Below are positions 1 through 64,000 of a stretch of 64,000 nucleotides of DNA, in pieces. Source of the DNA: a virus. The stretch spans positions 32,001 through 96,000 of IMG/VR virus record IMGVR_UViG_3300044797_000185. One strand, given 5' to 3'. The notes beneath the pieces are model-generated. The model did not search any database. It was not told the origin of the DNA and saw nothing but the letters and a program-made list of their open reading frames with translations. Both the position numbers and the translations under genes were made by a program. Within the stretch, counting starts at the first letter, position 1; each line of letters starts with the position of its first letter.

Positions 1-2
1 GT

Positions 3-2075
3 TTACTTGCACCTCTAGCTTCCCCCACATTTACAGGTACTGTTACCATCCCAACTTTAACTCTCACTTCTCCTCTTACAGTAGCTAATGGTGGTACAGG
101 ACAAACCACAGCTGCTGCAGCTTTCAATGCTTTAACTCCAATGACCACCACTGGGGATTTAGAGTATGAATCGGCTTCAAATGTAGCATCAAGATTAGCT
201 ATTGGATCTTCAGGACAAGTACTTACAGTTGTTTCAGGTGTTCCAGCATGGGCTGCAGCAACAGGAACAACATATACTGCAGGAACAGGTTTAACATTAA
301 CTGGAACAGTTTTCAGTCTTACAAATCCAGTTACAGTTGCATTAGGTGGTACAGGACTTGCTACTCTTACAGCGCATAATGTTATGTTGGGTGAAGGAAC
401 AAGCAATGTAGCCTTTGCTGCACCTGGAACTTCAGGTCAATTATTTATATCTCAAGGTGCTTCATCAGATCCAGCATTTGAAGCAATGTCAGGAGATGCT
501 ACAATCTTATCTACTGGTGTATTAACATTAGCAACGGTTAATAGCAATGTAGGATCATTTGGATCAAGTACATCAATTCCCTCTTTCACAGTAAATGCTA
601 AAGGATTAATAACAGCTGCATCTGGTAACGTGGTTATTGCTCCAGCAGGAACTCTTTCAGGTACAACCCTAAATAGCACAGTTGTTTCAAGTTCTCTTAC
701 TTCAGTAGGAACAATCACTTCTGGTACTTGGACTGGAACAACCATAGCTATTGCTAACGGTGGAACAGGTGACACATCTTTAACAGCATATGCAGTTCTT
801 TGTGGTGGTACTACATCAACTGCAGCAATTCAATCTATTGCTTCTGTAGGTACATCTGGTCAAGTATTAACCAGTAATGGTGCAGGAGCACTTCCAACTT
901 TTCAAACTTCTACTGGTGGTGTTACATCGATTACTGGAACAACCAATGAAGTTATTGCATCAGCTTCTACTGGTGCTGTAACATTGTCTCTTCCACAAGC
1001 TATAGCGACAACTTCCAGTGTTACTTTTGGTGAAATAACTATAGGAAGTTTGGGCCAGGGACAGATAAGTACTGGTGGTGCTGGTAGTCCTCTTCAAATA
1101 GCAGCAGCTAATACTTTAACACTAGTCGCTGGAAGTGGATCAGGCCAAATAGTATGTAATGCAAATGCTGTAGTACCTATCACATCCAATGGTGTGACTC
1201 TTGGTACAACCTCGTTACCTTTTTCAAATATTTTTACAAAACAAGAAATAGTATTTCAAGAAACAGGTGCTGGCACCAACAATATCGAACTATCGGCACC
1301 TGCTTCAATAGGAACATCTTATTCCTTAGTTTTACCATCTGCTCAAGGTGGAGCTTCCACGTTTTTACAGAATGATGGTAGTGGTAATTTAAGTTGGACT
1401 GCTGGTGGTAGTGGAACAGTAAATAGTGGAACAGCTACTCATCTTTCCTACTATGCCACATCAACTAATGCTGTTTCTGATGCTGCAAGTAATACAATAT
1501 CTGGTTCTTATACATTCAGTGGTGGAGCTGGAGCACTTACAATGTCTAGTTCTACTATAGCTATGGGTTCCAACAAGATTACAGGTCTTGCTAATGGAAC
1601 AGCAGCAAGTGATGCTGTTGCTTTTGCTCAAGTTCTAGGCTTCAGGGTTTTACAGGTGGTATCAAATAACACGTCAACTACCACCACATCCTCTACTACA
1701 ACTTATGCAGATGCGACGAATTTGAATGTTACGATCACGCCCACCTTATCCACAAGTACTATCTGGATTATTGCATCCGTAAATTGTCTAGCGAATAATT
1801 CTGCGACTCAAATATGCTCTGTTGGTTTGAGGATTGTTCGTGGATCATCTACTGTTATAAGCACGTATGAAGGCGTTTGCTCACTCGGTGGTGGATCTGC
1901 TACTTCTGGAAGAAATACGAGCCAGGTCTTACTTTTTAAACCAGATTCTCCTGCTACTACATCAGCCACTACTTATAAAATCCAGATGAATAGTGGCAAT
2001 GGAACGGCTACCGCTTCCGTGAATGACCAAAATATCGCAACTGGGTCGTTCATATATGCCATTGAGATAGGATAA
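3..2075 (+). CDS. Tail fibre-like virion protein (5'-truncated by window)
   Basis: Frame is open from window start (LLAPLASPTFTG...) into the 141..2075 ORF. G/T/S/A-rich fibre modules (VANGGTG, TVNAKGLITAAS, GQVLTSNG) and a C-terminal fibre-tip domain. Confidence 0.8.
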   Translation, partial: LLAPLASPTFTGTVTIPTLTLTSPLTVANGGTGQTTAAAAFNALTPMTTTGDLEYESASNVASRLAIGSSGQVLTVVSGVPAWAAATGTTYTAGTGLTLTGTVFSLTNPVTVALGGTGLATLTAHNVMLGEGTSNVAFAAPGTSGQLFISQGASSDPAFEAMSGDATILSTGVLTLATVNSNVGSFGSSTSIPSFTVNAKGLITAASGNVVIAPAGTLSGTTLNSTVVSSSLTSVGTITSGTWTGTTIAIANGGTGDTSLTAYAVLCGGTTSTAAIQSIASVGTSGQVLTSNGAGALPTFQTSTGGVTSITGTTNEVIASASTGAVTLSLPQAIATTSSVTFGEITIGSLGQGQISTGGAGSPLQIAAANTLTLVAGSGSGQIVCNANAVVPITSNGVTLGTTSLPFSNIFTKQEIVFQETGAGTNNIELSAPASIGTSYSLVLPSAQGGASTFLQNDGSGNLSWTAGGSGTVNSGTATHLSYYATSTNAVSDAASNTISGSYTFSGGAGALTMSSSTIAMGSNKITGLANGTAASDAVAFAQVLGFRVLQVVSNNTSTTTTSSTTTYADATNLNVTITPTLSTSTIWIIASVNCLANNSATQICSVGLRIVRGSSTVISTYEGVCSLGGGSATSGRNTSQVLLFKPDSPATTSATTYKIQMNSGNGTATASVNDQNIATGSFIYAIEIG

Positions 2076-2078
2076 TTT

Positions 2079-2240
2079 ATGAAAAATCAAGATATTGTTA
2101 AAGCATTACTAGTGCTAACCCCAGGAGCACAGTGGGTTATTCATGGTGATACATTGGACGGCATTGAATGGCTTGATACCATCCAAACCAGACCAACTGA
2201 TGATGAAATCATTGCACAAATAGCAGCACAAGGAAAATAA
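2079..2240 (+). CDS. Small fibre-associated protein, XkdW-like (53 aa)
   Basis: Hand-translated MKNQDIVKALLVLTPGAQWVIHGDTLDGIEWLDTIQTRPTDDEII... The PGAxW...IEWLD...PT pattern is typical of small proteins following phage fibre genes. Confidence 0.65.
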   Translation: MKNQDIVKALLVLTPGAQWVIHGDTLDGIEWLDTIQTRPTDDEIIAQIAAQGK

Positions 2241-2242
2241 TC

Positions 2243-2839
2243 ATGGGTGATTCAACTGAATCTGGAGTCTATCAGATTCTTAATAAAGTTAATGGAAAAC
2301 GATATATTGGTTCTGCTGTTAATTTTATGAAACGTTGGTCTGATCATAGGACTCATTTGACTAAAAATATTCATCCAAATGATTACTTACAAAAATCAGT
2401 TAATAAGTATGGTCTTGATTCATTTAATTTTGAGATTGTTGAGAAAGTTACAGATCTTACACAATTGTTACAACGTGAACAATATTGGATGGATTATTAT
2501 AAGAGTTCTGATGATTTGTTTGGATATAATATTCGTTTAAATGCTCAAAATAATAAGGGACTTAAACATTCAGATGAGACTAAGCAAAAAATGAGATTAG
2601 CTCATCTCGGTAAAAAGCAATCTCTTGATCATATTAAAAATGCTGCTGATTCTCATAGAGGTAAAAAACGTACTGAAGAACAAGCTAAACGATGCGCTCG
2701 TACTTGGTCAGATGAACAAAGACAGCAACGTAGTGAACAACAAAAACAAATTTTTAAACGTGATGGTATGTCAGAAGAAACACGTCAAAAATGTAGAGAC
2801 GCTGCTTTAAAGCAGTGGGAATTAAAAAAACAAATCTAA
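2243..2839 (+). CDS. GIY-YIG homing endonuclease with NUMOD3 repeats
   Basis: GVYQILNKVNGKRYIGSA..RW..H motif; C-terminal KHSDETKQKM / RGKKRTEE / MSEETRQK repeats. Confidence 0.92.
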   Translation: MGDSTESGVYQILNKVNGKRYIGSAVNFMKRWSDHRTHLTKNIHPNDYLQKSVNKYGLDSFNFEIVEKVTDLTQLLQREQYWMDYYKSSDDLFGYNIRLNAQNNKGLKHSDETKQKMRLAHLGKKQSLDHIKNAADSHRGKKRTEEQAKRCARTWSDEQRQQRSEQQKQIFKRDGMSEETRQKCRDAALKQWELKKQI

Positions 2840-2911
2840 ACAGCGAGGTACACTACAATCGGAGACTCCTTTCAGATACTTCCTGATCAAAGTCAATTCG
2901 GTCCAGATTCT

Positions 2912-3421
2912 TTGGAATGGTATTTTATGTCCATTCGTGAGAAAGATAAATGGATTTTGAACATGAGTGGCGAACGCATTCTTCTTTATAAACGTCGCTA
3001 TGAAGGTCAACGTTGTCCTAAATTTGACACTGTTCGCCATACAAGTGCACAACATGAGGATACAATTTGTTATGGCACAGGATGGATTGCGCCTGATGCT
3101 AATATGACTGGAGATAATGCAGGTGGTCCTTACTATGGATTTTTTCAACCTATTGAAATTGTTGTGAGTTTGCTTTCAAGTGGACCAGAAGATTTAGCAC
3201 TTACAGATTACGGGCAACAACGAATTTTTAAACCTCATTCTTGGACACTCTATGAGCCACTTTTAACTCCTGGAGATATGCTTGTTCGTCGAAATAATGA
3301 AAGATTTCTTGTTACTGAAGTATTTCTCCGACGTTGGAAGCATTATGTTTTACACCAAGATTTTAATTTAGCTGAAGTGGAACGTGGAAGCATCCTTTAT
3401 CAATTACCTAGTGGGTTATAA
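2912..3421 (+). CDS. Putative neck / head-closure protein
   Basis: Position upstream of tail terminator and sheath; RCP...ICYGTGW motif. Frame is open from 2840, so the true start may be upstream (see findings). Confidence 0.5.
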   Translation: MEWYFMSIREKDKWILNMSGERILLYKRRYEGQRCPKFDTVRHTSAQHEDTICYGTGWIAPDANMTGDNAGGPYYGFFQPIEIVVSLLSSGPEDLALTDYGQQRIFKPHSWTLYEPLLTPGDMLVRRNNERFLVTEVFLRRWKHYVLHQDFNLAEVERGSILYQLPSGL

Positions 3422-3423
3422 AA

Positions 3424-4794
3424 ATGGCTAATGCTAATCCTTACTTAGTTTTAACTAGAGTACGAGATGCTGTCATTCTTGAACTTAGAGAAATCTTTGC
3501 CCCAAGGCATAATACAGCTGTAGTACCTGCCTTTGAATATAATTATATTGAAACATCTTCATCTGGGAACATTCAATTTTATGGTAATCCTTCAAATGGA
3601 AATACCGTTATAATTGGTGTAAATACAATTACGTTCGTAACTGGAACCCCATCAGGACTTCAAGTTAGAATTGGAGCAACGCAGCAAATTACTTTAGCAA
3701 ATTTAGTTGCTTTTATAAATGCAAATAGCAGTACTTTGCTGGTAACAGCCACTACAAATAGTGTTCCAAATATAGTTAATTTGATTGCAACAGCCCAAGG
3801 GGTTTCAGGAAATTTAATTACATTAGCTGTGAGTTCTACTGTGCTACGAGTTTCTTCCCCCACCCTTACTCAGGGGGGTTTGTTTGATTTTGATAATTCT
3901 GAAATTTTTATTTCTGATGCTATCCCTCAAGATTACCAGGATTGGCCATGCCTTATTGTTAATACTGCAATGGCAACTGAAACCCGATATCTTGGTCCAG
4001 AAGATAGCTTTGAAACAAAGAATAATTTTAACGTAGTAACACAATCAGAGATATTTTCTAGTTTAGTTGTGACTGTAACGATCACTCTTTACGTTATTGA
4101 CGATACACTTGCTCGTGATAAAATTATTGATTTAATTTATAATAATATGTCTGAAATACGACATCAACTCGCTTCAAATGGTATTGAAATGATTGACCGT
4201 ACAATGCCTACTGAAAATAGACAGTTTCAGGATCAGAGACAATATATTACTAATAATTTTATTTTACGAGTTTATTGTGAATGGAGTGATAACCAAGAAA
4301 TTACAAATATATCAAGTGTGTCTGTTTCTGTTCCTGTGACCCCAAATGCTGTTCCTATTATTAATAGCCCAATAAGTGCTTCCTATACTCATGGAATGCA
4401 ATTTGTTGTTGATAGTGTAGTTGATGCCACACATCTAACAGTAGAAAGTTCATTTGGTATGTCTTCTGGAAATACAATTACGCAAGGAACTCACACAACT
4501 ACAATCACTACAGTAGTAGATAATAATCATTTAACAGTAGGTTCCACAACAGGATGGATTCCTGGAAATGCTTCAAATACTTCAGTTAATTTACCCTTTT
4601 CATACATTATAACAGCTTCTGGTAATCCCACTTCCTATGGTGCTATTGGGTTGCCTTCAGGATTGACTGTGGATGCAGGTAATGGGCTTATTAGTGGAAT
4701 TCCTACTTCAGTCGGTAGTCCTTTTTATATTACTCTAAATGCTACGAATGCTACAGGTCAAGGAACACAGTCTTTGACTCTCACAGTTTCTTAA
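3424..4794 (+). CDS. Putative tail terminator/completion protein with inserted beta modules and C-terminal He_PIG-like Ig domain
   Basis: Directly upstream of sheath. C-terminus PFSYIITASGNPTSY...GLPSGLTVDAGNGLISGIPT...ITLNATNATG is the putative-Ig pattern; carries two DxTHLxV repeats. Confidence 0.55.
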   Translation: MANANPYLVLTRVRDAVILELREIFAPRHNTAVVPAFEYNYIETSSSGNIQFYGNPSNGNTVIIGVNTITFVTGTPSGLQVRIGATQQITLANLVAFINANSSTLLVTATTNSVPNIVNLIATAQGVSGNLITLAVSSTVLRVSSPTLTQGGLFDFDNSEIFISDAIPQDYQDWPCLIVNTAMATETRYLGPEDSFETKNNFNVVTQSEIFSSLVVTVTITLYVIDDTLARDKIIDLIYNNMSEIRHQLASNGIEMIDRTMPTENRQFQDQRQYITNNFILRVYCEWSDNQEITNISSVSVSVPVTPNAVPIINSPISASYTHGMQFVVDSVVDATHLTVESSFGMSSGNTITQGTHTTTITTVVDNNHLTVGSTTGWIPGNASNTSVNLPFSYIITASGNPTSYGAIGLPSGLTVDAGNGLISGIPTSVGSPFYITLNATNATGQGTQSLTLTVS

Positions 4795-4937
4795 GTAAAT
4801 AAGAATAAAGTAACCTAAAAAGTATAATAAAATCACGTAGTATTAGAGATACTGCTTTGCTTCGTAGAAAGATAGTTATTTACCAACAATTTTTGTAACC
4901 AAATAGATTTTAAATCTTTGTCAAGGAGATTCATCCA

Positions 4938-7436
4938 ATGCCTTCAATTAATAATCAGCCAGTTCTTCCAGGCGTATTTTCCCAGGTCCAACAGCAATTG
5001 CTTCCTTCTGTAACAGGTGGAATCAGAGTTGCTGCTTATATTGGAACTGGTCGTTTGACCAATTTAGTTGTTGGTGAAGCAGTCATTCGTGGTTCAGGAA
5101 ATCTTGATGCTCTCTTGCATCCAGCAGTTGCTCTTGATGGGACTTCAATTTCTGATGCCAACTTTGCAACTTATGAATTAGGTGTTGATTATTCTCTTAG
5201 TGGACCTTTTATTATTACTTCTGTTACTGATGGAACTCATTTGGTTGTTTCTTCAACAACAGGTATGTCTTCTGGAAATACAATTACGCAAGGAACTGCT
5301 TCTACAGATATCGTAACAGTTACTGATGGAACTCATTTGGTTGTTTCTTCAACAACAGGATTTGTTGCAGGTACTGCTTTAAATACTTCTATCGATGGAA
5401 TTAATTGGCTTACTGGTGCTATTTCCTTAACAGGAACAGCAAGTGATCCTTATGCAGGTCTTAGTGGAAAAACTTTCCAACTTTCAGTTGCAGGTGGACC
5501 AATTCAAACAGTTACTTTTTCAACAGAAACATCTGCTGATCAAGTTGTTGCTACTTTGAATGGTGCATTAACTGGGGCTGTCGCTTCTACTCCAGAAGTT
5601 CCAGTGCCAACTCTTGGTTCAGCATCTACTTATGCTGTTATCGCAAGTTCTACTATTACAAATACTGGTTCTACCACTCTCACAGGAAATGTTGCACTTA
5701 GTCCAGCAGGTTCTATCACAGGTTCCCCAACAGTTGTTGGAACAACTCATAATGGTGATGGTACAGCTGCGACAGCTTTAGCTGATGCTAACACAGCTTA
5801 TACTGCTTTTGCAGCTCTTCCAGGTGCAACTGATTTATCAGGAATGGTATTAGGAACAGGTGGAACAGTACCTACTCTTACTCCAGGCGTTTATAAATTT
5901 ACTTCTTCAGCACAGCTTACTGGTGCTTTAACACTCGATGCTGCTGGCAATCCAAATGCACAGTGGGTTTTCCAGATTGGTTCTACATTAACAACAGCAT
6001 CTGCTTCTTCAGTATTGTTAATTAATGGAGCTTCCGCTGGTAACATCTATTGGCAAGTTGGTAGCTCCGCTACCCTTGGAACAACAACAGCATTTAAAGG
6101 AACTATCATTGCTCAAGCAAGTGTAACAGATACTACAGGCGCAACAGTTCAGGGTCGCTTATTTGCCCTTACTGGAGCAGTAACATTAGACACAAATACA
6201 GTAACAGTTGTTCCAGGAACAACCCCAGGCGGTTCTTCAGTTACAATTACAACAACTGCTACATCTAATTCTTCTCTTACAATTGAAAATGGAACAGCAA
6301 ATAGTATTCTTGGTTTTACTGCTGGTTCATTAGTTTCTACTCCTTCTCGTCCAGTACTTGGCGTTACTTATTATGTCAATTATGAGTGGGCAAAGGCATT
6401 AAATGATGGACAGAGTAGCTTTCAACCTCAGTTTTTCTTCTTGCAGAATTTTAGTACAATTACAAATGCAATGGGAACTGTTGGTGGTGGCGATTCACAA
6501 ACTGCTAATATGTCAGGCGCATGGACTCTTCCAATTGCAGCACAACTCGCACAACAGAATGGTGCAAGCATTGTTTGTTTAATGCAGATGAATCCAGCAG
6601 ATGGCTCTAATGCATCGCAGGTTCGCGCAGCATTACAAAAGCTTTTCATTCCAAATATCAACATCGTTGTTTCACTCGATGCTGCTGATAATGCAATGCT
6701 AATTCCAGACATCACAAATCACGTTGAAACTGCTTCTAGCACGATTAACCGATTAGAGAGAACAGCATTCATTGGATTCTCCGCTCTTTCAAATCCTAGC
6801 GATGCAACAATGCTTGGATATGCAACCGCTGCTTCCAGTAATCGTGTAGTTGTAGTTAACCAGACCAATACAACATACACAATGTTTATTGGAACTAACC
6901 AAACAGCTTCTACGGTTGATGGAACAATGGCCGCAGCAGCACTTGCTGCCATTCGAACAGATCCCGCATTTGACGTTGCACAGCCATTAACACGCGAAGT
7001 ATTATCAGGTATTGCTACAACAAATACATTGGCACAATCTGAAAAAACAATCTTTGTTAATAATGGTGTATTAGTTATTGATAATGTATCTGGTTCACCA
7101 AAGGTATTGTTTGGAACTACAACAGAATTTGACACAATTCTTAACCAATTGTATCAAGTCACTGAAATTACAGATTATGTAGCACAAACATTGCGTGGAT
7201 TGCTCGATCCAATTTTCATTGGACAGAAATTGCTTACAAATACTCCTTCACAGGTTGAAACAGTTTCAGGTGCAATTCTTACAACGATTGAAGCTTCAAA
7301 CATCATTGAGTCATTTACACAGCCTTCCGCAACAGTAAATCCTCAACAGCCAACTCAGATTTTGCTTCAGGTAGGCATACAACCCGTCTTAGAACTGGAT
7401 ACCATCCTAATCACATTGGGATTGAACTTAGTATAA
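4938..7436 (+). CDS. Contractile tail sheath protein with inserted DUF3494-like domain
   Basis: N-terminal LPGVFSQV motif, sheath-like C-terminus (IQPVLELDTILITL), followed by tube gene; SD aaggag. DUF3494-like insert at about 5610-6207. Confidence 0.88.
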   Translation: MPSINNQPVLPGVFSQVQQQLLPSVTGGIRVAAYIGTGRLTNLVVGEAVIRGSGNLDALLHPAVALDGTSISDANFATYELGVDYSLSGPFIITSVTDGTHLVVSSTTGMSSGNTITQGTASTDIVTVTDGTHLVVSSTTGFVAGTALNTSIDGINWLTGAISLTGTASDPYAGLSGKTFQLSVAGGPIQTVTFSTETSADQVVATLNGALTGAVASTPEVPVPTLGSASTYAVIASSTITNTGSTTLTGNVALSPAGSITGSPTVVGTTHNGDGTAATALADANTAYTAFAALPGATDLSGMVLGTGGTVPTLTPGVYKFTSSAQLTGALTLDAAGNPNAQWVFQIGSTLTTASASSVLLINGASAGNIYWQVGSSATLGTTTAFKGTIIAQASVTDTTGATVQGRLFALTGAVTLDTNTVTVVPGTTPGGSSVTITTTATSNSSLTIENGTANSILGFTAGSLVSTPSRPVLGVTYYVNYEWAKALNDGQSSFQPQFFFLQNFSTITNAMGTVGGGDSQTANMSGAWTLPIAAQLAQQNGASIVCLMQMNPADGSNASQVRAALQKLFIPNINIVVSLDAADNAMLIPDITNHVETASSTINRLERTAFIGFSALSNPSDATMLGYATAASSNRVVVVNQTNTTYTMFIGTNQTASTVDGTMAAAALAAIRTDPAFDVAQPLTREVLSGIATTNTLAQSEKTIFVNNGVLVIDNVSGSPKVLFGTTTEFDTILNQLYQVTEITDYVAQTLRGLLDPIFIGQKLLTNTPSQVETVSGAILTTIEASNIIESFTQPSATVNPQQPTQILLQVGIQPVLELDTILITLGLNLV
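5610..6207 (+). other. DUF3494 (IBP-like) ice-binding-like domain, copy 1 (in sheath)
   Basis: LGSASTYAVIASSTITNTG..TLTGNVALSP..GVYKFTSSAQLTGALTLDAAGNPNAQWVFQIGSTLTTAS..IYWQVGSSATLGT..FKGTIIA..GRLFALTGAVTLDTN. Confidence 0.9.
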
Positions 7437-7486
7437 AATAGAAAAGAAAAAATTTAAAAAAAGATATTTCGTAAAGGAGAATCACG

Positions 7487-8017
7487 ATGGCCGAATTAGG
7501 GAATACGATTGCTCGACTTAGTACTAGCGTTTCACTTTTTGTACTTCCAAAAACTTTGGATGCTACCACATTAAATAACCCAGCAGCTCTTTTAGCTCTT
7601 GCACAACAGAGCACAAAGATTGGTGCTGTACAATCCTTTACCCAAACTCAAAGACGAAATACAGATTTTCGATTTGAATTGGATTCTGATTCTCAGGGAA
7701 AGCCAGTTGAAAGACTTCCTCGCACAGTTGATGAGTATTCTATTCGTGCTCAGCGCGTAATGCTTTACATTTCTGATGCTTTAGAAATCCTTGGTATTAG
7801 CGGTGATGATATTGTTAATAACAATGCCCCAATTGGTATTCTTAAGCAAGAAATTGCTCCAGCAGGTTCAGGCGTTCCTACAAAGAGCACAATCTTTACA
7901 GGAGTTTGGATTCACTCAGTTGGTGCAACGTATAATATTTCTGGTGGCGATTTGCGCGTAATGGAAGATGTCGATTTTGGTTATACAGGATCTACAGTAA
8001 TTGGTGAACCAGCCTAA
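7487..8017 (+). CDS. Tail tube protein
   Basis: 176 aa directly after sheath; IGAVQSFTQTQRR and MEDVDFGY patterns resemble myovirus tubes; SD aaggag. Confidence 0.75.
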   Translation: MAELGNTIARLSTSVSLFVLPKTLDATTLNNPAALLALAQQSTKIGAVQSFTQTQRRNTDFRFELDSDSQGKPVERLPRTVDEYSIRAQRVMLYISDALEILGISGDDIVNNNAPIGILKQEIAPAGSGVPTKSTIFTGVWIHSVGATYNISGGDLRVMEDVDFGYTGSTVIGEPA

Positions 8018-8047
8018 CTTAGTTGATTTCTAGCTTCAAAATAGTAC

Positions 8048-8076
8048 TTGACAAAGTTCCCTTTATATGTTATACT
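8048..8076 (+). promoter_or_regulatory. Sigma70-type promoter
   Basis: TTGACA-17 nt-TATACT. Confidence 0.85.
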
Positions 8077-8107
8077 TAAGTAGAGACAAATAAGGGAGGT
8101 AACAAAT

Positions 8108-8356
8108 ATGTTACATTTATTTTGGGGCACATACTTAGTTTTGGGATTTGTGTTTCTCTTGCTTGTTAAGACTTTTGTAGATATTGTAAGATACATTTCC
8201 AATCCTCATAAAGTAGATGGAAAGTTTGTGAATGATTTATTTGTTGGACTTGGCACAGTTACTGTCATTGGCTTAGGTGCCTATTCTATTAATAAGTTAA
8301 ATCAAGTTCAAAATGAGCTTAGAGATTTAAAAGAACAGATTAAGTATCAAAGATAA
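8108..8356 (+). CDS. Small two-TM membrane protein (moron-like insertion in tail operon)
   Basis: Two hydrophobic segments plus a coiled-coil tail; own promoter and SD gggagg. Confidence 0.7.
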   Translation: MLHLFWGTYLVLGFVFLLLVKTFVDIVRYISNPHKVDGKFVNDLFVGLGTVTVIGLGAYSINKLNQVQNELRDLKEQIKYQR

Positions 8357-8373
8357 GTAAAAGGAGCAGTACA

Positions 8374-8715
8374 ATGGATTTGAAAAGCATTAAAAGCTTA
8401 GGAAGAGTTGAAAAGAAATTTGAATTGCTTAAGGGTTACACATTAACTCTCCATACACTTTCTTCTTCTGAAATGCAGGATTGTATTTCGGAGATTCCAA
8501 ATGGTCTTTCAGATGCCCATTGGCTTTCTGCTATGAATTTGGCATTATTATCTTACAGTACTTCTCATATTAATGATGAAGTTATTACATTAGAACAAGC
8601 TAAAGAATTTTATAAGAATCTTCAGATCACGTTACTTAATGATGCTGCTTTGTTTCTTGGAACGCTTAAAACAGAACAAGATGCAGTGTTAGAAGAACTC
8701 AAAAAAAAAGTTTAA
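8374..8715 (+). CDS. Tail assembly chaperone (G-like)
   Basis: Between tube and tape measure; ends in a nine-A run (8701-8709) just before the stop. Confidence 0.75.
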   Translation: MDLKSIKSLGRVEKKFELLKGYTLTLHTLSSSEMQDCISEIPNGLSDAHWLSAMNLALLSYSTSHINDEVITLEQAKEFYKNLQITLLNDAALFLGTLKTEQDAVLEELKKKV

Positions 8716-9083
8716 CAACCTCCCCTGACTCCCTCCCATTCAGACACCTCTGGATTGTAAGTCGTGCCCTCAATGTTTCCCCTTTTTCTGATACCATTAG
8801 AAATCTTTCTGAACCTGAAATCCTCTGGACTCTTCAAAATTATTATGCTGATCAAAATGAGGATATGGATAAATATAAACTATTACTCCGATTTATTAAT
8901 CCAGATGGCGCAAAAAAACTCTTTGATGAAAATAGATCTGAGATGACAGTAAGTACTGAAGATTTTATGCTTGAACAGATGTCAAAAGATCTTAAAGGTA
9001 AGTATACACCTGAAGAATTGGCTGAGATTATGGAAGATCCCGCCCATTTTGCAAACCTTGATAGAATAGAAAAGGCTGATTAA
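8374..9083 (+). CDS. Tail assembly chaperone frameshift product (GT-like) via -1 ribosomal frameshift
   Basis: A_AAA_AAA slippery site. The -1 frame is open from 8700 (SLTTSPDSLPFRHLWIVSRALNV...) and joins the 8865..9083 ORF. Confidence 0.75.
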
Positions 9084-9085
9084 CA

Positions 9086-9994
9086 ATGAAACAGCGATTA
9101 AATTTAGAAGGGCAAAAATTTGGATTGTGGTTTGTAGTTAAGTATTTCCATCAGGATAAATGGAGAACTGCTTTATGGGAATGTCTATGTGATTGTGGCA
9201 GTATAAGATTTCTTAAAACAGATACTTTGATAAAAGGTAAGTCTTCTTCATGTGGGTGTTTCCGAAGTAAACGAATGGCACACCAAAATAAGAAACTTTT
9301 TACAACACATGGATTTTCTTCTAGAAATAATAAAATATCCCGTAAATTTTACAGAGCATGGCAAGGAATGCTAGATAGATGTTTAAATAAAAATGGTGAA
9401 TTTTATTATAGATATGGAGGTCGTGGCATTAAGGTTTGTGATGAATGGTTAACATTTGAAGGTTTTAAAGAAGATATGTATGAATCATATTTAAAACATG
9501 GTAAAGATTTTGGTTTTGGAAGAAGTACAACCTTAGATCGTATCGAAGTAAATGGTAATTATTGTAGAGAAAATTGTAGATGGCTTACACAGGCAGAACA
9601 AATGCTTAATACTTCTGTTACAGCCAATGTTAAAGATCATGTTTCCTTTATAAAATTTAGACTTTCTTTAGAACGATTTATTCTCTATATTTTATTTGAA
9701 AATAGAGATTTTTTTAAAGCAACAATTAAAAAATGTGTTGATCTTACAGGATGTACTCCAATTGAACTTAAAGAGTATATTGCTTCTCAATTTAAAGATG
9801 GTATGACTTGGGATAATCATGGTCTTTATTCAAAACAATATCCAAAAGTATGGAATATTGATCATATTATACCTGTAAAAGATTTTGATCTTTCCTTAGA
9901 ATTAGAGCGTAAACTTTGTTTTAACTATAAAAATTTACGACCTTTATGGGGTAAAGATAACAATGTTAAAAGATGCCACACATCAAAAGTTTAA
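9086..9994 (+). CDS. HNH homing endonuclease with two HNH-type domains
   Basis: WECLCDCG..SCGC, YGGRGIKVCDEW..TLDRIEVNGNYCRENCRW, then MTWDNHG..IDHIIP..NYKNLRPLW..N. Confidence 0.85.
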   Translation: MKQRLNLEGQKFGLWFVVKYFHQDKWRTALWECLCDCGSIRFLKTDTLIKGKSSSCGCFRSKRMAHQNKKLFTTHGFSSRNNKISRKFYRAWQGMLDRCLNKNGEFYYRYGGRGIKVCDEWLTFEGFKEDMYESYLKHGKDFGFGRSTTLDRIEVNGNYCRENCRWLTQAEQMLNTSVTANVKDHVSFIKFRLSLERFILYILFENRDFFKATIKKCVDLTGCTPIELKEYIASQFKDGMTWDNHGLYSKQYPKVWNIDHIIPVKDFDLSLELERKLCFNYKNLRPLWGKDNNVKRCHTSKV

Positions 9995-9996
9995 AA

Positions 9997-10158
9997 ATGA
10001 ATCAAATTCCTTGTAAGAATTGCTATAAAAATATTGAAGAGCATTCGCAAGGTCTTAATTGTCTATTAAAATATGAATATGGTTGGGCATTGAAAGGCAC
10101 ACCATATGAACCATTTTCAAATCTCGATTATTTAGAATTTAAATATTTAAACAAGTAG
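9997..10158 (+). CDS. Cys/His miniprotein, NLxYLE family
   Basis: MNQIPCKNC...H...SNLDYLEFKYLNK. Confidence 0.6.
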   Translation: MNQIPCKNCYKNIEEHSQGLNCLLKYEYGWALKGTPYEPFSNLDYLEFKYLNK

Positions 10159-10196
10159 TTCCAACCTAAGTAGTAAATTCCAAGAGGTAAATTCCA

Positions 10197-11954
10197 TTGG
10201 CAGATCTATTAGGCCCTTCTGGGCAACCATTGCAACCTAATCCATTTCAAACAGGACAATCTTCTCTTCCTTTAAATACAACCCAGGCTCAAAGAGCTAT
10301 GGCTGACTTACAGAAGAGTATGGATGGTCTTCTTGGATCATTTAAGACTAATTGGGATAAGGCTACTCAGGAACGTCTTCATGCAGAAGAAACGTTTTTT
10401 CGTTCCGTTGATAAACTTTCTAAATCCAATCACGCTAACCTATTGCGTCAAAAAGATGAATATATATCCAAAATTAAACAAGAAGCAAGTGCCCAATTAG
10501 ATGCCTATCAAAAAGAAGTATCTGAAGGTAAAAGATCTGCTGAAGAATTAGCTTCATTTCGAACAGCTAAAGCGGTTGAAGTAAATAAAAAAGTTGTTGA
10601 AGCTGAACGAGATGTTAATAGAAAGCGTACTGAGGAACTTAAAAAAAGTGGTTTTCTATCCCAGTCAGGACAATTTTTAGGTCAAGTTGGTGGTCATATT
10701 GGTGGTGTATCTGGAGCTGCCATTTCTGGTGTTGGAAGTGCTCTTGGACTTCTAGCCAATCCTGCTTTTGATGTAGCTGCCATCATAGGTTTAGCTGTAG
10801 CAGCAGCTTTTAAAATAGGTGAGCAAGAGGCCCAAAAGGTACGAATAGGGGCTTCCTTGGCTTCTGGAGGCTTTGGAATAGGGGCTGGAGGAAGAGCAGC
10901 TGCTGGAATAGAGGGTGGAGGGTTATTCGGTCCCCTTTTTGGTAGTGCTTTAAGTGCCAAAGATCAAGAACGTCTTGTTGGAACAATGGCAACTTCTCCT
11001 CAATTATTGCAGGGGGCTACTTCCTCAAATAAAGATTTTTTGGATACTATGGGATTATTCGCTAATGTAATGCCAGATTCCACCGAAATTATAAAAGAAA
11101 TGGTTCGAGAGTCTAATTCCTTGGGCATGTCTTTTAAACAAATGCAACAGACTTTTACGAGTGTTCGTGTAAATCAGCATACACTTAATAGTAGCTTTTC
11201 AGACACTATAAATACACAGCTTGCTATGCAGAAATCATTACGTAATCTTACTAATGATACAGGTGTAGCAGCAAGTCTTATTAATAATCTTGGAACCTAT
11301 TTTGATAAGATTAAAGCTAATCCTGAAGAACGTCAAAGAATGGCTTCTGGTTTTGCCGCTGGCATTGCTAATCTTTCTCTTTCTCAAATCGTTGGTATGG
11401 CTGGATTTATTGGAGGCGGTAAACTTCCAACTCATGATCAATTGTTTGGAGGATCTAATCCTTTAGTTGGTGCAGGAACTCCTGCTTTGTTAGGTAATTT
11501 TCTATCTAAAGTAGGAGCACAGGCTGGCCCAAGAGGAACTATACAATCTGATTTAGTTGCAGATCAGTTAAGACAACAATTCTTACAAGGATCTCGTCTA
11601 CAAGATGTAGGAAGTTTCTTTCAAGCAGTAGATGCATTAAAAGCAGGTAAGATTACCTCTGCACAATTTGGTAAAAAGTTTGAAACTTTGGAAAAGAATA
11701 CCCCTCAAGGACTTATGGCTGAGGGTATTCAAAAACTTGGAGCTGTTTTAGGACCAGAAGGGCAATTTGAAAAATTTCTAAGTGCCTTTTTTACTAAGAT
11801 GATTGAAGACTTGGAAATTATTGCAGGTAAAAGAGATGGTCCTGGGGTTAGCAGAGTTAAGCATATTGTTTCTGAAGTAACAGGGGCTCATTCTAAGAAA
11901 GATTTAGCTAAAAAAATTATAGGAACTACGTTACATATCGCTTCAAATGTATAA
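10197..11954 (+). CDS. Tape measure protein (putative)
   Basis: TTG start with SD gaggt; long helical Ala/Gly/Gln-rich protein with hydrophobic G/A-rich segment; position after chaperone and before baseplate. Confidence 0.75.
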   Translation: MADLLGPSGQPLQPNPFQTGQSSLPLNTTQAQRAMADLQKSMDGLLGSFKTNWDKATQERLHAEETFFRSVDKLSKSNHANLLRQKDEYISKIKQEASAQLDAYQKEVSEGKRSAEELASFRTAKAVEVNKKVVEAERDVNRKRTEELKKSGFLSQSGQFLGQVGGHIGGVSGAAISGVGSALGLLANPAFDVAAIIGLAVAAAFKIGEQEAQKVRIGASLASGGFGIGAGGRAAAGIEGGGLFGPLFGSALSAKDQERLVGTMATSPQLLQGATSSNKDFLDTMGLFANVMPDSTEIIKEMVRESNSLGMSFKQMQQTFTSVRVNQHTLNSSFSDTINTQLAMQKSLRNLTNDTGVAASLINNLGTYFDKIKANPEERQRMASGFAAGIANLSLSQIVGMAGFIGGGKLPTHDQLFGGSNPLVGAGTPALLGNFLSKVGAQAGPRGTIQSDLVADQLRQQFLQGSRLQDVGSFFQAVDALKAGKITSAQFGKKFETLEKNTPQGLMAEGIQKLGAVLGPEGQFEKFLSAFFTKMIEDLEIIAGKRDGPGVSRVKHIVSEVTGAHSKKDLAKKIIGTTLHIASNV

Positions 11955-11970
11955 TAAAAGGTAAAAATAA

Positions 11971-12468
11971 ATGGCAACAATTTATCCATTACAGCTTAAT
12001 GGTCTTAATTTCTTCGTAAATCCTCGCAATATGAAGATTTCAAAATCAGTAGCATTTTCTCCTCTACCTACGCAGAGCGGAGTACAATATCAAGTTTGGT
12101 ACAACGCTCCCGAAATGCTTTCTATTAGTGGAGCTTCTGCTGGTCAAACTGCTTACCAAGAACTTCTTTTCTTAAAACAGAATTTTGAAAAGAATGATAA
12201 GCTTAGTACTCTTTTTTATAAGACTCAGCTTTATCAAGGTTTTATAACGTTGCTAGATGTTGAGGCTTCCACAAGCCATTTAAATGAATTTACCTATCAA
12301 TTAAATTTTCAATTATTGACAGGTCAACAGTTTGCCATTGAAGATTTTTCGATTTCTACAACTAATAACGGATTAGTATTAGGAGCAATTGCTAATTTAC
12401 AAAAAGTTTTAAATATCCCACTTAATCAGGCAAACGCAAAGATTAACAGTCTTTTACAGAAATTTTAA
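11971..12468 (+). CDS. Putative tail tube initiator / baseplate-tube junction protein
   Basis: Follows tape measure; FFVNPRNMKISK pattern typical of such proteins. Confidence 0.55.
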   Translation: MATIYPLQLNGLNFFVNPRNMKISKSVAFSPLPTQSGVQYQVWYNAPEMLSISGASAGQTAYQELLFLKQNFEKNDKLSTLFYKTQLYQGFITLLDVEASTSHLNEFTYQLNFQLLTGQQFAIEDFSISTTNNGLVLGAIANLQKVLNIPLNQANAKINSLLQKF

Positions 12469-12662
12469 TGATTGGTTTTCCTTGTGATTGTGGACATATA
12501 AAAAAAGATCACGAAGCTTCTCTAATAGAACCTGAATATTGGCAATGGCCAAGAAAAAATCTTTGTGGGGAATGTAATTGTATTGGATATATAATTATGT
12601 CTAATTTAAAATATTTAGCGCAACGATACGAAGAGAGTATAAAAAATGGCAACTCCAGATAA
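12468..12662 (+). CDS. Cys/His miniprotein, NLxYLE family
   Basis: FPCDCGHIKKDH...CGECNC..Y..SNLKYLAQRYE; overlaps both neighbours. Confidence 0.65.
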   Translation: MIGFPCDCGHIKKDHEASLIEPEYWQWPRKNLCGECNCIGYIIMSNLKYLAQRYEESIKNGNSR

Positions 12663-14823
12663 TAATCAAACTAATATTGAAGCACTTCAAGCAAAAGTGT
12701 TTCTCTATAAATATACAAGTCCTCTTGTACAACAAACTTCGCAGATATCTACTTTATCTGCTTTTACACCATATACAACTGTGTTAGATGATACACAATT
12801 TTATACTAAGTATGATATTACTGATTTCCTTGTGTCTTATTCCTTTGAACAAGATATCAATCAGACAACATATGCATGGACAATAGAATTACAAGATTTA
12901 GCTTTAAGTTATGGTACTATTGATAATAAGCTTAAGGTAAAAGCTCCTAATGGTTCTGTAGGTAGTAATACAACGGGATTAGCCTTTTCCACGGATACCA
13001 ATTCCCTTACACGTCTTGCCCAGTATGAGTTAAATGCTTCTTCCGATACTACAATAGACTTAAATATTGTAGAATCTGCAAAGAAGGCTAGAGGTATGGC
13101 TCCAGCAAGTCTTACAGTTCAGAGTAGTAATTTAAATACGGTACTTTCCACTGTTCCTGGTTTAAGACTTAGTGATTTGATTCAAGAATATGATTTTATT
13201 TCTGTGTATTTGTATAAAAATACAACACCACTTGATGAATTAACTGGTGCAGTAATTGTTCAAAATGGATTTCCTATTTTTGTTCCCGCATTATCAGGTA
13301 GAGCTTTAAGTCCTACAGATTTACAGAATGAAACAGTTTTGCTATCCGTTGGATCGAATGGTAATCCCTTATTTTCTAACGAATTGAATGGTTATGTAAT
13401 GCATAAGTCCATAGCTAGTGCAATAAATTCTGTGGATCGTCTCGTCTTAACAGGTAATGGATGGACTCGATTATTTGGTGCAAGTAGACGAGCCATAAAA
13501 CCTTCTCTATTCCAGGGGTCATTGTATACACAAGGGCAGCTTCTTTCTCTTGGTGATATTTCAGCTACTCAATCAGTCTATGCTGGGCAACCAATTTTTA
13601 TAATTTTAAGAGATTTATTTGATTTGCTTTATAGAATTGACTTTCAATCTACAAATTTTAGTGAAACAACTGAACTTGGGAATAGCTTTTTTAATATTTC
13701 TTCTATACTTGTGGCTAATTCTACTCAATTAGGTCCTTCTAATTTATTTAATATACCACAGTACTTGTTAGCATCTGTAATGAAAAGACGTAATTTTACT
13801 TATGCACAACCACAAGATCTTGAATCCTTTACAGATGATATTGTAACACAATTTCCAGCTGGAATGCAGATTCCTCCTGACCAATATCAACAAGCTGTCG
13901 TAAATGAAGCAGGTCAAACAAGAAATACTACAGGGTTTATTCCAGTGGTTATTAATCCTGATATTCAGCAGCTTCAAACATATTTTCAATTTTTAGATTC
14001 TGCTTATAGAAATTTTAGTCCTGACACAAAGACACCCTATGAAATTATTGATGAGATTCGCAATCTTAGTTTTATAGAATTATTTGAAGCCCCAACGGGT
14101 CAATTTTTTATCCGTTCCCCACAGTATAATAATACCACTATTTATGACCCCACAAAGCCTACTACTGCTTTAAATCGATATGATATAAATATGGTTCGAA
14201 GTAGCAGTTTAAATATTATTTCTTCTAACTACTCAGAAGAGGTTGAAAACTTAATTTCCAAAGTGTTTACTGGGTATGCTGCTAATTTTTTACCTGAAGG
14301 AACATTGCAGGGAATGGAACAATTCGCTTATTGTGATGGGAAACTTCTTTCACAATTTGGACTTATGGAAACAACAACTCAAGCTAATCCAAATATTAAT
14401 TTACAGTCTTCAACAAATGATACTGTAAATAATACAAAAACCAATGGGCTGTTCGAATATTCTCAATATATCCTAAGATTAATGAATGCTAAATTAAAAG
14501 TAGGAACTATACTTTGTGATTTAGATCCCACTATTCAAGTAGGTTATACATTTTTTGATGAAGTAAAGTATAAATTTGGTTATATAAATCATATTTCAAA
14601 ACATGTATCCGTAACTGGAACTGCTACAATGTCTCTTTCATTAACTTATGTTCGAGATGCAATTCCGACTTCAGCTAATGCAACACAGGGAAGTGGTTCC
14701 TCCAATCAAGGTATTTCAGCAGGACAACTCTCAATCATTACTTCTGGTAATTTTGGTGTTCAGGTTGAACAATTGCCAGTTTTAACGGATATTGAAAATG
14801 CGTTTAATACCACAGGATCTTAA
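12646..14823 (+). CDS. Baseplate hub protein (putative)
   Basis: Position; FEAPTGQFFIRSP and GYINHISKHVSVTGTATMSLSLTYVR patterns resemble hub (gpD/gp27-like) proteins. Confidence 0.6.
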   Translation: MATPDNNQTNIEALQAKVFLYKYTSPLVQQTSQISTLSAFTPYTTVLDDTQFYTKYDITDFLVSYSFEQDINQTTYAWTIELQDLALSYGTIDNKLKVKAPNGSVGSNTTGLAFSTDTNSLTRLAQYELNASSDTTIDLNIVESAKKARGMAPASLTVQSSNLNTVLSTVPGLRLSDLIQEYDFISVYLYKNTTPLDELTGAVIVQNGFPIFVPALSGRALSPTDLQNETVLLSVGSNGNPLFSNELNGYVMHKSIASAINSVDRLVLTGNGWTRLFGASRRAIKPSLFQGSLYTQGQLLSLGDISATQSVYAGQPIFIILRDLFDLLYRIDFQSTNFSETTELGNSFFNISSILVANSTQLGPSNLFNIPQYLLASVMKRRNFTYAQPQDLESFTDDIVTQFPAGMQIPPDQYQQAVVNEAGQTRNTTGFIPVVINPDIQQLQTYFQFLDSAYRNFSPDTKTPYEIIDEIRNLSFIELFEAPTGQFFIRSPQYNNTTIYDPTKPTTALNRYDINMVRSSSLNIISSNYSEEVENLISKVFTGYAANFLPEGTLQGMEQFAYCDGKLLSQFGLMETTTQANPNINLQSSTNDTVNNTKTNGLFEYSQYILRLMNAKLKVGTILCDLDPTIQVGYTFFDEVKYKFGYINHISKHVSVTGTATMSLSLTYVRDAIPTSANATQGSGSSNQGISAGQLSIITSGNFGVQVEQLPVLTDIENAFNTTGS

Positions 14824-14825
14824 TC

Positions 14826-15890
14826 ATGTCTGGAAATGATTACAAAATTTTTCAAGCACAAGTTTTAAATAAAGATCCAATTAATCCTAGGCAATATACA
14901 GTTGTTCAAATTCCTGATGGGTATAAATTGGTTGGTGTTCAGTTGCCAAGTGCCCTCAAAGATCAAAGTGCTCCATTGCTTGGTAGTGTGGTATTAGTAA
15001 TTCAATTAGATGCATACAGAGCTTATATTCTTTCTGTTTTACGTGAACCCTTCAATTTTTTAGATTCTAATAATCAATTTCGCGGATTTATTCCAGACAT
15101 AGATGCTCAAAGTGCTAATCCAATTCAAGATGGTGAAATATACATGGAAGCTACAGGTCCTGCATCCCCAACAGGAGAAGGAATCCCAGGATTTGGTGCT
15201 GCTTTATACTTAGGCAATAATGGATGTGCTCAGATTCAATCAGGCTCAATGGGGGAACAGTTAATTGTTGGTGGCACAGCATCTGATGACGATCATGAAG
15301 TAATTCTTTCCGCAGATAATGGATTCGTAGAATCAAATCCTAATGAAGTAACAAATATACGAAGTACTTATAATTGGGATGATCTAAATAACATTGAGTT
15401 TGGAAATGTACTTACAAATCCAGCAACCATTGCTACAATTCCCATAGCTGAGATGACGATTGATAGTGTTGGCAATATAAATTTGTTTAATACGGCCTTT
15501 GGTACTGGATTGAAACTTGCTTCCTTAACAATGGATGCTACTGGTGGTGTATCTATTTCTTCAGGCGTGGCAGGAGTTCCAAAGGCAACAATTACTTTAG
15601 AACCTGTTGGAACAATAGCTCTTAATGGTGGAAATGCTGGAGCTGCTGGAGTGGCAAGATTAAATGATTTAGTTACTTCAAATATTTCTATCGATCCTAT
15701 TTTTTGGCCAATGATTACGGCTCTTCAAACATTTTTCATAGCTTTATCTGGATTTCAAGGAAGTAGTCCTGTTTTGCAATCTCAACTTGGAATTTTAGGA
15801 GCAGCATTTTTAACACAAGTGCCAGCAGCTCCTACTTCACTTACATCTAAGATATCTTCATCATCTCTTTCTGTAACGGCGGGTAATTAA
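14826..15890 (+). CDS. Baseplate spike protein (gpV-like, putative)
   Basis: N-terminal OB-fold-like segment (PLLGSVVLV), beta-repeat middle, GVARLND motif. Confidence 0.6.
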   Translation: MSGNDYKIFQAQVLNKDPINPRQYTVVQIPDGYKLVGVQLPSALKDQSAPLLGSVVLVIQLDAYRAYILSVLREPFNFLDSNNQFRGFIPDIDAQSANPIQDGEIYMEATGPASPTGEGIPGFGAALYLGNNGCAQIQSGSMGEQLIVGGTASDDDHEVILSADNGFVESNPNEVTNIRSTYNWDDLNNIEFGNVLTNPATIATIPIAEMTIDSVGNINLFNTAFGTGLKLASLTMDATGGVSISSGVAGVPKATITLEPVGTIALNGGNAGAAGVARLNDLVTSNISIDPIFWPMITALQTFFIALSGFQGSSPVLQSQLGILGAAFLTQVPAAPTSLTSKISSSSLSVTAGN

Positions 15891-15891
15891 C

Positions 15892-16362
15892 ATGGCTTCT
15901 TTATCTCAATGTGTAATTACATTCATTAAAAATATACTTTGTGCTAATCCTATCCTTAAGAGTACATTTAAAACTTTTTTGAATAGCCAAATTTTATTAG
16001 CCCAAGAACAGATTTCGCTTATTTCGGCTCAAATTCTTAGACTTGATATTTTAAATTCTTTTGCTCAATTAGAAATTCAAACTCTTAAAACTGTACAGAA
16101 TCAAATACAAGCAGATCTTAATGTTGTATTCGGACCTATGAGTGGTTATGCATCCTGCCCTGAAATAGGTCAAATTCTTGCTCAGGCGCAGAGTGGGTCT
16201 ACTGCCAAAGCCCTCGCCGCCCTACAAAATTTGATATATACTTATAATCGCAGACAATACGTTGCTAATGCTCTTACTGCTGAGCAAAAACAGTTACAAA
16301 ATTATGTACAAACCGCGCAGAACATTTTGAATAACATCGATAATGTTTGTGCAAACTCTTAA
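15892..16362 (+). CDS. Hypothetical helical protein in baseplate cluster
   Basis: ORF with tight spacing to neighbours; no recognised motif. Confidence 0.55.
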   Translation: MASLSQCVITFIKNILCANPILKSTFKTFLNSQILLAQEQISLISAQILRLDILNSFAQLEIQTLKTVQNQIQADLNVVFGPMSGYASCPEIGQILAQAQSGSTAKALAALQNLIYTYNRRQYVANALTAEQKQLQNYVQTAQNILNNIDNVCANS

Positions 16363-16373
16363 GGAGAATTACT

Positions 16374-16850
16374 TTGTCCGATCTACAGTTGGCCGTAAAA
16401 AATCAACCTGGAGTAGTACAATATCCTCCACAACAAGGCAACCCCAATTTCTATTTCGGAGAACAGACAAATGATCTTCAGATAGGTAGCAATAATGATT
16501 TTACTTTGGTGATGGGTCTTACTGAAACGATTCAAGACGTACAAAAGATTCTTCTCACAGAACAAGGTGCAAATACTAGCTTTCCTTTGTATGGTACAAC
16601 TCTTCAAAATTTAATTGGTAACAAGATGAATTTAAATACTATAAGTGGATCAGTTCAAGATCAGATCACAACTGCTTTACAAATTTTATTTTTACTTACG
16701 CAAAATAGATCAAATCCAGCAGAAGTTGTACAAACATTGTATTCATTAAGCACGACTATTCAGGGTGAAACAAATATCTCTTCCCTTCTTACCGTAATTG
16801 CTGCATCAGGACAGGAAATTACGACAGGTGTGAACATAGGTAGTATTTAA
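16374..16850 (+). CDS. Baseplate wedge protein, gp25/gpW-like
   Basis: TTG start after SD aggag (track extends to 16347); QDVQKILLTEQG..FPLYGTTL motif; precedes baseplate J. Confidence 0.75.
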   Translation: MSDLQLAVKNQPGVVQYPPQQGNPNFYFGEQTNDLQIGSNNDFTLVMGLTETIQDVQKILLTEQGANTSFPLYGTTLQNLIGNKMNLNTISGSVQDQITTALQILFLLTQNRSNPAEVVQTLYSLSTTIQGETNISSLLTVIAASGQEITTGVNIGSI

Positions 16851-16861
16851 AGGATTAAATT

Positions 16862-18730
16862 ATGGCCCTTCCCAATTTTTCACAAATTGTTTCTAGCATG
16901 ATAGCCTTTTTACAAGGTTCTAGACCTGACATAGCAACTCAAGTCGGGAGTGTCACCAATGATGTAGTTATATCTACGGTTGCCAACCAATTGTCGGCTG
17001 AGGATGGAACTGATCCAAGTGTATACTCTTCAATTCAGTATACTCAAAATCTTCAAGCTTTCGTAGAGAATGCAGCAACAATTCTTCCCGCAGATTTAGA
17101 TGCTATTGGTAATAATTATGGAATGGTTCGAAATCCAGGCACACAATCTGTTGGAACTATAACCTTTCGTATTCGTAATTATACAACCACAAGTCCAATT
17201 GTCATAGTTCCTTCTGGAACAGTTGTTTCTACGTTAGCTACTACTCAATCTCCTGCAATTGCATTTGCAACAACTGCAACAGTTACTTTCTCTCCTTCTC
17301 TTGCTCCAAGTTACTTTAATCCCGTAACTGGTTTTTATGAGCAATCTACTACAATTGTTTGTCAGACTATAGGAGCTATTGGTAATGTTGGTGCACAAAC
17401 GATTACCTCACTTGTGTCTTCAGTTTCTGGCATTGATGCTGTAACTAATAATACGGCTGCTACTGGTGGTACAGATATTGAAAGCAATACGGCTTTTGCT
17501 GACCGCATCCAGATTAAACTTGAAGGAAATAACGTGGGCACTCCCAATGGAATCATTAGTCTTATGGAGACTAATCCAAACGTTATTCAAGCACTTATTG
17601 TTGGACCAAATGATCCTAATCCTCCAGCCCGAAATCAATATGGTGGAAGCGTTAATGTTTATATTAGAGGACAAATTCCCGTAACGGTATTAAATGAATC
17701 CTTTACTTATTCTACAACAGGAAGTCAACAATATATTTTGTTGAATCAACCAGCCCTATCAGTTGGTTCTGTGACAGGCATTGTCGATGGCAGTCCTTAT
17801 ACCTTCGTTCCTGGTGTTGATTATAATTTTATAGAAAATCCAAATAGTTTATATGCAGGAAGTATTAACGCTGGTAGCTATATTAATTTTAATGTTCTAA
17901 CATTTTTTAATATTGTAGTAGTTGGTCTTCCTTTTACAGTTACCACTGTTACTGATGCAATTCACCTAGTAGTTAATAGTACAGCTGGTATGACAGCAGG
18001 TGATACAATCGTACAGGGAGTAAATACAACCACAATTGCAGTTGGTGGTGTGGTAGATGCTACACATTTGACAGTAGGTTCTACAACGGGTTGGCTTGGT
18101 AGTGGAACTCCAGCCGCTGATACATCAGTACCACAACTAACAGTAAATACAACAAGTGGTATGAATCCTGGGGATACAATCGTACAAGGATCTTTCTCTA
18201 CTACAGTTACTACTGTTACTGATTCTACACATTTAGTTGTTGGTAGTATATCTGGATTAGGGACTGGGAGTGCTCAATTTTCAGGATTTAGACCAGATAA
18301 TAATACAGTTGTTTCTATCAATTATACGTATGATAGTCTGATTGCCACACTTCAAGCTCTTTTGGATAATAATTCTAATCATATTGTTGGTTCCGATATT
18401 TTGGTATTTGAGGCAATTGAAGCTTTTATTAATGTAACGATGGGTCTTTTGATAGTACCAGGATATGTTCCCGCTACAGTTGTTGCAAATGTGCAAACTG
18501 CCTTGACAGATTATATAAATGCCCTTGGCCTTGGGGCTGTCGTTGTTTTGAGTGAACTAGTTGCTATTGCCCAAGATGTACCTGGAGTATCAGAAGTTGA
18601 TCTCAGCAGTCTCATTCTTCAATCAGTAGAAAATGGTATTACCACAACAATTCCACCTGGGCAACAAATTTCTGTCGGTAATGAAGCGTATACTGTAACA
18701 AATACCTTAAATATTTCAGTAGAAGCGTAA
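16862..18730 (+). CDS. Baseplate J-like protein with inserted beta modules
   Basis: LDAIGNNYGMVR, GAIGNVGAQTIT, GGTDIESNTAFADRI, GTPNGI, INALGLG..LSEL motifs; DxxHLxV repeats at about 17930-18275. Confidence 0.88.
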   Translation: MALPNFSQIVSSMIAFLQGSRPDIATQVGSVTNDVVISTVANQLSAEDGTDPSVYSSIQYTQNLQAFVENAATILPADLDAIGNNYGMVRNPGTQSVGTITFRIRNYTTTSPIVIVPSGTVVSTLATTQSPAIAFATTATVTFSPSLAPSYFNPVTGFYEQSTTIVCQTIGAIGNVGAQTITSLVSSVSGIDAVTNNTAATGGTDIESNTAFADRIQIKLEGNNVGTPNGIISLMETNPNVIQALIVGPNDPNPPARNQYGGSVNVYIRGQIPVTVLNESFTYSTTGSQQYILLNQPALSVGSVTGIVDGSPYTFVPGVDYNFIENPNSLYAGSINAGSYINFNVLTFFNIVVVGLPFTVTTVTDAIHLVVNSTAGMTAGDTIVQGVNTTTIAVGGVVDATHLTVGSTTGWLGSGTPAADTSVPQLTVNTTSGMNPGDTIVQGSFSTTVTTVTDSTHLVVGSISGLGTGSAQFSGFRPDNNTVVSINYTYDSLIATLQALLDNNSNHIVGSDILVFEAIEAFINVTMGLLIVPGYVPATVVANVQTALTDYINALGLGAVVVLSELVAIAQDVPGVSEVDLSSLILQSVENGITTTIPPGQQISVGNEAYTVTNTLNISVEA

Positions 18731-18742
18731 GAGGATAAAAAT

Positions 18743-21193
18743 ATGCCAATTAATTATACGTTGAAAGTAAATGAAAGAGCAATACCTCAAGCAATAACTA
18801 ATGAAGCACATACAGTTGGAATTGTAGGTGTCTTCACAGTCGCTTCAGGAGAAATTCGCTTAATTGAGGTTCCTCAAGGGCCAGCTCCAGCTGTAACCAT
18901 AACTGGTTCTGGTGGCCCCTATAATGAAATTACAAGCGGGTCCCCTACTGGGGGTCAATTTTTAGTTAATTATTCTACAGGAGTTGTTACTTTTTCTACA
19001 GCTCAAAATGGGAATAGCGTTTTAGCTTCTTATACGGGACTTGGTTCTGAAATTGCAGCAGAAGATATCAATGAGCTTGAAATACCTGTTGGAATTGCCT
19101 TAAATGCTGATGGTTCTCTATCTGCTGGCATTGTTACAACCTCTAGTATTTCTAATTCAGCCGTTATTTCTCTAACAAATCTACAAACTTTAAATCCTTC
19201 CATTGTCCCCGTAACTAATGGTTCTGGTGTATTAACATCTTCTTCTACTACAGCAACGGAACTTGGTTATGTCCATGGTGTAACTTCTAATATTCAAACA
19301 CAGATTAATGCTCTTTCTTCGGGTACGGTATCTTCAATAACAGGAACAGCTAATGAAGTTATTGCTTCTTCCTCTACAGGAGCCATTACTCTTTCTCTAC
19401 CTCAACCTATAGCTACTACTTCTTCTCCAACATTTGCTTCACTCACACTCACTTCTCCTCTTACAGTAGCTAATGGTGGTACAGGAGATGCAACATTAAC
19501 AGCATACTCAGTACTTACTGGTGGTACTACTTCTACAGGAGCAGTTCAATCAGTATCAGGTGTAGGAACTACAGGACAAGTATTAACGAGTAATGGAGCA
19601 AGTACACTTCCTACATGGCAGACCCCTTCTGCTACAGGCATTACTGCTTTAACAGGCGATGTAGTTACTAATCCCGCTACTTTACTTGGCTCAGCTGGTT
19701 CTTTTGCAGTTCTAGGAGACACAGCAGTTACAAATACAGGAAGCACTGTTCTTACTGGTGATTTAGGTATCTATCCAGGAACATCTATTACAGGATTCCC
19801 TCCAGGAACATTTACAGGCACAGAACATATTGCTGATGCTACAGCAGCACAAGCACATACTGATGCTACTTCAGCCGCTACAACATTAAAAGCAATGGGA
19901 CCTGGAACAAACATTAGTTCTACAGATCTCAATGGTTTTACGGCTGTTCCAGGTGTTTATTCAGCAACAGCAGCAGGTACATGGACAGCAACAGGTAATT
20001 TAACCTTAAATGGTGCAGGAACTTATGTATTTTTGTTTGGAACTTCTCTTACTATAGGTTCAAACTGTAATGTAGTTTTAACTGGTGGAGCTACAGCTAA
20101 TAACGTTTACTTCGTAACTGGTACATTCTTTACTTTCGGAGCTAATGATACTATTAATGGTAATATCTTAGCTGGAACATCCATCACCTTTGCAGCTTCT
20201 AGCGTACTTAATGGTTGTGCTCTTATTTATGGTCCCTCTGGGACAACCGTAACATTCCCAAGTGCAGGAACAGTAACAGCTTCTGGTGGTACTAGTGGAA
20301 CAGCAGTTACTACTGTAGAAAGTGTTGGTGGATCTTCAGCAGCTAATATTCATAGTGCAGAACTTCTTGCTAATGCTGCTACATCTTTAGATACCCCATC
20401 AACTATAGTAAAACGTGATGCAAGTGGTAATTTTGCAGCTGGAACGATTACTCTTGACGATCAGGGAGCAATTGTATTTGAAGATTTGGCAGGTACAGCA
20501 TCCGTTACTTTAGAGGCTCCTACTACTGTTACAACAAGTTACACTTTAAATTTACCAATAGCACAAGGAAGTAGTGGTCAAACATTGAGTAATGATGGTA
20601 CTGGAATTTTAAGTTGGGTTACACCTGCTGGTGCAACGTATACAGCTGGAACGGGTATTACTTTAACAGGATCTTCTTTTTCACTTACGGCTCCAGTTAC
20701 TATTGCTTTAGGTGGAACAAATAGTACAACAGCTTTAACAAATAATAAAGTAATGATTTCAAGTTCTGGAGCTATTATAGAATCTGGAACTACTACAACT
20801 GAATTAGGTTTCGTCGATGCCACTAGCTCTATTCAGACACAATTAAACAGTAAACAATCAGCTACTTTGGCAGATGCAAATATTTGGGTTGGTAACGGCT
20901 TTAATACAGCAACAGCAGTTTCCTTAAGTGGGGATGCTACTTTGTCGGACACAGGAGTATTAACTCTTTCCACTGTAAATTCTAATGTTGGTTCTTTCAC
21001 TAATGCTAATATTACTGTAAATGCTAAAGGATTAATTACTGCTGCTTCTGATGGAAGTGCTAGTAGTACAGCAACATCATTTCAGATTTTAGCTAGTGAC
21101 CCAGGAAGTCCTACTACTGCTGAAGTTTGGTTTAACTCAACTGATTTTCAATTTAAGGGATATAACGGCACATCAACAGTAATTCTTGGTTAA
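18743..21193 (+). CDS. Tail fibre-like protein with DUF3494-like domain
   Basis: Shares fibre modules with the 3..2075 protein; DUF3494-like insert at about 19682-20260. Confidence 0.78.
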   Translation: MPINYTLKVNERAIPQAITNEAHTVGIVGVFTVASGEIRLIEVPQGPAPAVTITGSGGPYNEITSGSPTGGQFLVNYSTGVVTFSTAQNGNSVLASYTGLGSEIAAEDINELEIPVGIALNADGSLSAGIVTTSSISNSAVISLTNLQTLNPSIVPVTNGSGVLTSSSTTATELGYVHGVTSNIQTQINALSSGTVSSITGTANEVIASSSTGAITLSLPQPIATTSSPTFASLTLTSPLTVANGGTGDATLTAYSVLTGGTTSTGAVQSVSGVGTTGQVLTSNGASTLPTWQTPSATGITALTGDVVTNPATLLGSAGSFAVLGDTAVTNTGSTVLTGDLGIYPGTSITGFPPGTFTGTEHIADATAAQAHTDATSAATTLKAMGPGTNISSTDLNGFTAVPGVYSATAAGTWTATGNLTLNGAGTYVFLFGTSLTIGSNCNVVLTGGATANNVYFVTGTFFTFGANDTINGNILAGTSITFAASSVLNGCALIYGPSGTTVTFPSAGTVTASGGTSGTAVTTVESVGGSSAANIHSAELLANAATSLDTPSTIVKRDASGNFAAGTITLDDQGAIVFEDLAGTASVTLEAPTTVTTSYTLNLPIAQGSSGQTLSNDGTGILSWVTPAGATYTAGTGITLTGSSFSLTAPVTIALGGTNSTTALTNNKVMISSSGAIIESGTTTTELGFVDATSSIQTQLNSKQSATLADANIWVGNGFNTATAVSLSGDATLSDTGVLTLSTVNSNVGSFTNANITVNAKGLITAASDGSASSTATSFQILASDPGSPTTAEVWFNSTDFQFKGYNGTSTVILG
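19682..20260 (+). other. DUF3494 (IBP-like) domain, copy 2 (in fibre; most diverged)
   Basis: LLGSAGSFAVLGDTAVTNTGSTVLTGDLGIYPGTSITGFPPG..PGVY..LTLNGAGTYVF..ATANNVYF..INGNILAGTSIT. Confidence 0.85.
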
Positions 21194-21207
21194 AAAGGTA
21201 AATAATA

Positions 21208-23406
21208 ATGGCATTCTACGGATCTGGGATTTTTTATGGTTCTGGAAGTTTTTACATTGGGGCAACCACATCTGCTGCCCAGGGTATTCCTGTTGATCTT
21301 AGATTTTATAGAACAAGTCAGGATGGTATTTATGTTTTTTGGTGGGGGTTTGATCCTGCATTCATTAATCCCGCATTAGCGACAGCAGGTTTTGACTTAG
21401 AACTTGATACAGTTCCAACATTTAATTCCCCAAATTTAGTTGAATTTACACAAGTCACTGCCATCACGTTTCAAAATGGTAATGTTAGAAAAGGATTTGC
21501 TGTTCCCGTAGCAGCCCGTATTAATGCAACAGTACAGACTTGGTATGCCAGAGTAAGAACGCATACTCCCTCATTTATATCTGATTGGTCTGCAACATTG
21601 ACTTGGACTATACCAATGTCTGTTCAGCAATCTACAGCTGAAGCTTTAATGGAATCTTTACCTGATTATCATGTGTATGGTAAGGGGGATCTATTAAAAC
21701 CCGTATCTCAACGTAATTCTAATTTATGGGTTGTAGAAAATATGTATGGTAATCAATTTGATCAAGTATATTATACAAATTTTCTTACGCAAACTGATAA
21801 CTATGTAGATTTATGTGTAGATGAAAATTTATATGAAAATTTTGGTGTTCAGTTTAATTTTCCTAAACCAAATAGTATGCAGTACGTAGATTATCGGTGG
21901 ATTTTGATGAATTTGTATCTAGCTTCTTTAGTAGGCAGTACAAATGAAGCTATCATACTAACAGTTCAATCTTTTACGGGTGTTCCTCCTGCAATTACAA
22001 ATATTCGTGATATCAATAACTTTATTTTAACCACAACTCAAGATGCTCCTATTACACAAGTTCTTAATACGGCCACTATCGTATCTGTTATAGACGGTAC
22101 ACATTTATTAGTCAACAGCACAGTAGGATGGGTTTCTGGGGTTGCTTCAGATACAACAGCTTCTATTCCTTTTACAGTAGTCGAAGTAGAGGATGGTGTT
22201 CACCTAGTAGTTAATAGTACAGCTGGTATGACCGCAGGTGATACAATCGTTGAATCTGTTTTTTATACTTCTTCTCCATTCATTGATTCCACCCTAGTTG
22301 TTCAAGATGTTACTCCTAGTTCCCCTGTTTCTCCTCTTTTGACAGCTTCTACCTATGCTGTTTTGGGTGCTTCCACTGTTACAAATACTGGTAATAGTGT
22401 CCTTACGGGAAATTTAGGACTTTATCCAGGTACATCTGTCACTGGTTTTCCTCCTGGTACATTCACTGGTACAGAGAACATAAATAACGCAGCAGCCCAT
22501 ACCGCTCAAAATGATGCTATAGCAGCTTACACTACGTTTGCATCTATGGGAGGCGCAACTGTTCTAACTGGAGATTTGGGAGGAAAAACTCTTCTACCTG
22601 GACTTTATAAATATAGTAGTTCAGCAGGACTTACAGGAACTCTTACTTTAGATGCCGCTGGTAATGCTGGAGCTAAATGGATTTTTCAAATTGGTAGCAC
22701 ACTTACTACAGCTAGTAGTTCATCAATTGTTGTTATTAATGGTGGAAGTGCTGGTAACGTTTATTGGCAAGTTGGTAGCTCCGCTACCCTTGGAACAACA
22801 ACAGCATTTAAAGGAACTATCATTGCTCAAGCAAGTATTACGGCTACAACAAGTGCAGTTATTAATGGTGGACTTATTGCCCTTACTGGAGCAGTAACAT
22901 TAGACACAAATACAGTAACAGTTGTTCCTGGAACATCTTCATCAGGTCTTATAGTTCCTCCTAGTGCTTATGTGACAGATGGAGCATTGGGATATTGGAC
23001 TATGAGAGTTCCTACTACAGATACTTTACAAGCTACCTTTGATACAGGTAGTCCAATTAAAGTATTTGATGCTTTGCAGGGGGCTACAGTGTTATCTGGA
23101 CTTGTAACTTTTACTAATGGAAATAGTGTTATTTCTGGCTCAGGAACATTATTTTTATCTCAACTTTCTATTGGGCAAGAAGTTACAGATCCAAATGGAA
23201 TTTATCTAGGGACAATAGCCCAAATAACTGATAATACACATGCTACGTTGTTAGAGCCATGGCCAGGTCCTACCGAGGTCGTTACAGCTTACAGATTACT
23301 TTATACTGATACACAACTTCCCGTTCCTGTTCTATGGGATATACATACATTAGCTTTTGGAGTATTGATTACAATTTTTAATCCAGGAAACTTCCCACTT
23401 TTTTAA
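21208..23406 (+). CDS. Baseplate wedge / gpI-like protein with DUF3494-like domain
   Basis: LYENFGVQFNF..YRWILMNLYLASLVGSTNEAIILTVQSFTG resembles gpI-like wedge proteins; DUF3494-like insert at about 22336-22920. Confidence 0.65.
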   Translation: MAFYGSGIFYGSGSFYIGATTSAAQGIPVDLRFYRTSQDGIYVFWWGFDPAFINPALATAGFDLELDTVPTFNSPNLVEFTQVTAITFQNGNVRKGFAVPVAARINATVQTWYARVRTHTPSFISDWSATLTWTIPMSVQQSTAEALMESLPDYHVYGKGDLLKPVSQRNSNLWVVENMYGNQFDQVYYTNFLTQTDNYVDLCVDENLYENFGVQFNFPKPNSMQYVDYRWILMNLYLASLVGSTNEAIILTVQSFTGVPPAITNIRDINNFILTTTQDAPITQVLNTATIVSVIDGTHLLVNSTVGWVSGVASDTTASIPFTVVEVEDGVHLVVNSTAGMTAGDTIVESVFYTSSPFIDSTLVVQDVTPSSPVSPLLTASTYAVLGASTVTNTGNSVLTGNLGLYPGTSVTGFPPGTFTGTENINNAAAHTAQNDAIAAYTTFASMGGATVLTGDLGGKTLLPGLYKYSSSAGLTGTLTLDAAGNAGAKWIFQIGSTLTTASSSSIVVINGGSAGNVYWQVGSSATLGTTTAFKGTIIAQASITATTSAVINGGLIALTGAVTLDTNTVTVVPGTSSSGLIVPPSAYVTDGALGYWTMRVPTTDTLQATFDTGSPIKVFDALQGATVLSGLVTFTNGNSVISGSGTLFLSQLSIGQEVTDPNGIYLGTIAQITDNTHATLLEPWPGPTEVVTAYRLLYTDTQLPVPVLWDIHTLAFGVLITIFNPGNFPLF
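22336..22920 (+). other. DUF3494 (IBP-like) domain, copy 3 (in baseplate wedge)
   Basis: TASTYAVLGASTVTNTG..GNLGLYPGTSVTGFPPG..DLGGKTLLPGLYKYSSSAGLTGTLTLDAAGN..WIFQIGSTLTTAS..VYWQVGSSATLGT. Confidence 0.9.
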
Positions 23407-23424
23407 ATAACTAGGAGAATTACT

Positions 23425-23883
23425 ATGGCAGAATTAAATGATTCAATTAAATTAAAAGGTTCAGTGAGAAAGCAATTATTTGATGAAAATGGTATTTGTA
23501 TTTATGACCATACAGATTCTAATTTAATTGTTACCGTGGGGCTTAATTATTTAGCCACTTGGCTTGCTGCTTCTTCTCAAGGTGGTCCATTTATGTCTTA
23601 TATGGGACTTGGAACTGGTACAGCTACTCCTGTCATAGGTAATACTGCTTTACAAACACCTCTTCCAACTTATGTTCAAGGTGTGTTGTCAAGCCCTTCA
23701 GCTTCTGTATGGCAAAATGTTACTACTTTTCCCGCAGGTACAAATACTAATTCGGCTATTACTGAGGCAGGATTATTTAGTACAGCTGGTCCAGGAACAA
23801 TGTTTGCTCGTCAAGTTTTTTCTCCAATTAATAAAGGATCAGGAAATGCTTTGGTTGTTACATGGCAAGTGACTTACAGTTAA
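23425..23883 (+). CDS. Tail fibre attachment/collar-type small protein (gpH N-terminus-like)
   Basis: NLIVTVGLNYLA..YMGLGTG..TALQ..ITEAGLF..FARQVF.PINK pattern. Confidence 0.7.
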   Translation: MAELNDSIKLKGSVRKQLFDENGICIYDHTDSNLIVTVGLNYLATWLAASSQGGPFMSYMGLGTGTATPVIGNTALQTPLPTYVQGVLSSPSASVWQNVTTFPAGTNTNSAITEAGLFSTAGPGTMFARQVFSPINKGSGNALVVTWQVTYS

Positions 23884-23900
23884 TAAAATAAAGGTAATTT

Positions 23901-24767
23901 ATGGCAATCACACGAATCCAAGATGCTTCTTCAAGTGGAGCAGCTTCTACTAAAACTGTAACTATTTCTGCTTCTGGTAGTGGAAATTTACTTGTGGCTA
24001 TTTTTGTAAATAGGGATCAAAATACGACAGTAACGAGTATTACGGATAATGCTGGTAATACTTATGCTCAAGCTTCTGGAGCATATGCTACTAATTTTCA
24101 AACTACAACAGATATCTGGTATGCAAAAAATTCAGTTGCGGGAGCAACGACTGTAACCTTTAATTCTACTCCAGCCCCTAGTTTTAATGAGGGTGTTTGT
24201 ACTATTGTAGAATATTCAGGAGTCGACACTATAACTCCTATAGATGCTATCGGTTCTACCATAAATGGTGGAGCTTTTACTACACCCGCCTTTACAGCAC
24301 CAATTATAAATAATAATTCCAATTCAGTTATCCTTTCAGCAGTTGATGTTTCGGACAATACAATAACTGGTGTAGCCAATGGTTCTTGGGTTGAATTGCC
24401 CTCTGTAACTCCTATTGTAGATCATGTCATTGTTGAATTTTTCCCAGGAGCTACAGGTACATTTTCAACCAATTGTACACCAAGTGTATCTAATCGTTTT
24501 TCATCATCTTCTATAGCTTTTCAACCAGCATCTTCAACTTTAACTCTTTCTCTTTCTGATTCCATATCTCTTTCAGATTCACCCGTAATTCCATCTTTTG
24601 ATATTAGTCAAAGTTTATCCGATAGTGTAGTTGTTTCAGATTCATTTCCACAATCTTTTTCAGCTCAAAGTGACTTTTTAGCTCCAGTTACTGCCCCAGT
24701 AGTTGAGATGTTAGTAAATCAGTTAGTTCCTGCTCATGTTAAAACATATTTTAAGATAGTGGAATAA
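23901..24767 (+). CDS. Virion protein: beta-sandwich adhesin-like domain plus C-terminal LVPAHV segment
   Basis: SGNLLVAIFV..TDIWYAKN..VEYSGVD surface-domain pattern; ends VEMLVNQLVPAHVKTYFKIVE. Confidence 0.55.
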   Translation: MAITRIQDASSSGAASTKTVTISASGSGNLLVAIFVNRDQNTTVTSITDNAGNTYAQASGAYATNFQTTTDIWYAKNSVAGATTVTFNSTPAPSFNEGVCTIVEYSGVDTITPIDAIGSTINGGAFTTPAFTAPIINNNSNSVILSAVDVSDNTITGVANGSWVELPSVTPIVDHVIVEFFPGATGTFSTNCTPSVSNRFSSSSIAFQPASSTLTLSLSDSISLSDSPVIPSFDISQSLSDSVVVSDSFPQSFSAQSDFLAPVTAPVVEMLVNQLVPAHVKTYFKIVE

Positions 24768-24778
24768 AGGAGAAGTTT

Positions 24779-26641
24779 ATGGCATCAGCAATTTTTACAA
24801 ACGCACAGCGCATAATTGCACAAATTTTTCAATGGTTGCAGACTAGCGGTCAAACCCGCACCGCAAATCTTATTACAGATACTTTTTCAGCTGGAATAGA
24901 TAATGCAACAATTTCAGGCGAAGGATTTTTAGTTGTTCCTGGTACTAATAATACCTCGGCAAATCCTTCTGTTAATGTTACATTAGGAGGTATAGCTTAT
25001 GATCCTCTAGGGAATAGAATTTTCATAAGTCCATCAGATACATCTCTTTATAATCCTGCAAATGTTACGGCAACTACTAATGATGGCCTTGGTAATTTCC
25101 TTAGTACTCCTCAATCTTCTGGTGTAGTAAATATCCCTGTTACCCAAACTTCTTTAAACTATCTTTGGATAAATTACTTAGCTACTATTGATACGACTGC
25201 CTTTACACTAAATGAAGAAACGAATGCTAAGATTTTTTATAAACAAACAGATGGGTATAATATTACTGTTACTACAACAAATACTCCTCCTAATGCAAAT
25301 TCTCTTTTCTTAGCAAGCATAGATATGACAGGAGGTGGTGCAGTCGCCCCCTCAAATATTTCCCAAGTAGGAAGAACTTATTATGAAATTCTTCCTAACG
25401 TTGTTCCCATAACGACTCCATTTAATAATGGGTCAAATCGTACTCCTCAATATAATCAAAATACTCGTTATACTTTAGACGCTCATATAAAGTCAATTGG
25501 AACTGGGACAGGTATTTCGCCTTTTAACCCACATAATATGTCGTTAGCAGATTTGGGTGTATCTACTTTAGATACCGTAGTTGGTCGTAGCCAAATTGAA
25601 GGTAATAACAATGTTATTTTAGCAGGAACTGTTGGAAATCCCTTTCCTACCGCTTCTGCCATGGCACCTAGTATCGCCATTGTAGATCCTGGAAGTGACT
25701 TCATCATCATTCAACAGCTTCTTTCATCTGAATTTGCAATCGTTAATGGAGCCGCTTATAATGTGACTGATATTTTCGGAGCTATTCCAACAAATGCTAA
25801 TATATTCTTTCCACCCGTATCTGGATTTTATTATGTTTATTGGGATTCAGTTACAAAAGCTTTTGCAGTATCCACAACAAATATCTCAGCAGATGTTACG
25901 AAGCTTTTACTTGCAACTGTTACATACACTGTAAATTTTACTCCTGGGTATAATCATCTTTCTGGTTTAACAGATCTTAGACTTATTGGAGGTACAGTTA
26001 ATCTATTGCAACGTTGGACTACCGCAGGAAGACCTACGAATCCATTAGTAGGAGAGTTTGGTTTTAACATTACTTTGGGTACATTTGAATATTGGGATGG
26101 AACTGCATGGCAACAAGTCGTTACTGCCTCTTCCAATAGTACTGTTCCAACTGGATCATTGTTACCTTTTGCAGGTACTTCTGCCCCCGCTGGGTTCTTA
26201 TTGGCTAATGGAGCTTCTGTTTCGACAGTTACTTATTCAAATTTATTCGCAGTAATTGGATATATTTATGGGGGAGCTGGAGCAAGTTTTAATCTTCCTA
26301 ATATGGTGAATAATGTTCCTGTTGGTGCAGGTAGTATCGCTTCATTAGGAACAACCGTTGGAGCAACAACAGGAGCTGATACAGTTACACCAACACAAGT
26401 TCCTCATCAACATGCTACAACCATGGGTCATATAGGTTCAACTGGATATATAGATAATACAGATCCCTATGGTACTACAAGTCGTAATACAACTATTCAA
26501 GAGTTTGCTATGGCTGGATCTGGACCAACAACAGAACCTTTTGATTTAACTAGCTCAGTAACACCTGCAATTAACCCTATAACAGTGAATGTACCTATTG
26601 TACAACCTTCATTGGGTCTAAATTATATTATTAAATATTAA
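24779..26641 (+). CDS. Tail fibre/collar protein with phage tail collar domain
   Basis: VPTGSLLPFAGTSAPAGFLLANGASVS..YSNLFAVIGYIYGG..FNLPN and C-terminal QPSLGLNYIIKY. Confidence 0.88.
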   Translation: MASAIFTNAQRIIAQIFQWLQTSGQTRTANLITDTFSAGIDNATISGEGFLVVPGTNNTSANPSVNVTLGGIAYDPLGNRIFISPSDTSLYNPANVTATTNDGLGNFLSTPQSSGVVNIPVTQTSLNYLWINYLATIDTTAFTLNEETNAKIFYKQTDGYNITVTTTNTPPNANSLFLASIDMTGGGAVAPSNISQVGRTYYEILPNVVPITTPFNNGSNRTPQYNQNTRYTLDAHIKSIGTGTGISPFNPHNMSLADLGVSTLDTVVGRSQIEGNNNVILAGTVGNPFPTASAMAPSIAIVDPGSDFIIIQQLLSSEFAIVNGAAYNVTDIFGAIPTNANIFFPPVSGFYYVYWDSVTKAFAVSTTNISADVTKLLLATVTYTVNFTPGYNHLSGLTDLRLIGGTVNLLQRWTTAGRPTNPLVGEFGFNITLGTFEYWDGTAWQQVVTASSNSTVPTGSLLPFAGTSAPAGFLLANGASVSTVTYSNLFAVIGYIYGGAGASFNLPNMVNNVPVGAGSIASLGTTVGATTGADTVTPTQVPHQHATTMGHIGSTGYIDNTDPYGTTSRNTTIQEFAMAGSGPTTEPFDLTSSVTPAINPITVNVPIVQPSLGLNYIIKY

Positions 26642-26680
26642 TAGAATATTTTAATGCATAGATTTAATTGGAGATAGGAT

Positions 26681-27265
26681 ATGAAAAAGATTTGTATAAA
26701 GTGTAATATTGAAAAAGATATAGATGAATTTGGTATTAGAAAAAATTCTAAAGATGGTCGTCATTATTATTGTAAAGATTGTGCTAATGCTGCAATAGAA
26801 AAACATTATGAAGAACATCCAGAAATGCTGGAAGTAAAGAAACAAAGACGTATAGAATATGTAATTAATAATCCTGAAAAAGTTGCTGAACAAAAATATC
26901 GATCTAGGGAGAAACATAGAGTTAAAGAAAATGCACAAGCTTTGATTAATAGGCGAACCCTTAGAGGTAGATTTAATACAGGAAGAAATAACAATAAAAG
27001 ACGTGGAATTCCAAGTAATATAACTTTTGAAGAGTGGTGTATTTTTGTAGTAAATCCCTGTCATTATTGCACTGGATCATTAGCTGAAACTGGTTTTGGT
27101 GTTGATCGAATTGACAGCAATCTTGGGTATGAGCAAGATAATTTAGTACCTTGTTGTTATATTTGTAATATTATGAAATCCACTCTTTCTACCGAAGAAT
27201 TTTTTAGACATATAGAGAAAATTAGAAATTGTGTTCCCTATCAAAAATGGTTACAAAGAAAATAA
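26681..27265 (+). CDS. HNH homing endonuclease
   Basis: KICIKCNIEK..CKDC N-terminus; CHYC..GVDRIDSNLGYEQDNLVPCCYICNIMK. Confidence 0.88.
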   Translation: MKKICIKCNIEKDIDEFGIRKNSKDGRHYYCKDCANAAIEKHYEEHPEMLEVKKQRRIEYVINNPEKVAEQKYRSREKHRVKENAQALINRRTLRGRFNTGRNNNKRRGIPSNITFEEWCIFVVNPCHYCTGSLAETGFGVDRIDSNLGYEQDNLVPCCYICNIMKSTLSTEEFFRHIEKIRNCVPYQKWLQRK

Positions 27266-27267
27266 AT

Positions 27268-28059
27268 ATGATACATCGTTATTCATGGCATCCAGACCTT
27301 CCTGATTTCAGAGATTTTAAGTATGCTTTGCATAGACTTAAAGTATCTCCTATTCCTGTTGTTCTTCCTATAAAGATTGATCTTCGTTCTTTTTGCTCAC
27401 CAGTTTTTGATCAAGGTCAGTATGGTTCATGTACTAGCCAATCTCTTGCGGGGCATTTGGAATTTTTAGAGCTTAAAGAGATTCGAGAGAAAACTGTTGC
27501 TCCTGAAGAGTTTGACCCAAATGCATTCACTCTGTTTAGTCGCTTGTTCATTTACTATAATGAAAGGCTAATAGAAAATACAGTAAATCAGGATAGTGGA
27601 GCACAAATCAGGGATGGTATAAAATCTTTGGCACAATGGGGAGATTGCAAAGAAGGCAATTGGAGTTATATGCCAGGGAATGTATTTGCTAAACCTTCTG
27701 ATGTTGCTTATCAAGAAGCTTCAAATCATAAAATCAGTACTTATATGCGTTTGGAGAGCTTAGAAGATATAAAAAATTGTCTTAACGAAGGCTATCCCGT
27801 TTCATTTGGTTTTACCGTATTTGAATCTTTTGAGGGACCAACAGTAGCTAATACAGGAATTGTTCCCGTTCCTTCTTTGAATGAAGATATTGAGGGGGGT
27901 CATGCAGTTCTAGCTGTTGGATACGATGATGAACATAATTGGTTAATAGTGCGTAATTCATGGGGTCCAATATGGGGAGATCGTGGTTATTTCTACCTTC
28001 CTTACGAATTTATTAATGATAGAAATCTTAGTGATGACTACTGGACTATAAGGCGTTAA
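27268..28059 (+). CDS. Papain-family (C1A) cysteine peptidase
   Basis: Catalytic motifs DQGQYGSCT, GGHAVLAVGYD, VRNSWG; start set at ATG of MIHRYSW. Confidence 0.93.
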   Translation: MIHRYSWHPDLPDFRDFKYALHRLKVSPIPVVLPIKIDLRSFCSPVFDQGQYGSCTSQSLAGHLEFLELKEIREKTVAPEEFDPNAFTLFSRLFIYYNERLIENTVNQDSGAQIRDGIKSLAQWGDCKEGNWSYMPGNVFAKPSDVAYQEASNHKISTYMRLESLEDIKNCLNEGYPVSFGFTVFESFEGPTVANTGIVPVPSLNEDIEGGHAVLAVGYDDEHNWLIVRNSWGPIWGDRGYFYLPYEFINDRNLSDDYWTIRR

Positions 28060-28062
28060 ATT

Positions 28063-28518
28063 ATGAACTTACAAGATATTTTAAATTTAATTTTAGGTTT
28101 TTTTACTTCTACAGGAAGTGCTCCTTCACCTGTTGCCCCCCTACAAAAAATGATTACAATAAAAAGAAATGATACTTCCCCCGCTGGTATTTTTGGAAGT
28201 ATTTCTTTAAGTTGGGATTCATGGACTGGGGTATCACTTGAAAATATTTCCTTAGCTATTCCTACAGGAATTTATTCTCTTGTGTGGCATGTAAGTCCAC
28301 ATCTTGGCAATGCTACTGTTCCTATGCTCGTCGATGTTGTTGGTCGTACAGAAATTCTTCTTCATTGGGGGAATGTTGAAAGTTGCTCAGAGGGTTGTAT
28401 TCTCTGTGGTACTATTCGTGACGGAGATGCTATTGATACCACACAAGCAGCTTGTAAAATACTTTTTGCAAAAATTGATGCTGTTGGAATAGAAAACGTA
28501 AAAATTACCGTCGAATAG
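28063..28518 (+). CDS. DUF5675-family protein (candidate cell-wall peptidase/endolysin)
   Basis: AIPTGIY..SPHL..RTEILLHWGN..SEGCILCG motif. Confidence 0.7.
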   Translation: MNLQDILNLILGFFTSTGSAPSPVAPLQKMITIKRNDTSPAGIFGSISLSWDSWTGVSLENISLAIPTGIYSLVWHVSPHLGNATVPMLVDVVGRTEILLHWGNVESCSEGCILCGTIRDGDAIDTTQAACKILFAKIDAVGIENVKITVE

Positions 28519-28541
28519 ATACTTACCTACCTTAATAAACC

Positions 28542-28570
28542 TTGACAAAGTAATTTCTTTCTGCTATACT
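28542..28570 (+). promoter_or_regulatory. Sigma70-type promoter (leaderless mRNA)
   Basis: TTGACA-17-TATACT; ATG at 28577. Confidence 0.85.
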
Positions 28571-28576
28571 CTTCCT

Positions 28577-28933
28577 ATGAATCCTCCAAATCTTTTATGT
28601 ATATCGTGTGAAAATCAACTTTTTCAAGTTGGTCTGTTGCTTACTACACAAATTGGACCCTTTGTTTGCTGTGATGTATGCAGAGCACTTTACTATATTG
28701 ATGTTGTTGTAAAACCTGATAATACCTCTTTGATTGTAATTCAACCAACAAGAATGCCTCCTGAAGAAGAGTTTGATATTATTCGTCATTCAATTTCTAG
28801 TACTCCATTAAAAGAATGTTTATTACCTCCAAAAGAAAGATCTACACCAGTTCAACCACAGGATTTAAAATCAGTAATTACTTCTTCAGTTACTCCCTCA
28901 GATCTGATTAGGCGGTTACATGATTCTAAATAA
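28577..28933 (+). CDS. Hypothetical Zn-ribbon protein
   Basis: CISC...CCDVC. Confidence 0.6.
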   Translation: MNPPNLLCISCENQLFQVGLLLTTQIGPFVCCDVCRALYYIDVVVKPDNTSLIVIQPTRMPPEEEFDIIRHSISSTPLKECLLPPKERSTPVQPQDLKSVITSSVTPSDLIRRLHDSK

Positions 28934-29240
28934 TCTCAAATGCCATGTTTGCGAAACAAAGAAAGATCATAAATTTTCTCAATGCTTGAGTTCTGATTGC
29001 CAGTGTCAATGCGTGAAAGAAATTTATACAATGAGTCCGAATGCACAGGAAGATAAAATTACACAAGAGCATCCTTTGTTTTTGAATGTCTCCCCTCCTG
29101 AAGTAATAAAGTTGCGAAATAGGGATGGAGAGATTGCTAAATTTAACAAGATTGATAAGACAAGATGGATAGACGAAACAAAAGAAGATAAACGAAAAAA
29201 GAAAAGTAACGGTTTAGATTATTGGGGCGATAAGATATAA
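28920..29240 (+). CDS. Hypothetical Cys-rich protein (paralog of 38946..39266)
   Basis: CHVC..DHKFSQCLSSDCQCQC. Confidence 0.6.
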   Translation: MILNNLKCHVCETKKDHKFSQCLSSDCQCQCVKEIYTMSPNAQEDKITQEHPLFLNVSPPEVIKLRNRDGEIAKFNKIDKTRWIDETKEDKRKKKSNGLDYWGDKI

Positions 29241-29243
29241 AGA

Positions 29244-30020
29244 ATGATTTTTTTAAAAAATTCGGAGCATATAGAGTCAATTAAGAAAGCTGGAACAATC
29301 TTATCGGATTGTCTCAGCTTTTTGTCATTACAGGTCAAACCTGGAGTAACAGGTTTGCAGCTTGATAAGTTGGCTGAAGATTTTATTAGGGCTCAAGGAG
29401 GAATTCCTACTTGCCTTAATTATAGAGGTTTTCCCAATAGCGTTTGTATTTCTGTTAATTCAGGAGCTGTTCATTGTATTCCTAATAATAAAACTATTAA
29501 AGAAGGGGATGTTGTAAAATTGGATTTAGTAGTTAACTATAAAGGATGGAATGCTGATAGTGCACTCACAGTTCTTGTGCCCCCTGTCCAATCTGAGGTA
29601 AGAAAGCTTGCAGAAACGACTTACACAGCAATGCTATTGGGGGTAGGACAGGCGATTGAAGGAAATAGGGTCTCAGATATCTCTAAAGCTATTTATGAGG
29701 CTAGAAACGAATTTGGCGTAATTAAGGAGTTTTGTGGACATGGAATTGGACGAGATATTCATGAAGCTCCACAAATAAGTAATGTTTCTACTAAAAAAGA
29801 GAAGGATGATTTACTTGTAGCTGGCATGGTATTATGCATTGAGCCAATTATGTGTATTGGAGATCCTTCTATATTTTATGATCCTAAGCAATGGGATACC
29901 TGGGTATTATCAGGAAATATAGTTTCGCACTGGGAACATACCGTTTTAATTAAACCTAATGGAGAATTACCTGAAATTTTAACTTTGAGAAAGGAGGAAA
30001 AACAAAATGGCTGTTTATAA
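29244..30020 (+). CDS. map: Methionine aminopeptidase type I
   Basis: FPNSVCISVNSGAVHCIP, DVVKLD, ADSALT, FCGHGIGRDIHEAP, CIEP, HWEHTV. Confidence 0.96.
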   Translation: MIFLKNSEHIESIKKAGTILSDCLSFLSLQVKPGVTGLQLDKLAEDFIRAQGGIPTCLNYRGFPNSVCISVNSGAVHCIPNNKTIKEGDVVKLDLVVNYKGWNADSALTVLVPPVQSEVRKLAETTYTAMLLGVGQAIEGNRVSDISKAIYEARNEFGVIKEFCGHGIGRDIHEAPQISNVSTKKEKDDLLVAGMVLCIEPIMCIGDPSIFYDPKQWDTWVLSGNIVSHWEHTVLIKPNGELPEILTLRKEEKQNGCL

Positions 30021-30741
30021 AGCTAGACAATTTTGCCCACTGGGGCATAATAAAATTATTGAAGGCAAATTTGAGAATGGACATTGTATAGCTTGTTCTA
30101 AGCTTCCTAAAAAACAGATTTGCATACATGGGATTGATACATTCATTTGTGGAAGAACTGGCAGGGCATGTAATGAATGCAGAAGAATTGCTGATAGAAA
30201 AACTAGGCAGTTTTGCCCCAGAGGACATGATACTTTTGTAACTGGAAGAAATAAGAGAAATAGAAGATGTCTTGCCTGTGCGAATTTTCCAGGTAAACAA
30301 TTTTGTGTTCATGGGCATAATACTTGGGTAACAGGTCGTTATGGAAAACATTGTAAAGTTTGTATAGATATAAAGAATAGAAAGTATGAAAGAATTCAAA
30401 GAAAAATAAATATTAATTTTAGAGTAGCTTGTGCTTTGAGAAATCGTCTTTATTCTGCTTTAAGAGGAAATTGGAAAACTGGTTCTGCAATTAAGGATTT
30501 AGGCTGCTCTATGGATTTTTTGATCGCTTATTTGCAGGAGCAATTCTATGCTGATATGACATGGGACAATTGGGGAACTTATTGGGAGATTGATCATATT
30601 GGAGAATTAGCTGATTTTGACTTATCTAAACGAAGCCAATTGTTAAAGGCAGTTAATTATACAAATTTAAGACCCTTAACAAAACCAGATCATTGGAAGA
30701 AGTCAGCCCAAGCTAAAAGAGATCGGAAAAATAAGTCTTGA
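30007..30741 (+). CDS. HNH endonuclease with four N-terminal C-x2-(G)H...CxxC repeats
   Basis: Repeats FCPLGH, ICIHG, FCPRGH, FCVHGH; C-terminal LGCS..MTWDNWG..WEIDHI..NYTNLRPL. Confidence 0.8.
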   Translation: MAVYKARQFCPLGHNKIIEGKFENGHCIACSKLPKKQICIHGIDTFICGRTGRACNECRRIADRKTRQFCPRGHDTFVTGRNKRNRRCLACANFPGKQFCVHGHNTWVTGRYGKHCKVCIDIKNRKYERIQRKININFRVACALRNRLYSALRGNWKTGSAIKDLGCSMDFLIAYLQEQFYADMTWDNWGTYWEIDHIGELADFDLSKRSQLLKAVNYTNLRPLTKPDHWKKSAQAKRDRKNKS

Positions 30742-30766
30742 CAAAGTTATCTACTTGTGTTATAAT
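30738..30766 (+). promoter_or_regulatory. Sigma70-type promoter
   Basis: TTGACA-17-TATAAT. Confidence 0.85.
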
Positions 30767-30800
30767 AATAGTGTAGCAAATGAAATTAAGGGAGATTATA

Positions 30801-31451
30801 ATGGAACTTTCAAGATTTTACTTTCGCTGTACTTGGTGTGAACGTGTAGTATCTGTAAATTGTTCTTCTGAAGAAGTTAACGCAGTTATTAAGGCTCCTT
30901 GTCCTCTTTGCAATGAAGTGGCATTACGAGTAATGGGTCGTGTTGAGAAATCTAATATTGTTCGAACATCTGTTAAATCTGCATGTGACGAGAGGTGTAC
31001 AAACGCTCAGGGACCGCATTGTTCCTGCGAGTGCAGCCAAGTCAACCACGGAACAAAAAAGCTTATTTCGTTTGACAAAATTGTAGGTAAGCTTTCAGTT
31101 GTGAATGCTGAAATGCTTAATAATAACGAGGCATATCTTCAGAGGATTAAGAGAATGGCTGAAGCTAAAAATAAAATTAAAGTTAATGTCATTGCCTTTT
31201 TGACTTGGAAAAATAAGAAGATTTTAGATTGGTTAAAACAACCTGGAAATTCTTCTTGGCGACTTGCTTATGAAGAATATCATGCATATCAGGTGTATAA
31301 GAAAACTCTTGAAAGAATAGATAAAATTGAAGATTTAAAAAGTATTCAAAAGAAGATTAATTCCCTTACAGGTCTTATTAAAAAAATTGGGTCCAATCTG
31401 GAATATTTAGAAGCTATTTTTGATAAGAAACAGGAACAGGTAAAAGTATAA
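30801..31451 (+). CDS. Hypothetical Cys-rich protein
   Basis: CTWC, CPLC, CDERCTNAQGPHCSCECSQVNHG; SD agggag before ATG 30801 (track start 30780). Confidence 0.65.
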   Translation: MELSRFYFRCTWCERVVSVNCSSEEVNAVIKAPCPLCNEVALRVMGRVEKSNIVRTSVKSACDERCTNAQGPHCSCECSQVNHGTKKLISFDKIVGKLSVVNAEMLNNNEAYLQRIKRMAEAKNKIKVNVIAFLTWKNKKILDWLKQPGNSSWRLAYEEYHAYQVYKKTLERIDKIEDLKSIQKKINSLTGLIKKIGSNLEYLEAIFDKKQEQVKV

Positions 31452-31555
31452 TAAAAATTGGTTCTATTGAAAGTACTCTTACAGCCTATTTATAAAGTAG
31501 ATAAGTATAAATAAAATAAATAGGCTTAAAAAGCATAATTTCAAGGAGAATTAAA

Positions 31556-32392
31556 ATGAAAATAGATTTTATGGAAATACCTTTAAAAAATAATAAAAAA
31601 GCAATTGTAGATGCAGAAGATTATCCACGTCTTATTAAATTTAGATGGTGGTTATTTAAAAATAACTGTATTGCTACAGGTATTGGTAGTAAAAAATTAA
31701 AAACAAGAAAAAATGTTCCTCTATCTCATATGGTATTGAATCTTGTTGGAGGATCAAAAAAAGATGTTTCTTACATTGATGGAAATTTCCTAAATAATAG
31801 AAAATCAAATTTAATTGTAAAAAGTTCTCGAACAAAGCTTATTGGAAAAAAATTTGGCAGATTATTGGTTATTTCATTTCATCATTATGATTCAAAATAT
31901 AGAGTTCTTCATTGGGAATGTAAATGTGATTGTGGAAATACAACAGTAGTTCCTACTACAAGTCTTCAACGTAAGGAAAGACCAAGTATCTCTTGTGGGT
32001 GTTGGAGATATGATAGAGTAACTGGTCAACCAGCTTCAAATAGATTACTTAAAGGAAGAGCAAATTTTAATTCATTATTTTATACTTATAAAAAAGCAGC
32101 AAGACAACGAGATATAGATTTTTTTCTTGTTAAAGAAGAATTTCAACAATTAACAAAAGATAATTGTTACTATTGTGATAGTAAACCTATACAAATCCAT
32201 GGGAAACAGGGTACATATGGAACGTATTTTTACAATGGCATAGATCGTTTGGATTCTAATAAGCCTTATGTATTGGGTAATTGTGTTCCATGTTGTAAAA
32301 CTTGTAATTATGCGAAAAGAGAAATGTCTGTTACAGAATTTAAGACTTGGATTACTCAAGTGTATAATTATTTTGGAAAGCGAGGAGAATAA
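31556..32392 (+). CDS. HNH homing endonuclease (degenerate N-terminal HNH_3-like plus C-terminal HNH)
   Basis: VSYIDGNFLNNRKSNL; WECKCDCG..SCGC; CYYC..NGIDRLDSNKPYVLGNCVPCCKTCNYAK. Confidence 0.85.
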   Translation: MKIDFMEIPLKNNKKAIVDAEDYPRLIKFRWWLFKNNCIATGIGSKKLKTRKNVPLSHMVLNLVGGSKKDVSYIDGNFLNNRKSNLIVKSSRTKLIGKKFGRLLVISFHHYDSKYRVLHWECKCDCGNTTVVPTTSLQRKERPSISCGCWRYDRVTGQPASNRLLKGRANFNSLFYTYKKAARQRDIDFFLVKEEFQQLTKDNCYYCDSKPIQIHGKQGTYGTYFYNGIDRLDSNKPYVLGNCVPCCKTCNYAKREMSVTEFKTWITQVYNYFGKRGE

Positions 32393-32395
32393 TTT

Positions 32396-32596
32396 ATGAA
32401 ACAATATATCCATAAAGATGCATTTTATAATCTTCTTAATTTAGTAATTGGAGCAGGACTTTTCTTTTATAGCTTTCATGTTGGTGAAGGTACATTGATT
32501 GGTGGGGCAATGCATTTATCGGGCTGTGCTTTTTTTTGCTGCGGCGTACACAAGAAATGGTGCAAAGATTCTTGTGAAGAAAAGGAATGTTGCTAA
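32396..32596 (+). CDS. Small membrane protein
   Basis: Two hydrophobic segments; SD gaggag. Confidence 0.55.
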   Translation: MKQYIHKDAFYNLLNLVIGAGLFFYSFHVGEGTLIGGAMHLSGCAFFCCGVHKKWCKDSCEEKECC

Positions 32597-32610
32597 TTAG
32601 GAAATTTAGT

Positions 32611-32699
32611 ACACCCTTAGCATAATGGTAGTGCAGCGAGTTTATACCTCGTAAGTCCTAGATTGGGGCGTGATGTAGGTTCGACTCCTACAGGGTGTA
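32611..32699 (+). tRNA. tRNA-Ile(UAU) with long variable arm; CCA not encoded
   Basis: Acceptor ACACCCT/AGGGTGT, D arm GCAT/GTGC, anticodon arm GCGAG-TTTATAC-CTCGT, 22-nt variable region, T arm GTAGG-TTCGACT-CCTAC. Confidence 0.82.
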
Positions 32700-32721
32700 C
32701 TAAGTTTCTTGAAAAATTAGT

Positions 32722-32824
32722 GCTGAGGTAGCTCAATGGTAGAGCAGTTGTTTTGTGAGCCTAAAATTGCGAGTGGGCTCATATAAACAACAGGTTGCAA
32801 GTTCGAGTCTTGTCCTCAGCTCCA
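32722..32824 (+). tRNA. tRNA-Thr(UGU) with 28-nt insertion in the anticodon loop; CCA encoded
   Basis: Acceptor GCTGAGG/CCTCAGC-T-CCA, D arm GCTC/GAGC, anticodon stem GTTGT/ACAAC, T arm GCAAG-TTCGAGT-CTTGT; removing 32757-32784 gives loop TT-TGT-AA. Confidence 0.8.
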
Positions 32825-32831
32825 ATTTCTT

Positions 32832-33014
32832 ATGGATCATGACATCTTTTCTGATTATTTTTGTATTTGTGGATGTCTTTACGAAGATCATGCTGATCAC
32901 GAGGATGGTTGGTGTATGGGATGCTTTGTTCCACCAGACATGATACGATGTGAAGCATTTAAGTTAGACAACTTAAAGTATTTAGAACAACAATATGAAC
33001 GAAGAACAAAATAA
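32832..33014 (+). CDS. Cys/His miniprotein, NLxYLE family
   Basis: FCICGC..DH..CMGC..CEAFKLDNLKYLEQQYE. Confidence 0.65.
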   Translation: MDHDIFSDYFCICGCLYEDHADHEDGWCMGCFVPPDMIRCEAFKLDNLKYLEQQYERRTK

Positions 33015-33240
33015 TTTCCCTTGTAAGTGTGGTCATGAAGAAGTTCGTCATGGTATTGAAGAAGAACTTTACGGTGGGTATGTTTGGCTTGATGATTTAA
33101 ATAAAGAAGTTTGGCAGGAGGATTCACAACCTATACCCATTTGTTATGATTGCAATGGTTTTTGTGTATTTGGATCAATGAATAATTTAGAATACTTGGA
33201 ATGGAAACATGCTCAATCACAATCATCCAGCAAAGACTGA
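32995..33240 (+). CDS. Cys/His miniprotein, NLxYLE family
   Basis: FPCKCGHEEVRH..CYDC..C..NNLEYLEWKH. Confidence 0.65.
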   Translation: MNEEQNNFPCKCGHEEVRHGIEEELYGGYVWLDDLNKEVWQEDSQPIPICYDCNGFCVFGSMNNLEYLEWKHAQSQSSSKD

Positions 33241-33388
33241 TATTCCATGTACCTGTGGACATCCAAGTGATGTTCATAGAGGATATGATCCTTATCATTG
33301 TTGGAGCTTTGGATGTTTTTGTGATGCATATGTTCCAGATAAATTAAAGTATTTAGAAAAACAATATGATATACGAAATTCAAATTAA
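33209..33388 (+). CDS. Cys/His miniprotein, NLxYLE family (59 aa, not in ORF track)
   Basis: Hand-translated ..IPCTCGHPSDVH..CWSFGCFCDAYVPDKLKYLEKQYD.. Confidence 0.65.
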   Translation: MLNHNHPAKTDIPCTCGHPSDVHRGYDPYHCWSFGCFCDAYVPDKLKYLEKQYDIRNSN

Positions 33389-34820
33389 TAATGTTAAATC
33401 TCAAATAATGCAGCCTCTTCCAGAGGTTGTAAGTAAGGCTTTACGTTCTAAGCTATCCGCAGAGATGGTTGGGGCCTTATTTGCACGTCGGGCTAATCCT
33501 TATGCTGGGGTGAAATATTTTTTTACTCCAAAGACTCAGATGTTTCCTACTGGCATGATTCATTTGGTACGGGATGTACTTGATAAATTTCATCTTGAGT
33601 ATGAACACATTGATTGTCGTCCTTCCGTACAGTTGGGGCAGGAATTGCCTTTATTTGATGTACAGCTAAGAGATTATCAATTAGGGGCAGTGAATTTGGC
33701 TGTACAGAAGCAACGAGGAATTATCAGAGCTGGTACAGGTGCGGGAAAGACAAGCATTTTGTCAGGTGTTATCGCCAAACTTAATGTTAAGACGCTCATC
33801 CTTATTCATAAGACTGATATTTTTTATCAGTTAATTAAAAATTTTGAACGAACTCTGAAAGTTCCAATTGGACGAATAGGTGATGGAGAATGTGACTTTC
33901 AAAATGTGACTGTTGCAATGGTTCAAACTGTCGCACATGTGTTTGATCCTAAAGTAAAGGTGTTAGCTAAGGATAACAAGATATTGGCAGAAAAGAGTGA
34001 AGCAATTAAACAGTTTCTTTCAGAAGTAGAATGTGTATTAGTAGATGAAGCTCACCATATAGCAGCTGATACATTCTGGGATGTGATGCAAGGAATTCCA
34101 AAAGCCTTATATAGAATAGGGGTAACAGCAACGGCCTTTCGTGAAGATAATATGGATATTATGCTAGAAGGAGCTTTAGCTCAAAAGTTTGTGGATATTT
34201 CTTCATCTGATTTGATTGACCGAGGTTTTTTAGTGCCACCCACAATTTATTTATATCCTGTTGATCATCCGAGAAGGCAGAAAGGTGATCCTTATAGCCT
34301 TGTATACAGTGAAGAAATTGTTCAGAATGTAGACCGTAATCATACCATATGTAATCTAGCTCTTAAAGCAAAACAGGCAGGAAAAGCTGTATTGATAGCT
34401 GTAACACAGATTGAACATGGAGAGATATTAGAAAAAATGCTGCAATCTGTTGATCCCTCTGCTATATTCGTAAATGGGCAGTCTAAGTCTGAAATGAGAC
34501 AAAAGACATTGAAAGAACTTGGTAATGGAGTCAATAGAATTGTCATTGCTACAAATATTTATAGTGAAGGTGTTGATATGCCAGCTTTATCGGTGCTTGT
34601 TAACGCAGCAGGGGCAGCATCTGGTATTCATTCATTGCAATTACTGGGTCGTGTGCTCAGAAAAGCTCCAAATAAAGCTAAAGCTTGGGTAGTAGATTTG
34701 CAGGATACTGGTAAATTTTTAAATAACCATTCTAAGGAAAGAGTTAATATCTATTCGACAGAACCACGATATCAATTAGTTCCTGTTAAGACTATACAAG
34801 AGGTGGATTTTAATGGTTAA
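33366..34820 (+). CDS. SF2 DEAH-box helicase (UvsW/Rad25-like)
   Basis: LRDYQ, GTGAGKT, DEAHH, TAT, EGVDMP, QLLGRVLR. Confidence 0.93.
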   Translation: MIYEIQINNVKSQIMQPLPEVVSKALRSKLSAEMVGALFARRANPYAGVKYFFTPKTQMFPTGMIHLVRDVLDKFHLEYEHIDCRPSVQLGQELPLFDVQLRDYQLGAVNLAVQKQRGIIRAGTGAGKTSILSGVIAKLNVKTLILIHKTDIFYQLIKNFERTLKVPIGRIGDGECDFQNVTVAMVQTVAHVFDPKVKVLAKDNKILAEKSEAIKQFLSEVECVLVDEAHHIAADTFWDVMQGIPKALYRIGVTATAFREDNMDIMLEGALAQKFVDISSSDLIDRGFLVPPTIYLYPVDHPRRQKGDPYSLVYSEEIVQNVDRNHTICNLALKAKQAGKAVLIAVTQIEHGEILEKMLQSVDPSAIFVNGQSKSEMRQKTLKELGNGVNRIVIATNIYSEGVDMPALSVLVNAAGAASGIHSLQLLGRVLRKAPNKAKAWVVDLQDTGKFLNNHSKERVNIYSTEPRYQLVPVKTIQEVDFNG

Positions 34821-35457
34821 GATAATTTGTATTAGTGATACACATACTTACGAAAATTTTGAAGTACCTGACGGGGATATTCTTATTCATTCTGGAGATA
34901 TTTCATTTAGAGGTACTTTTGCAGAAATGAATAGAGGCATGAGATGGCTTAGTAAGTTTCCCCATAAGCACAAGGTATTCGTTTGTGGAAACCATGACTG
35001 GCTGGGTGAGACAGATCCTTTATTGATGCGAGAGTTGGCAGAGGAGAATGGGGTCATTTATTTGGATGATAGTGGCATTGAATTAATGGAACTTCGAGTT
35101 TGGGGAAGTCCTGTTCAACCAGCGTTTTGTAATTGGGCTTTTAATAAACAACGTGGTGAAGAGATTGCTAGACATTGGGCAAAAATTCCTGATGACACGC
35201 AAGTACTTGTTACTCATGGTCCTCCAATGAGTATTCTTGATTTAGTAGATAAAGGAACTTCCCAGGAAGCACATGTTGGTTGTGAAGAACTTCTAAAACG
35301 AGTAAATCAATTGAAGGATCTTCGTTTGCATATTTTTGGGCATTTGCATGATAATAATGGTCAATTTAAGGATTCTTTTGGTAAACTTTTTGTTAATGCT
35401 GCTATTTGTTCAGAAGAATACAAACCTATTCAATCCCCCCGCATAATTACCCTCTAA
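34813..35457 (+). CDS. Calcineurin-like metallophosphoesterase (MPPED-like)
   Basis: ISDTH, HSGD, GNHD, VTHGPP, FGHLH. Confidence 0.92.
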   Translation: MVKIICISDTHTYENFEVPDGDILIHSGDISFRGTFAEMNRGMRWLSKFPHKHKVFVCGNHDWLGETDPLLMRELAEENGVIYLDDSGIELMELRVWGSPVQPAFCNWAFNKQRGEEIARHWAKIPDDTQVLVTHGPPMSILDLVDKGTSQEAHVGCEELLKRVNQLKDLRLHIFGHLHDNNGQFKDSFGKLFVNAAICSEEYKPIQSPRIITL

Positions 35458-35466
35458 AAATATCCC

Positions 35467-35495
35467 TTGACAGATTGTTATTTACCTGCTATACT
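35467..35495 (+). promoter_or_regulatory. Sigma70-type promoter for tRNA-like ncRNA
   Basis: TTGACA-17-TATACT; predicted start site about 35501-35502. Confidence 0.85.
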
Positions 35496-35500
35496 TATTT

Positions 35501-35597
35501 TGAGGAGTCAATGTGGGTTCGAATCCCACTTTTGCCATTTGGCGAAATAGCTTAATTGGATACTGAAAAGGGAACCATAAGGCAAAGCAGCTCCTCA
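35501..35597 (+). ncRNA. Circularly permuted tRNA-like RNA (T arm, acceptor stem closed by a loop, D arm)
   Basis: TGAGGAG(35501-07)/CTCCTCA(35591-97) closing stem; GTGGG-TTCGAAT-CCCAC T arm; TTTTGCC-ATTT-GGCGAAA acceptor hairpin; TA; GCTT/AAGC D stem with AATTGG loop start. Confidence 0.8.
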
Positions 35598-35609
35598 CAA
35601 ATTTTGTTT

Positions 35610-35690
35610 CTCCTCTAGGTAGTTAGGATTAAGTTCTTAACATAGCGTTCAGGGAGAGGAGCTAACGTGGGTAGAGTGAACGTAGCCCAC
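35610..35690 (+). promoter_or_regulatory. Structured 5' leader / second RNA domain upstream of deacetylase gene
   Basis: CTCCTCT/AGAGGAG stem enclosing GTTAGGA/TCTTAAC hairpin, followed by GTGGG/CCCAC hairpin. Confidence 0.4.
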
Positions 35691-35710
35691 ATAATATAAA
35701 GGGAGATACC

Positions 35711-36433
35711 ATGAAAAAGTTACTTATGTTGTTGGTGTTGGCTGTTCCACTTCATGCTGAAGTTACCTTTACGTTTGACGATGGCTCACGGACTCAGATT
35801 GATCATGGGTATCCAGTTCTCTTCAAATATCATTACCCTGCGACAATCTATCTTGTTACTAAGCCATTAGGACATGATGATTGGTATATGAATTGGGGAG
35901 ATGTGAAGACATTGGAACTAGCGGGTTGGGATATTGAAGCCCATACTCGAACACATCCTCATCTAGATAAGCTTACTCATAAACAACTTGTGGCTGAGCT
36001 TGATGGGTGCAGAGCAGATCTTAAGTGGCATGGTTATCCTGCTAGGCATTTTGCTACACCATATGGTGAGACAGATCCTGCAGTTCAACGTGAACTTAAG
36101 AAAAGATTCGTTAGTGTTCGTGCTGGAGAGGTCATTGGTAATGAACTTAATTGGGAAAATAAATTAAATCGTTATAATCTCTCTATCTTTCCTTTGACGG
36201 AAAGTACAGACTTGGAATTGGTGAAACGTCTCATTGAACATGGAACTTTTGAGAAACGTTGGTTGATTCTTATGGTTCACAAAGTACTTCCAGATGGTGA
36301 TCCTCATTTGAAGACTGATAGATGGAGTGTCAGTGTGAGTAAGCTTCAGGCAGCTGCAGCTTATTGCAACATTCAAGGCACCAAGGTTGTAACAGTGGAT
36401 CAATACTTTAAATCTCATGGTCTGGAGAAATAA
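35711..36433 (+). CDS. Secreted polysaccharide deacetylase (CE4/NodB)
   Basis: Signal peptide; TFTFDDG, EAHTRTHPHL, FATPYG, LMVH motifs. Confidence 0.92.
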   Translation: MKKLLMLLVLAVPLHAEVTFTFDDGSRTQIDHGYPVLFKYHYPATIYLVTKPLGHDDWYMNWGDVKTLELAGWDIEAHTRTHPHLDKLTHKQLVAELDGCRADLKWHGYPARHFATPYGETDPAVQRELKKRFVSVRAGEVIGNELNWENKLNRYNLSIFPLTESTDLELVKRLIEHGTFEKRWLILMVHKVLPDGDPHLKTDRWSVSVSKLQAAAAYCNIQGTKVVTVDQYFKSHGLEK

Positions 36434-36434
36434 T

Positions 36435-36848
36435 ATGAAAAAGCTACTCATAGTTCTATTGCTACTGTCATCGGCGGGAGTAGCCCATGCAGGTCCATTA
36501 GATTTGATCTTTGATGCTCCAGGTAGCGTCTGGGGTCGTGTAGATAGTAGTGTAAATCCCTGGGGGAACATGACACATACCCAAGCTAACATAGAACAGG
36601 GTATTAGATTCTATGACGTAAGATGGCTTACATTTTACGGTGGTTTTACTTGGTGGCAAGAAGTTAATAGTTCTAAAGTTGGGTATTGGCAAGCGGGGGT
36701 TAAAAACACTACTTGGATTCCTAATTGGATAGTGGGTATCGAAGAAGAGGATTACGTGGTCGCTGCTCCTTCTCTTGCCAGTGGTGGGCAGCATTACGTG
36801 GTCGCATATGTCTCTACCAGTTATAGTTGGAATTTACGGAAATATTAA
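36435..36848 (+). CDS. Small exported beta-strand-rich protein
   Basis: Signal peptide MKKLLIVLLLLSSAGVAHA; aromatic alternating strands, ends ..SYSWNLRKY; SD ggag. Confidence 0.65.
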   Translation: MKKLLIVLLLLSSAGVAHAGPLDLIFDAPGSVWGRVDSSVNPWGNMTHTQANIEQGIRFYDVRWLTFYGGFTWWQEVNSSKVGYWQAGVKNTTWIPNWIVGIEEEDYVVAAPSLASGGQHYVVAYVSTSYSWNLRKY

Positions 36849-36967
36849 ATGCTCAATTTACCTGGAGGTCTGACTCTTTGTTTTCACCTAACTATCCTTT
36901 TGGCAAGGAATGTATGGCGGGGTTTTTTGTATCTACTTTCAGGAATAAATTTGATCTTTTAAATCTC

Positions 36968-36996
36968 TTGACATTGTTGTTTACTCATGGTATACT
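36968..36996 (+). promoter_or_regulatory. Sigma70-type promoter (leaderless mRNA)
   Basis: TTGACA-17-TATACT; ATG at 37002. Confidence 0.85.
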
Positions 36997-37001
36997 AAAG
37001 T

Positions 37002-38084
37002 ATGGCTAAACGACTTCACGCTTTTCTATTTCCACTTCATAACGAAGAACTGGTTATCTATAAGACGCTATATAGTCTTAGGAAAGCTGGGGTTGCATGG
37101 GAAGACATGTACTTTGTAGATGATGGCTCTACAGATAAGACAGTTGATATTTTGACCAAAGCTACATTCCCTCATCTATCCATGTTCAATGTCCTTTGCT
37201 TAACTCCGAACGTTGGTAAGACCCAGGCTCTTGTGGTAGCCTTCAAACATTTCAATCTGGCAGAGAAATATGAATGGGTCAATACTTGCGACGGTGATAC
37301 TTTATTGTCTCCCGATTATTTGCAGAAGTTGATCCCAATTTTGAATGATGCTTCTACTAGTACAGCAGCGATTGCTTCACGAGTCTGTTCAATCAAAAAT
37401 AGTTGGAATGCCTACACGAGCTATCGGACATGGGAATATTGGTTAATGCAGGTTACGTATAAGAGGGCGCAAGGGTACATTAATTGCATCACTGTTCTTC
37501 CAGGTTGTGGAACCACTTTTCGTACAAGCGTGTTTGAGAAACTGAGCCAGGACCTAAAGCCAGAGATTTTGACTGAGGATATGCTGTGGACCATCCGTAT
37601 TCATTTGGAAGGTCTTGGTAGGACATTATATGCCCACTCTCTGCGGGTTTATACTCAAGATCCAGATCGTATTAAATCCTATTTTAAACAGAATTGCCGT
37701 TGGTTCCAGGGTGGTTGGCAAGTTTATAGGGAACTGAAAATGTGGCAAGTATTCAAAAGCAAAATCAATGCTGAGACTTCTTTCTTGTTCTTGGAAGGTG
37801 TCTTTTTCAGTACTCTTTTTACCTTTGCATGGTTGTGTTTGTTTAAAGGATGGTTTCCTGCATTTACCCATTATTTCTTTTGGGCTGATTGTCTGTTGTT
37901 TACAGGATTAACTCTAATAGGTGCATTGTGTGAATTGGATAATCGCTTAATTCTTTGGATGCCTTTCTTCTATCTTTTACGCATACTAAAATGCTTCATA
38001 TTCTTGCATAGTTTCATTAAGATTATGATTTTTAAGTCTGATAAAAGGAAAAAACTTCTTTGGAATAAAGTGGCTCGTTATTGA
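37002..38084 (+). CDS. Processive GT2 glycosyltransferase (PgaC/IcaA/HAS-like) with C-terminal TM helices
   Basis: VDDGSTD, CDGDT, LPGC, LTED, QNCRW motifs; three C-terminal hydrophobic segments. Confidence 0.92.
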   Translation: MAKRLHAFLFPLHNEELVIYKTLYSLRKAGVAWEDMYFVDDGSTDKTVDILTKATFPHLSMFNVLCLTPNVGKTQALVVAFKHFNLAEKYEWVNTCDGDTLLSPDYLQKLIPILNDASTSTAAIASRVCSIKNSWNAYTSYRTWEYWLMQVTYKRAQGYINCITVLPGCGTTFRTSVFEKLSQDLKPEILTEDMLWTIRIHLEGLGRTLYAHSLRVYTQDPDRIKSYFKQNCRWFQGGWQVYRELKMWQVFKSKINAETSFLFLEGVFFSTLFTFAWLCLFKGWFPAFTHYFFWADCLLFTGLTLIGALCELDNRLILWMPFFYLLRILKCFIFLHSFIKIMIFKSDKRKKLLWNKVARY

Positions 38085-38093
38085 AAATAACCC

Positions 38094-38122
38094 TTGACTT
38101 TAGTAGATAAGTATGATAGACT
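38094..38122 (+). promoter_or_regulatory. Sigma70-type promoter (leaderless mRNA)
   Basis: TTGACT-17-TAGACT; ATG at 38128. Confidence 0.65.
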
Positions 38123-38127
38123 TAATT

Positions 38128-38316
38128 ATGAATACTTTAAATCGAAATGACAATACGTGTACATGTGGGCATGAATGGTCGCTTCATTTGGCAAATGGGA
38201 AGTTGGCTGCTTGTACCTTGAATCAAAAAATGTGTGACTGTTGGGCATATGCAGCTAAAAAAATAGAGAGACATGAGATTTTTAACTTACAAATTAACTT
38301 AACTCAGGGGAGATAA
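38128..38316 (+). CDS. Cys/His miniprotein (CxCGH type, lacks NLxYLE tail)
   Basis: CTCGHEWSLH..C..MCDC. Confidence 0.6.
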   Translation: MNTLNRNDNTCTCGHEWSLHLANGKLAACTLNQKMCDCWAYAAKKIERHEIFNLQINLTQGR

Positions 38317-38317
38317 A

Positions 38318-38554
38318 ATGCACCTGCTAAAACGTGAATATGTGAAGATGAATCCAGTAGAAAAAGCCGTTATTGTTGCACGAGTTGAGGCTAAATTGTA
38401 TAAGTTTATTATTGGACCTTCAATGGGATGTCTCGAAGGATGTCGTTGTGAAGCGTGTTTTCAAAAAGCATTGGATTTATTGGTAACTAAAACAGAAACT
38501 ATTACAGTAAATTTACAATCAAACGATTCCGAAATCTTGGAATGGCTTTCATAA
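38318..38554 (+). CDS. Hypothetical protein
   Basis: SD ggggag; CLEGCRCEAC motif. Confidence 0.55.
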   Translation: MHLLKREYVKMNPVEKAVIVARVEAKLYKFIIGPSMGCLEGCRCEACFQKALDLLVTKTETITVNLQSNDSEILEWLS

Positions 38555-38558
38555 GGGC

Positions 38559-38587
38559 TTGACAAGTAGGGCATAATCTGCTATACT
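38559..38587 (+). promoter_or_regulatory. Sigma70-type promoter
   Basis: TTGACA-17-TATACT. Confidence 0.85.
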
Positions 38588-38603
38588 TATAGGGAGAAAT
38601 AAT

Positions 38604-38945
38604 ATGAAGAAAATTGGCTGGACAAAATTGTTGGTTCTCATATTTCTTTTAGGAACGCTCGTTCCTCTTCATGCAGAAGATTCCTATACAGAACAATTAC
38701 GTCAATATAAATTGGTTTATATCGAATTGCTGGAAAAGAAATTAGAAAAAATTCCAACTAATACAACGGTAGAAGTATCTTTAAAAGATGGGACAAGCAA
38801 CAAAGTAATTTTTAAAAGTTATTCAAAATATGATGATGCTTTATGGTTTCATCCTATTGATAGCAGATGGGGTTTTCTTTCAGATGACGCATATGATATT
38901 CGAGAAATCGAAGACGTTCAAGTCATAGTCCAGCACAGGATATGA
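38604..38945 (+). CDS. Hypothetical exported protein
   Basis: Signal peptide ending PLHA; SD agggag. Confidence 0.6.
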   Translation: MKKIGWTKLLVLIFLLGTLVPLHAEDSYTEQLRQYKLVYIELLEKKLEKIPTNTTVEVSLKDGTSNKVIFKSYSKYDDALWFHPIDSRWGFLSDDAYDIREIEDVQVIVQHRI

Positions 38946-39266
38946 ATGAAATGCATTCTTTGCCGATTATTGCCTAAAGAACATTCTTTTAAGGTGTGCC
39001 AGTCTAACACCTGTGATTGCAGCTGTATAATGAACTATGTAGATCGGCCAAAGAATAAACATCAAAGTGTAATGAGACAGGATACTCCTGATTGGCTGAA
39101 TATAGGTGTTGCAGAATTGAAAACTATAAAGATTCCGAAAGTTTACTCCGATTATATGTACATGTTATGGAATACGAGTCGTGGGATTCCTTTTAGTAAG
39201 TGGCATATCCCTGCATATGAAAGAGATTTAAAAAAGAAGAAGCTGGAAATGAGGAATAAAATATGA
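38946..39266 (+). CDS. Hypothetical Cys-rich protein (paralog of 28920..29240)
   Basis: CILC..EHSFKVCQSNTCDCSC. Confidence 0.6.
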   Translation: MKCILCRLLPKEHSFKVCQSNTCDCSCIMNYVDRPKNKHQSVMRQDTPDWLNIGVAELKTIKIPKVYSDYMYMLWNTSRGIPFSKWHIPAYERDLKKKKLEMRNKI

Positions 39267-39415
39267 TAGATAAAGATCATTGGTTAGTGATTATTTTTTT
39301 GATTTTGACTGTCATAAGTTCTGTCATCATAATTCATGCACTCTCAAAAGTTGTTGTTTCTGCTTCTAGCAGCGTTGGTTATAATTATGATGCTGGGGTT
39401 ACAATAATTCCATAA
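39263..39415 (+). CDS. Small single-TM protein (50 aa)
   Basis: Hand-translated MIDKDHWLVIIFLILTVISSVIII...; fills the gap between ORFs. Confidence 0.45.
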   Translation: MIDKDHWLVIIFLILTVISSVIIIHALSKVVVSASSSVGYNYDAGVTIIP

Positions 39416-39424
39416 GGAGAAAAA

Positions 39425-39643
39425 ATGGCTAAAGATGGTGATGTCTTTGTTGCAGTTAGTTTGGTTCCAGGTGTTTCGAATCAAAAAGTTATTTTTAGAC
39501 ACGTACAACCTGGATTTGAGGAATTGCCTTCTATTTCGATGTACGATTTGACGGAGGATATTTCAGGGCATCCCAAAGATTCTACAGTGTCAAGAAATAC
39601 ACTTGAGGAGAGCGGATATGTTCTTCCTCAAGAGGCTCCCTGA
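39425..39643 (+). CDS. Hypothetical protein
   Basis: SD aaggag. Confidence 0.6.
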   Translation: MAKDGDVFVAVSLVPGVSNQKVIFRHVQPGFEELPSISMYDLTEDISGHPKDSTVSRNTLEESGYVLPQEAP

Positions 39644-39649
39644 TTAAAT

Positions 39650-40234
39650 ATGACCATGAGAAAAAAAGTAAAAAAGAAACAATTTTGTATTCATGGGCAC
39701 GATGTATTTATCTGTGGTAGAACTAATGGTGGAAAAGGAAATTGTAAAATATGTGATCAAATTTACAGTGATTCTGATCATAAAAGATCTTATCGTAATT
39801 TTTTAAGGCGGTTAGCACAAAAATTTGTAAATTGTATTAAGGATAAACCATGCATGGATTGTGGTATTAAATATCCTTCCTATGTAATGCAATTTGATCA
39901 TAGACCTGGAGAGAAAAAATTATTTTCAATAAGTTCTAGTTCTTTAAATTATAATATAGAAAAAATAAAATTAGAAATAACTAAGTGTGATGTTGTTTGT
40001 GCTAATTGTCATTGGCAACGAACCCATGATAGAAAATTTATTATAAAAAGGAAAAATAAGGGTATGAAAAAATTACTAAAAAGAGTATTAAAAAGAAAAA
40101 TTTTTACACAAACTGATGTGAGTTTGCTTATTCAAAAGCTTGCTGATCCTAAAAGTGATTCTTTTGATCCTGAATTTGCTGCTGCGATGCAGGAAGAATA
40201 TGATAAACGTATTGCTAAAGGAAAAAATAAATGA
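39650..40234 (+). CDS. HNH endonuclease, possibly fused to a small downstream gene
   Basis: FCIHGH..CKIC; CMDCG..MQFDH..KCDVVCANCHWQRT; internal ATG (MKKLLKR) after AAGGG. Confidence 0.8.
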   Translation: MTMRKKVKKKQFCIHGHDVFICGRTNGGKGNCKICDQIYSDSDHKRSYRNFLRRLAQKFVNCIKDKPCMDCGIKYPSYVMQFDHRPGEKKLFSISSSSLNYNIEKIKLEITKCDVVCANCHWQRTHDRKFIIKRKNKGMKKLLKRVLKRKIFTQTDVSLLIQKLADPKSDSFDPEFAAAMQEEYDKRIAKGKNK

Positions 40235-40443
40235 AATTTACTTTTTTGTTCCATGATGGTAGTAGGATAGTTTTTTCAGCGGATGAAGTAAAACATTACA
40301 CTGGACATGCTGCTCTTACGAATGCTACAGTATTAGAAAATACTAAAAATTATGCCGTTAAGGTCGGAGATCATTTTGATCGATTTAATATCGCACTGAA
40401 TGACAATTTATTTGGTATGTTTCCATCTGATGAGGTAAAATAG
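40231..40443 (+). CDS. Hypothetical protein
   Basis: ATGA-type overlap with upstream ORF. Confidence 0.55.
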   Translation: MKFTFLFHDGSRIVFSADEVKHYTGHAALTNATVLENTKNYAVKVGDHFDRFNIALNDNLFGMFPSDEVK

Positions 40444-40505
40444 ATCCTTCGGAGGCGATGTCATATCCGTCGAGTTAGCTCCTCTCGTAAAAAGGAGCAC
40501 AATTT

Positions 40506-41357
40506 ATGATTAACAAATTAACATCTGAACAAGAACAGCAAATAAAAGAATATTTTAATACCTACCTATCTAAAGGTTTATCTACCACACCCTCAAATAA
40601 ATCCGTTGCAGAAATAGCTATTAAACGAATGTCTAAGTTATTAAATGAAAAAGAACCTGAAATAAGATGGGTTAAAAGCCCTATGGAGTTAATTAAATTG
40701 TGGAAAGCTAAATCTCTTTATTCATCTCTTTATTCATCTCTTTATCCATCTCTTTATTCATCTCTTTATCCATCTCTTTATTCATCTCTTTATTCATCTC
40801 TTGATTCATCTCTTCGTTCATCTCTTTATTCATCTCTTGATTCATCTCTTGATTCATCTCTTTATTCATCTCTTCGTTCATCTCTTTATTCATCTCTTTA
40901 TTCATCTCTTCGTTCATCTCTTTATTCATCTCTTGATTCATCTCTTTATTCATCTCTTGATTCATCTCTTCGTTCATCTCTTTTATGGGGACAAGGAAAT
41001 GCCAATTGGATTCCCTTTTTTAAATATTGCACTGAAGTATTAAAGATTAAATATGATGCCCAAGATGTTGAAAAATTAAATCTTTGGGTTAGCATGATGG
41101 AATGTTCTTATTTCCTTATATTTAAGAAGCTTGTTGTTTTAATGGAACATCCAAAAGAAATTCATGTAGATAATAAAGGATTAAACCACAATCTTGAGGA
41201 TTATGCAATTAAATGGTATGATAATACGGGTATTTACGTTGTGCATGGTGAAGTAGTTGATGCTTTAGATATTGAACAATTATTTAAGGGTAAAAAGATA
41301 ACTAATTTAGAATATTTGGGTAGCAAGTACAAGGAATCGAGTGAAAGTATATTGTAG
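40506..41357 (+). CDS. DUF6745-like protein with internal SSL[Y/D/R] tandem repeat
   Basis: N-terminal KLTSEQ..IRWVKSP and C-terminal WGQ..W..F..EHP..A.KW.D..GIY..HG patterns flanking the repeat. Confidence 0.7.
   Translation: MINKLTSEQEQQIKEYFNTYLSKGLSTTPSNKSVAEIAIKRMSKLLNEKEPEIRWVKSPMELIKLWKAKSLYSSLYSSLYPSLYSSLYPSLYSSLYSSLDSSLRSSLYSSLDSSLDSSLYSSLRSSLYSSLYSSLRSSLYSSLDSSLYSSLDSSLRSSLLWGQGNANWIPFFKYCTEVLKIKYDAQDVEKLNLWVSMMECSYFLIFKKLVVLMEHPKEIHVDNKGLNHNLEDYAIKWYDNTGIYVVHGEVVDALDIEQLFKGKKITNLEYLGSKYKESSESIL
40713..40985 (+). repeat. 12-bp coding tandem repeat, about 23 units
   Basis: Unit TTCATCTCTT+(TA/GA/CG), encoding SSLY/SSLD/SSLR; two PSLY variants. Confidence 0.97.
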
Positions 41358-41685
41358 TCATTCCATTAAAGATTTTAATAAAGCTTCCAATTATAGTGCC
41401 TGTAAGTTATGTTTACAAGGGTGGTATGGTATTGATCCTATTCCCGTTGTAGTGGTTGGGTATACAGAACCCTATGAGGTTGACGAAAATTACATGGATC
41501 GGTTTAAAGAGAAGGATTTATCAGCAAAGAAATTTACTCGCTGCTTGATATGTAAAGATTTACTTGAAAAGAGAAAACATATTACCTGTAATATTCAAGC
41601 ATGGTGGCGTTCTGTTGGTAAAAGACATAAAGAAACTATTAACAGAATGCTCAGCGTGGTTATTGGATTGAGAAAAGATAAATGA
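41341..41685 (+). CDS. Hypothetical Cys-containing protein
   Basis: GTG start; CKLC, CLIC. Confidence 0.5.
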   Translation: MKVYCSHSIKDFNKASNYSACKLCLQGWYGIDPIPVVVVGYTEPYEVDENYMDRFKEKDLSAKKFTRCLICKDLLEKRKHITCNIQAWWRSVGKRHKETINRMLSVVIGLRKDK

Positions 41686-42848
41686 ATTTCCTTTACTTTC
41701 TTGCAATGTTGTCTCATTTTTCTCAAGGTATAGCTGGTCTTGTTGGTCAACCTCTCTATTATTATCTTAGGGAAACTCTCCATTTGAGTGTATCACAGAT
41801 AATGTATCTCTCCTCCCTTACTACAATTCCCTGGATGCTAAAGCCAGTCTTTGGCTTTTTCAGTGATCTACTCCCCATCAAAAATTATCATCGAAAACCC
41901 TATATCATTCTAAGTGCTATTATTTGTAGTGTTATGGCATTTGTGATTGGATTTTCACCTACCCTAGCATTGCCATGGCTCATAGCTTTTCTTTTTGTCT
42001 ATTCAATTGGTCAAGCAGGAGATAATGTAGCAATTAATGGATTTGTTGTAGAAGAAGGCAATAGAGCAAACACTGTTGGACGATTGCAAAGCTGTCAATG
42101 GGGTTCCTTGGCTGTTGCTGAAGTGCTTACTGGAGTATTAGGTGGTTATCTTTCTACTAAATATACTTACCATACAGCCTATGTTTTAATCGCCATTTTC
42201 CCCGCCATCATAGCAGGATCGGCATTTTATCTTAAAGAAGATAAAGCTATTCCTTTTGTTGGAAGTAAATTGCAGCCTATAAAAGATTTTTTTAAGCAAC
42301 TGAAAAATAAACAGCTTCTTTTTTCTTCTTTATTTCTTTTTCTATTCTGGTTTAGTCCTTCAATTGGTACTCCTCTTATGGATAGAATGCGAACCATTGG
42401 TCTTTCTAAAATGTTTATTGGGTGGATTGGAACAATTGGTTCAATCTTTAGTATTATAGGGGCAGCTATCTATTTCCATGTAAGTAAAACGATTGATATG
42501 AAGAAATGGTTATATTATAGCGTTATTGTTAGTACCATAGCTACCTTTGCTTATTTGTACACTACAAAAGAGTCTTTATTGGCATATGATGTGATATTTA
42601 GCATATCAGGGCAGTTTGTGCAGCTTTTGATGCTTGGGTTGATGGCAAGGACTTGTCCAAAGGGTACGGAAGCCACTACATTTGCCCTATTAACGTCAAT
42701 TGTTAATTTTGGAGGCTCCATGTCAAATGTAGTAGGGGCGAAGCTATTTGGGCTGTTTGGTTATAATGGATTGGTTATTATAAGTGGGATTGCAACATTT
42801 GCTTGTTTGCCATTTATTCCTTATTTAACCATTGAAAAAAAGGATTGA
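41682..42848 (+). CDS. MFS transporter, BT1 folate/biopterin family-like
   Basis: IPWMLKPVFGFFSDLLPIKNYHRKPY, CPKGTEATTFALL; about 12 hydrophobic segments. Confidence 0.85.
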   Translation: MNFLYFLAMLSHFSQGIAGLVGQPLYYYLRETLHLSVSQIMYLSSLTTIPWMLKPVFGFFSDLLPIKNYHRKPYIILSAIICSVMAFVIGFSPTLALPWLIAFLFVYSIGQAGDNVAINGFVVEEGNRANTVGRLQSCQWGSLAVAEVLTGVLGGYLSTKYTYHTAYVLIAIFPAIIAGSAFYLKEDKAIPFVGSKLQPIKDFFKQLKNKQLLFSSLFLFLFWFSPSIGTPLMDRMRTIGLSKMFIGWIGTIGSIFSIIGAAIYFHVSKTIDMKKWLYYSVIVSTIATFAYLYTTKESLLAYDVIFSISGQFVQLLMLGLMARTCPKGTEATTFALLTSIVNFGGSMSNVVGAKLFGLFGYNGLVIISGIATFACLPFIPYLTIEKKD

Positions 42849-42873
42849 CAGTAGACAAGATATATGGTATACT
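42845..42873 (+). promoter_or_regulatory. Sigma70-type promoter
   Basis: TTGACA-17-TATACT. Confidence 0.85.
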
Positions 42874-42947
42874 TATTTAGTCATAAGTAGATTAGGCAAT
42901 GGGAAATTGGTTATGGCTCTGGATAAATAAAGATAAGGAGATTTAAA

Positions 42948-43436
42948 ATGAAAAGACTAGTAATGTTTGTTGTTTGTGGTTTGATGACAATTGGTTGTAG
43001 TAAGCATGATTCTTCAGTTCCAAATGCACCTACACTACCAGCTAATTTAAATATTACTGGTTCGTATACTGCTTATGGGGTTGTTTATACATTAATTCCT
43101 CCATGTCCAAATAATGTTTGTTCATATGATGTGAATGTTACTGTTGTAGTTACACAATCAGGAGATGAACTTACTGGAAGTTATAGTGATTCAAATGGTA
43201 TTTCTGGAACACTTGTTGGAAATGTTTCCACAGATACCCCAAGTTCTGAAAGTGGGACATTTAATCTTCTGCGGTCTGGGTATAGTGGATCACAGGCTGT
43301 TTTTTCATACACTGCAACACCTGGATTGTTATCATTTGTAGTTCAATCGGGGGGACAAAATCCATTTGTACAACATGCAAGTGCTTCTAAAAATTCAAGT
43401 TCATCTTCTGTTAGCTTTTCTGGGCTTGGATTATAA
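42948..43436 (+). CDS. Putative lipoprotein
   Basis: Lipobox-like TIGC after hydrophobic leader; beta-rich body. Confidence 0.7.
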   Translation: MKRLVMFVVCGLMTIGCSKHDSSVPNAPTLPANLNITGSYTAYGVVYTLIPPCPNNVCSYDVNVTVVVTQSGDELTGSYSDSNGISGTLVGNVSTDTPSSESGTFNLLRSGYSGSQAVFSYTATPGLLSFVVQSGGQNPFVQHASASKNSSSSSVSFSGLGL

Positions 43437-43446
43437 ATATTAAAAT

Positions 43447-43475
43447 TCCCTCTGTGCTCATAGTGGGCAGAGGGA
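43447..43475 (+). terminator. Stem-loop, possible terminator
   Basis: TCCCTCTG...CAGAGGGA inverted repeat after the lipoprotein gene; no clear U tract. Confidence 0.4.
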
Positions 43476-43485
43476 TAAATATTAC

Positions 43486-43514
43486 TTGCTAATTAAGAAT
43501 TAATATGGTATACT
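43486..43514 (+). promoter_or_regulatory. Sigma70-type promoter (leaderless mRNA)
   Basis: TTGCTA-17-TATACT; ATG at 43522. Confidence 0.7.
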
Positions 43515-43521
43515 TAAGCAA

Positions 43522-44292
43522 ATGATAACACTAAATGGACATCCAGTTTCAACTACCTTTTTCCCTGATCAATCTTCTCAGGTTTGGAAGATTGATCCTA
43601 AATTTTTTCTTACTAATAATAACGTCATCCGATGGGAATTCCAGGGTGAGGCAGAATTCATGCATCTTGCTCAGCTTAAAACTCTTTTGGATCTGAACTA
43701 TGGGCTTGATACTACTTTGGATCTGCCTTATTTACCTTATGCTCGTCAAGATAAAGAAATTACCAATGAATCCACATTTGCTTTGTATACATTCGCTCTC
43801 TTATTGAATAGCTTGGGTTTCACCAAAGTATTTATATTTGATCCACATAATTTGGAGCTTACACAGCGATTGATTGATAGGGTTGAGATTACAATGCCTG
43901 ATGTGAAGTCATTGCTTAAAGAATTGAAAGCACTACCTGTTTATCCTGATGCGGGAGCAGCTAAGAGATACAATGCTCCAAAGAATACACTTCGTTGTGA
44001 AAAGGTACGGGAACCACTTACTGGGGAGATCACTGGCATTAAAGTTATTGGGAAGGTGAGGCACACGAATTATCTGATCCAGGACGATCTTATAGATGGG
44101 GGAAGAACCTTCATTGAAGTAGCTAAGAAGTTATATAAGAAGGGAGCTAAAAATGTTTATTTATATGGCTCTCATGGGATTTTTTCAAAGGGCTTGCCCC
44201 CTTTGTTTGATGCGGGGATACGAAGGATATTTACTTACAAAGGTGAAGCTTTTTGGAGTTCTAAGTGCGAGATTTTTTATAAAACTATATGA
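43522..44292 (+). CDS. PRPP-synthetase-like protein (probable NARP1 ADPR-PP synthase, Adps)
   Basis: FPD, LPYLPYARQD, FDPH, YPDAGAAKRY, IQDDLIDGGRTF, SHGIFSKG. Confidence 0.85.
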   Translation: MITLNGHPVSTTFFPDQSSQVWKIDPKFFLTNNNVIRWEFQGEAEFMHLAQLKTLLDLNYGLDTTLDLPYLPYARQDKEITNESTFALYTFALLLNSLGFTKVFIFDPHNLELTQRLIDRVEITMPDVKSLLKELKALPVYPDAGAAKRYNAPKNTLRCEKVREPLTGEITGIKVIGKVRHTNYLIQDDLIDGGRTFIEVAKKLYKKGAKNVYLYGSHGIFSKGLPPLFDAGIRRIFTYKGEAFWSSKCEIFYKTI

Positions 44293-44789
44293 GTGGAAAA
44301 CTTGTAGATCCAGTAAAACGATTTTGGGTAAAAGTAGATAAATCTATTGGTCTTGGTCCTAAAGGAGATTGTTGGGAATGGATTGCAGGAAGATTTACAA
44401 ATGGATATGGGCAATTTTCTACTGGGAAAGCTAAAATTTGTGCCCATAGGTTTTCTTACATTTTAGAACATGGGGATATTGACAACCAATTGAAAGTTTG
44501 CCATACTTGTGATAATAGAAAGTGTGTACGTCCGAGGCATTTGTTTTTAGGTACTCAATTGGATAATATACATGATATGATAAATAAAGGACGAAAAGTT
44601 AATGGGGATAATTCTCATTCCAAAAATGGAAGAGCAAGACTTAACGAGATGGAAGTTGGTGAAATTAAAGAATTACATATGAGAAAAACATCTATTGCTC
44701 AGTTAGCACGTACATATGGTGTTGGTGAGTCTACAGTACGCCATATTGTTCAAGGTCATACCTGGAAAAACAAAGGAGAAATAAAATGA
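44289..44789 (+). CDS. HNH homing endonuclease
   Basis: RFW.KVDK..CWEW..GYG..AHRFSY..VCHTCDNRKCVRPRHLFLGTQLDN..M..KGR. Confidence 0.92.
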   Translation: MSGKLVDPVKRFWVKVDKSIGLGPKGDCWEWIAGRFTNGYGQFSTGKAKICAHRFSYILEHGDIDNQLKVCHTCDNRKCVRPRHLFLGTQLDNIHDMINKGRKVNGDNSHSKNGRARLNEMEVGEIKELHMRKTSIAQLARTYGVGESTVRHIVQGHTWKNKGEIK

Positions 44790-46258
44790 TAAATCCAATG
44801 CTATTATGTGACGGTTATAAAACAGGACATAGAATTCAATTTCCAAAGGGAACTGAATTAGTTTATTCCAATTTTACAGCAAGAGGAAGTCGTATGCCAG
44901 GAGTAGATCATGTGGTAATATTTGGGGTTCAATATTTCTTAATGGAATATTTGGTTAAACAATTTAATGAAGAATTCTTCAAGAAACCAAAGACAGAAGT
45001 AGTAGCTTCATATAAACGAAGAATGGATACTTATCTAGGGCCAGGAGCAGTTCCTGTTGAGCATATTGCAGCTTTGCATGACTTGGGTTATTTGCCAGTA
45101 AGAATTAAAGCATTGCCCGAAGGTACGCTTTGCCCCATTCGGGTTCCTTTTTTAACGATTGTAAATACTTTAGCTGAATTTTATTGGGTGACAAATTATT
45201 TAGAAACTCTGATGTCTAGTATTTGTTGGTTTCCTATTACGTCAGCAACAATAGCTCACCAATACCGTAAACTTTTGGATCAGTATGCTGCTGATACTTC
45301 AGATATGCCTGATTTTGTTGGTTGGACAGGCCATGATTTTAGTTTCAGGGGGCAAACAAGTGTGGAATCCGCTGTAATTAGTGGTGCTGCCCATTTGCTT
45401 AGTTTTACTGGGACAGATACTATTCCTGCTATTGACTTTTTGGAACAGTATTATGGGGCTAATGCAGAGATTGAATTGATTGGTGGAAGTGTTCCAGCAA
45501 CCGAGCATTCTGTTGCTTGTATGGGTGGGCAATTTAATGAAGCAGAAACATATCGAAGACTTATTACAGAAGTGTATCCTAAAGGTATTGTCAGTATAGT
45601 TAGTGATACATGGGATTTTTATAAAGTTTTGAATGAGGTCATAAGAGATCTTAAAGATGTTATTTTAGCTCGTGATGGCAAAGTGGTTATTCGCCCTGAT
45701 AGTGGTAATCCTACAAAGATCATTTGTGGTGATCCAGGTGCTCCTGTGGGTAGTTTAGAATATAAAGGCACTATTGAGATTCTATGGGAGATCTTTGGTG
45801 GTACAATCAATTCTAAGGGCTTTAAACAGCTAGATCCTCATATTGGGGCAATCTATGGTGATTCTATCACTTTGGAGCGTTGTACAGCCATTTGTGAGGG
45901 TTTAAAGGCTAAAGGATTTGCTTCAACTAACATGGTTTTCGGAATTGGATCATATACATACCAATATGTAACCAGAGATACTTTTGGCTTTGCCATTAAA
46001 GCAACTTACGGCATTATTAATGGTCAACCTATTGAATTGTTTAAACAGCCCAAAACAGACAATGGAGTTAAAAATAGTGCTAAAGGATTACTTCGAGTTA
46101 ATGAAGATTTAACATTATCCGAAGGTGTTACCTGGGAAGAGGAAGGTCAGGGCTTGCTTCAAATAGTATTTGAGAATAGTAAAATTGTTAAGGTTCAGAC
46201 TTTGAGTGAGATTCGTAACAGATTAGCAGCATCTAGCAAAGTCCTGGTTACGAAGTAA
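44786..46258 (+). CDS. Nicotinamide phosphoribosyltransferase-like protein (probable NARP1 Namat)
   Basis: DGYKTGH, HDFSFRG, GTDT, VPATEHS, SIVSDTWD, IRPDSG, IYGDSIT, FGIGS, KSAKG-like end. Confidence 0.9.
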   Translation: MINPMLLCDGYKTGHRIQFPKGTELVYSNFTARGSRMPGVDHVVIFGVQYFLMEYLVKQFNEEFFKKPKTEVVASYKRRMDTYLGPGAVPVEHIAALHDLGYLPVRIKALPEGTLCPIRVPFLTIVNTLAEFYWVTNYLETLMSSICWFPITSATIAHQYRKLLDQYAADTSDMPDFVGWTGHDFSFRGQTSVESAVISGAAHLLSFTGTDTIPAIDFLEQYYGANAEIELIGGSVPATEHSVACMGGQFNEAETYRRLITEVYPKGIVSIVSDTWDFYKVLNEVIRDLKDVILARDGKVVIRPDSGNPTKIICGDPGAPVGSLEYKGTIEILWEIFGGTINSKGFKQLDPHIGAIYGDSITLERCTAICEGLKAKGFASTNMVFGIGSYTYQYVTRDTFGFAIKATYGIINGQPIELFKQPKTDNGVKNSAKGLLRVNEDLTLSEGVTWEEEGQGLLQIVFENSKIVKVQTLSEIRNRLAASSKVLVTK

Positions 46259-46419
46259 TGAAGCCAAATTCAGTTATCAACCATACCACTAAGAAAGCCT
46301 ATCCTACCAAACAGGCAGCAGAAAAGGTAGCTGCTTTCTTATTGACTAAGTTTGTTCATGTTAGAACGTATAAGTGTTTTTGTGGTCAATTTCATTTAAC
46401 GAGTCAGAAGGGTAAATAA
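46258..46419 (+). CDS. Small hypothetical protein (53 aa)
   Basis: Hand-translated ..KKAYPTKQAA..RTYKCFCGQFHLTS..; overlaps both neighbours by one base. Confidence 0.6.
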   Translation: MKPNSVINHTTKKAYPTKQAAEKVAAFLLTKFVHVRTYKCFCGQFHLTSQKGK

Positions 46420-47789
46420 TGGATCAAAAATTAGAGCGTAAGTTTCTTGTTCATGTTGTTAAGGATATAAATATAGCTCAACTTGCTATTCAGAGAAAAA
46501 TAGATGAGGGTTTTTTTCAATGGAAGACAGCTGGAAAACTTTTTGGTATAAACAATTGGTTCATAAACCAATATGGGACTTCTTTGACTGCTGTAGAACT
46601 TGTTGGATTGCTACAACAAAGCAGTACACTCGATGAGGATCTTCAGAAGTCAATTACAGTTTTGTTTAATGAGTTACAATTTGAAGTTCCAGACACAGAT
46701 GCAAATTTTTTGATGGATCAGTTTTTTCAATACCATAAACAAGCTCTTGTGGAACATGCTTTACGTCGAAGTGTAGAAACACTTGCTGATAAGAAAATAG
46801 ATACAGCGGTTAATGTTCTTAAAAGTGACTTAGCTAATATTGATCAGAAATTTCAAGTTGAGGAATCTAGATCAGGACAACTTGATGTCTTTGCTCCTCG
46901 TATCCATTGGGAATATGATGATCGTAAGATTAACCCCAAAAAATATGAGGGATTGAAATTAGGGTTTAGCGTAATGGATCAGATTACTGGTGGTCTAGTT
47001 CCCCCCAGTGTTTCTATTATTATGGCTCCCCCCAAAGAATTTAAATCAGCTCTTGCTATGAATATTTGCTACAATGCAGCTAAACGAGGAATTTATTCTT
47101 ATTATCATGCAAATGAGGGAAGTGTGGAATTGTTCTACATGCGTTTTGCTGCTATGGAATTGAGTATTCCCTTATCTCACATCAAAGATAATAGAATGAA
47201 TCCTTTAGAAGAGGCTCGATGGCTTGCTTTTATCACCTCAGTAGAACAAGGACAACACCAAATTCTGAATAAGATTTATTTTGATGAAGTCCCAATGGCT
47301 ATAAGTAGTCCAGCATTCATTGCTAACAAGATTAAGAAACTTAAAGAAGAAGGAAAACAGGTTGGACTTGTAGTTGTAGATCACTTTGGTCGAATGACAA
47401 GTACAGATAAATCTCAAATGCAGGATTGGCAGCGTAAGGGAGTTATTGCCCAGGAATTATGTGCCTTAGCATTACAAGAACGTACTCCCTTCATTCTTCT
47501 TACTCATGTTAAATCGAGCAGTGCAAAAGATTCTCAAGAGGATAACAAGGATTTTGATGCATATGATATTGAAAGAAGTGGTCAACCTTTAAAAGATGTT
47601 GATTATGTATTTTCCTGGAGAATTGAGAATAAAGAAACCTTTGACAGGAATGGGAAAGTAGGATGGGCAAAGCTTTCTTTGATGCTTTCTCGTCATTCTG
47701 AAACAGGAAGTACCACATTAGATATTGATGGGAAGTATATGCAGATACGAGAAATTGCAGTAGGTGGCTCTGGGAATACAACACCATGA
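46419..47789 (+). CDS. dnaB: DnaB-like replicative helicase
   Basis: Variant Walker A APPKEFKS, ANEGS, VVVDHFGRM, C-terminal LSRHSETG. Confidence 0.82.
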   Translation: MDQKLERKFLVHVVKDINIAQLAIQRKIDEGFFQWKTAGKLFGINNWFINQYGTSLTAVELVGLLQQSSTLDEDLQKSITVLFNELQFEVPDTDANFLMDQFFQYHKQALVEHALRRSVETLADKKIDTAVNVLKSDLANIDQKFQVEESRSGQLDVFAPRIHWEYDDRKINPKKYEGLKLGFSVMDQITGGLVPPSVSIIMAPPKEFKSALAMNICYNAAKRGIYSYYHANEGSVELFYMRFAAMELSIPLSHIKDNRMNPLEEARWLAFITSVEQGQHQILNKIYFDEVPMAISSPAFIANKIKKLKEEGKQVGLVVVDHFGRMTSTDKSQMQDWQRKGVIAQELCALALQERTPFILLTHVKSSSAKDSQEDNKDFDAYDIERSGQPLKDVDYVFSWRIENKETFDRNGKVGWAKLSLMLSRHSETGSTTLDIDGKYMQIREIAVGGSGNTTP

Positions 47790-47962
47790 AGACTCCTTTG
47801 CATCTTTATTTTCAACTAGAGAATCAAATTTTAGCTGATTTTCATAGTGGTAAAATTGATGTTCAAACAACGATTCATGATTTAATGATTGAACGTGAAC
47901 AGATTGATTGGGACCCCGATTCTTTTTTACCTTTAGGTTTTATGGGAGAAGGAATTTCATGA
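47786..47962 (+). CDS. Small hypothetical protein (58 aa)
   Basis: ATGA overlaps at both ends. Confidence 0.45.
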   Translation: MKTPLHLYFQLENQILADFHSGKIDVQTTIHDLMIEREQIDWDPDSFLPLGFMGEGIS

Positions 47963-48447
47963 AAAAAACATTTGATGCTATTATTGAGATTTCTTCTCAA
48001 ACACGTAATAAGTATGAATGGGATTTTAAAGCAGGTAGATTTCGCTTTAATAGAACTTTATCTACCTCGGTCAAATACCCCGTTTCGTATGGATTTTTTC
48101 CTAATAGTTTAGCAGCTGATGGTGATCCCGCAGATTGTTTAGTTCCTTCAATTGAACCCATTGAGCAAGGCTGTATAGTAGAAGTAAGACCTATCGGAAT
48201 GCTTAAAATGGTTGATCAGGGTATTGAGGATTTCAAAGTACTTGCTATACCCGTAACAGATTTTCATTGGAAGCATATTAAAAAGCTTTCTCAAGTTACA
48301 CCACATTTATTGGATGAGATAGAACATTTTTTTGGGTGTTACAAAGATCTTGAAGATAAAGTGGTTAAAATTAATGGCTGGGGTAAAAGAGTTGAAGCAC
48401 TTAGTTATTTGAAAAAAGCATTTAAGAAATATGAAAAAAACCATTAA
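47959..48447 (+). CDS. ppa: Inorganic pyrophosphatase (family I)
   Basis: NKYE, YPVSYGF, DGDPAD, D.KVLA, IEHFF..YKDLE; start at ATG after SD ggag. Confidence 0.93.
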   Translation: MKKTFDAIIEISSQTRNKYEWDFKAGRFRFNRTLSTSVKYPVSYGFFPNSLAADGDPADCLVPSIEPIEQGCIVEVRPIGMLKMVDQGIEDFKVLAIPVTDFHWKHIKKLSQVTPHLLDEIEHFFGCYKDLEDKVVKINGWGKRVEALSYLKKAFKKYEKNH

Positions 48448-48922
48448 AGAAGTTGTAGAATCTTACGGAGTAAAACTTTGGTCTATTAGTGACGGGGTTC
48501 TTCGTGGTTCATGTCCCATGCATACTAATGTGAATACTCCTTCATTTACCGTCTATGTAAATACAGATTCTTATTTTTGTTTTGGAGAAAGCATTGGTGG
48601 TGATACAGCTAATTTTATCTCCAGGATGGAAGGGATTTCTTATGCAGAGGCAAAGGATCGAATCAAAGGGGATACAAATCTTCTTGAAGAAATTACTGAA
48701 ACTTTAGATGGGCTTTCTGTAAAAGATGAAATAAACTATGCTGATGAATTAAATTTCTCTATTAGCAAGTATTGTCGGGATCTTATGTATCGACGAGCGG
48801 ATAAAGTAGATAACATTCTGAAATTTTTACAAAAATTAGACAAAGAGTATTTGACAAAGAGTATTTCTTATGATATACTTAATCGAGTAACAGAAGAATC
48901 AAAACAATTGGAGAACTTATGA
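48431..48922 (+). CDS. Stand-alone primase-type CHC2 zinc-binding domain protein
   Basis: CPMH..TPSFTV..YFCFGE..GGD..F..MEGISY.EA. Confidence 0.78.
   Translation: MKKTIKEVVESYGVKLWSISDGVLRGSCPMHTNVNTPSFTVYVNTDSYFCFGESIGGDTANFISRMEGISYAEAKDRIKGDTNLLEEITETLDGLSVKDEINYADELNFSISKYCRDLMYRRADKVDNILKFLQKLDKEYLTKSISYDILNRVTEESKQLENL
48851..48879 (+). promoter_or_regulatory. Sigma70-type promoter inside CHC2 gene
   Basis: TTGACA-17-TATACT; overlaps a 14-bp tandem duplication GACAAAGAGTATTT. Confidence 0.7.
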
Positions 48923-49134
48923 CTGAGGGCGTGAAACAAAAATTCAAAATTTCAAAACGATATAATAGAAGCATAAAAACTTCCGATGGTGGAGTTGTTA
49001 GTTTTGCTACCGAATTAGAAACTGAGGTTGAAGTTGACTCAGGTGAAAAATTAGTTGCGGAATGTGATAAGCTGATTGAACAAGTTAAGTGGCTTACTGA
49101 AGCGGATATTGATAAAGCATTCGGAAAAGTTTAG
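48919..49134 (+). CDS. Hypothetical protein
   Basis: ATGA overlap. Confidence 0.55.
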   Translation: MTEGVKQKFKISKRYNRSIKTSDGGVVSFATELETEVEVDSGEKLVAECDKLIEQVKWLTEADIDKAFGKV

Positions 49135-49143
49135 GAGAGTAAT

Positions 49144-49674
49144 ATGGCAAAACTTACAGAAGAACAACTTAGTGAACGATTGGAAGAACTTAAAAATATA
49201 AAGTTTGACCTTGACGTAGATCCAGTAGCTAAAGGGTTGAACTCTCTTAATGGTAAGATTGCAGAAGTGCAAGCAAACAAGAGTCGTGTATCTTATCTTG
49301 TGGGGGAAGCAATGCAAAATGTTGCTGCTCATGAGATTGAGAAAGAAAGTGTTCAAGGAGAGTATGATAGAAATTTGGAAATGCTCCTTGCAACAGATGC
49401 AACAGTGGCAGCTCAAAAATCAGCAGAAATGCGTAATACTCATGCTAAGATGAAGATGACTGATTTAGTACTTAAACTTCATCATGCTGAAATAGCAAGT
49501 ATTAGGGCAGGATGGTATATGAAAATTCTACAAAATGTTCATTCCAATCTTGAATCTGCTAATAATAACTTGAGTCGCCAAATTACCGTGATACAAATGG
49601 ATCAAAATTTGCAAGGTGGCAATAATGGTAATAATAATTTTCAACGTGGAACGCTGAAGAACATAAATATCTAA
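49144..49674 (+). CDS. Coiled-coil protein, possible UvsY-like recombination mediator
   Basis: Helical; sits upstream of SSB-like and recA genes. Assignment by context only. Confidence 0.4.
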   Translation: MAKLTEEQLSERLEELKNIKFDLDVDPVAKGLNSLNGKIAEVQANKSRVSYLVGEAMQNVAAHEIEKESVQGEYDRNLEMLLATDATVAAQKSAEMRNTHAKMKMTDLVLKLHHAEIASIRAGWYMKILQNVHSNLESANNNLSRQITVIQMDQNLQGGNNGNNNFQRGTLKNINI

Positions 49675-49692
49675 AAATTAAGGAGAAATAAA

Positions 49693-50307
49693 ATGGCAAA
49701 GCTCGATAAATTCGTCTTCAATAGGGTTGAATTGCAGGATAATATCTATTTCGCACGAATTAAGGATATTAAATTAAAGGTTTGGGAAAAAGATGATAGT
49801 AAGAGTTTGAATTGGTCTTTTGAATTGGTTCAACCTCCCCATCTTGGCAAAAAAGTCATAGTGTTTGGTAGCACAACAAATGTCCCTACTCCAAAGAATC
49901 GTTTGACGCAGTATGGATCAGCTCTTGGCTATACGAAAGAACAATTAGCATCCGATTCTTTTGATACGGATATTTTAATTGGCTCTTATGTGAAGGTGTT
50001 CTTGGAAACAACTCTTAAAGAAGATGGTACACCAAAACAACATGTCACGAAGCTTTTGCCACTTACAGAATTGGATACTCAGCAACTTCAGCTTTGGCTT
50101 CAGCAAGCTCAGGTTACAGGTCCAGCTAAAGTAGCAACAATGCAGCAAGCTCCTTTGACAGCATTCCCCACTCAACCAGCAGCTATTACAGCGACTCCTG
50201 TTGCAGCTCCAGCTGCTCAACCAGTTGTGACAGTTCCAGTCGTTACAGCACAACCTGTTGCAACTACTTCTGGTCCATTGAAAAGAGCAAATCCTTTTCC
50301 TTTCTAA
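49693..50307 (+). CDS. Putative single-stranded DNA-binding protein
   Basis: OB-fold-like N-terminus (ARIKDIK..WSFEL..LIGSYVKV), P/A/V/T linker and PFPF C-terminal tip. Confidence 0.6.
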   Translation: MAKLDKFVFNRVELQDNIYFARIKDIKLKVWEKDDSKSLNWSFELVQPPHLGKKVIVFGSTTNVPTPKNRLTQYGSALGYTKEQLASDSFDTDILIGSYVKVFLETTLKEDGTPKQHVTKLLPLTELDTQQLQLWLQQAQVTGPAKVATMQQAPLTAFPTQPAAITATPVAAPAAQPVVTVPVVTAQPVATTSGPLKRANPFPF

Positions 50308-50337
50308 CGAAACATATCAATGAAACGAGGAGATAAT

Positions 50338-51330
50338 ATGGTAGAAGATACAAAAGAAGAAGGCAAGGAAAGTTTAAAGAAAGCCCTTGAGCGTATTAGT
50401 AAAGTTCATGAAATTATGGTATCTCAGATTAAAAATATAGAGAGACCTACCATCGATGTTATTCCCAGTGGAAGTTATGCACTTGATCATGCTCTTGGTG
50501 TAGGGGGATATCCTCGTGGTCGTATTATTGAGATGTTTGGTCAACCTTCAGGCGGTAAATCAACTCTTTCCCTCCTCGCAATTGCTTCTGTTCAAAAGAA
50601 CGGAGGTGTTGCTGCCCTTATTGATACAGAACATGCTTTTTCTGCTGATTGGGCTGAAAAGCTTGGGGTTAATGTGGATGATCTTATTTTCGTTCAACCT
50701 GATTCAGGGGAACAAGCTCTTCAAATCGTAGAAGAACTTGTTAAAACAGATAAAGTTGACTTACTTATTATTGATTCTGTAGCTGGTCTTGTGCCTAAGA
50801 GCGTTTTAGAAGCAGAACTTGGGGCTCAGACTATGGGTGTTCAAGCTAGGATGCTTAGTAGTTGTCTTAGCAGATTGACAGGTGTTATTGGCAAATCGAA
50901 GGCTGTAGTTATTTTTATTAATCAACTTAGGGCTAAATTGGGAACATATGTACCCACTCAGATTACTCCTGGTGGAGAAGCCCTTAAGTTTTATTCTTCA
51001 GTTCGACTTGACGTTAAGAAAATGTCTCAATCGGAGATTAAGGATGGAGAAGATATTCTTGGGCATCGTGTTGAAGTGAAACTTGTTAAAAATAAAGTCG
51101 CTCCTCCTTTTAGGAAAGCAGAATTCACATTACGATTCCTTGAAGGTGTAGATCGTGTTGATGAACTTATTACTCTTGGGCTTAAGCTTGAAATTATTGC
51201 TCAAGCGGGACCCATGTATACCTTTGGTGATATTACAGCTAAAGGTAGAGAGAAACTTGATGAAGCTGTTAACGCTGATAAGAAAGTTCAAGATACTCTT
51301 TGGAAAGCAATTCAGGAATATAAGAAATGA
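50338..51330 (+). CDS. recA: RecA recombinase
   Basis: GYPRGRIIEMFGQPSGGKST, DTEHA, QPDSGEQAL, IDSVAGLVP, INQLR, GGEALKFYSSVRL, KNKVAPPF. Confidence 0.97.
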   Translation: MVEDTKEEGKESLKKALERISKVHEIMVSQIKNIERPTIDVIPSGSYALDHALGVGGYPRGRIIEMFGQPSGGKSTLSLLAIASVQKNGGVAALIDTEHAFSADWAEKLGVNVDDLIFVQPDSGEQALQIVEELVKTDKVDLLIIDSVAGLVPKSVLEAELGAQTMGVQARMLSSCLSRLTGVIGKSKAVVIFINQLRAKLGTYVPTQITPGGEALKFYSSVRLDVKKMSQSEIKDGEDILGHRVEVKLVKNKVAPPFRKAEFTLRFLEGVDRVDELITLGLKLEIIAQAGPMYTFGDITAKGREKLDEAVNADKKVQDTLWKAIQEYKK

Positions 51331-51442
51331 TCTTGCTTGGACTTTTTATTTGGTCCTTAATTAGTGGACATACAGGAATAGCTTTTATTTTATTTCTGGA
51401 TTTTATATTAGAAGTTCCCCATAAATGTAGGAAATGTAAATT

Positions 51443-51904
51443 ATGTCTATAGTATATAAAAAAGGTAGTTTATTTGATGCCCCCAAAGATTCTATCCTTG
51501 TGCATAGTTGTAATGCCCAAGGAGTGTGGGGAAGCGGGATTGCAAAAGAATTTAAAATACGCTTTCCAGAGTCCTATGAAATGTATCATCTTGGTTGTTT
51601 GGATGAAGATGCTACAGGATTAGGCATTCTTCTTCCTGAAGAGAATGGTTATAGAGTTGGATGTCTCATCACTTCGAAAAATTACGCAAATAAGAAAGAT
51701 TCTATAGATGTTATTTTAAATAACACTGAAGCTGCTTTACAGATGTTTTTTACAACCCAGTTACTCGGATCAAAGGATGAGATTCATTCCTGTAAGTTTA
51801 ATTCGGGATTATTTGGAGTTCCTTGGGAAAAGACAGAAAAAATACTACTAGATATTATGAAAGAAATAGGATATACTAAAGAGTGGACAGTATGGGAGTT
51901 ATAA
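51443..51904 (+). CDS. Macro domain protein (Poa1p/DarG-like ADP-ribose hydrolase)
   Basis: GSLFD..LVHSCNAQGVWGSGIAK.FK..FP; KFNSGLFGVPW. Confidence 0.88.
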   Translation: MSIVYKKGSLFDAPKDSILVHSCNAQGVWGSGIAKEFKIRFPESYEMYHLGCLDEDATGLGILLPEENGYRVGCLITSKNYANKKDSIDVILNNTEAALQMFFTTQLLGSKDEIHSCKFNSGLFGVPWEKTEKILLDIMKEIGYTKEWTVWEL

Positions 51905-52029
51905 TGAAATGTGTATTGTGTGGTGAGGAAACATCTGGAACATATAATCGTTACCCTATTTGTTGTTTTCATTATGAAAATGGAGAAGATTTGAGCATGT
52001 TAGATACTAAGGAGATTACAAATGGCTGA
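51904..52029 (+). CDS. Small Cys-rich hypothetical protein (41 aa)
   Basis: MKCVLCG..PICCFH. Confidence 0.4.
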   Translation: MKCVLCGEETSGTYNRYPICCFHYENGEDLSMLDTKEITNG

Positions 52030-53332
52030 TTCGAAATTAGTAAAAGATATTGTTAAACATATTGAAAGTATTGCCGAGAGATTACAACTTGAACCTTATC
52101 AATTAGGTAAAGCACAATTTAAAGAATTTTCAAAAATTTCGGAATGGGATCTTCGTAAGGTTGGTGGGTATGCCACATTAATTCAAACATATTTTCCTGT
52201 GCCAGATAAAGCACTTAAGGATATTGAACTGAATAAGCAACGTAAATCTTATTTAAATAAATTAGAGAAGCAATATGGCTCATGGGAGATGTTTTCTGAA
52301 AATCTTACTAATTCATTGGTTAAAAATTTAGAAAAACTTAAAGTAGAACCTAAGATTCTTAATGAAAAGGCTACTAAAGAATATATTAAAAGTGTAGCAA
52401 AGACTGAGCTTCATGATTCTTCTCCACATTCTATTTGTGTTGCACTCACAGATCTGCACTTTGGAACTAATGTAGATGCAAGAGAATTAGGTGGAAAAAA
52501 TGAATTCAATTGGATTATTGCAGCCCGTCGATTTGGATTTATTATTGAACAACTAGAGACATATAAGATGGAGTCACGTCAACGTCATGAAGAAGTTGTG
52601 TTTCTTCTTGGTGGGGATTTAATTGGTGGTATTATCCATAACCAAGAAGGTCCAGACTATGATTTGATCACCTTTCAGGTTAATGGAGCTTTGAGTTATT
52701 TTATTCAAGCATTTGAGCATATTAAAGCATTTTATCCTAAGATTCGTGTAGTTTGTCAACCTGGAAACCATGGTCGAATGATGCATAAGCAATCAAAGGA
52801 TCGTGCATTGTCCCAAAAATATGATTCATTTGAGAATATTATTTTTTACGCTCTTTCACGATATTTTCATACTGATCCAAAAGTTGAGATTATTGTACCT
52901 AAGACTCCATATGCAGAAGTCACCGTTCAGGGGCATAGAATTTTTATGACTCATGGTGATGGAGTATTTGTAACTGGTAATCCTGGTAAGAGTATCAATA
53001 CTGATAATATTGATAAACAAGTTCAACGGGTTAATGCGGAAGAACGTAATAAGAATCGTAAGCCTTTCGAGTTGTTCGTATTTGGTCATGTGCACCAACC
53101 TGCACATTTCCAGGTAAGCAGCGGAGCACATATCATTATTAATGGCAGCATGATCGGCACAGATTCATTTGCTCAAGGTGTTGGCATCATGAGTAGTAAT
53201 CCAGTTCAGGTTGTGTGGGAAATGAATTCAAAGTTTGCGGTAGGTGATAGTCGTTGGTTGTTTGTCTCAGATGCGGATAAAGAAAAACGTTTAGAAAGCA
53301 TCATCGCCCCATACAATTACGAGTTAGCATAA
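52022..53332 (+). CDS. Calcineurin-like phosphoesterase/nuclease
   Basis: TDLHFG, GGDLIGG, GNHGR, THGD, GHVHQ. Confidence 0.85.
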   Translation: MADSKLVKDIVKHIESIAERLQLEPYQLGKAQFKEFSKISEWDLRKVGGYATLIQTYFPVPDKALKDIELNKQRKSYLNKLEKQYGSWEMFSENLTNSLVKNLEKLKVEPKILNEKATKEYIKSVAKTELHDSSPHSICVALTDLHFGTNVDARELGGKNEFNWIIAARRFGFIIEQLETYKMESRQRHEEVVFLLGGDLIGGIIHNQEGPDYDLITFQVNGALSYFIQAFEHIKAFYPKIRVVCQPGNHGRMMHKQSKDRALSQKYDSFENIIFYALSRYFHTDPKVEIIVPKTPYAEVTVQGHRIFMTHGDGVFVTGNPGKSINTDNIDKQVQRVNAEERNKNRKPFELFVFGHVHQPAHFQVSSGAHIIINGSMIGTDSFAQGVGIMSSNPVQVVWEMNSKFAVGDSRWLFVSDADKEKRLESIIAPYNYELA

Positions 53333-53341
53333 AGGAGATTT

Positions 53342-54754
53342 ATGTCAAATAGTGAACATAGACCAAAACCAAAGAATTTAATGGCTTCAGCATTTGATGC
53401 AATGCCCCCGCTTCTCGCTCAGAATATGAGTGCAAAAGACCATGTGACAGCTCTTAAAGAATCACGTTGGAATAATGATTATCAGACAGAATATCAAAAG
53501 AACTTCTTAGCAGTAAATTCGATTGATGATATTGTGTATTCTGATCATCGATGTTCTATTGCTAATGCGCTTGTTATAAGATATGTGCTGCCAGATTTTA
53601 TCAAAAATAAAGGTTTGAATATTGATAAGATTGTGACCTTGGAAAATGATGGTGAATATGCGGGTGTGTTTGCTTCAATTGAGATAGCTCCTGGTAAAAA
53701 AGAAAGCCGACTTATTTATGGAAATTATCTTGTTTCCAATGATACCCAAAAATACATTATTCATACAGAAGAGGGTTATCAGGGAGATCATAAATTCCGT
53801 ATAGCTAGTACAAAAGATGCTACTCCAGATGCCCATTTATTTATGGAAGAACTTCTTAAATATGCTAGTGAAAATAACTTTTTAAAGGGTAAGAAGATCG
53901 ATCCCAAATGTAATTTCATCAACTTTGATAAAAAATATGATTGGAATGACATTGTTCTTCCTGAGAAAATTAAAGATGATGTTCGAAGAAATCTTTTGAA
54001 CCTCATTGAATCTCACGATATTTATAAGAAAAATGGTTTACAGGTTAAACGTGGGTTAATTTTATCTAGTGATCCTGGTACAGGTAAAAGTACTCTTGTG
54101 AAAATCTTGTGTAATCAGATTTCATGGAGTTTGGTTTGGGCTACACCAAAGCATCTTGGTGATGCAAAACAAGTAGCACAAATCATTGAACTTTGTAAAG
54201 AGCTTTCTCCTACTGTTCTTGTCCTAGAAGACATTGACTTGTATGGTGGATCACGAGAGATGAATCATAATCCTGCTCTCTTGGGGGAAATGATGAATCA
54301 ACTTGATGGTGTTCAAGATAATACAGACATTATCACGATTGCTACAACTAACAATAAAGAAGTACTTGATAAAGCTCTTCTTAATCGTCCAGGACGATTC
54401 GATAAAGTCATTGATGTTCCGTTGCCAGATGTTGCTGAACGTTTGAAAATGATAAAAGTCTTCAGCAATGGATTAGTTGATGAGAATATGCCTTATCTGC
54501 TTCAAATTGCTAAGGAAGATTCTAATAAGTTTACTGGTGCAAAAGTACGTGAGTTAGTAAACATGGCAATTTTGTTTGCTGTGGATGAAAAATCTTATGA
54601 TGCAAATCAGAAAATTATTGTAACAGAAATGCATTTTAAAAAAGCAGCTGCTACAGTAAATAATAAGGATTTCTCTAAGATTACAGGGTTTAATCCTACT
54701 GGAGCTTCTTCTTCATTGGGAAGTCGCTTTGATGACATGTGCCTTGATGACTAA
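53342..54754 (+). CDS. AAA+ ATPase
   Basis: DPGTGKST, LEDID, NQLDG, TTNN, NRPGRFD. Confidence 0.92.
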   Translation: MSNSEHRPKPKNLMASAFDAMPPLLAQNMSAKDHVTALKESRWNNDYQTEYQKNFLAVNSIDDIVYSDHRCSIANALVIRYVLPDFIKNKGLNIDKIVTLENDGEYAGVFASIEIAPGKKESRLIYGNYLVSNDTQKYIIHTEEGYQGDHKFRIASTKDATPDAHLFMEELLKYASENNFLKGKKIDPKCNFINFDKKYDWNDIVLPEKIKDDVRRNLLNLIESHDIYKKNGLQVKRGLILSSDPGTGKSTLVKILCNQISWSLVWATPKHLGDAKQVAQIIELCKELSPTVLVLEDIDLYGGSREMNHNPALLGEMMNQLDGVQDNTDIITIATTNNKEVLDKALLNRPGRFDKVIDVPLPDVAERLKMIKVFSNGLVDENMPYLLQIAKEDSNKFTGAKVRELVNMAILFAVDEKSYDANQKIIVTEMHFKKAAATVNNKDFSKITGFNPTGASSSLGSRFDDMCLDD

Positions 54755-54766
54755 GGAATAAATAAA

Positions 54767-54922
54767 ATGCGTTACGAGGATGGTTCTGAAGCAAAAGAAA
54801 TTGTAGATAGCTTGTATTGTGATTTTGATTGGTATTATCTTGAAAAATGGACAAAGAAAGATATTAACCAATTCAAAAATTTAGTACGAGAGCTTAACGA
54901 CTTATCACGAAAAATTAAATAG
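54767..54922 (+). CDS. Small hypothetical protein (51 aa)
   Basis: SD aagga; fills the gap. Confidence 0.45.
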   Translation: MRYEDGSEAKEIVDSLYCDFDWYYLEKWTKKDINQFKNLVRELNDLSRKIK

Positions 54923-54932
54923 GAGCTATAAA

Positions 54933-55358
54933 ATGGCAAAGACAAAATATTCGGATGTAGATTCTTCTGTTTCCGACATGGTTATTAGGGTTATGAATGC
55001 TTGGCCTGATAGATTTATTCATATCAATCGTCCTGATCTTCATTTAATCTTCAAGGATGCCCCAAAGAGTATATGGGGAGCAAAAACTAATGTGACCAAT
55101 GGTTTATATCGTGCATTGACAAAAAAGAAACTTATTATCCAGATTTGGAAACAAGGTTGGGCTTTGGATAAAGAAGTTGATCGTGCATTGATTATTTTCC
55201 GTGAACTTTCAAGAATTGATCTTAACGATAAAGATAAATCTGAGTATCGTTTGATTAAGCCAGATCTCAATGACTTTAAGTTTCTTTTAGAGAAAATTGG
55301 ATTGAACCATGAAAATAAGGATGCCTTTTTTTCCAAAATCTTATCTGTAGCAAAATAA
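54933..55358 (+). CDS. Phage metallopeptidase-like protein, apparently inactive
   Basis: Family-like layout (IIQIW..W..LI..EL..I..L.KPDL.DF) but RELSR where HExxH is expected. Confidence 0.55.
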   Translation: MAKTKYSDVDSSVSDMVIRVMNAWPDRFIHINRPDLHLIFKDAPKSIWGAKTNVTNGLYRALTKKKLIIQIWKQGWALDKEVDRALIIFRELSRIDLNDKDKSEYRLIKPDLNDFKFLLEKIGLNHENKDAFFSKILSVAK

Positions 55359-55359
55359 G

Positions 55360-55701
55360 ATGGTCAAGCAAGTCATAGTAATGAGAAAAGATCTAAATAT
55401 GCGGAAGGGTAAGATGGTTGCCCAAGGTTGTCACGCTGCTATTGGATCGTTAAAAGAAGCTTCTTCCAAAGATATTAAGATGTGGGAAGAAGATGGTTGT
55501 ACGAAAATATGTGTCTCGGTAGATAGCGAGTTGGCATTGAAGAGTATTTATGCACATGCAGTAGAAGCAGTTCTTCCTTGTTACTTAGTTCTTGACGCTG
55601 GACGTACAGAATTTAAACAACCTACTTATACTTGTTGCAGTATCGGGCCAGCATCTACTGAATTGATAGATAAAATCACAGGTACTTTAACTTTACTATA
55701 A
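55360..55701 (+). CDS. pth2: Peptidyl-tRNA hydrolase Pth2
   Basis: KQVIVMRKDLNMRKGKMVAQGCHA, W...G.TKI, DAGRTE, IGP..IDKITG.L.LL. Confidence 0.94.
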   Translation: MVKQVIVMRKDLNMRKGKMVAQGCHAAIGSLKEASSKDIKMWEEDGCTKICVSVDSELALKSIYAHAVEAVLPCYLVLDAGRTEFKQPTYTCCSIGPASTELIDKITGTLTLL

Positions 55702-56822
55702 TGTATTTGTCTAAAATAATACTAGAAAATTTCCAGTCATTTGAAAAAGGGGAATTTGTTTTATCCCCGAATCTCAATATTTTGGTTGGTGTTTCGAATG
55801 TAGGAAAGAGTAGCGTTGCAAGGGCTCTTTCCCTTGTGCTATTTAATAAATGGGATAAATCTTGGGTACGGTTTGGAGCAAAATACTGCAAAGTTACAAT
55901 TCAAACAAGTACAGGTATATCAGTAATTAGAGAGAAGGGTGAAAAAGTTAATAGGTACATTCTTTTTTTTGATGGAGCTGCTGCTCAAGTGTATGAATCC
56001 TTTGGTACAGGAGTTCCTGAGCCAGTTCAACAAGCTTTAAGAATTCACGAAGTTCAAATTGATACAACTGATACTCTTAATTTAAACTTGGCTGGACAAA
56101 TGGATGCTTTGTTTTTGTTGTCCCAAACAGGTAGTTATAGGGCTAAGGTGCTTGGTAAACTTTCAGGTGCAACGTATCTAGATCATGCTATTAGAGAATT
56201 GAATAAGGATAAAAGGCAAGTTACTGCTGAGAAAGGTTCTAAAGAATTAGAGTTAGTAGAATTGCAGGAGCAAATAGACAAACTCTCATCAGTTGAAATA
56301 TACAAAGAGCACATTAGCGAAATTGAGACAAAATTGAATACCTTAAGCACTCAGGAAGCCCGATTAGAGCGAATCCGTGAGCTTTCTAGGCGTGTAAAAG
56401 CTTTTAAGGTGTCTTGGGGAAGAGAAACACAAATTGAGTCCCTTATTGAACAACTTGACCTCAGCATACTTAACAGTTTAACTCTAAAAGTAGATAAGAT
56501 TAAACAAATTGGTTCACTTTTGGATAAAATTGGGAATACTGTGTTATCTATTGAGAAGCAAAATAAACTTCAATTTATACTTGATCAAGTTAATTTACCT
56601 AGTATATCAGAATTTACAGAACGAATAGTCCGAATAAATAAAATTACTAACTTATCTAATAGACTTAATAAGAATCAAAAGGAACTTGTAAGTAAAACTG
56701 ATGAGTTGGCTCAGGTAGAGCAAAAATATCATGAGACAAAAACACAATATTCTGATATGCTTAAGCAGAATGGTACTTGTCCTCTATGTGGTGTTAGCAC
56801 AGGTGATGTATGCGTGTCATAA
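55701..56822 (+). CDS. sbcC: SbcC/Rad50 N-terminal half
   Basis: ENFQSF, Walker A GVSNVGKSS, Q-loop AGQMD, coiled coil, ends at zinc hook CPLCG. Confidence 0.88.
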   Translation: MYLSKIILENFQSFEKGEFVLSPNLNILVGVSNVGKSSVARALSLVLFNKWDKSWVRFGAKYCKVTIQTSTGISVIREKGEKVNRYILFFDGAAAQVYESFGTGVPEPVQQALRIHEVQIDTTDTLNLNLAGQMDALFLLSQTGSYRAKVLGKLSGATYLDHAIRELNKDKRQVTAEKGSKELELVELQEQIDKLSSVEIYKEHISEIETKLNTLSTQEARLERIRELSRRVKAFKVSWGRETQIESLIEQLDLSILNSLTLKVDKIKQIGSLLDKIGNTVLSIEKQNKLQFILDQVNLPSISEFTERIVRINKITNLSNRLNKNQKELVSKTDELAQVEQKYHETKTQYSDMLKQNGTCPLCGVSTGDVCVS

Positions 56823-57166
56823 TTGCTGGTAGCAGAACAATTACAGATGCTATAGAAGTTGAGAAGGCTATTAAATTGAGTGGATTTCAAATAACTGAAG
56901 TGATTTCTGGTGGTGCTCAGGGTGTAGATTCTCTTGGGGCATCTTGGGCAAATACAAATAAGATTCCTTGTAGTTTTTTTATGGCTGATTGGAAACAACA
57001 TGGGAAAGCAGCAGGACCAATACGTAATAGCTTAATGGCCTCAGAAGCAGAAGCATTGATCTTAGTTTGGGATGGGCAATCGCGTGGGTCTAATGATATG
57101 TTGAATAAAGCAAATGCAAAAGGATTAAAAGTATTTACACATTTAGTACTTGGGGAAAAGAAATGA
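56810..57166 (+). CDS. SLOG-family (DUF2493/YspA-like) protein
   Basis: VIIAGSR, ISGGAQGVD, ADW..HGKAAGPIRN..MA, WDGQSRGS. Confidence 0.88.
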   Translation: MRVIIAGSRTITDAIEVEKAIKLSGFQITEVISGGAQGVDSLGASWANTNKIPCSFFMADWKQHGKAAGPIRNSLMASEAEALILVWDGQSRGSNDMLNKANAKGLKVFTHLVLGEKK

Positions 57167-58086
57167 AGTTTCTCTTATTTAGTGATCAGCATCTTCGTAG
57201 TCAGTCAGATCGTCCTAAGTGGCGACTTGATGATCATTACAAAACACAATTTGAAGAGCTAGAAGAAGTATCCACTCTAGCTAAGATTCATAAGATTGAT
57301 ATGGTTATTGGTCTTGGTGACTTCATTCATCATCCCGATATATCACATACCTTGGTATCAGATATTATGAATTGGTGCAAAACATTACCATGTGCTTTTT
57401 ATACAATTGTAGGTAATCATTGTTGCTATGCTTATCGCACTAATGATTTAAAAAGTAGTGCTTTAGGTGTGTTGTTTGAAAGTGGAGCAATAAATCGATT
57501 GGATGAATTGATATTTGAAAAAGAAAAAGTAATTATTCGTGGTGTTCATGCTAATCTAGATCCTAAGATTGGTAATTATATGTTTGATGAGAAATATGAT
57601 ACCTATTATAAATTAATAGCGAGTCATAATTTTATAATTCCCCATGTTGTTCCTTTCGATGCTGTCTTGCCCAGTCAAGTAAATACAAATGCAAATTTGA
57701 TTGCTTTGGGACATTATCATCAGAGTTTCGGAGTTATTGAAGGTAAAACTCAATTTGTGAATCCAGGGTCACTAAGTAGATGGGCTATTAATGAGCAGCA
57801 TCAACCACAAGTATTAATTATAGATACTATAACAGGAATTATTAGTTCTGTGTTGCTTCAAAGTTCACTTCCAGCAAATGAGATTTTTGATCTTACCGCA
57901 GCAGCAGAACTTAAATCAACAGAAATGAATTTGCAAAGTTTTATTGAGTCTTTAGAAGGAACAAGTTTTGAAAACGTGGATCTTGAACAAGTTTTGTTAG
58001 CTGAAGGGAAAAATCAACAAATTGGTCAGGCAATCCTAGATATGGCATTAACAAAAGTACAACAGGCAAAGGAGGAGTTGAAATGA
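57163..58086 (+). CDS. sbcD: SbcD/Mre11 nuclease
   Basis: SDQH, LGDFIH, GNH, GHYH, NPGSL.R. Confidence 0.88.
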   Translation: MKFLLFSDQHLRSQSDRPKWRLDDHYKTQFEELEEVSTLAKIHKIDMVIGLGDFIHHPDISHTLVSDIMNWCKTLPCAFYTIVGNHCCYAYRTNDLKSSALGVLFESGAINRLDELIFEKEKVIIRGVHANLDPKIGNYMFDEKYDTYYKLIASHNFIIPHVVPFDAVLPSQVNTNANLIALGHYHQSFGVIEGKTQFVNPGSLSRWAINEQHQPQVLIIDTITGIISSVLLQSSLPANEIFDLTAAAELKSTEMNLQSFIESLEGTSFENVDLEQVLLAEGKNQQIGQAILDMALTKVQQAKEELK

Positions 58087-58337
58087 GTGTTGAACAAGAT
58101 CTTTTAACTTTAAAAGCTAAAGGTGAGAAATTAGGAAGTTTGAAGATTGAGAATGCTACGAAACTTCAAATGTTGGAACAAGATAAAGAAAAGCTTTTGG
58201 CTGAGGCTAAAGAATTAGGCATAGATCCTCAAAAAATTGAGGAGATATTGCAAGCTGAAGAAACAGCTCTTCAACAAGAAGTTACAAAATTGGGTGATGA
58301 AGTAAATAGGATTTTGGATGAAATCAGTCGAGTATAA
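58083..58337 (+). CDS. Small coiled-coil protein
   Basis: Heptad-rich; SD aggagg. Confidence 0.6.
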   Translation: MSVEQDLLTLKAKGEKLGSLKIENATKLQMLEQDKEKLLAEAKELGIDPQKIEEILQAEETALQQEVTKLGDEVNRILDEISRV

Positions 58338-58620
58338 GAGCCCTTGTAAAGCTTGTTTTCATACCCATAGTGATTCTGTTTGCAATTGGCAAGTAGAAAA
58401 ACAGGGTATTATTAGATTAAAACCTTATAATAATAACTTATGGAATTCTCCACATTCTCATATGCATGGACAAAATATAGAAGATGTATACCCAGTACCT
58501 TATGTAAATTCAGCTGAAGAATCTTTTATTTATAAACAAGAACTAGATTGTGGTTGTATGTTTTACGTTCCCAGTGCAAATTTGGAATTTCTTGAATGGA
58601 AATATGATGAATCTAAATAA
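58318..58620 (+). CDS. Cys/His protein, NLxYLE family (long variant)
   Basis: PCKACFHTH..CGC.FYVPSANLEFLEWKYD. Confidence 0.6.
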   Translation: MKSVEYKSPCKACFHTHSDSVCNWQVEKQGIIRLKPYNNNLWNSPHSHMHGQNIEDVYPVPYVNSAEESFIYKQELDCGCMFYVPSANLEFLEWKYDESK

Positions 58621-59245
58621 TCAATTTGATCAACTAAAAAATGCTTACAATAGAAAATTGGGACAACTTCAGGCATTAAGAGATAGAGCTTCTTCTTGCC
58701 AGGAGAAAGTCATACAGTTAACCCTTAAGGAAGAAACTACTATAAAGGCATCTCTCTTTTTACAATCTCTTTCTGATCAGACTCGTCTTCAAGTACTTGA
58801 TAAAATTTCAGGCATAGTAACTGATGCGCTTCAAACTGTTAAAGATAAAAATCTTGTATTTCAGATGAATCTAGTGACGAAGAATAATCAACCTACCTTG
58901 GAAATGGGAATCCTAGATAAATTATCAGGTCAGACTTATGATATCCTTAATTCATTTGGTGGTGGAGTTGCGGATATAATTTCTCTATCTTTACGGGTAG
59001 CACTTCTTTGCAAATGGCAACCTAGCCTTTCAAGAGTTCTTATTTTAGATGAAACTGCTAAATTTGTGGCCGTTAAAGATCAACAATTATTGTCTGTATT
59101 TGTTAGAAAGCTTTCTGAGGCTTTAAATTGTCAGTTTATATGGATTAGTCATAGTGATGTTCTGCAACAAGCAGCACACAAAACTTTCGAGGTAACTAAA
59201 CATGCGGGAATCTCAACCGTTGAAGAAAAAATTAACTTGGAATGA
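58604..59245 (+). CDS. sbcC: SbcC/Rad50 C-terminal half
   Basis: Coiled coil, signature SFGGG, Walker B LILDE, H-loop ISH; start at MMNLNN (track start 58550). Confidence 0.85.
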   Translation: MMNLNNQFDQLKNAYNRKLGQLQALRDRASSCQEKVIQLTLKEETTIKASLFLQSLSDQTRLQVLDKISGIVTDALQTVKDKNLVFQMNLVTKNNQPTLEMGILDKLSGQTYDILNSFGGGVADIISLSLRVALLCKWQPSLSRVLILDETAKFVAVKDQQLLSVFVRKLSEALNCQFIWISHSDVLQQAAHKTFEVTKHAGISTVEEKINLE

Positions 59246-59780
59246 AGATAGCGCATTAAGAAGTGCTTGGCGTAGGATCTTTTCCAGAAGTCCTATAGTA
59301 AGAGAAGTACTTAATTCTGGGCGTAGAACTGTTCCTCGTTTTAATAAAGATGGTTCAAGACATAAAGTAGATTCTGTGCAATTTTCTTGTCAGGTGTGTC
59401 AAAAATGGACTCCTGCCAAAATGATTGCTGTAGATCATATAACGCCTGTGATAGATGTTGAAAATGTGTCTGGAAGGATTCAAGATTGGAATGAGTTTAA
59501 ACGTAGACTTTTTTGTTCTATTCAGAATTTACAACGAATTTGTGATGAATGCCACAATATTAAGACTCAAAAAGAACGCAGCATACGACAAATACTTAAA
59601 GATAAAACAGTTCTTGACTTAATTGAAATTAATTTAAAAACAGTTGCTACAATTGAAGGGGAAAAAGAACTTAAGAAACAAGTTTCTAAGTTTTTAAGTA
59701 AAACAAAATCACCTGAAACGCGAGAACGAGCTTTACGATTAAAACAGATTCTTGTGGACAAAATAACAAGGGAAGACTGA
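59202..59780 (+). CDS. HNH endonuclease
   Basis: CQVC..VDHITPV..RLFC..NLQRICDECHNIKT. Confidence 0.85.
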   Translation: MRESQPLKKKLTWNEDSALRSAWRRIFSRSPIVREVLNSGRRTVPRFNKDGSRHKVDSVQFSCQVCQKWTPAKMIAVDHITPVIDVENVSGRIQDWNEFKRRLFCSIQNLQRICDECHNIKTQKERSIRQILKDKTVLDLIEINLKTVATIEGEKELKKQVSKFLSKTKSPETRERALRLKQILVDKITRED

Positions 59781-60046
59781 TGGAATTATTGGGTTGGCTT
59801 TGTACAACAGCTTTTGGAGTATGCTACTGGCCTCAGCTATGGCACAGTTATAAAACAAAGAGCGTTGGAGATATATCCCCGTTAGCATGGGTTATTCAGC
59901 TTTCTGGATATACAATGGGTTTATTTTATGGCATTGGATTGCATGAATGGCCTTTAATCGTTGGATATGTTCATGGTTTTCTTTGTACTGGTGTTTTTTT
60001 GGTTATGTATTTTAAATATCGAGGAAATAATAATGTATCGCATTAG
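59780..60046 (+). CDS. PQ-loop / SemiSWEET-like three-TM transporter
   Basis: WPQLWHSYKTKSVGDIS; three hydrophobic helices. Confidence 0.82.
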   Translation: MELLGWLCTTAFGVCYWPQLWHSYKTKSVGDISPLAWVIQLSGYTMGLFYGIGLHEWPLIVGYVHGFLCTGVFLVMYFKYRGNNNVSH

Positions 60047-60482
60047 TGAAGAATTAGCAAAATTACTGCTGGCAAAAATGAAACCACCTGTCATAGAATC
60101 TTCTGGCATGAATGCCTTCTTACCTAGAGATTTTAATTGCATTGGGATTTTAGATCCTGTTTGTTGTTTTGGCAGTGACTTTTTCTATATACTAGAAAGT
60201 CCAGTTCCTGTGCTCTATCCCGAATTACCATTCACACCCGTTTTAAATGGTTACTTTCTTTACCGTAAGGAAGAACTTGCAAAACCTACAGAATCTTTTC
60301 CTATTACAGAAGGACTTGTAAATCCCTTAACTACGGATTATGAAAGGCAAGTTGATGTTGGAGATTGTGCTGTAATTATACCCTCAGATACAGAAAAACT
60401 TACAGCTAAGACAATTTCAACCATCGAAAGACTTATAGAACTTGAACCTTTGATATTGGATTGTTTGAGACTAGATAAGTAA
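60033..60482 (+). CDS. Hypothetical protein
   Basis: SD gagga, ATG 60033. Confidence 0.55.
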   Translation: MYRISEELAKLLLAKMKPPVIESSGMNAFLPRDFNCIGILDPVCCFGSDFFYILESPVPVLYPELPFTPVLNGYFLYRKEELAKPTESFPITEGLVNPLTTDYERQVDVGDCAVIIPSDTEKLTAKTISTIERLIELEPLILDCLRLDK

Positions 60483-60492
60483 AAGGAAAAAT

Positions 60493-60882
60493 ATGGAAAA
60501 TCAAAAACCCAATAATTTTAAAGAGGCAGCTCTTAGCCATATTCCACAAGAGTTTATTCAAAGTATGCTTAAAGAAACGAAGGTTGAGACGGATGGTATG
60601 GGATTTTTGGAAGCGATTGCAAAGAATACAAGTAGTACAGCAATTACTCAAAAAGCTGAAATTCCCCAACAAGAGCAATTTACTACTATAGTAATTAATA
60701 ATGTTGCTCTCAAAGTTTCCATAGATCCCTATAAGGGAGCTATGGCTATGCTTCTATACTTAGCAGCTATGGCAGGAGCTAAGGATAAAAAAGTAGCTAA
60801 AGTGTTGAAAGCTTTTAATTTTAACTTACAAGATGCAAATGGTGTTATCATCTATCCCAAACAAAAAGGTAAAAAGAAATGA
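60493..60882 (+). CDS. Hypothetical protein
   Basis: SD aagga. Confidence 0.6.
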   Translation: MENQKPNNFKEAALSHIPQEFIQSMLKETKVETDGMGFLEAIAKNTSSTAITQKAEIPQQEQFTTIVINNVALKVSIDPYKGAMAMLLYLAAMAGAKDKKVAKVLKAFNFNLQDANGVIIYPKQKGKKK

Positions 60883-61058
60883 CAGCTATAAATTACCCAT
60901 GTAAGTGTAAACATTCTAAGATTAATCATACTGGATTATACATTGATAATGGAATTCATAACTATATATGTTCAGTTTTCGGTTGTCATTGTGATAATTT
61001 TATAGCTGATAACTTAGGGTATTTGGAAAAACAATATGAATCAAAGTCTACAGATTAA
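60879..61058 (+). CDS. Cys/His miniprotein, NLxYLE family (59 aa, not in ORF track)
   Basis: Hand-translated ..YPCKCKHSKINH..CSVFGCHCDNFIADNLGYLEKQYE.. Confidence 0.65.
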   Translation: MTAINYPCKCKHSKINHTGLYIDNGIHNYICSVFGCHCDNFIADNLGYLEKQYESKSTD

Positions 61059-63627
61059 TAAATTGGATCTTCAAAATAACACTTGTAGTAAGTGTCCTTT
61101 GAGCGAGTTAAGAACATGCGTTCTTAATGGAGTTGGGAATGTTCAATCTAAAATTGTTTTTGTGATGGATTCTCCTTCAGTGGAGGATGATGCTCTTGGT
61201 ACAACTTTTACGGGTTCAGTGGGGCATAAACTAGAAGCTATACTTTCTATTTTTAGAATCCATCGAAATCAAGTATTTATAACCTATGCAACACGTTGTC
61301 GAGCTAATTTAAAAACTGCTGAAGGTGTTCGCCCAGCCCATTTTGATGAAATTCAGATTTGTAATGAGTATCTTGTGAAGGAGATTGAATCTATTAAACC
61401 TAATGTCATTGTTCCTATGGGTGCAGAGGCTATCACAGCTATTTTGGGCATCAAAAAGCCTAAAGTTGAGGGGATGAGAGGTTTAGAGTTATGGAGTGAT
61501 AAATTCCAATGCAAAGTTACACCTACCTTGGCAATTGGGGCTATTTTAAGAAATCCAAATAAGGAAGAAACTGTAATTCAAGATCTTCGTCGTGCTATTG
61601 AATCTTCCAAGTATCCTGAATTGACTAAAAGAACTGAAGGAAACTATATCACTTTGGAAACAATCGAACAGTTTGATGCTTTCTACGATAGAATTATGGA
61701 ACAAAAAGAAGTAGCATGGGATATTGAAACTTCTGGGTTTAATTGGCAAAAAGATCAATTAATTTGTGTAAGTTTTAGTTGGAAAAAAGGAACAGCCGTG
61801 GTATTGCCAATTACAAAATGGGTTGGTATTGAAAAAGAAAAAATAGAAATTAAAGATAAGAAAGTTCGTCGTAAAGGAATAGTAGAAGTAAGACAGGTGG
61901 AAGTGATTACCAAATATACAGAAGATTCTTATCAACATTGGTGGGGTGATAGGCAAGAATATGTAATGAGTAAACTTCGTTCTATTATGGAGAGTAATAT
62001 TGAATTTATTCTTCAAAATGGTAAGTTTGACTATAAATTCTTTTTACAAAAGGGATGGAATTTGAAACCTGCTGTGCATGATCCCATGCTTATGCATTAT
62101 TTATTGCATGAAACAGCAAAAGGTCAACATGGTCTTAAGGATATGGCATTACAATATACTGATATGGGTGCTTATGACCAGGAACTTGAATCTTGGTTTG
62201 CAACTAATGGTATGAAAACAGATGATAGTAGAAATTATGCGCGAGTTCCAACAGAATTATTATTTAAGTATGCAGCTGCTGATGCAGATGTTACGTTGCA
62301 GTTGAAAGATATTTTTTTACCCTTGTTGGAACAAGAAGATATGCTAGATCTTTATTATAAATTAATTTTACCCTTAAGCTATAATCTTACAGTTATGGAA
62401 TTTGAAGGTTTCAAAATTAATAAAAATCTCCTGTTACAGACAAAAAAAGAACTTCAAGATGAAATTGTTAGTATTGAAAATGAGATACAAAAAGAAATAT
62501 TAAAAGTTACTACAGAACAATTTGATCTTGCTTCTCCTAAACAACTTTCTAAGCTTTTGTTTGAGGTATTAAAACTTCCTGTAATTAAACAAACTAAAAC
62601 TGGTTATTCTACAGATGAAAGTGTTTTAAATGCTTTGAAAGAAAAACACACTATTCCTTCTCAACTTGTTAAGCATCGAGGATTATCTAAACTTCTTAAT
62701 ACCTATATAGAATCGGTAGAAGAAAAACTTGATGATGACAATAAACTTCATGCGAGTTGGAATATTCCAGGAACTGAAAGTGGTAGACTTTCTTCTAGTA
62801 ACCCAAATTTGCAGAATATTCCTAAAGATGATAAACGAATTAAAAATATGTATACTGTAGAAGCAGGAAATGTCTTAGTTGAGGCTGACGAAGCTCAGGG
62901 TGAATTTAGATTGTGGGGAGCTTATTCATTAGATCCACAATTGATAAAAGATTTAACTGATGGTCTGGATATTCATAGATTTATCGCAGCATTAGCTAAT
63001 AAAATTGATGTAAGTCAGGTTACACCTGAACAAAGGCAAACGGCTAAATCTATTGTGTTTGGTTTGATGTTTGGAGAAGGTATAGACGATCTTTCTAAAA
63101 AGCATAATGTTACTACTGAATATGCTCAGACAATTAAGGATACTTTTTTTAGCCGTTACCCAATAGCTAAGAAATGGCGTTATGATAATGTTAAGCGTGG
63201 AAAACGCGATGGTTTTGTAAGAAGTTTTTTTGGTCGTGTTAGGCATCTACCTGGCATCAATAGTACTGATAATAGTGTATCTTTTCCAGATCAACAAGCT
63301 GCTGTAAATTCACCGATTCAAGGATGTCTTTCTGATTATACAGCTAATGCCGCCAATAGGATCATTTTAAAATTTAAAGAACTTGGATACCATGGGAAAC
63401 TTAGAAACTTAGTCCATGATGCTATTTATATGGAAATTCCTAAGATTGAGCTTGAAGAATCTGTAAAAATTATGAAAGAAGAAATGGAAAGAAAAATCCT
63501 AGGTATTCAAGTTCCTATGATCGCAGAATTTAAAATTGCGGAAACATGGGGAAGCTTAAAAGAAGTTAAAAGTATTAATCCTATTGTTTACAAAGAAGAA
63601 AAAATTAAAGTAGTTAACAATGTATAA
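61036..63627 (+). CDS. polA: Family A DNA polymerase with N-terminal family-4 UDG-like domain and 3'-5' exonuclease
   Basis: CSKCPL..CR..C UDG-like domain; DIETSG, NGKFD, YAAADAD; TESGRLSSSNPNLQNIP; DEAQGEFR; RQTAKSIVFG..FG; VHD. Confidence 0.94.
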   Translation: MNQSLQINKLDLQNNTCSKCPLSELRTCVLNGVGNVQSKIVFVMDSPSVEDDALGTTFTGSVGHKLEAILSIFRIHRNQVFITYATRCRANLKTAEGVRPAHFDEIQICNEYLVKEIESIKPNVIVPMGAEAITAILGIKKPKVEGMRGLELWSDKFQCKVTPTLAIGAILRNPNKEETVIQDLRRAIESSKYPELTKRTEGNYITLETIEQFDAFYDRIMEQKEVAWDIETSGFNWQKDQLICVSFSWKKGTAVVLPITKWVGIEKEKIEIKDKKVRRKGIVEVRQVEVITKYTEDSYQHWWGDRQEYVMSKLRSIMESNIEFILQNGKFDYKFFLQKGWNLKPAVHDPMLMHYLLHETAKGQHGLKDMALQYTDMGAYDQELESWFATNGMKTDDSRNYARVPTELLFKYAAADADVTLQLKDIFLPLLEQEDMLDLYYKLILPLSYNLTVMEFEGFKINKNLLLQTKKELQDEIVSIENEIQKEILKVTTEQFDLASPKQLSKLLFEVLKLPVIKQTKTGYSTDESVLNALKEKHTIPSQLVKHRGLSKLLNTYIESVEEKLDDDNKLHASWNIPGTESGRLSSSNPNLQNIPKDDKRIKNMYTVEAGNVLVEADEAQGEFRLWGAYSLDPQLIKDLTDGLDIHRFIAALANKIDVSQVTPEQRQTAKSIVFGLMFGEGIDDLSKKHNVTTEYAQTIKDTFFSRYPIAKKWRYDNVKRGKRDGFVRSFFGRVRHLPGINSTDNSVSFPDQQAAVNSPIQGCLSDYTANAANRIILKFKELGYHGKLRNLVHDAIYMEIPKIELEESVKIMKEEMERKILGIQVPMIAEFKIAETWGSLKEVKSINPIVYKEEKIKVVNNV

Positions 63628-63683
63628 AAACATATGTAGTTTTAGAGTAAATTATGATATGCTAATAGTAGAGGTGAAATAAT

Positions 63684-63860
63684 ATGTGGTGGATAACAAC
63701 CTATTTGATTTTAAACAGCTATATAAAGATAGTTGAAAGAGATTTGCTTTGTGAATGCCTTGGACAAGGTGATTGGTATCGATGCAATAATCACTATGAG
63801 ACAATGCAACTAGCTTGTATGGCAGAACAGATTTGGGCTGAAAAGGAGAAGTTAGCATGA
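63684..63860 (+). CDS. Small hypothetical protein (58 aa)
   Basis: SD gaggtg; ATGA overlap with mazG. Confidence 0.45.
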   Translation: MWWITTYLILNSYIKIVERDLLCECLGQGDWYRCNNHYETMQLACMAEQIWAEKEKLA

Positions 63861-64000
63861 AAGCATCTGATTATCAACTTTGGTCTGATCGTACTGCTCT
63901 TTATCCTAAAGACGCAGGAGTTATTTATACTACTATCGGTCTTGCTAATGAGGCAGGAGAAGTTCTTGGAGTTGTTAAAAAAATGATGCGGGATGATGGA
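63857..64000 (+). CDS. mazG: MazG-like nucleotide pyrophosphohydrolase (3'-truncated by window)
   Basis: DYQ..TALYP..Y..IGLANEAGEV..VKK..RD. Confidence 0.85.
   Translation, partial: MKASDYQLWSDRTALYPKDAGVIYTTIGLANEAGEVLGVVKKMMRDDG

Follow-up and report, generated by a model that had tools for sequence, protein, structure and literature searches.

The stretch of DNA analysed here (the window; 64,000 nucleotides of IMG/VR record IMGVR_UViG_3300044797_000185) is the tail module of an uncultured myovirus with a genome of about 190 kb, and three of the proteins it encodes, of 832, 816 and 732 residues, each contain a DUF3494 domain (Table 1). In a Pfam hmmscan, PF11999 (Ice_binding) aligned to residues 234-423 of the 832-aa protein (191.1 bits; nucleotides ~5637-6206), residues 323-494 of the 816-aa protein (119.8 bits) and residues 385-571 of the 732-aa protein (192.8 bits). 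With E-values between 2e-34 and 7e-57, a chance match is excluded, and the DUF3494 identity of the domains is confirmed. A sequence-only reading of the same DNA had pointed to three inserts with DUF3494 motifs, at 5610-6207, 19682-20260 and 22336-22920, and had suggested HMMER as a check; both the positions and the quoted motifs proved right against PF11999 and against the envelopes of our own HMM, which set the domain limits in Table 1, and all three proteins score far above the gathering cut-off of 28.7 bits.

Table 1. Features of the tail module, with positions in the window, strand and supporting evidence (aa, residues; G006, a 151-kb relative of the phage).
Feature	Position	Strand	Evidence
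456-aa tail-module protein with C-terminal He_PIG Ig-like domain, without DUF3494	3424..4794	+	PF05345 E 8e-08; phrog_8763 tail protein
832-aa contractile tail sheath; its outer part bears two accessory insertions	4938..7436	+	tblastn, distant homologues, AF2, VIA-align
Two DGTHLVV mini-repeats, a separate accessory module (sheath residues ~89-150)	5202..5387	+	motif scan, DNA repeats
DUF3494 type A in sheath (residues 225-432)	5610..6233	+	PF11999 E 2.4e-56; 7BWY Z 34.8
Conserved sheath core (residues 436-832)	6243..7433	+	84% identical to 565-aa sheath of G006
Probable tail tube, 176 aa	7487..8017	+	size and location immediately downstream of the sheath; G006 orthologue 87% identical
gp25-like baseplate wedge subunit	16347..16850	+	phrog_975, phrog_120, phrog_43
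Baseplate J-like wedge protein, 622 aa	16862..18730	+	PF04865 E 7e-22; phrog_6 E 4e-33
816-aa Ser/Thr/Gly-rich fibre-like protein	18743..21193	+	composition, position; phrog_11315 over residues 32-101
DUF3494 type B in 816-aa protein (residues 314-512)	19682..20278	+	PF11999 E 1.7e-34; 6EIO E 2e-28
732-aa baseplate-region protein	21208..23406	+	AF2, fold searches, phrog_9922
DGTHLVV repeat pair forming a small EF-Tu-domain-2-like beta-barrel	22057..22302	+	VIA-align Z 8-9, 64 aa, rmsd 1.6 Å
DUF3494 type A in 732-aa protein (residues 376-580)	22333..22947	+	PF11999 E 7.4e-57; 7BWX
Tail fibre with phage tail collar domain, without DUF3494	24779..26641	+	PF07484 E 1e-14; several tail-fibre PHROGs

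A fourth copy of the domain lies outside the window (G000:C1:15788-16717), in a 309-aa protein encoded by a separate small gene within the head gene cluster; it matches PF11999 at 138.7 bits and carries a He_PIG Ig-like domain at its end. The four copies sort into two types. Those of the sheath and the 732-aa protein are of type A and share 67% identity; those of the 816-aa and 309-aa proteins, of type B, share 75%; identity between types is 41-46%. Recent duplication within the genome was rejected as their origin: besides the 67% protein identity, the sheath and 732-aa copies have 74% of their DNA in common over 300 nt, and in a phylogenetic tree each copy groups with copies of other phages.

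The largest carrier is confirmed as a true contractile sheath. By tblastn it matches the proteins annotated as sheath in Tunturi_5 and Bacillus phage G, and distant homologues linked to it by sequence (P0070, P0072 and P0073) bear the sheath families PF04984 or PF17482; the protein itself matched no sheath family at E ≤ 0.01 in Pfam or PHROGs. Its AF2 model (pLDDT 84.5) superimposes in VIA-align on the sheaths of phage 812 (Z 26.5, rmsd 2.3 Å) and R2 pyocin (Z 22.6), the phage 812 match spanning model residues 28-745 yet aligning only 237 residues, as fits a sheath core assembled from N- and C-terminal segments. The gene context agrees, with a tube-sized gene next and the gp25-like and Baseplate_J genes downstream, all on the same strand. 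Together these results bear out the label of sheath that had been given from sequence only. The 176-aa product that follows is probably the tail tube, to judge from its position and size; it matched no HMM.

The other two carriers lie next to the baseplate genes. In the 816-aa protein the first 147 residues are conserved with the orthologue in G006 and the remainder is variable. Its earlier description as a fibre is plausible by composition and position, and the evidence for it consists of these two features. Its type B domain lacks the last coil of the solenoid and has a phenylalanine in one row of the B-face (the putative ice-binding face discussed below), and its nearest relatives in the tree are copies that other phages carry in their sheaths and in proteins of the 732-aa family. 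The AF2 model of the 732-aa protein (pLDDT 85.6) consists of an FN3-like domain, a helical domain, a beta-barrel, DUF3494 and a C-terminal beta part. It had been called a wedge protein, a label that the HMM and fold searches do not support: no wedge HMM matched it, the sole match outside DUF3494 in Pfam and PHROGs is phrog_9922 (minor tail protein; residues 631-699), and the folds recovered with the whole model were limited to FN3, the EF-Tu-domain-2-like barrel and DUF3494, with nothing wedge-like. The true Baseplate_J wedge gene is the one at 16862-18730; the 732-aa gene is the second downstream of it, an arrangement kept in G006. A phmmer search of the PDB with the parts of the 816-aa and 732-aa proteins outside DUF3494 gave no match. 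Further downstream, the collar-domain fibre is likely the receptor-binding fibre.

Two assayed proteins that share the Pfam family and fold of the phage domains are AnpIBP of the fungus Antarctomyces psychrotrophicus (7BWX/7BWY) and EfcIBP of a Euplotes focardii consortium bacterium (6EIO), to which structural similarity was high (Z 34-35, rmsd 0.9-1.5 Å). In VIA-align the type A models aligned to AnpIBP over about 200 residues with Z 34-35 and rmsd 0.9-1.2 Å, the sheath domain to 7BWY (rmsd 0.9 Å over 200 residues) and that of the 732-aa protein to 7BWX (Z 34.1, rmsd 1.2 Å over 201 residues). In the AlphaFold models, a check that the sequence-only reading had proposed, the inserts of the sheath and the 732-aa protein take the form of DUF3494 solenoids. 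Both models contain the long bracing helix (residues 275-292 in the sheath, 428-446 in the 732-aa protein) with short strands on either side, so that the type A copies are predicted to have the discontinuous triangular beta-solenoid and single long alpha-helix that define DUF3494, or IBP-1, proteins. At the sequence level the phage domains are 44-50% identical to AnpIBP and EfcIBP (47-50% to EfcIBP, and 49-50% between the sheath domain and 6EIO), and ice activity has been measured for both of these proteins (PMC7277481; PMC10992025).

In AnpIBP, substitutions in the B-face row S153-S-A-T-L-G158 (S153Y and T156Y) reduce activity to 17% (PMC7277481). This SSATLG row is identical in the sheath and 732-aa copies, where S153 and T156 align with S376 and T379 of the sheath, and a second row, SAVTLD in AnpIBP, reads GAVTLD here. 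When aligned to the AnpIBP rows of PMC7277481, 79% of the outward B-face positions are alanine, glycine, serine or threonine. The sheath domain has a threonine ladder (T332/T352/T379/T397/T416), of which type B retains four of the five threonines. Across 87 viral copies the exposed B-face is the least variable class of surface position (1.08 bits, compared with 1.56 bits on the C-face and 1.55 bits elsewhere; Mann-Whitney p 0.002). The share of the same four residues on this face is 78% in those viral copies and 74% in 83 cellular copies, and viral and cellular faces agree in their consensus rows, with a threonine column that hardly varies. A face that is conserved and the same as in cellular homologues favours one shared, invariant ligand over a host receptor, and the sequence comparison argues for such a ligand. 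Part of this conservation could, however, come from the stability of the solenoid instead of ligand binding, and the phenylalanine and missing last coil of type B copies speak against ice.

Comparison with related phages indicates that the domain behaves as an optional cassette. In most close relatives the sheath has 565 residues and the orthologue of the 732-aa protein 466, with clean gaps at the cassette sites; in sheaths without the domain a short segment stands at its site, and orthologues of the 732-aa protein with 457-560 residues are without the insert. Overall the cassette is missing from about 55 of 71 sheaths and 74 of 86 proteins of the 732-aa family among close relatives, and G006 has no DUF3494 copy at all. 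Phages with the cassette come from metagenomes 3300028563, 3300028666, 3300037184, 3300028800, 3300044797, 3300050138, 3300028653, 3300028654, 3300014838, 3300037563, 3300029986, 3300030004, 3300029908, 3300005542 and 3300027842, and relatives lacking it from 3300020123 (151 kb, no copy), 3300006028, 3300035696, 3300022222, 3300015360 and 3300050821. Being absent from most close relatives, it is non-essential. The insertion hot spots are, in other relatives, empty or filled by other small modules, and they also accommodate Ig-like, FN3-like and small beta-barrel modules here. In all 20 genomes compared, the sheath and the 732-aa family either both carried the cassette (6 genomes) or both lacked it (14), but in an independent-pairs test, with two concordant contrasts on well-supported branches and four on all branches, this co-occurrence did not reach significance.

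In the tree, the viral copies form a pool of their own, swapped among sheath, fibre and baseplate-region proteins, and in 39 other viral carriers the domain is embedded in proteins of 294-2495 residues, one of them a Baseplate_J protein. The nearest cellular copies, at 59% identity or less, come from metagenome-assembled genomes (MAGs) named for Stordalen palsa, bog and fen, Chersky, the SPRUCE peat site, Danish soils and northern lakes, as well as from a Cryobacterium isolate; many are held by temperate soil MAGs. Several of the IMG numbers concerned may be those of Stordalen Mire peat, which plays no part in the argument. Among 50,697 GenBank phage records, tblastn found no DUF3494 match with the sheath domain (E ≤ 1e-3) or with the two other whole carriers (E ≤ 0.01), and no PHROGs family covers the domain.

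In the explanation that we propose, four proteins of the virion or of virion modules each bear one complete DUF3494 beta-solenoid as an optional cassette, drawn from a phage-specific pool and placed in an insertion hot spot, with the B-face, predicted to be flat, unchanged. This face, rich in threonine, serine, alanine and glycine and bearing the threonine ladder, is the surface through which AnpIBP and other assayed relatives bind ice. One copy lies within the variable outer region of a true sheath, which makes multivalent display on the particle the natural interpretation, and we infer that on the order of a hundred copies would project outwards from the tail. Because the face that was kept is the ice-binding site of AnpIBP, we think of the particle as a multivalent binder of the ligand of the cellular proteins, most likely ice, a proposal to which we would give slightly less than an even chance. 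The sites named in the records of the nearest cellular copies, and the Cryobacterium isolate, also speak for ice. An affinity for ice would keep virions at the ice/water interfaces of frozen peat or soil, or else limit recrystallisation damage to the tail. More tentatively, we suggest that cassettes which head-module, sheath, fibre and baseplate-region proteins gain or lose together may constitute a switchable coat for frozen habitats, one that would bind ice through the threonine-ladder face, keep virions at the interface between ice and liquid film alongside hosts active below zero, and shield the contractile tail from recrystallising ice.

The main rival to ice binding keeps the same anatomy and changes the ligand: the domains would be general adhesins for extracellular polysaccharide, for humic or mineral surfaces or for a common cell-surface polymer, and the particle would be more likely to stay in the matrix of its host, comparable to what Ig-like decoration domains may do. 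DUF3494 has been reported as a substrate-binding or adhesive domain in many settings without ice, including temperate algae and epiphytic bacteria (PMC12337378). Phage structural proteins often gain binding modules, which also occupy the very hot spots seen here; moreover, the cassette is optional and swapped between proteins, and the abundance of temperate soil MAGs among the nearest cellular copies fits as well. Against this, a B-face consensus that is identical in phage copies and in cellular copies of many phyla points to an invariant ligand more than to a polymer specific to one lineage, the assayed proteins nearest in sequence (44-50% identity) all bind ice, and no carbohydrate-binding signature came to light. 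We regard a ligand other than ice as somewhat less probable than ice itself.

It is quite unlikely that the domains are inert decoration, in which a rigid, bulky solenoid would stabilise the sheath and fibres or shield them from proteases, shear or premature contraction with no ligand at all. While beta-solenoids are very stable (the midpoint temperature cited for EfcIBP is 66.4 °C; PMC10992025) and the hot spots do take unrelated small modules, such a role leaves unexplained both the higher conservation of one solvent-exposed face and the joint presence of the domain in three or four different proteins. Least probable by far, and rejected for this phage, is an auxiliary metabolic gene whose soluble ice-binding product would protect the host cell during infection, which is the published reading of PF11999 in Arctic viral contigs (PMC11515562) and might suit the 309-aa protein as a separate small gene, but three of the four copies lie inside structural proteins (one a verified sheath) with no signal peptide or reading frame of their own, the 309-aa gene lies among head genes and its product ends in an Ig-like domain, and the 39 other viral carriers likewise embed the domain in larger proteins.

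Several known systems resemble parts of the ice-binding particle that we favour. AnpIBP and EfcIBP are free, secreted single-domain proteins, whereas the phage domain is an internal cassette and a putative ice binder. Multi-domain layouts are seen in IBPv of Flavobacteriaceae 3519-10 (5UYT), with two tandem DUF3494 domains, and in SfIBP_1 of Shewanella frigidimarina (6BG8), a DUF3494 protein deposited as 'Ig domain protein, group 2'; the 309-aa phage protein, too, joins DUF3494 to an Ig-like domain. Both proteins are cellular, have no link to a virus particle and are 33-37% identical to the phage domains in structural alignments. Accessory domains inserted in the non-conserved outer part of contractile sheaths, such as those of T4 gp18, or added to the capsid as Ig-like decoration, such as T4 Hoc, are dispensable for assembly and vary between relatives; here a single fold recurs in several distinct virion proteins of one phage. 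For the mechanism, a parallel is MpIBP of Marinomonas primoryensis, whose ice-binding domain is not DUF3494 but folds differently, as a calcium-bound beta-solenoid. As described in PMC5550230 and PMC5014055, this 1.5-MDa ice adhesin positions its carrier on ice and does not serve as an antifreeze, much as proposed here; its carrier is a bacterial cell and ours a virion. The Arctic viral PF11999 genes of PMC11515562 belong to the same family and come from cold water, but were read as host-protecting auxiliary genes, whereas here the domain lies within structural proteins.

The sequence-only reading had remarked that DUF3494 seemed undescribed in phage tail structural proteins, and our literature search likewise found no report of it in virion proteins or as a sheath or decoration domain. 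Proteins that bind ice have been described in bacteria, archaea, fungi, algae and animals, and in the literature searched none is part of a virus particle. If ice is indeed bound, phages of frozen soils and peat would be physically adapted to it, with a bearing on their persistence and infection below zero and on carbon turnover in thawing permafrost, and the helical array on the sheath would offer a natural multivalent ice-binding scaffold and a route to freeze-tolerant phages. Should the particle prove to be ice-adhesive, it would provide the first known case of physical adaptation to ice in a virus particle, and many 'ice-binding auxiliary genes' of polar viromes would really be virion parts. 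If the ligand is something else, DUF3494 would be a general surface adhesin and thousands of 'ice-binding-like' annotations would need rereading. Given that the domain is found in structural proteins of this phage and its relatives, at least some viral PF11999 hits taken as auxiliary may be parts of virions, and either way the structural context should be checked before such hits are called host-protecting auxiliary genes.

The DGTHLVV mini-repeats are an accessory element separate from DUF3494. They are missing from the 565-aa sheaths, and the 622-aa Baseplate J protein, in which DUF3494 is absent, has two of them (at residues 365 and 454); a repeat of the 732-aa protein and one in the baseplate J gene share 93% of their DNA over 59 nt.

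The DUF3494 domains of this phage are a genuine feature and no artefact, and they belong to a family already known, here in a structural role that is new and apparently undescribed, with a putative function in ligand binding. A sequence-only reading had placed three such domains on tail proteins, and this was borne out at the same positions by Pfam matches to PF11999 (Ice_binding), with E-values of 2.4e-56 in the 832-aa, 1.7e-34 in the 816-aa and 7.4e-57 in the 732-aa protein. All three belong to a myovirus tail module in which every gene between window positions 141 and about 27,000 is on the + strand. A scan of the whole IMG/VR record (117,836 bases; completeness 61% by CheckV estimate; a complete relative with terminal repeats has 192,085 bases) showed that a fourth copy is encoded upstream of the window, in a 309-aa protein which ends in a He_PIG Ig-like domain and whose gene lies 2.7 kb downstream of that for the major head protein. 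The sheath and 732-aa copies (type A) are 67% identical and the 816-aa and 309-aa copies (type B) 75% identical, with 41-46% identity between types.

Features of the tail module and its surroundings (window positions, except where G000:C1, the record under study, is named)
Feature	Position	Strand	Remarks
1211-aa protein	G000:C1:7735-11370		upstream of window
900-aa Kelch-repeat protein	G000:C1:27764-30466 (L186, 9764-12466)		upstream of window
456-aa Ig-domain protein		+	tail module
GIY-YIG-type homing-endonuclease gene	2243-2839		phrog_314, E 2e-36
832-aa protein	4938-7436	+	tail module; PF11999 carrier
'DGTHLVV' repeats, sheath	5202-5387		paired
176-aa tube-sized gene		+	tail module
HNH-type homing-endonuclease gene	9086-9994		phrog_374, E 3e-55
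gp25-like gene	16347-16850	+
Baseplate_J	16862-18730	+
'DGTHLVV' repeats, baseplate J	17930-18255		paired
816-aa Ser/Thr/Gly-rich protein	18743-21193	+	PF11999 carrier
732-aa protein	21208-23406	+	PF11999 carrier
'DGTHLVV' repeats, 732-aa protein	22057-22302		paired
Collar-domain tail fibre	24779-26641	+

As had been proposed, the 832-aa protein is that of a contractile sheath: its C-terminal 360 residues match proteins annotated as sheaths in Tunturiibacter phage Tunturi_5 and in Bacillus phage G, the sheath families PF04984 or PF17482 occur in remote members of its homologue set, and its AlphaFold2 model (pLDDT 84.5) resembles the sheaths of phage 812 (Z 26.5, 237 residues, rmsd 2.3 A) and R2 pyocin (Z 22.6). 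Since the alignment draws only on the N-terminal strands and residues 440-745, residues from about 50 to 440 are extra. In solved sheaths the tube is lined by a conserved core and extra domains face outward; on this architecture, the insert would be displayed outward on the tail. The label of baseplate wedge, earlier given to the 732-aa protein, agrees with gene position, and HMM and fold searches found no wedge match, which leaves position as its sole ground. The AlphaFold2 model of this protein (pLDDT 85.6) comprises an FN3-like domain (residues 22-138), a helical domain (140-257), a small barrel resembling EF-Tu domain 2 and formed by a pair of 'DGTHLVV' repeats (285-349, Z 8-9), then the DUF3494 domain and a C-terminal beta part with a weak match to a 'minor tail protein' PHROG. 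The 816-aa protein has only its first 147 residues in common with its orthologue in G006 (IMGVR_UViG_3300020123_000589, a 151-kb relative), a pattern to be expected of an N-terminally anchored fibre.

Among relatives, the DUF3494 insert is an optional cassette. A sheath-core search returned 71 homologues; among the nearest (80-92% identical in the core), about 45 are of approximately 565 aa and lack PF11999, and about 16 are of 750-976 aa and carry it. Their alignment shows an insertion hot spot after sheath residue ~195, occupied in different phages by a short linker, by type A, by type B with extra repeats (homologue P0016) or by 'DGTHLVV' modules. PF11999 is likewise present in 12/86 homologues of the 732-aa protein, the remainder being 457-560 aa long. 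G006, collinear with the window in gene order and 87% identical in its tube, gave no PF11999 match: its 565-aa sheath aligns to residues 1-88 and 436-831 of our sheath, its 466-aa orthologue to residues 1-283 and 578-731 of the 732-aa protein, and it has no counterpart of the 309-aa gene. On the sheath-core tree, presence of the domain requires nine changes, at least three of them forced by well-supported branches, and the row closest to our sheath (homologue P0004, 91% identical) is without it. When sheath and 732-aa-family proteins were paired genome by genome, for all pairs but one through contigs of identical length, the domain occurred in both in 6 genomes, in neither in 14 and discordantly in none. 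This co-occurrence is suggestive but not significant, since no more than 2 to 4 of the contrasts are phylogenetically independent. IMG/VR classes G006 as a provirus; if this is true, the flanks of the original contig could show the host of the phage group.

A second module, the ~32-aa repeat 'DGTHLVV..ST.G', is found in pairs in three tail proteins (see table), and its position in the sheath varies among relatives. Over 59 nt, the repeat of the J gene and that of the 732-aa protein are 93% identical at the DNA level, which suggests a recent exchange.

Two short peptide patterns, searched in IMG/VR alone, identified 121 stretches of DUF3494 on viral contigs, in reading frames of 294-2542 aa. 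Among 39 viral carriers, other Pfam domains were limited to chitobiase-C and Fn3-associated in two and Baseplate_J in one. In a tree built from 87 viral and 83 cellular copies, only 7 changes in the viral/cellular label are required compared to 57 expected by chance, so the phages have a DUF3494 pool of their own. Within that pool the same domain type shifts between carrier proteins, and this phage's type B fibre copy is nearest (85%) to copies which other phages carry in 732-aa-family proteins (P0089) and in a sheath (P0016). A fresh duplicate pair among the copies in this genome is ruled out by their 74% DNA identity over 300 nt. Viral contigs L012 (IMGVR_UViG_3300028654_000024), L054, L065 and L075 have the domain within giant reading frames (2085-2730 aa), in some cases as 2-3 copies per protein. 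The fold may also be present on viruses well outside tailed phages, given that a 533-aa frame begins with a DUF3494 domain in L063 (IMGVR_UViG_GVMAG-S-1021933-23_000001; 402,530 bases), whose name marks a giant-virus MAG. Another viral copy (contig L059, 4001-4579; frame of ~1385 aa) has an in-frame stop within the domain, which may reflect a broken copy, an error in sequencing or recoding.

The solved structures nearest to the phage domains are EfcIBP (PDB 6EIO; 47-50% identity; Z 34.2 and rmsd 1.5 A for the sheath model), AnpIBP (7BWX/7BWY; 44-47%; Z 34-35, rmsd 0.9-1.2 A) and IBPv (5UYT; 33-36%; Z 32-33), and ice activity has been measured for the first two. The AnpIBP ice-binding site lies on B-face rows that have been listed, and S153Y and T156Y reduce thermal hysteresis to 17% (PMC7277481). 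Aligned to these, the sheath-copy rows read YAVIAS, GALTLD, STLTTA, SSATLG, ASVTDT and GAVTLD; SSATLG is identical to AnpIBP S153-G158, while GAVTLD differs from SAVTLD at one position. Outward B-face positions of the sheath copy are 79% Ala/Gly/Ser/Thr (n=24), the same kind of composition as the AnpIBP ice-binding surface (70%; PMC7277481). Type B retains 4/5 ladder threonines, but SSATLG is replaced by TFFTFG and the last coil is missing.

The 170 viral and cellular domains were aligned, and their positions were assigned to classes according to the AnpIBP rows and the strands of the predicted model. Over the 87 viral copies, mean column entropy was 1.08 bits on the exposed B-face, 1.56 on the C-face, 1.55 at other positions and 1.78 in the helix; B-face variability is below that of all positions outside the A- and B-faces (Mann-Whitney, p 0.002) and of the C-face (p 0.017). 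Entropies in the threonine column (T332, T352, T379, T397, T416) are 0.64, 1.05, 0.09, 0.32 and 0.16 bits. Ala/Gly/Ser/Thr make up 78% of the B-face in viral versus 74% in cellular copies, bulky or charged residues 5% versus 7%, and the consensus rows are the same. The peptide patterns used for collection sit on other faces and thus do not account for this conservation. We read this as one constraint that acts on this face in phage and cellular copies alike, which is consistent with one common invariant ligand and does not fit an arms race over a host receptor; part of the constraint could be structural.

Judging from these comparisons, ice is the candidate ligand that we tentatively put first, on the strength of the sequence identity to ice-binders with measured activity, of site conservation and of where the nearest cellular copies come from. 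Record titles of the top 80 name Stordalen palsa, bog and fen MAGs, Chersky, SPRUCE peat and Danish soil MAGs, as well as northern lakes, groundwater, and Cryobacterium and Arthrobacter isolates; no gut or hot-spring names were seen in these 80, a list biased by sampling. Counted against ice are the optional nature of the cassette and the fact that, in several settings without ice, DUF3494 has been described as binding substrates (PMC12337378), the latter also favouring a ligand other than ice, a credible possibility that we hold with greater doubt. Cassettes without any ligand are improbable: the B-face constraint does not fit an inert spacer. We give very little credence to an auxiliary gene, as in the nearest published statement, in which three PF11999 genes on Arctic viral contigs were linked to possible host cryoprotection (PMC11515562). 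Given its structural context in this phage, the domain suggests that PF11999 genes on viral contigs can be virion parts. No paper linking ice-binding with a tail sheath was found, nor anything relevant on DUF3494 and phage, nor, among the papers listed by a wider search on virions, tail fibres and baseplates, any mention of ice-binding or PF11999.

Further observations concern the surrounding structural genes. Both homing-endonuclease genes lie inside the structural module, the HNH-type one flanked by small genes downstream of the tube on one side and a possible tape-measure gene on the other. Residues ~80-260 of the 1211-aa protein match a head maturation protease PHROG (phrog_18299), and this protein is much bigger than usual prohead proteases. 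Finally, the 900-aa protein between head and tail genes has a Kelch-repeat beta-propeller (PF13964, E 4e-34; PF01344, E 6e-27), a domain unusual in a phage particle gene cluster.

Follow-up and report, generated by a model that had tools for sequence, protein, structure and literature searches.

Does a phage tRNA gene whose anticodon loop is interrupted by a small hairpin still yield a decoding tRNA, and by what route could such a hairpin be removed? In the current view, the tRNA genes of bacteria and their viruses contain self-splicing introns only, and protein-dependent tRNA splicing is regarded as an archaeal and eukaryotic trait. A hairpin of 28 nt cannot splice itself. The gene that raises this question lies in the window, i.e., the whole 64,000-nt stretch of DNA analysed here, which was taken from an IMG/VR virus record that is 117.8 kb long and has an estimated completeness of 61%. 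The phage belongs to an uncultured group with genomes of about 190 kb, and its helicase is only about 35% identical to the closest helicase of a cultured phage. The gene and its parts are as follows:

32722-32824, plus strand: tRNA-Thr(UGU) gene of 103 nt with a 28-nt insert and encoded CCA (Rfam, ARAGORN with introns allowed, orthologue L005 5496-5571)
32722-32755, plus strand: 5' exon in the register with a 2-nt stagger, the last base being anticodon base G35 (fold pairing, register analysis)
32756-32783, plus strand: 28-nt hairpin insert in the same 2-nt-stagger register (28-column gap against five intact Thr(UGU) genes; fold)
32784-32824, plus strand: 3' exon, the first base being the U that would become U36 and the last bases CCA (fold, register, alignment)
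32747-32791, plus strand: anticodon arm lengthened to a helix of 17 bp (one bulged U), the anticodon being base-paired (fold; match to L336 4347-4391)

The initial annotation had described an otherwise canonical tRNA with encoded CCA and Thr-type acceptor pairs at these coordinates, and both Rfam and ARAGORN bear this out. The tRNA family model RF00005 matches 32722-32821 over model positions 1-71 with 60.0 bits, well above its gathering score of 29 (E 1.7e-10), which places the gene in the tRNA family; the alignment leaves out 31 bases within the anticodon loop. ARAGORN overlooks the gene with default settings; once introns are permitted, it calls a gene of 103 nt that includes an insert of 28 nt and an encoded CCA. 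None of the 21 stem pairs is broken (7/7 in the acceptor stem, 4/4 in the D stem, 5/5 each in the anticodon and T stems), the D and T loops are conserved and the CCA is kept, so the gene shows neither the uncompensated stem mismatches nor the lost loop bases of a pseudogene. Such intact stems are compatible with a recent disruption.

The identity set of E. coli tRNA-Thr consists of G1-C72, C2-G71, G35 and U36, with G35 and U36 being needed by ThrRS. Both acceptor pairs are present in the phage tRNA, the discriminator being U, and removal of 28 nt leaves the same loop as in five intact Thr(UGU) genes. ACA is the commonest threonine codon of the phage and accounts for 43% of its Thr codons (36 per 1000 codons).

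The minimum-energy fold of 32722-32824 is a cloverleaf in which 17 bp, interrupted by one bulged U, form the helix of the anticodon arm, closed by a 10-nt loop. The helix runs from the anticodon stem through the anticodon into the insert, burying the anticodon. The fold energy of the full 103-nt gene is -40.1 kcal/mol (z -4.25); for the arm 32747-32791 by itself it is -18.9 kcal/mol (z -4.41), a value matched by none of 200 shuffles. In the alignment with five uninterrupted tRNA-Thr(UGU) genes, a single 28-column gap sets the insert length at exactly 28 nt. Fold and alignment thus confirm the earlier proposal of a 28-nt hairpin that extends the anticodon stem and masks the anticodon. Placed at 32756-32783, the insert forms eight standard pairs and has three purine-purine oppositions; its tip is 4 nt long, and its 3' end overhangs by 2 nt. 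A 28-nt insert can be placed equally well at 32757-32784.

Further copies of the insert within the phage itself were not found, and a near match of 22 nt at G000:C1:15873 does not exceed chance expectation (E 2.5). The exact insert sequence gave 0 matches in IMG/VR, and a pattern for a tRNA with the insert likewise gave 0 matches. The 5' half of the tRNA, searched against IMG/VR and metagenomes, retrieved just the already known relative and unrelated sequences. No Rfam intron family matched the insert at E up to 1. A YrlA match (Rfam, 19.8 bits) overlapping 32681-32780 was dismissed as noise.

The initial annotation had proposed a search of other phages for the same tRNA with and without the insert. 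Related phages were fetched with the helicase gene 540 bp downstream of the tRNA-Thr gene as an anchor. The insert-free comparison covers L005, L029/L031 and L006, together with L030, in which no tRNA is present at this site; beyond these, about 35 closer helicase relatives exist (70-82% identical). In L005, a complete phage of 192 kb (helicase 80% identical), an uninterrupted tRNA-Thr(UGU) at 5496-5571 (71.7 bits) occupies the same position and has the same flanking sequences as the gene under study. Intact, insert-free Thr(UGU) genes are also present in L029/L031 (helicase 76%) and L006 (44%), and L030 (79%) lacks a tRNA at the corresponding site. The form without the insert was thus found, syntenic in the case of L005, and the insert is absent from four related loci, which represent three other phages, two of the four being near-identical.

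The anticodon loop is UU-UGU-AA in 5/5 intact Thr(UGU) genes aligned, including the L005 orthologue, and the insert-free form is therefore Thr(UGU). This loop settles as UGU the earlier ambiguity between UGU (Thr) and UAU (Ile); the Ile product is unlikely, since the orthologue reads UGU, and UGU is the only product in keeping with a Thr-type body as well as with a cut that has a 2-nt stagger. Besides the insert, the orthologues differ in one D-loop base and in three base pairs altered on both sides, one in the anticodon stem and two in the T stem; all stem pairs are intact in both genes. When the two sequences are compared, these double-sided changes cannot be assigned to the insert lineage and so give no proof of selection after the insertion.

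Known classes of tRNA introns do not account for the insert. The group I ribozyme core measures at least about 200 nt and contains conserved paired regions. With 28 nt, the insert is an order of magnitude too short for this core and has no match to Rfam intron families; a group I intron is ruled out, as the initial annotation had argued from the length. In the archaeal bulge-helix-bulge motif, a 4-bp helix lies between two bulges of 3 nt each, which mark the splice sites. The helix found here is continuous with a single 1-nt bulge and lacks the two 3-nt bulges, which rules out an intron of this type. The splicing endonuclease (PF01974) was not found in the 118-kb record, which is 61% complete. 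RtcB, an Rnl2-type ligase, a TROVE/Ro domain and RNase III were likewise not found in this incomplete record, and RtcB is also absent from the related phages.

Two equivalent 28-nt deletions restore the loop of the orthologue. In the deletion of 32756-32783, the first base pairs with the third-last base, which leaves a 2-nt 3' overhang; two cuts in this register would thus be staggered by 2 nt, which is the signature of RNase III. The agreement with RNase III overhangs is one of geometry only, and the chance probability of the stagger fit alone is about 0.2. RNase III products carry a 3'-OH and a 5'-phosphate, i.e., the ends that ATP-dependent RNA ligases use. In the E. coli enzyme, 11 bp is the minimum between the cut and the loop, the loss of 1-2 of the 11 bp lowers reactivity 50-fold or more, and substrates have no G-C pair at positions 2 and 4 of the proximal box, the one at position 2 being inhibitory (PMC1540722). 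At both proposed cuts, 32755/32756 and 32783/32784, the adjoining pairs are A-U or U-A, as are positions 2 and 4 of the proximal box, the second-next pair is not G-C, and none of the E. coli antideterminants is present. Eleven stem steps, the number set as the E. coli minimum in base pairs, sum to 28 nt with the 4-nt tip and the 2-nt overhang. The fit to the E. coli rule is partial, as 8 of the 11 steps in the cut-to-loop helix are standard pairs and three are purine-purine.

A ligase gene is encoded elsewhere in the record:

G000:C1:114373-115503, outside the window: T4 Rnl1-type RNA ligase, 376 aa

In T4, the Rnl1 family seals nicked anticodon loops. The Rnl1-type ligase is conserved in 4/4 related phage records, insert-free ones included, and therefore represents a permissive background and not a specific partner of the insert. 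A Pnkp-like kinase is encoded about 4 kb downstream of the ligase in three relatives; in the phage studied here, this position would lie past the end of the fragment. The Rnl1-type ligase together with the Pnkp-like kinase of the relatives is an anticodon-nick repair kit.

We tentatively favour the reading that the gene is a working orthologue of the phage tRNA-Thr(UGU) with a 28-nt protein-spliced hairpin mini-intron; a protein-spliced intron was among the options named in the initial annotation. The specific route by RNase III and Rnl1, in itself somewhat unlikely, takes the larger share of this confidence, and RNA-level removal by another protein route takes the rest. In the scheme that we infer, from transcription through both cuts and the cutting enzyme to ligation and any benefit, the precursor would fold as a normal cloverleaf with the anticodon hidden in the 17-bp arm. 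A double-strand endonuclease of the RNase III type, presumably that of the host, would cut both strands with a 2-nt stagger, at 32755/32756 after G35 and at 32783/32784 before the U becoming U36. The cuts would release the 28-nt hairpin with its 2-nt 3' overhang. The 3'-OH and the 5'-phosphate would be left, kept together by the tRNA body, and the phage Rnl1-type ligase would join the halves into a 75-nt tRNA-Thr with the loop UU-UGU-AA, reading ACA. We know of no RNase III-made ends that are religated.

The spliced mini-intron is favoured by the intact L005 orthologue with identical flanks and by the absence of any broken stem pair. It is further favoured by the stagger geometry, the A-U and U-A pairs at the cuts and the sum of 28 nt, as well as by the Rnl1-type ligase gene, the demand for ACA decoding, the recurrence of the design in two other phage contigs (L268 and L240) and the probable bacterial homologue L336. 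Against it stand the presence of the insert in this genome only, with four related loci free of it, and the distal stem of only 8 standard pairs, which by the E. coli rule would entail a loss of reactivity. Rnl1 is also present in the insert-free relatives, and the inserts of L156 and L140 occur without an Rnl1- or Rnl2-type ligase and misfit the 2-nt register. The insert lengths among the IMG/VR matches listed have no peak at 28, and the stagger fit by itself would arise by chance with a probability of about 0.2.

The recurrence of the design was examined by scanning IMG/VR for a common D-arm and T-arm with 17-47 or 26-30 extra bases between them. Among the matches listed, the insert lengths are broadly spread without a peak at 28, so that a sharp 28-nt size class did not hold up; the same matches include many tRNA-Tyr introns of the eukaryotic type, several of which lie on giant-virus contigs. 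Two more tRNA-Thr(UGU) genes with a hairpin directly after the anticodon were found among the matches listed, on unrelated phage contigs, namely L268 (c2448-2551, 28-nt hairpin, Rfam 56.1 bits) and L240 (2339-2441, 27-nt hairpin). Both possess G1-C72, C2-G71 and encoded CCA. In each of them, the sole register yielding the Thr loop has a 2-nt overhang. The hairpins of L268 and L240 are related to each other: two compensatory changes affect both sides of a pair, two further changes are one-sided, and 0 pairs are broken.

Introns of archaea made up most of the matches in a scan of prokaryotic genomes, which also brought up a tRNA from a Verrucomicrobiales MAG (L336; contig JAQGOU010000041.1, 4314-4416, minus strand; Rfam 54.4 bits). 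L336 carries a 28-nt insert with the same position and terminal motifs as the window insert. The arm 32747-32791 aligns with L336 4347-4391 without gaps and with 76% identity, and 97% of the cells of this alignment are paired versus 25-50% in slid controls. Two hairpin-internal pairs are changed on both sides between the two genes, and the loop is unrelated. By a rough count, chance alone would produce the shared length, site and termini in about 2 of every 100 screens of this kind. Judging from this alignment, the L336 insert is a probable homologue of the window insert. Look-alikes bearing an insert with covariation in the hairpin, which the initial annotation had named as worth seeking, were thus found both in L268/L240 and in L336 versus the window. 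Across 401 Verrucomicrobiota genomes, the terminal motifs of the insert gave matches at the level of the reversed control, and only the L336 gene lies in a tRNA.

The L336 tRNA has G3-U70 in its acceptor stem. Without the insert, its anticodon would read AAU, or UAU if the other register applied. It is flanked by four ORFs without Pfam matches on one side and by a short-chain dehydrogenase gene on the other.

Other hairpin inserts vary in their geometry and in the ligases that accompany them. L072, a complete phage with two Rnl1 genes, has a 34-nt hairpin insert that fits the 2-nt register, and the L240 fragment encodes an Rnl2-family ligase. The hairpin inserts of L140 and L226 have odd registers, and L156/L193 yield no canonical loop. 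Neither an Rnl1- nor an Rnl2-type ligase was found in L156 (complete phage) or L140 (provirus). A universal link between hairpin inserts and Rnl1 is ruled out, since these two carry inserts without such ligases.

The surroundings of the gene bear on the question as well. Two features lie immediately upstream:

31556-32392, plus strand: free-standing gene for a homing endonuclease of the HNH type, upstream of the tRNA pair by about 330 bp (PHROG endonuclease VII / HNH, E 3.5e-17 and 1.8e-15)
32611-32700, plus strand: tRNA(UAU) with a long variable arm, forming a conserved gene pair with tRNA-Thr in the relatives (Rfam 60.7 bits; also in L005 and L029/L031)

The only homologue of the HNH gene among the relatives, 67% identical, is found at L030 2683-3237, where it occupies the site of the other relatives' tRNA cluster; the 107-kb record of L030 contains zero tRNAs. 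The HNH-free relatives keep intact tRNAs, and the HNH-bearing source phage is without the Met and Phe tRNAs of L005. From these gene contents, tRNAs are dispensable in the clade, which would thus tolerate a dead Thr gene. A large homing endonuclease gene also adjoins the L268 tRNA cluster that contains the insert-bearing gene. No recognisable endonuclease was found among the neighbours of L240, and none of twelve distant HNH relatives adjoins a tRNA. The T4 endonuclease SegB recognises a tRNA T-loop motif, and homing endonucleases act in phage tRNA clusters (PMC2330249). In collaborative homing, an insert at the endonuclease target can protect its carrier (PMC3984707). The context of HNH and tRNA loss fits a scar in a dispensable gene as well as a tolerated mini-intron travelling with the endonuclease.

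Because of the adjacent HNH gene and the tRNA loss in relatives, a disrupted gene is a serious rival to the spliced mini-intron and the main one, even if we consider it somewhat unlikely. A lineage-specific hairpin insertion would have recently inactivated a dispensable tRNA-Thr, before further decay, possibly as a repair scar or a target-site disruption linked to the adjacent HNH endonuclease. Such a disruption is consistent with the four insert-free loci in three other phages and with the erosion of the tRNA cluster in the clade, as in L030, which has the HNH gene without tRNAs, and in the source phage without Met and Phe. It also agrees with the SegB precedent for homing endonucleases in phage tRNA clusters and with the insert having neither a second copy in the phage nor an exact copy in IMG/VR. 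However, all stems are intact and the CCA is retained, and the insert is a clean hairpin stacked on the anticodon stem in a register that permits exact removal. Furthermore, L336 shares its length, position and termini with covariation in the stem, and the Thr(UGU) genes of L268 and L240 share the design with covarying hairpins; random scars are not expected to converge in this way. An assembly or sequencing artefact in the metagenome contig is the least probable of all. The window does come from a single metagenome-derived record, but so exact a hairpin of 28 nt within the anticodon loop is untypical of assembly errors, and the same design is found in independent contigs from other samples.

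Alternatively, the RNA might be a non-decoding, tRNA-shaped molecule, end-processed like a tRNA and never spliced, in which the body is a stable scaffold and the arm a decoy or sponge, e.g., for an anticodon nuclease or a dsRNA-binding protein, or in which the whole is a nuclease-resistant reserve. A storage form and a decoy had also been named in the initial annotation; we consider this reading distinctly improbable. The fully base-paired anticodon would be unusable by anticodon-loop nucleases and by the ribosome, the anticodon-nick repair ligase of the clade implies a conflict over tRNA cleavage, and a YrlA-like tRNA mimic is located 2.7 kb downstream; but the orthologue is an ordinary decoding tRNA, the hairpin loop differs between the window gene and L336, which argues against a specific binding site, and the geometry of exact removal would be an unexplained coincidence. 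An anticodon swap, in which the other register removes UGU and 25 further bases so that U-A-U of the insert becomes an anticodon reading AUA, is very improbable. This register likewise gives a 7-nt loop with U33 and A37, and U-A-U is conserved in the L336 insert. However, the body is of the Thr type, the orthologue reads UGU and a dedicated tRNA(UAU) is already present 20 bp upstream; the swap would have blunt or undefined ends in the fold and would deprive ThrRS of the G35 and U36 required by the E. coli tRNA-Thr identity rules.

Returning to the spliced mini-intron, its nearest precedent in the literature searched is the introns of the Lak megaphages, the tRNA introns of which were called 'enigmatic' (Devoto et al. 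2019, PMC6784885). These are also inserts in anticodon loops of phage tRNAs, including Thr(TGT), are patchy among relatives, and lack an Rfam class or a known removal route. The same pattern of presence and absence is seen here, with the insert in the source phage and not in L005, L029/L031 or L006. The Lak introns differ in being 79 and 93 nt long (Table S6) and in some cases tRNA-shaped, whereas the window insert is a plain 28-nt hairpin from another phage lineage and lies outside this range of 79-93 nt.

The archaeal and eukaryal introns are similar in being short, in lying at or next to position 37/38 and in pairing with the anticodon, and protein removal with ligation is proposed here as well. 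They differ in that the window helix has no bulge-helix-bulge and the phage record no splicing endonuclease domain; furthermore, archaeal and eukaryal cleavage leaves a cyclic phosphate and a 5'-OH, whereas a 3'-OH and a 5'-phosphate are predicted here. The T4 nick repair, with the cut by PrrC, healing by Pnkp and sealing by Rnl1, involves the same ligase family and a tRNA broken in the anticodon loop as its substrate. In T4, the host tRNA is damaged at a single site; two programmed cuts that remove 28 nt and leave ends needing no healing are proposed here. The T7 R1.1 signal and the minimal uR1.1 (PMC1540722) resemble the insert in the hairpin helix, the geometry of the 2-nt 3' overhang, the A-U pairs at the cut and the length sum, and differ in that the window site lies inside a tRNA and has standard pairs at 8/11 steps. 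For bacteria or phages, the literature searched yielded no description of tRNA introns that are hairpins or depend on RNase III.

Group I introns (PMC3984707) also interrupt the anticodon loop of bacterial-type tRNAs and can be associated with homing endonucleases. SegB of T4 and collaborative homing are comparable in having an HNH gene beside a tRNA pair, HNH-free genomes with intact tRNAs, and an endonuclease neighbour in L268; in contrast, the window insert is not a self-splicing intron, and L240 has no recognisable endonuclease neighbour. A broader proposal, which we regard as improbable, is that the hairpin is one of a recurrent, possibly mobile group of phage tRNA mini-introns, cut by RNase III, resealed by phage ATP-dependent RNA ligases, and persisting or spreading with homing endonucleases by target splitting. 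Such mini-introns would persist with free-standing homing endonucleases because the insert splits the endonuclease target in the tRNA gene. If true, they would represent a ribozyme-free counterpart of collaborative intron homing.

Removal of the hairpin by a dsRNA nuclease and a phage ligase would, if true, be a third and very simple route of tRNA splicing. Phage RNA ligases would gain a job beyond repair, and the locus would illustrate how a tRNA can accommodate any hairpin whose geometry is right. A tRNA gene with such an insert might become immune to a neighbouring homing endonuclease, and the tRNA might stay masked from anticodon nucleases until processing. If the gene is simply broken, the locus documents homing endonucleases eroding phage tRNA clusters.

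Several minor observations were made in the course of the scans. Among the IMG/VR matches listed (L062-L283), the anticodon loop is enlarged by 17-48 bases in dozens of viral tRNA genes. Insert families of 39-46 nt are common to several contigs among these matches, which also contain a conserved family of 26-27 nt non-hairpin inserts (L064, L124, L208, L221). L140 8560-8640 and L317 4296-4375 are nearly identical tRNA genes with a perfect 27-nt hairpin in the anticodon loop, the geometry of which misfits the 2-nt stagger; L317 is the complete chromosome of Pirellulaceae bacterium SH501, and L140 is a provirus record. L268 (IMGVR_UViG_3300035180_001563) contains seventeen tRNA genes in about 5 kb (2400-7700), among them two copies of the same 80-nt Thr(UGU) gene, each with a variable region enlarged by 10 bases, and another candidate tRNA of 102 nt with a 23-nt insert.

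Within the window, a YrlA-like element at 35490-35613 scores 29.3 bits in Rfam, below the gathering score of 69. The same element is present at L005 10840-10941 (31.2 bits), and no Ro/TROVE protein was found in the source phage. A methionine aminopeptidase gene is located at 29244-30020 (Peptidase_M24, E 5e-41), with relatives being 52-63% identical. The tRNA(UAU) at 32611-32700 has a 22-nt class-II-like variable arm, which is kept in L005, L029/L031 and Aeromonas phage 1233; the counterpart in the latter phage is 75% identical and unannotated there.
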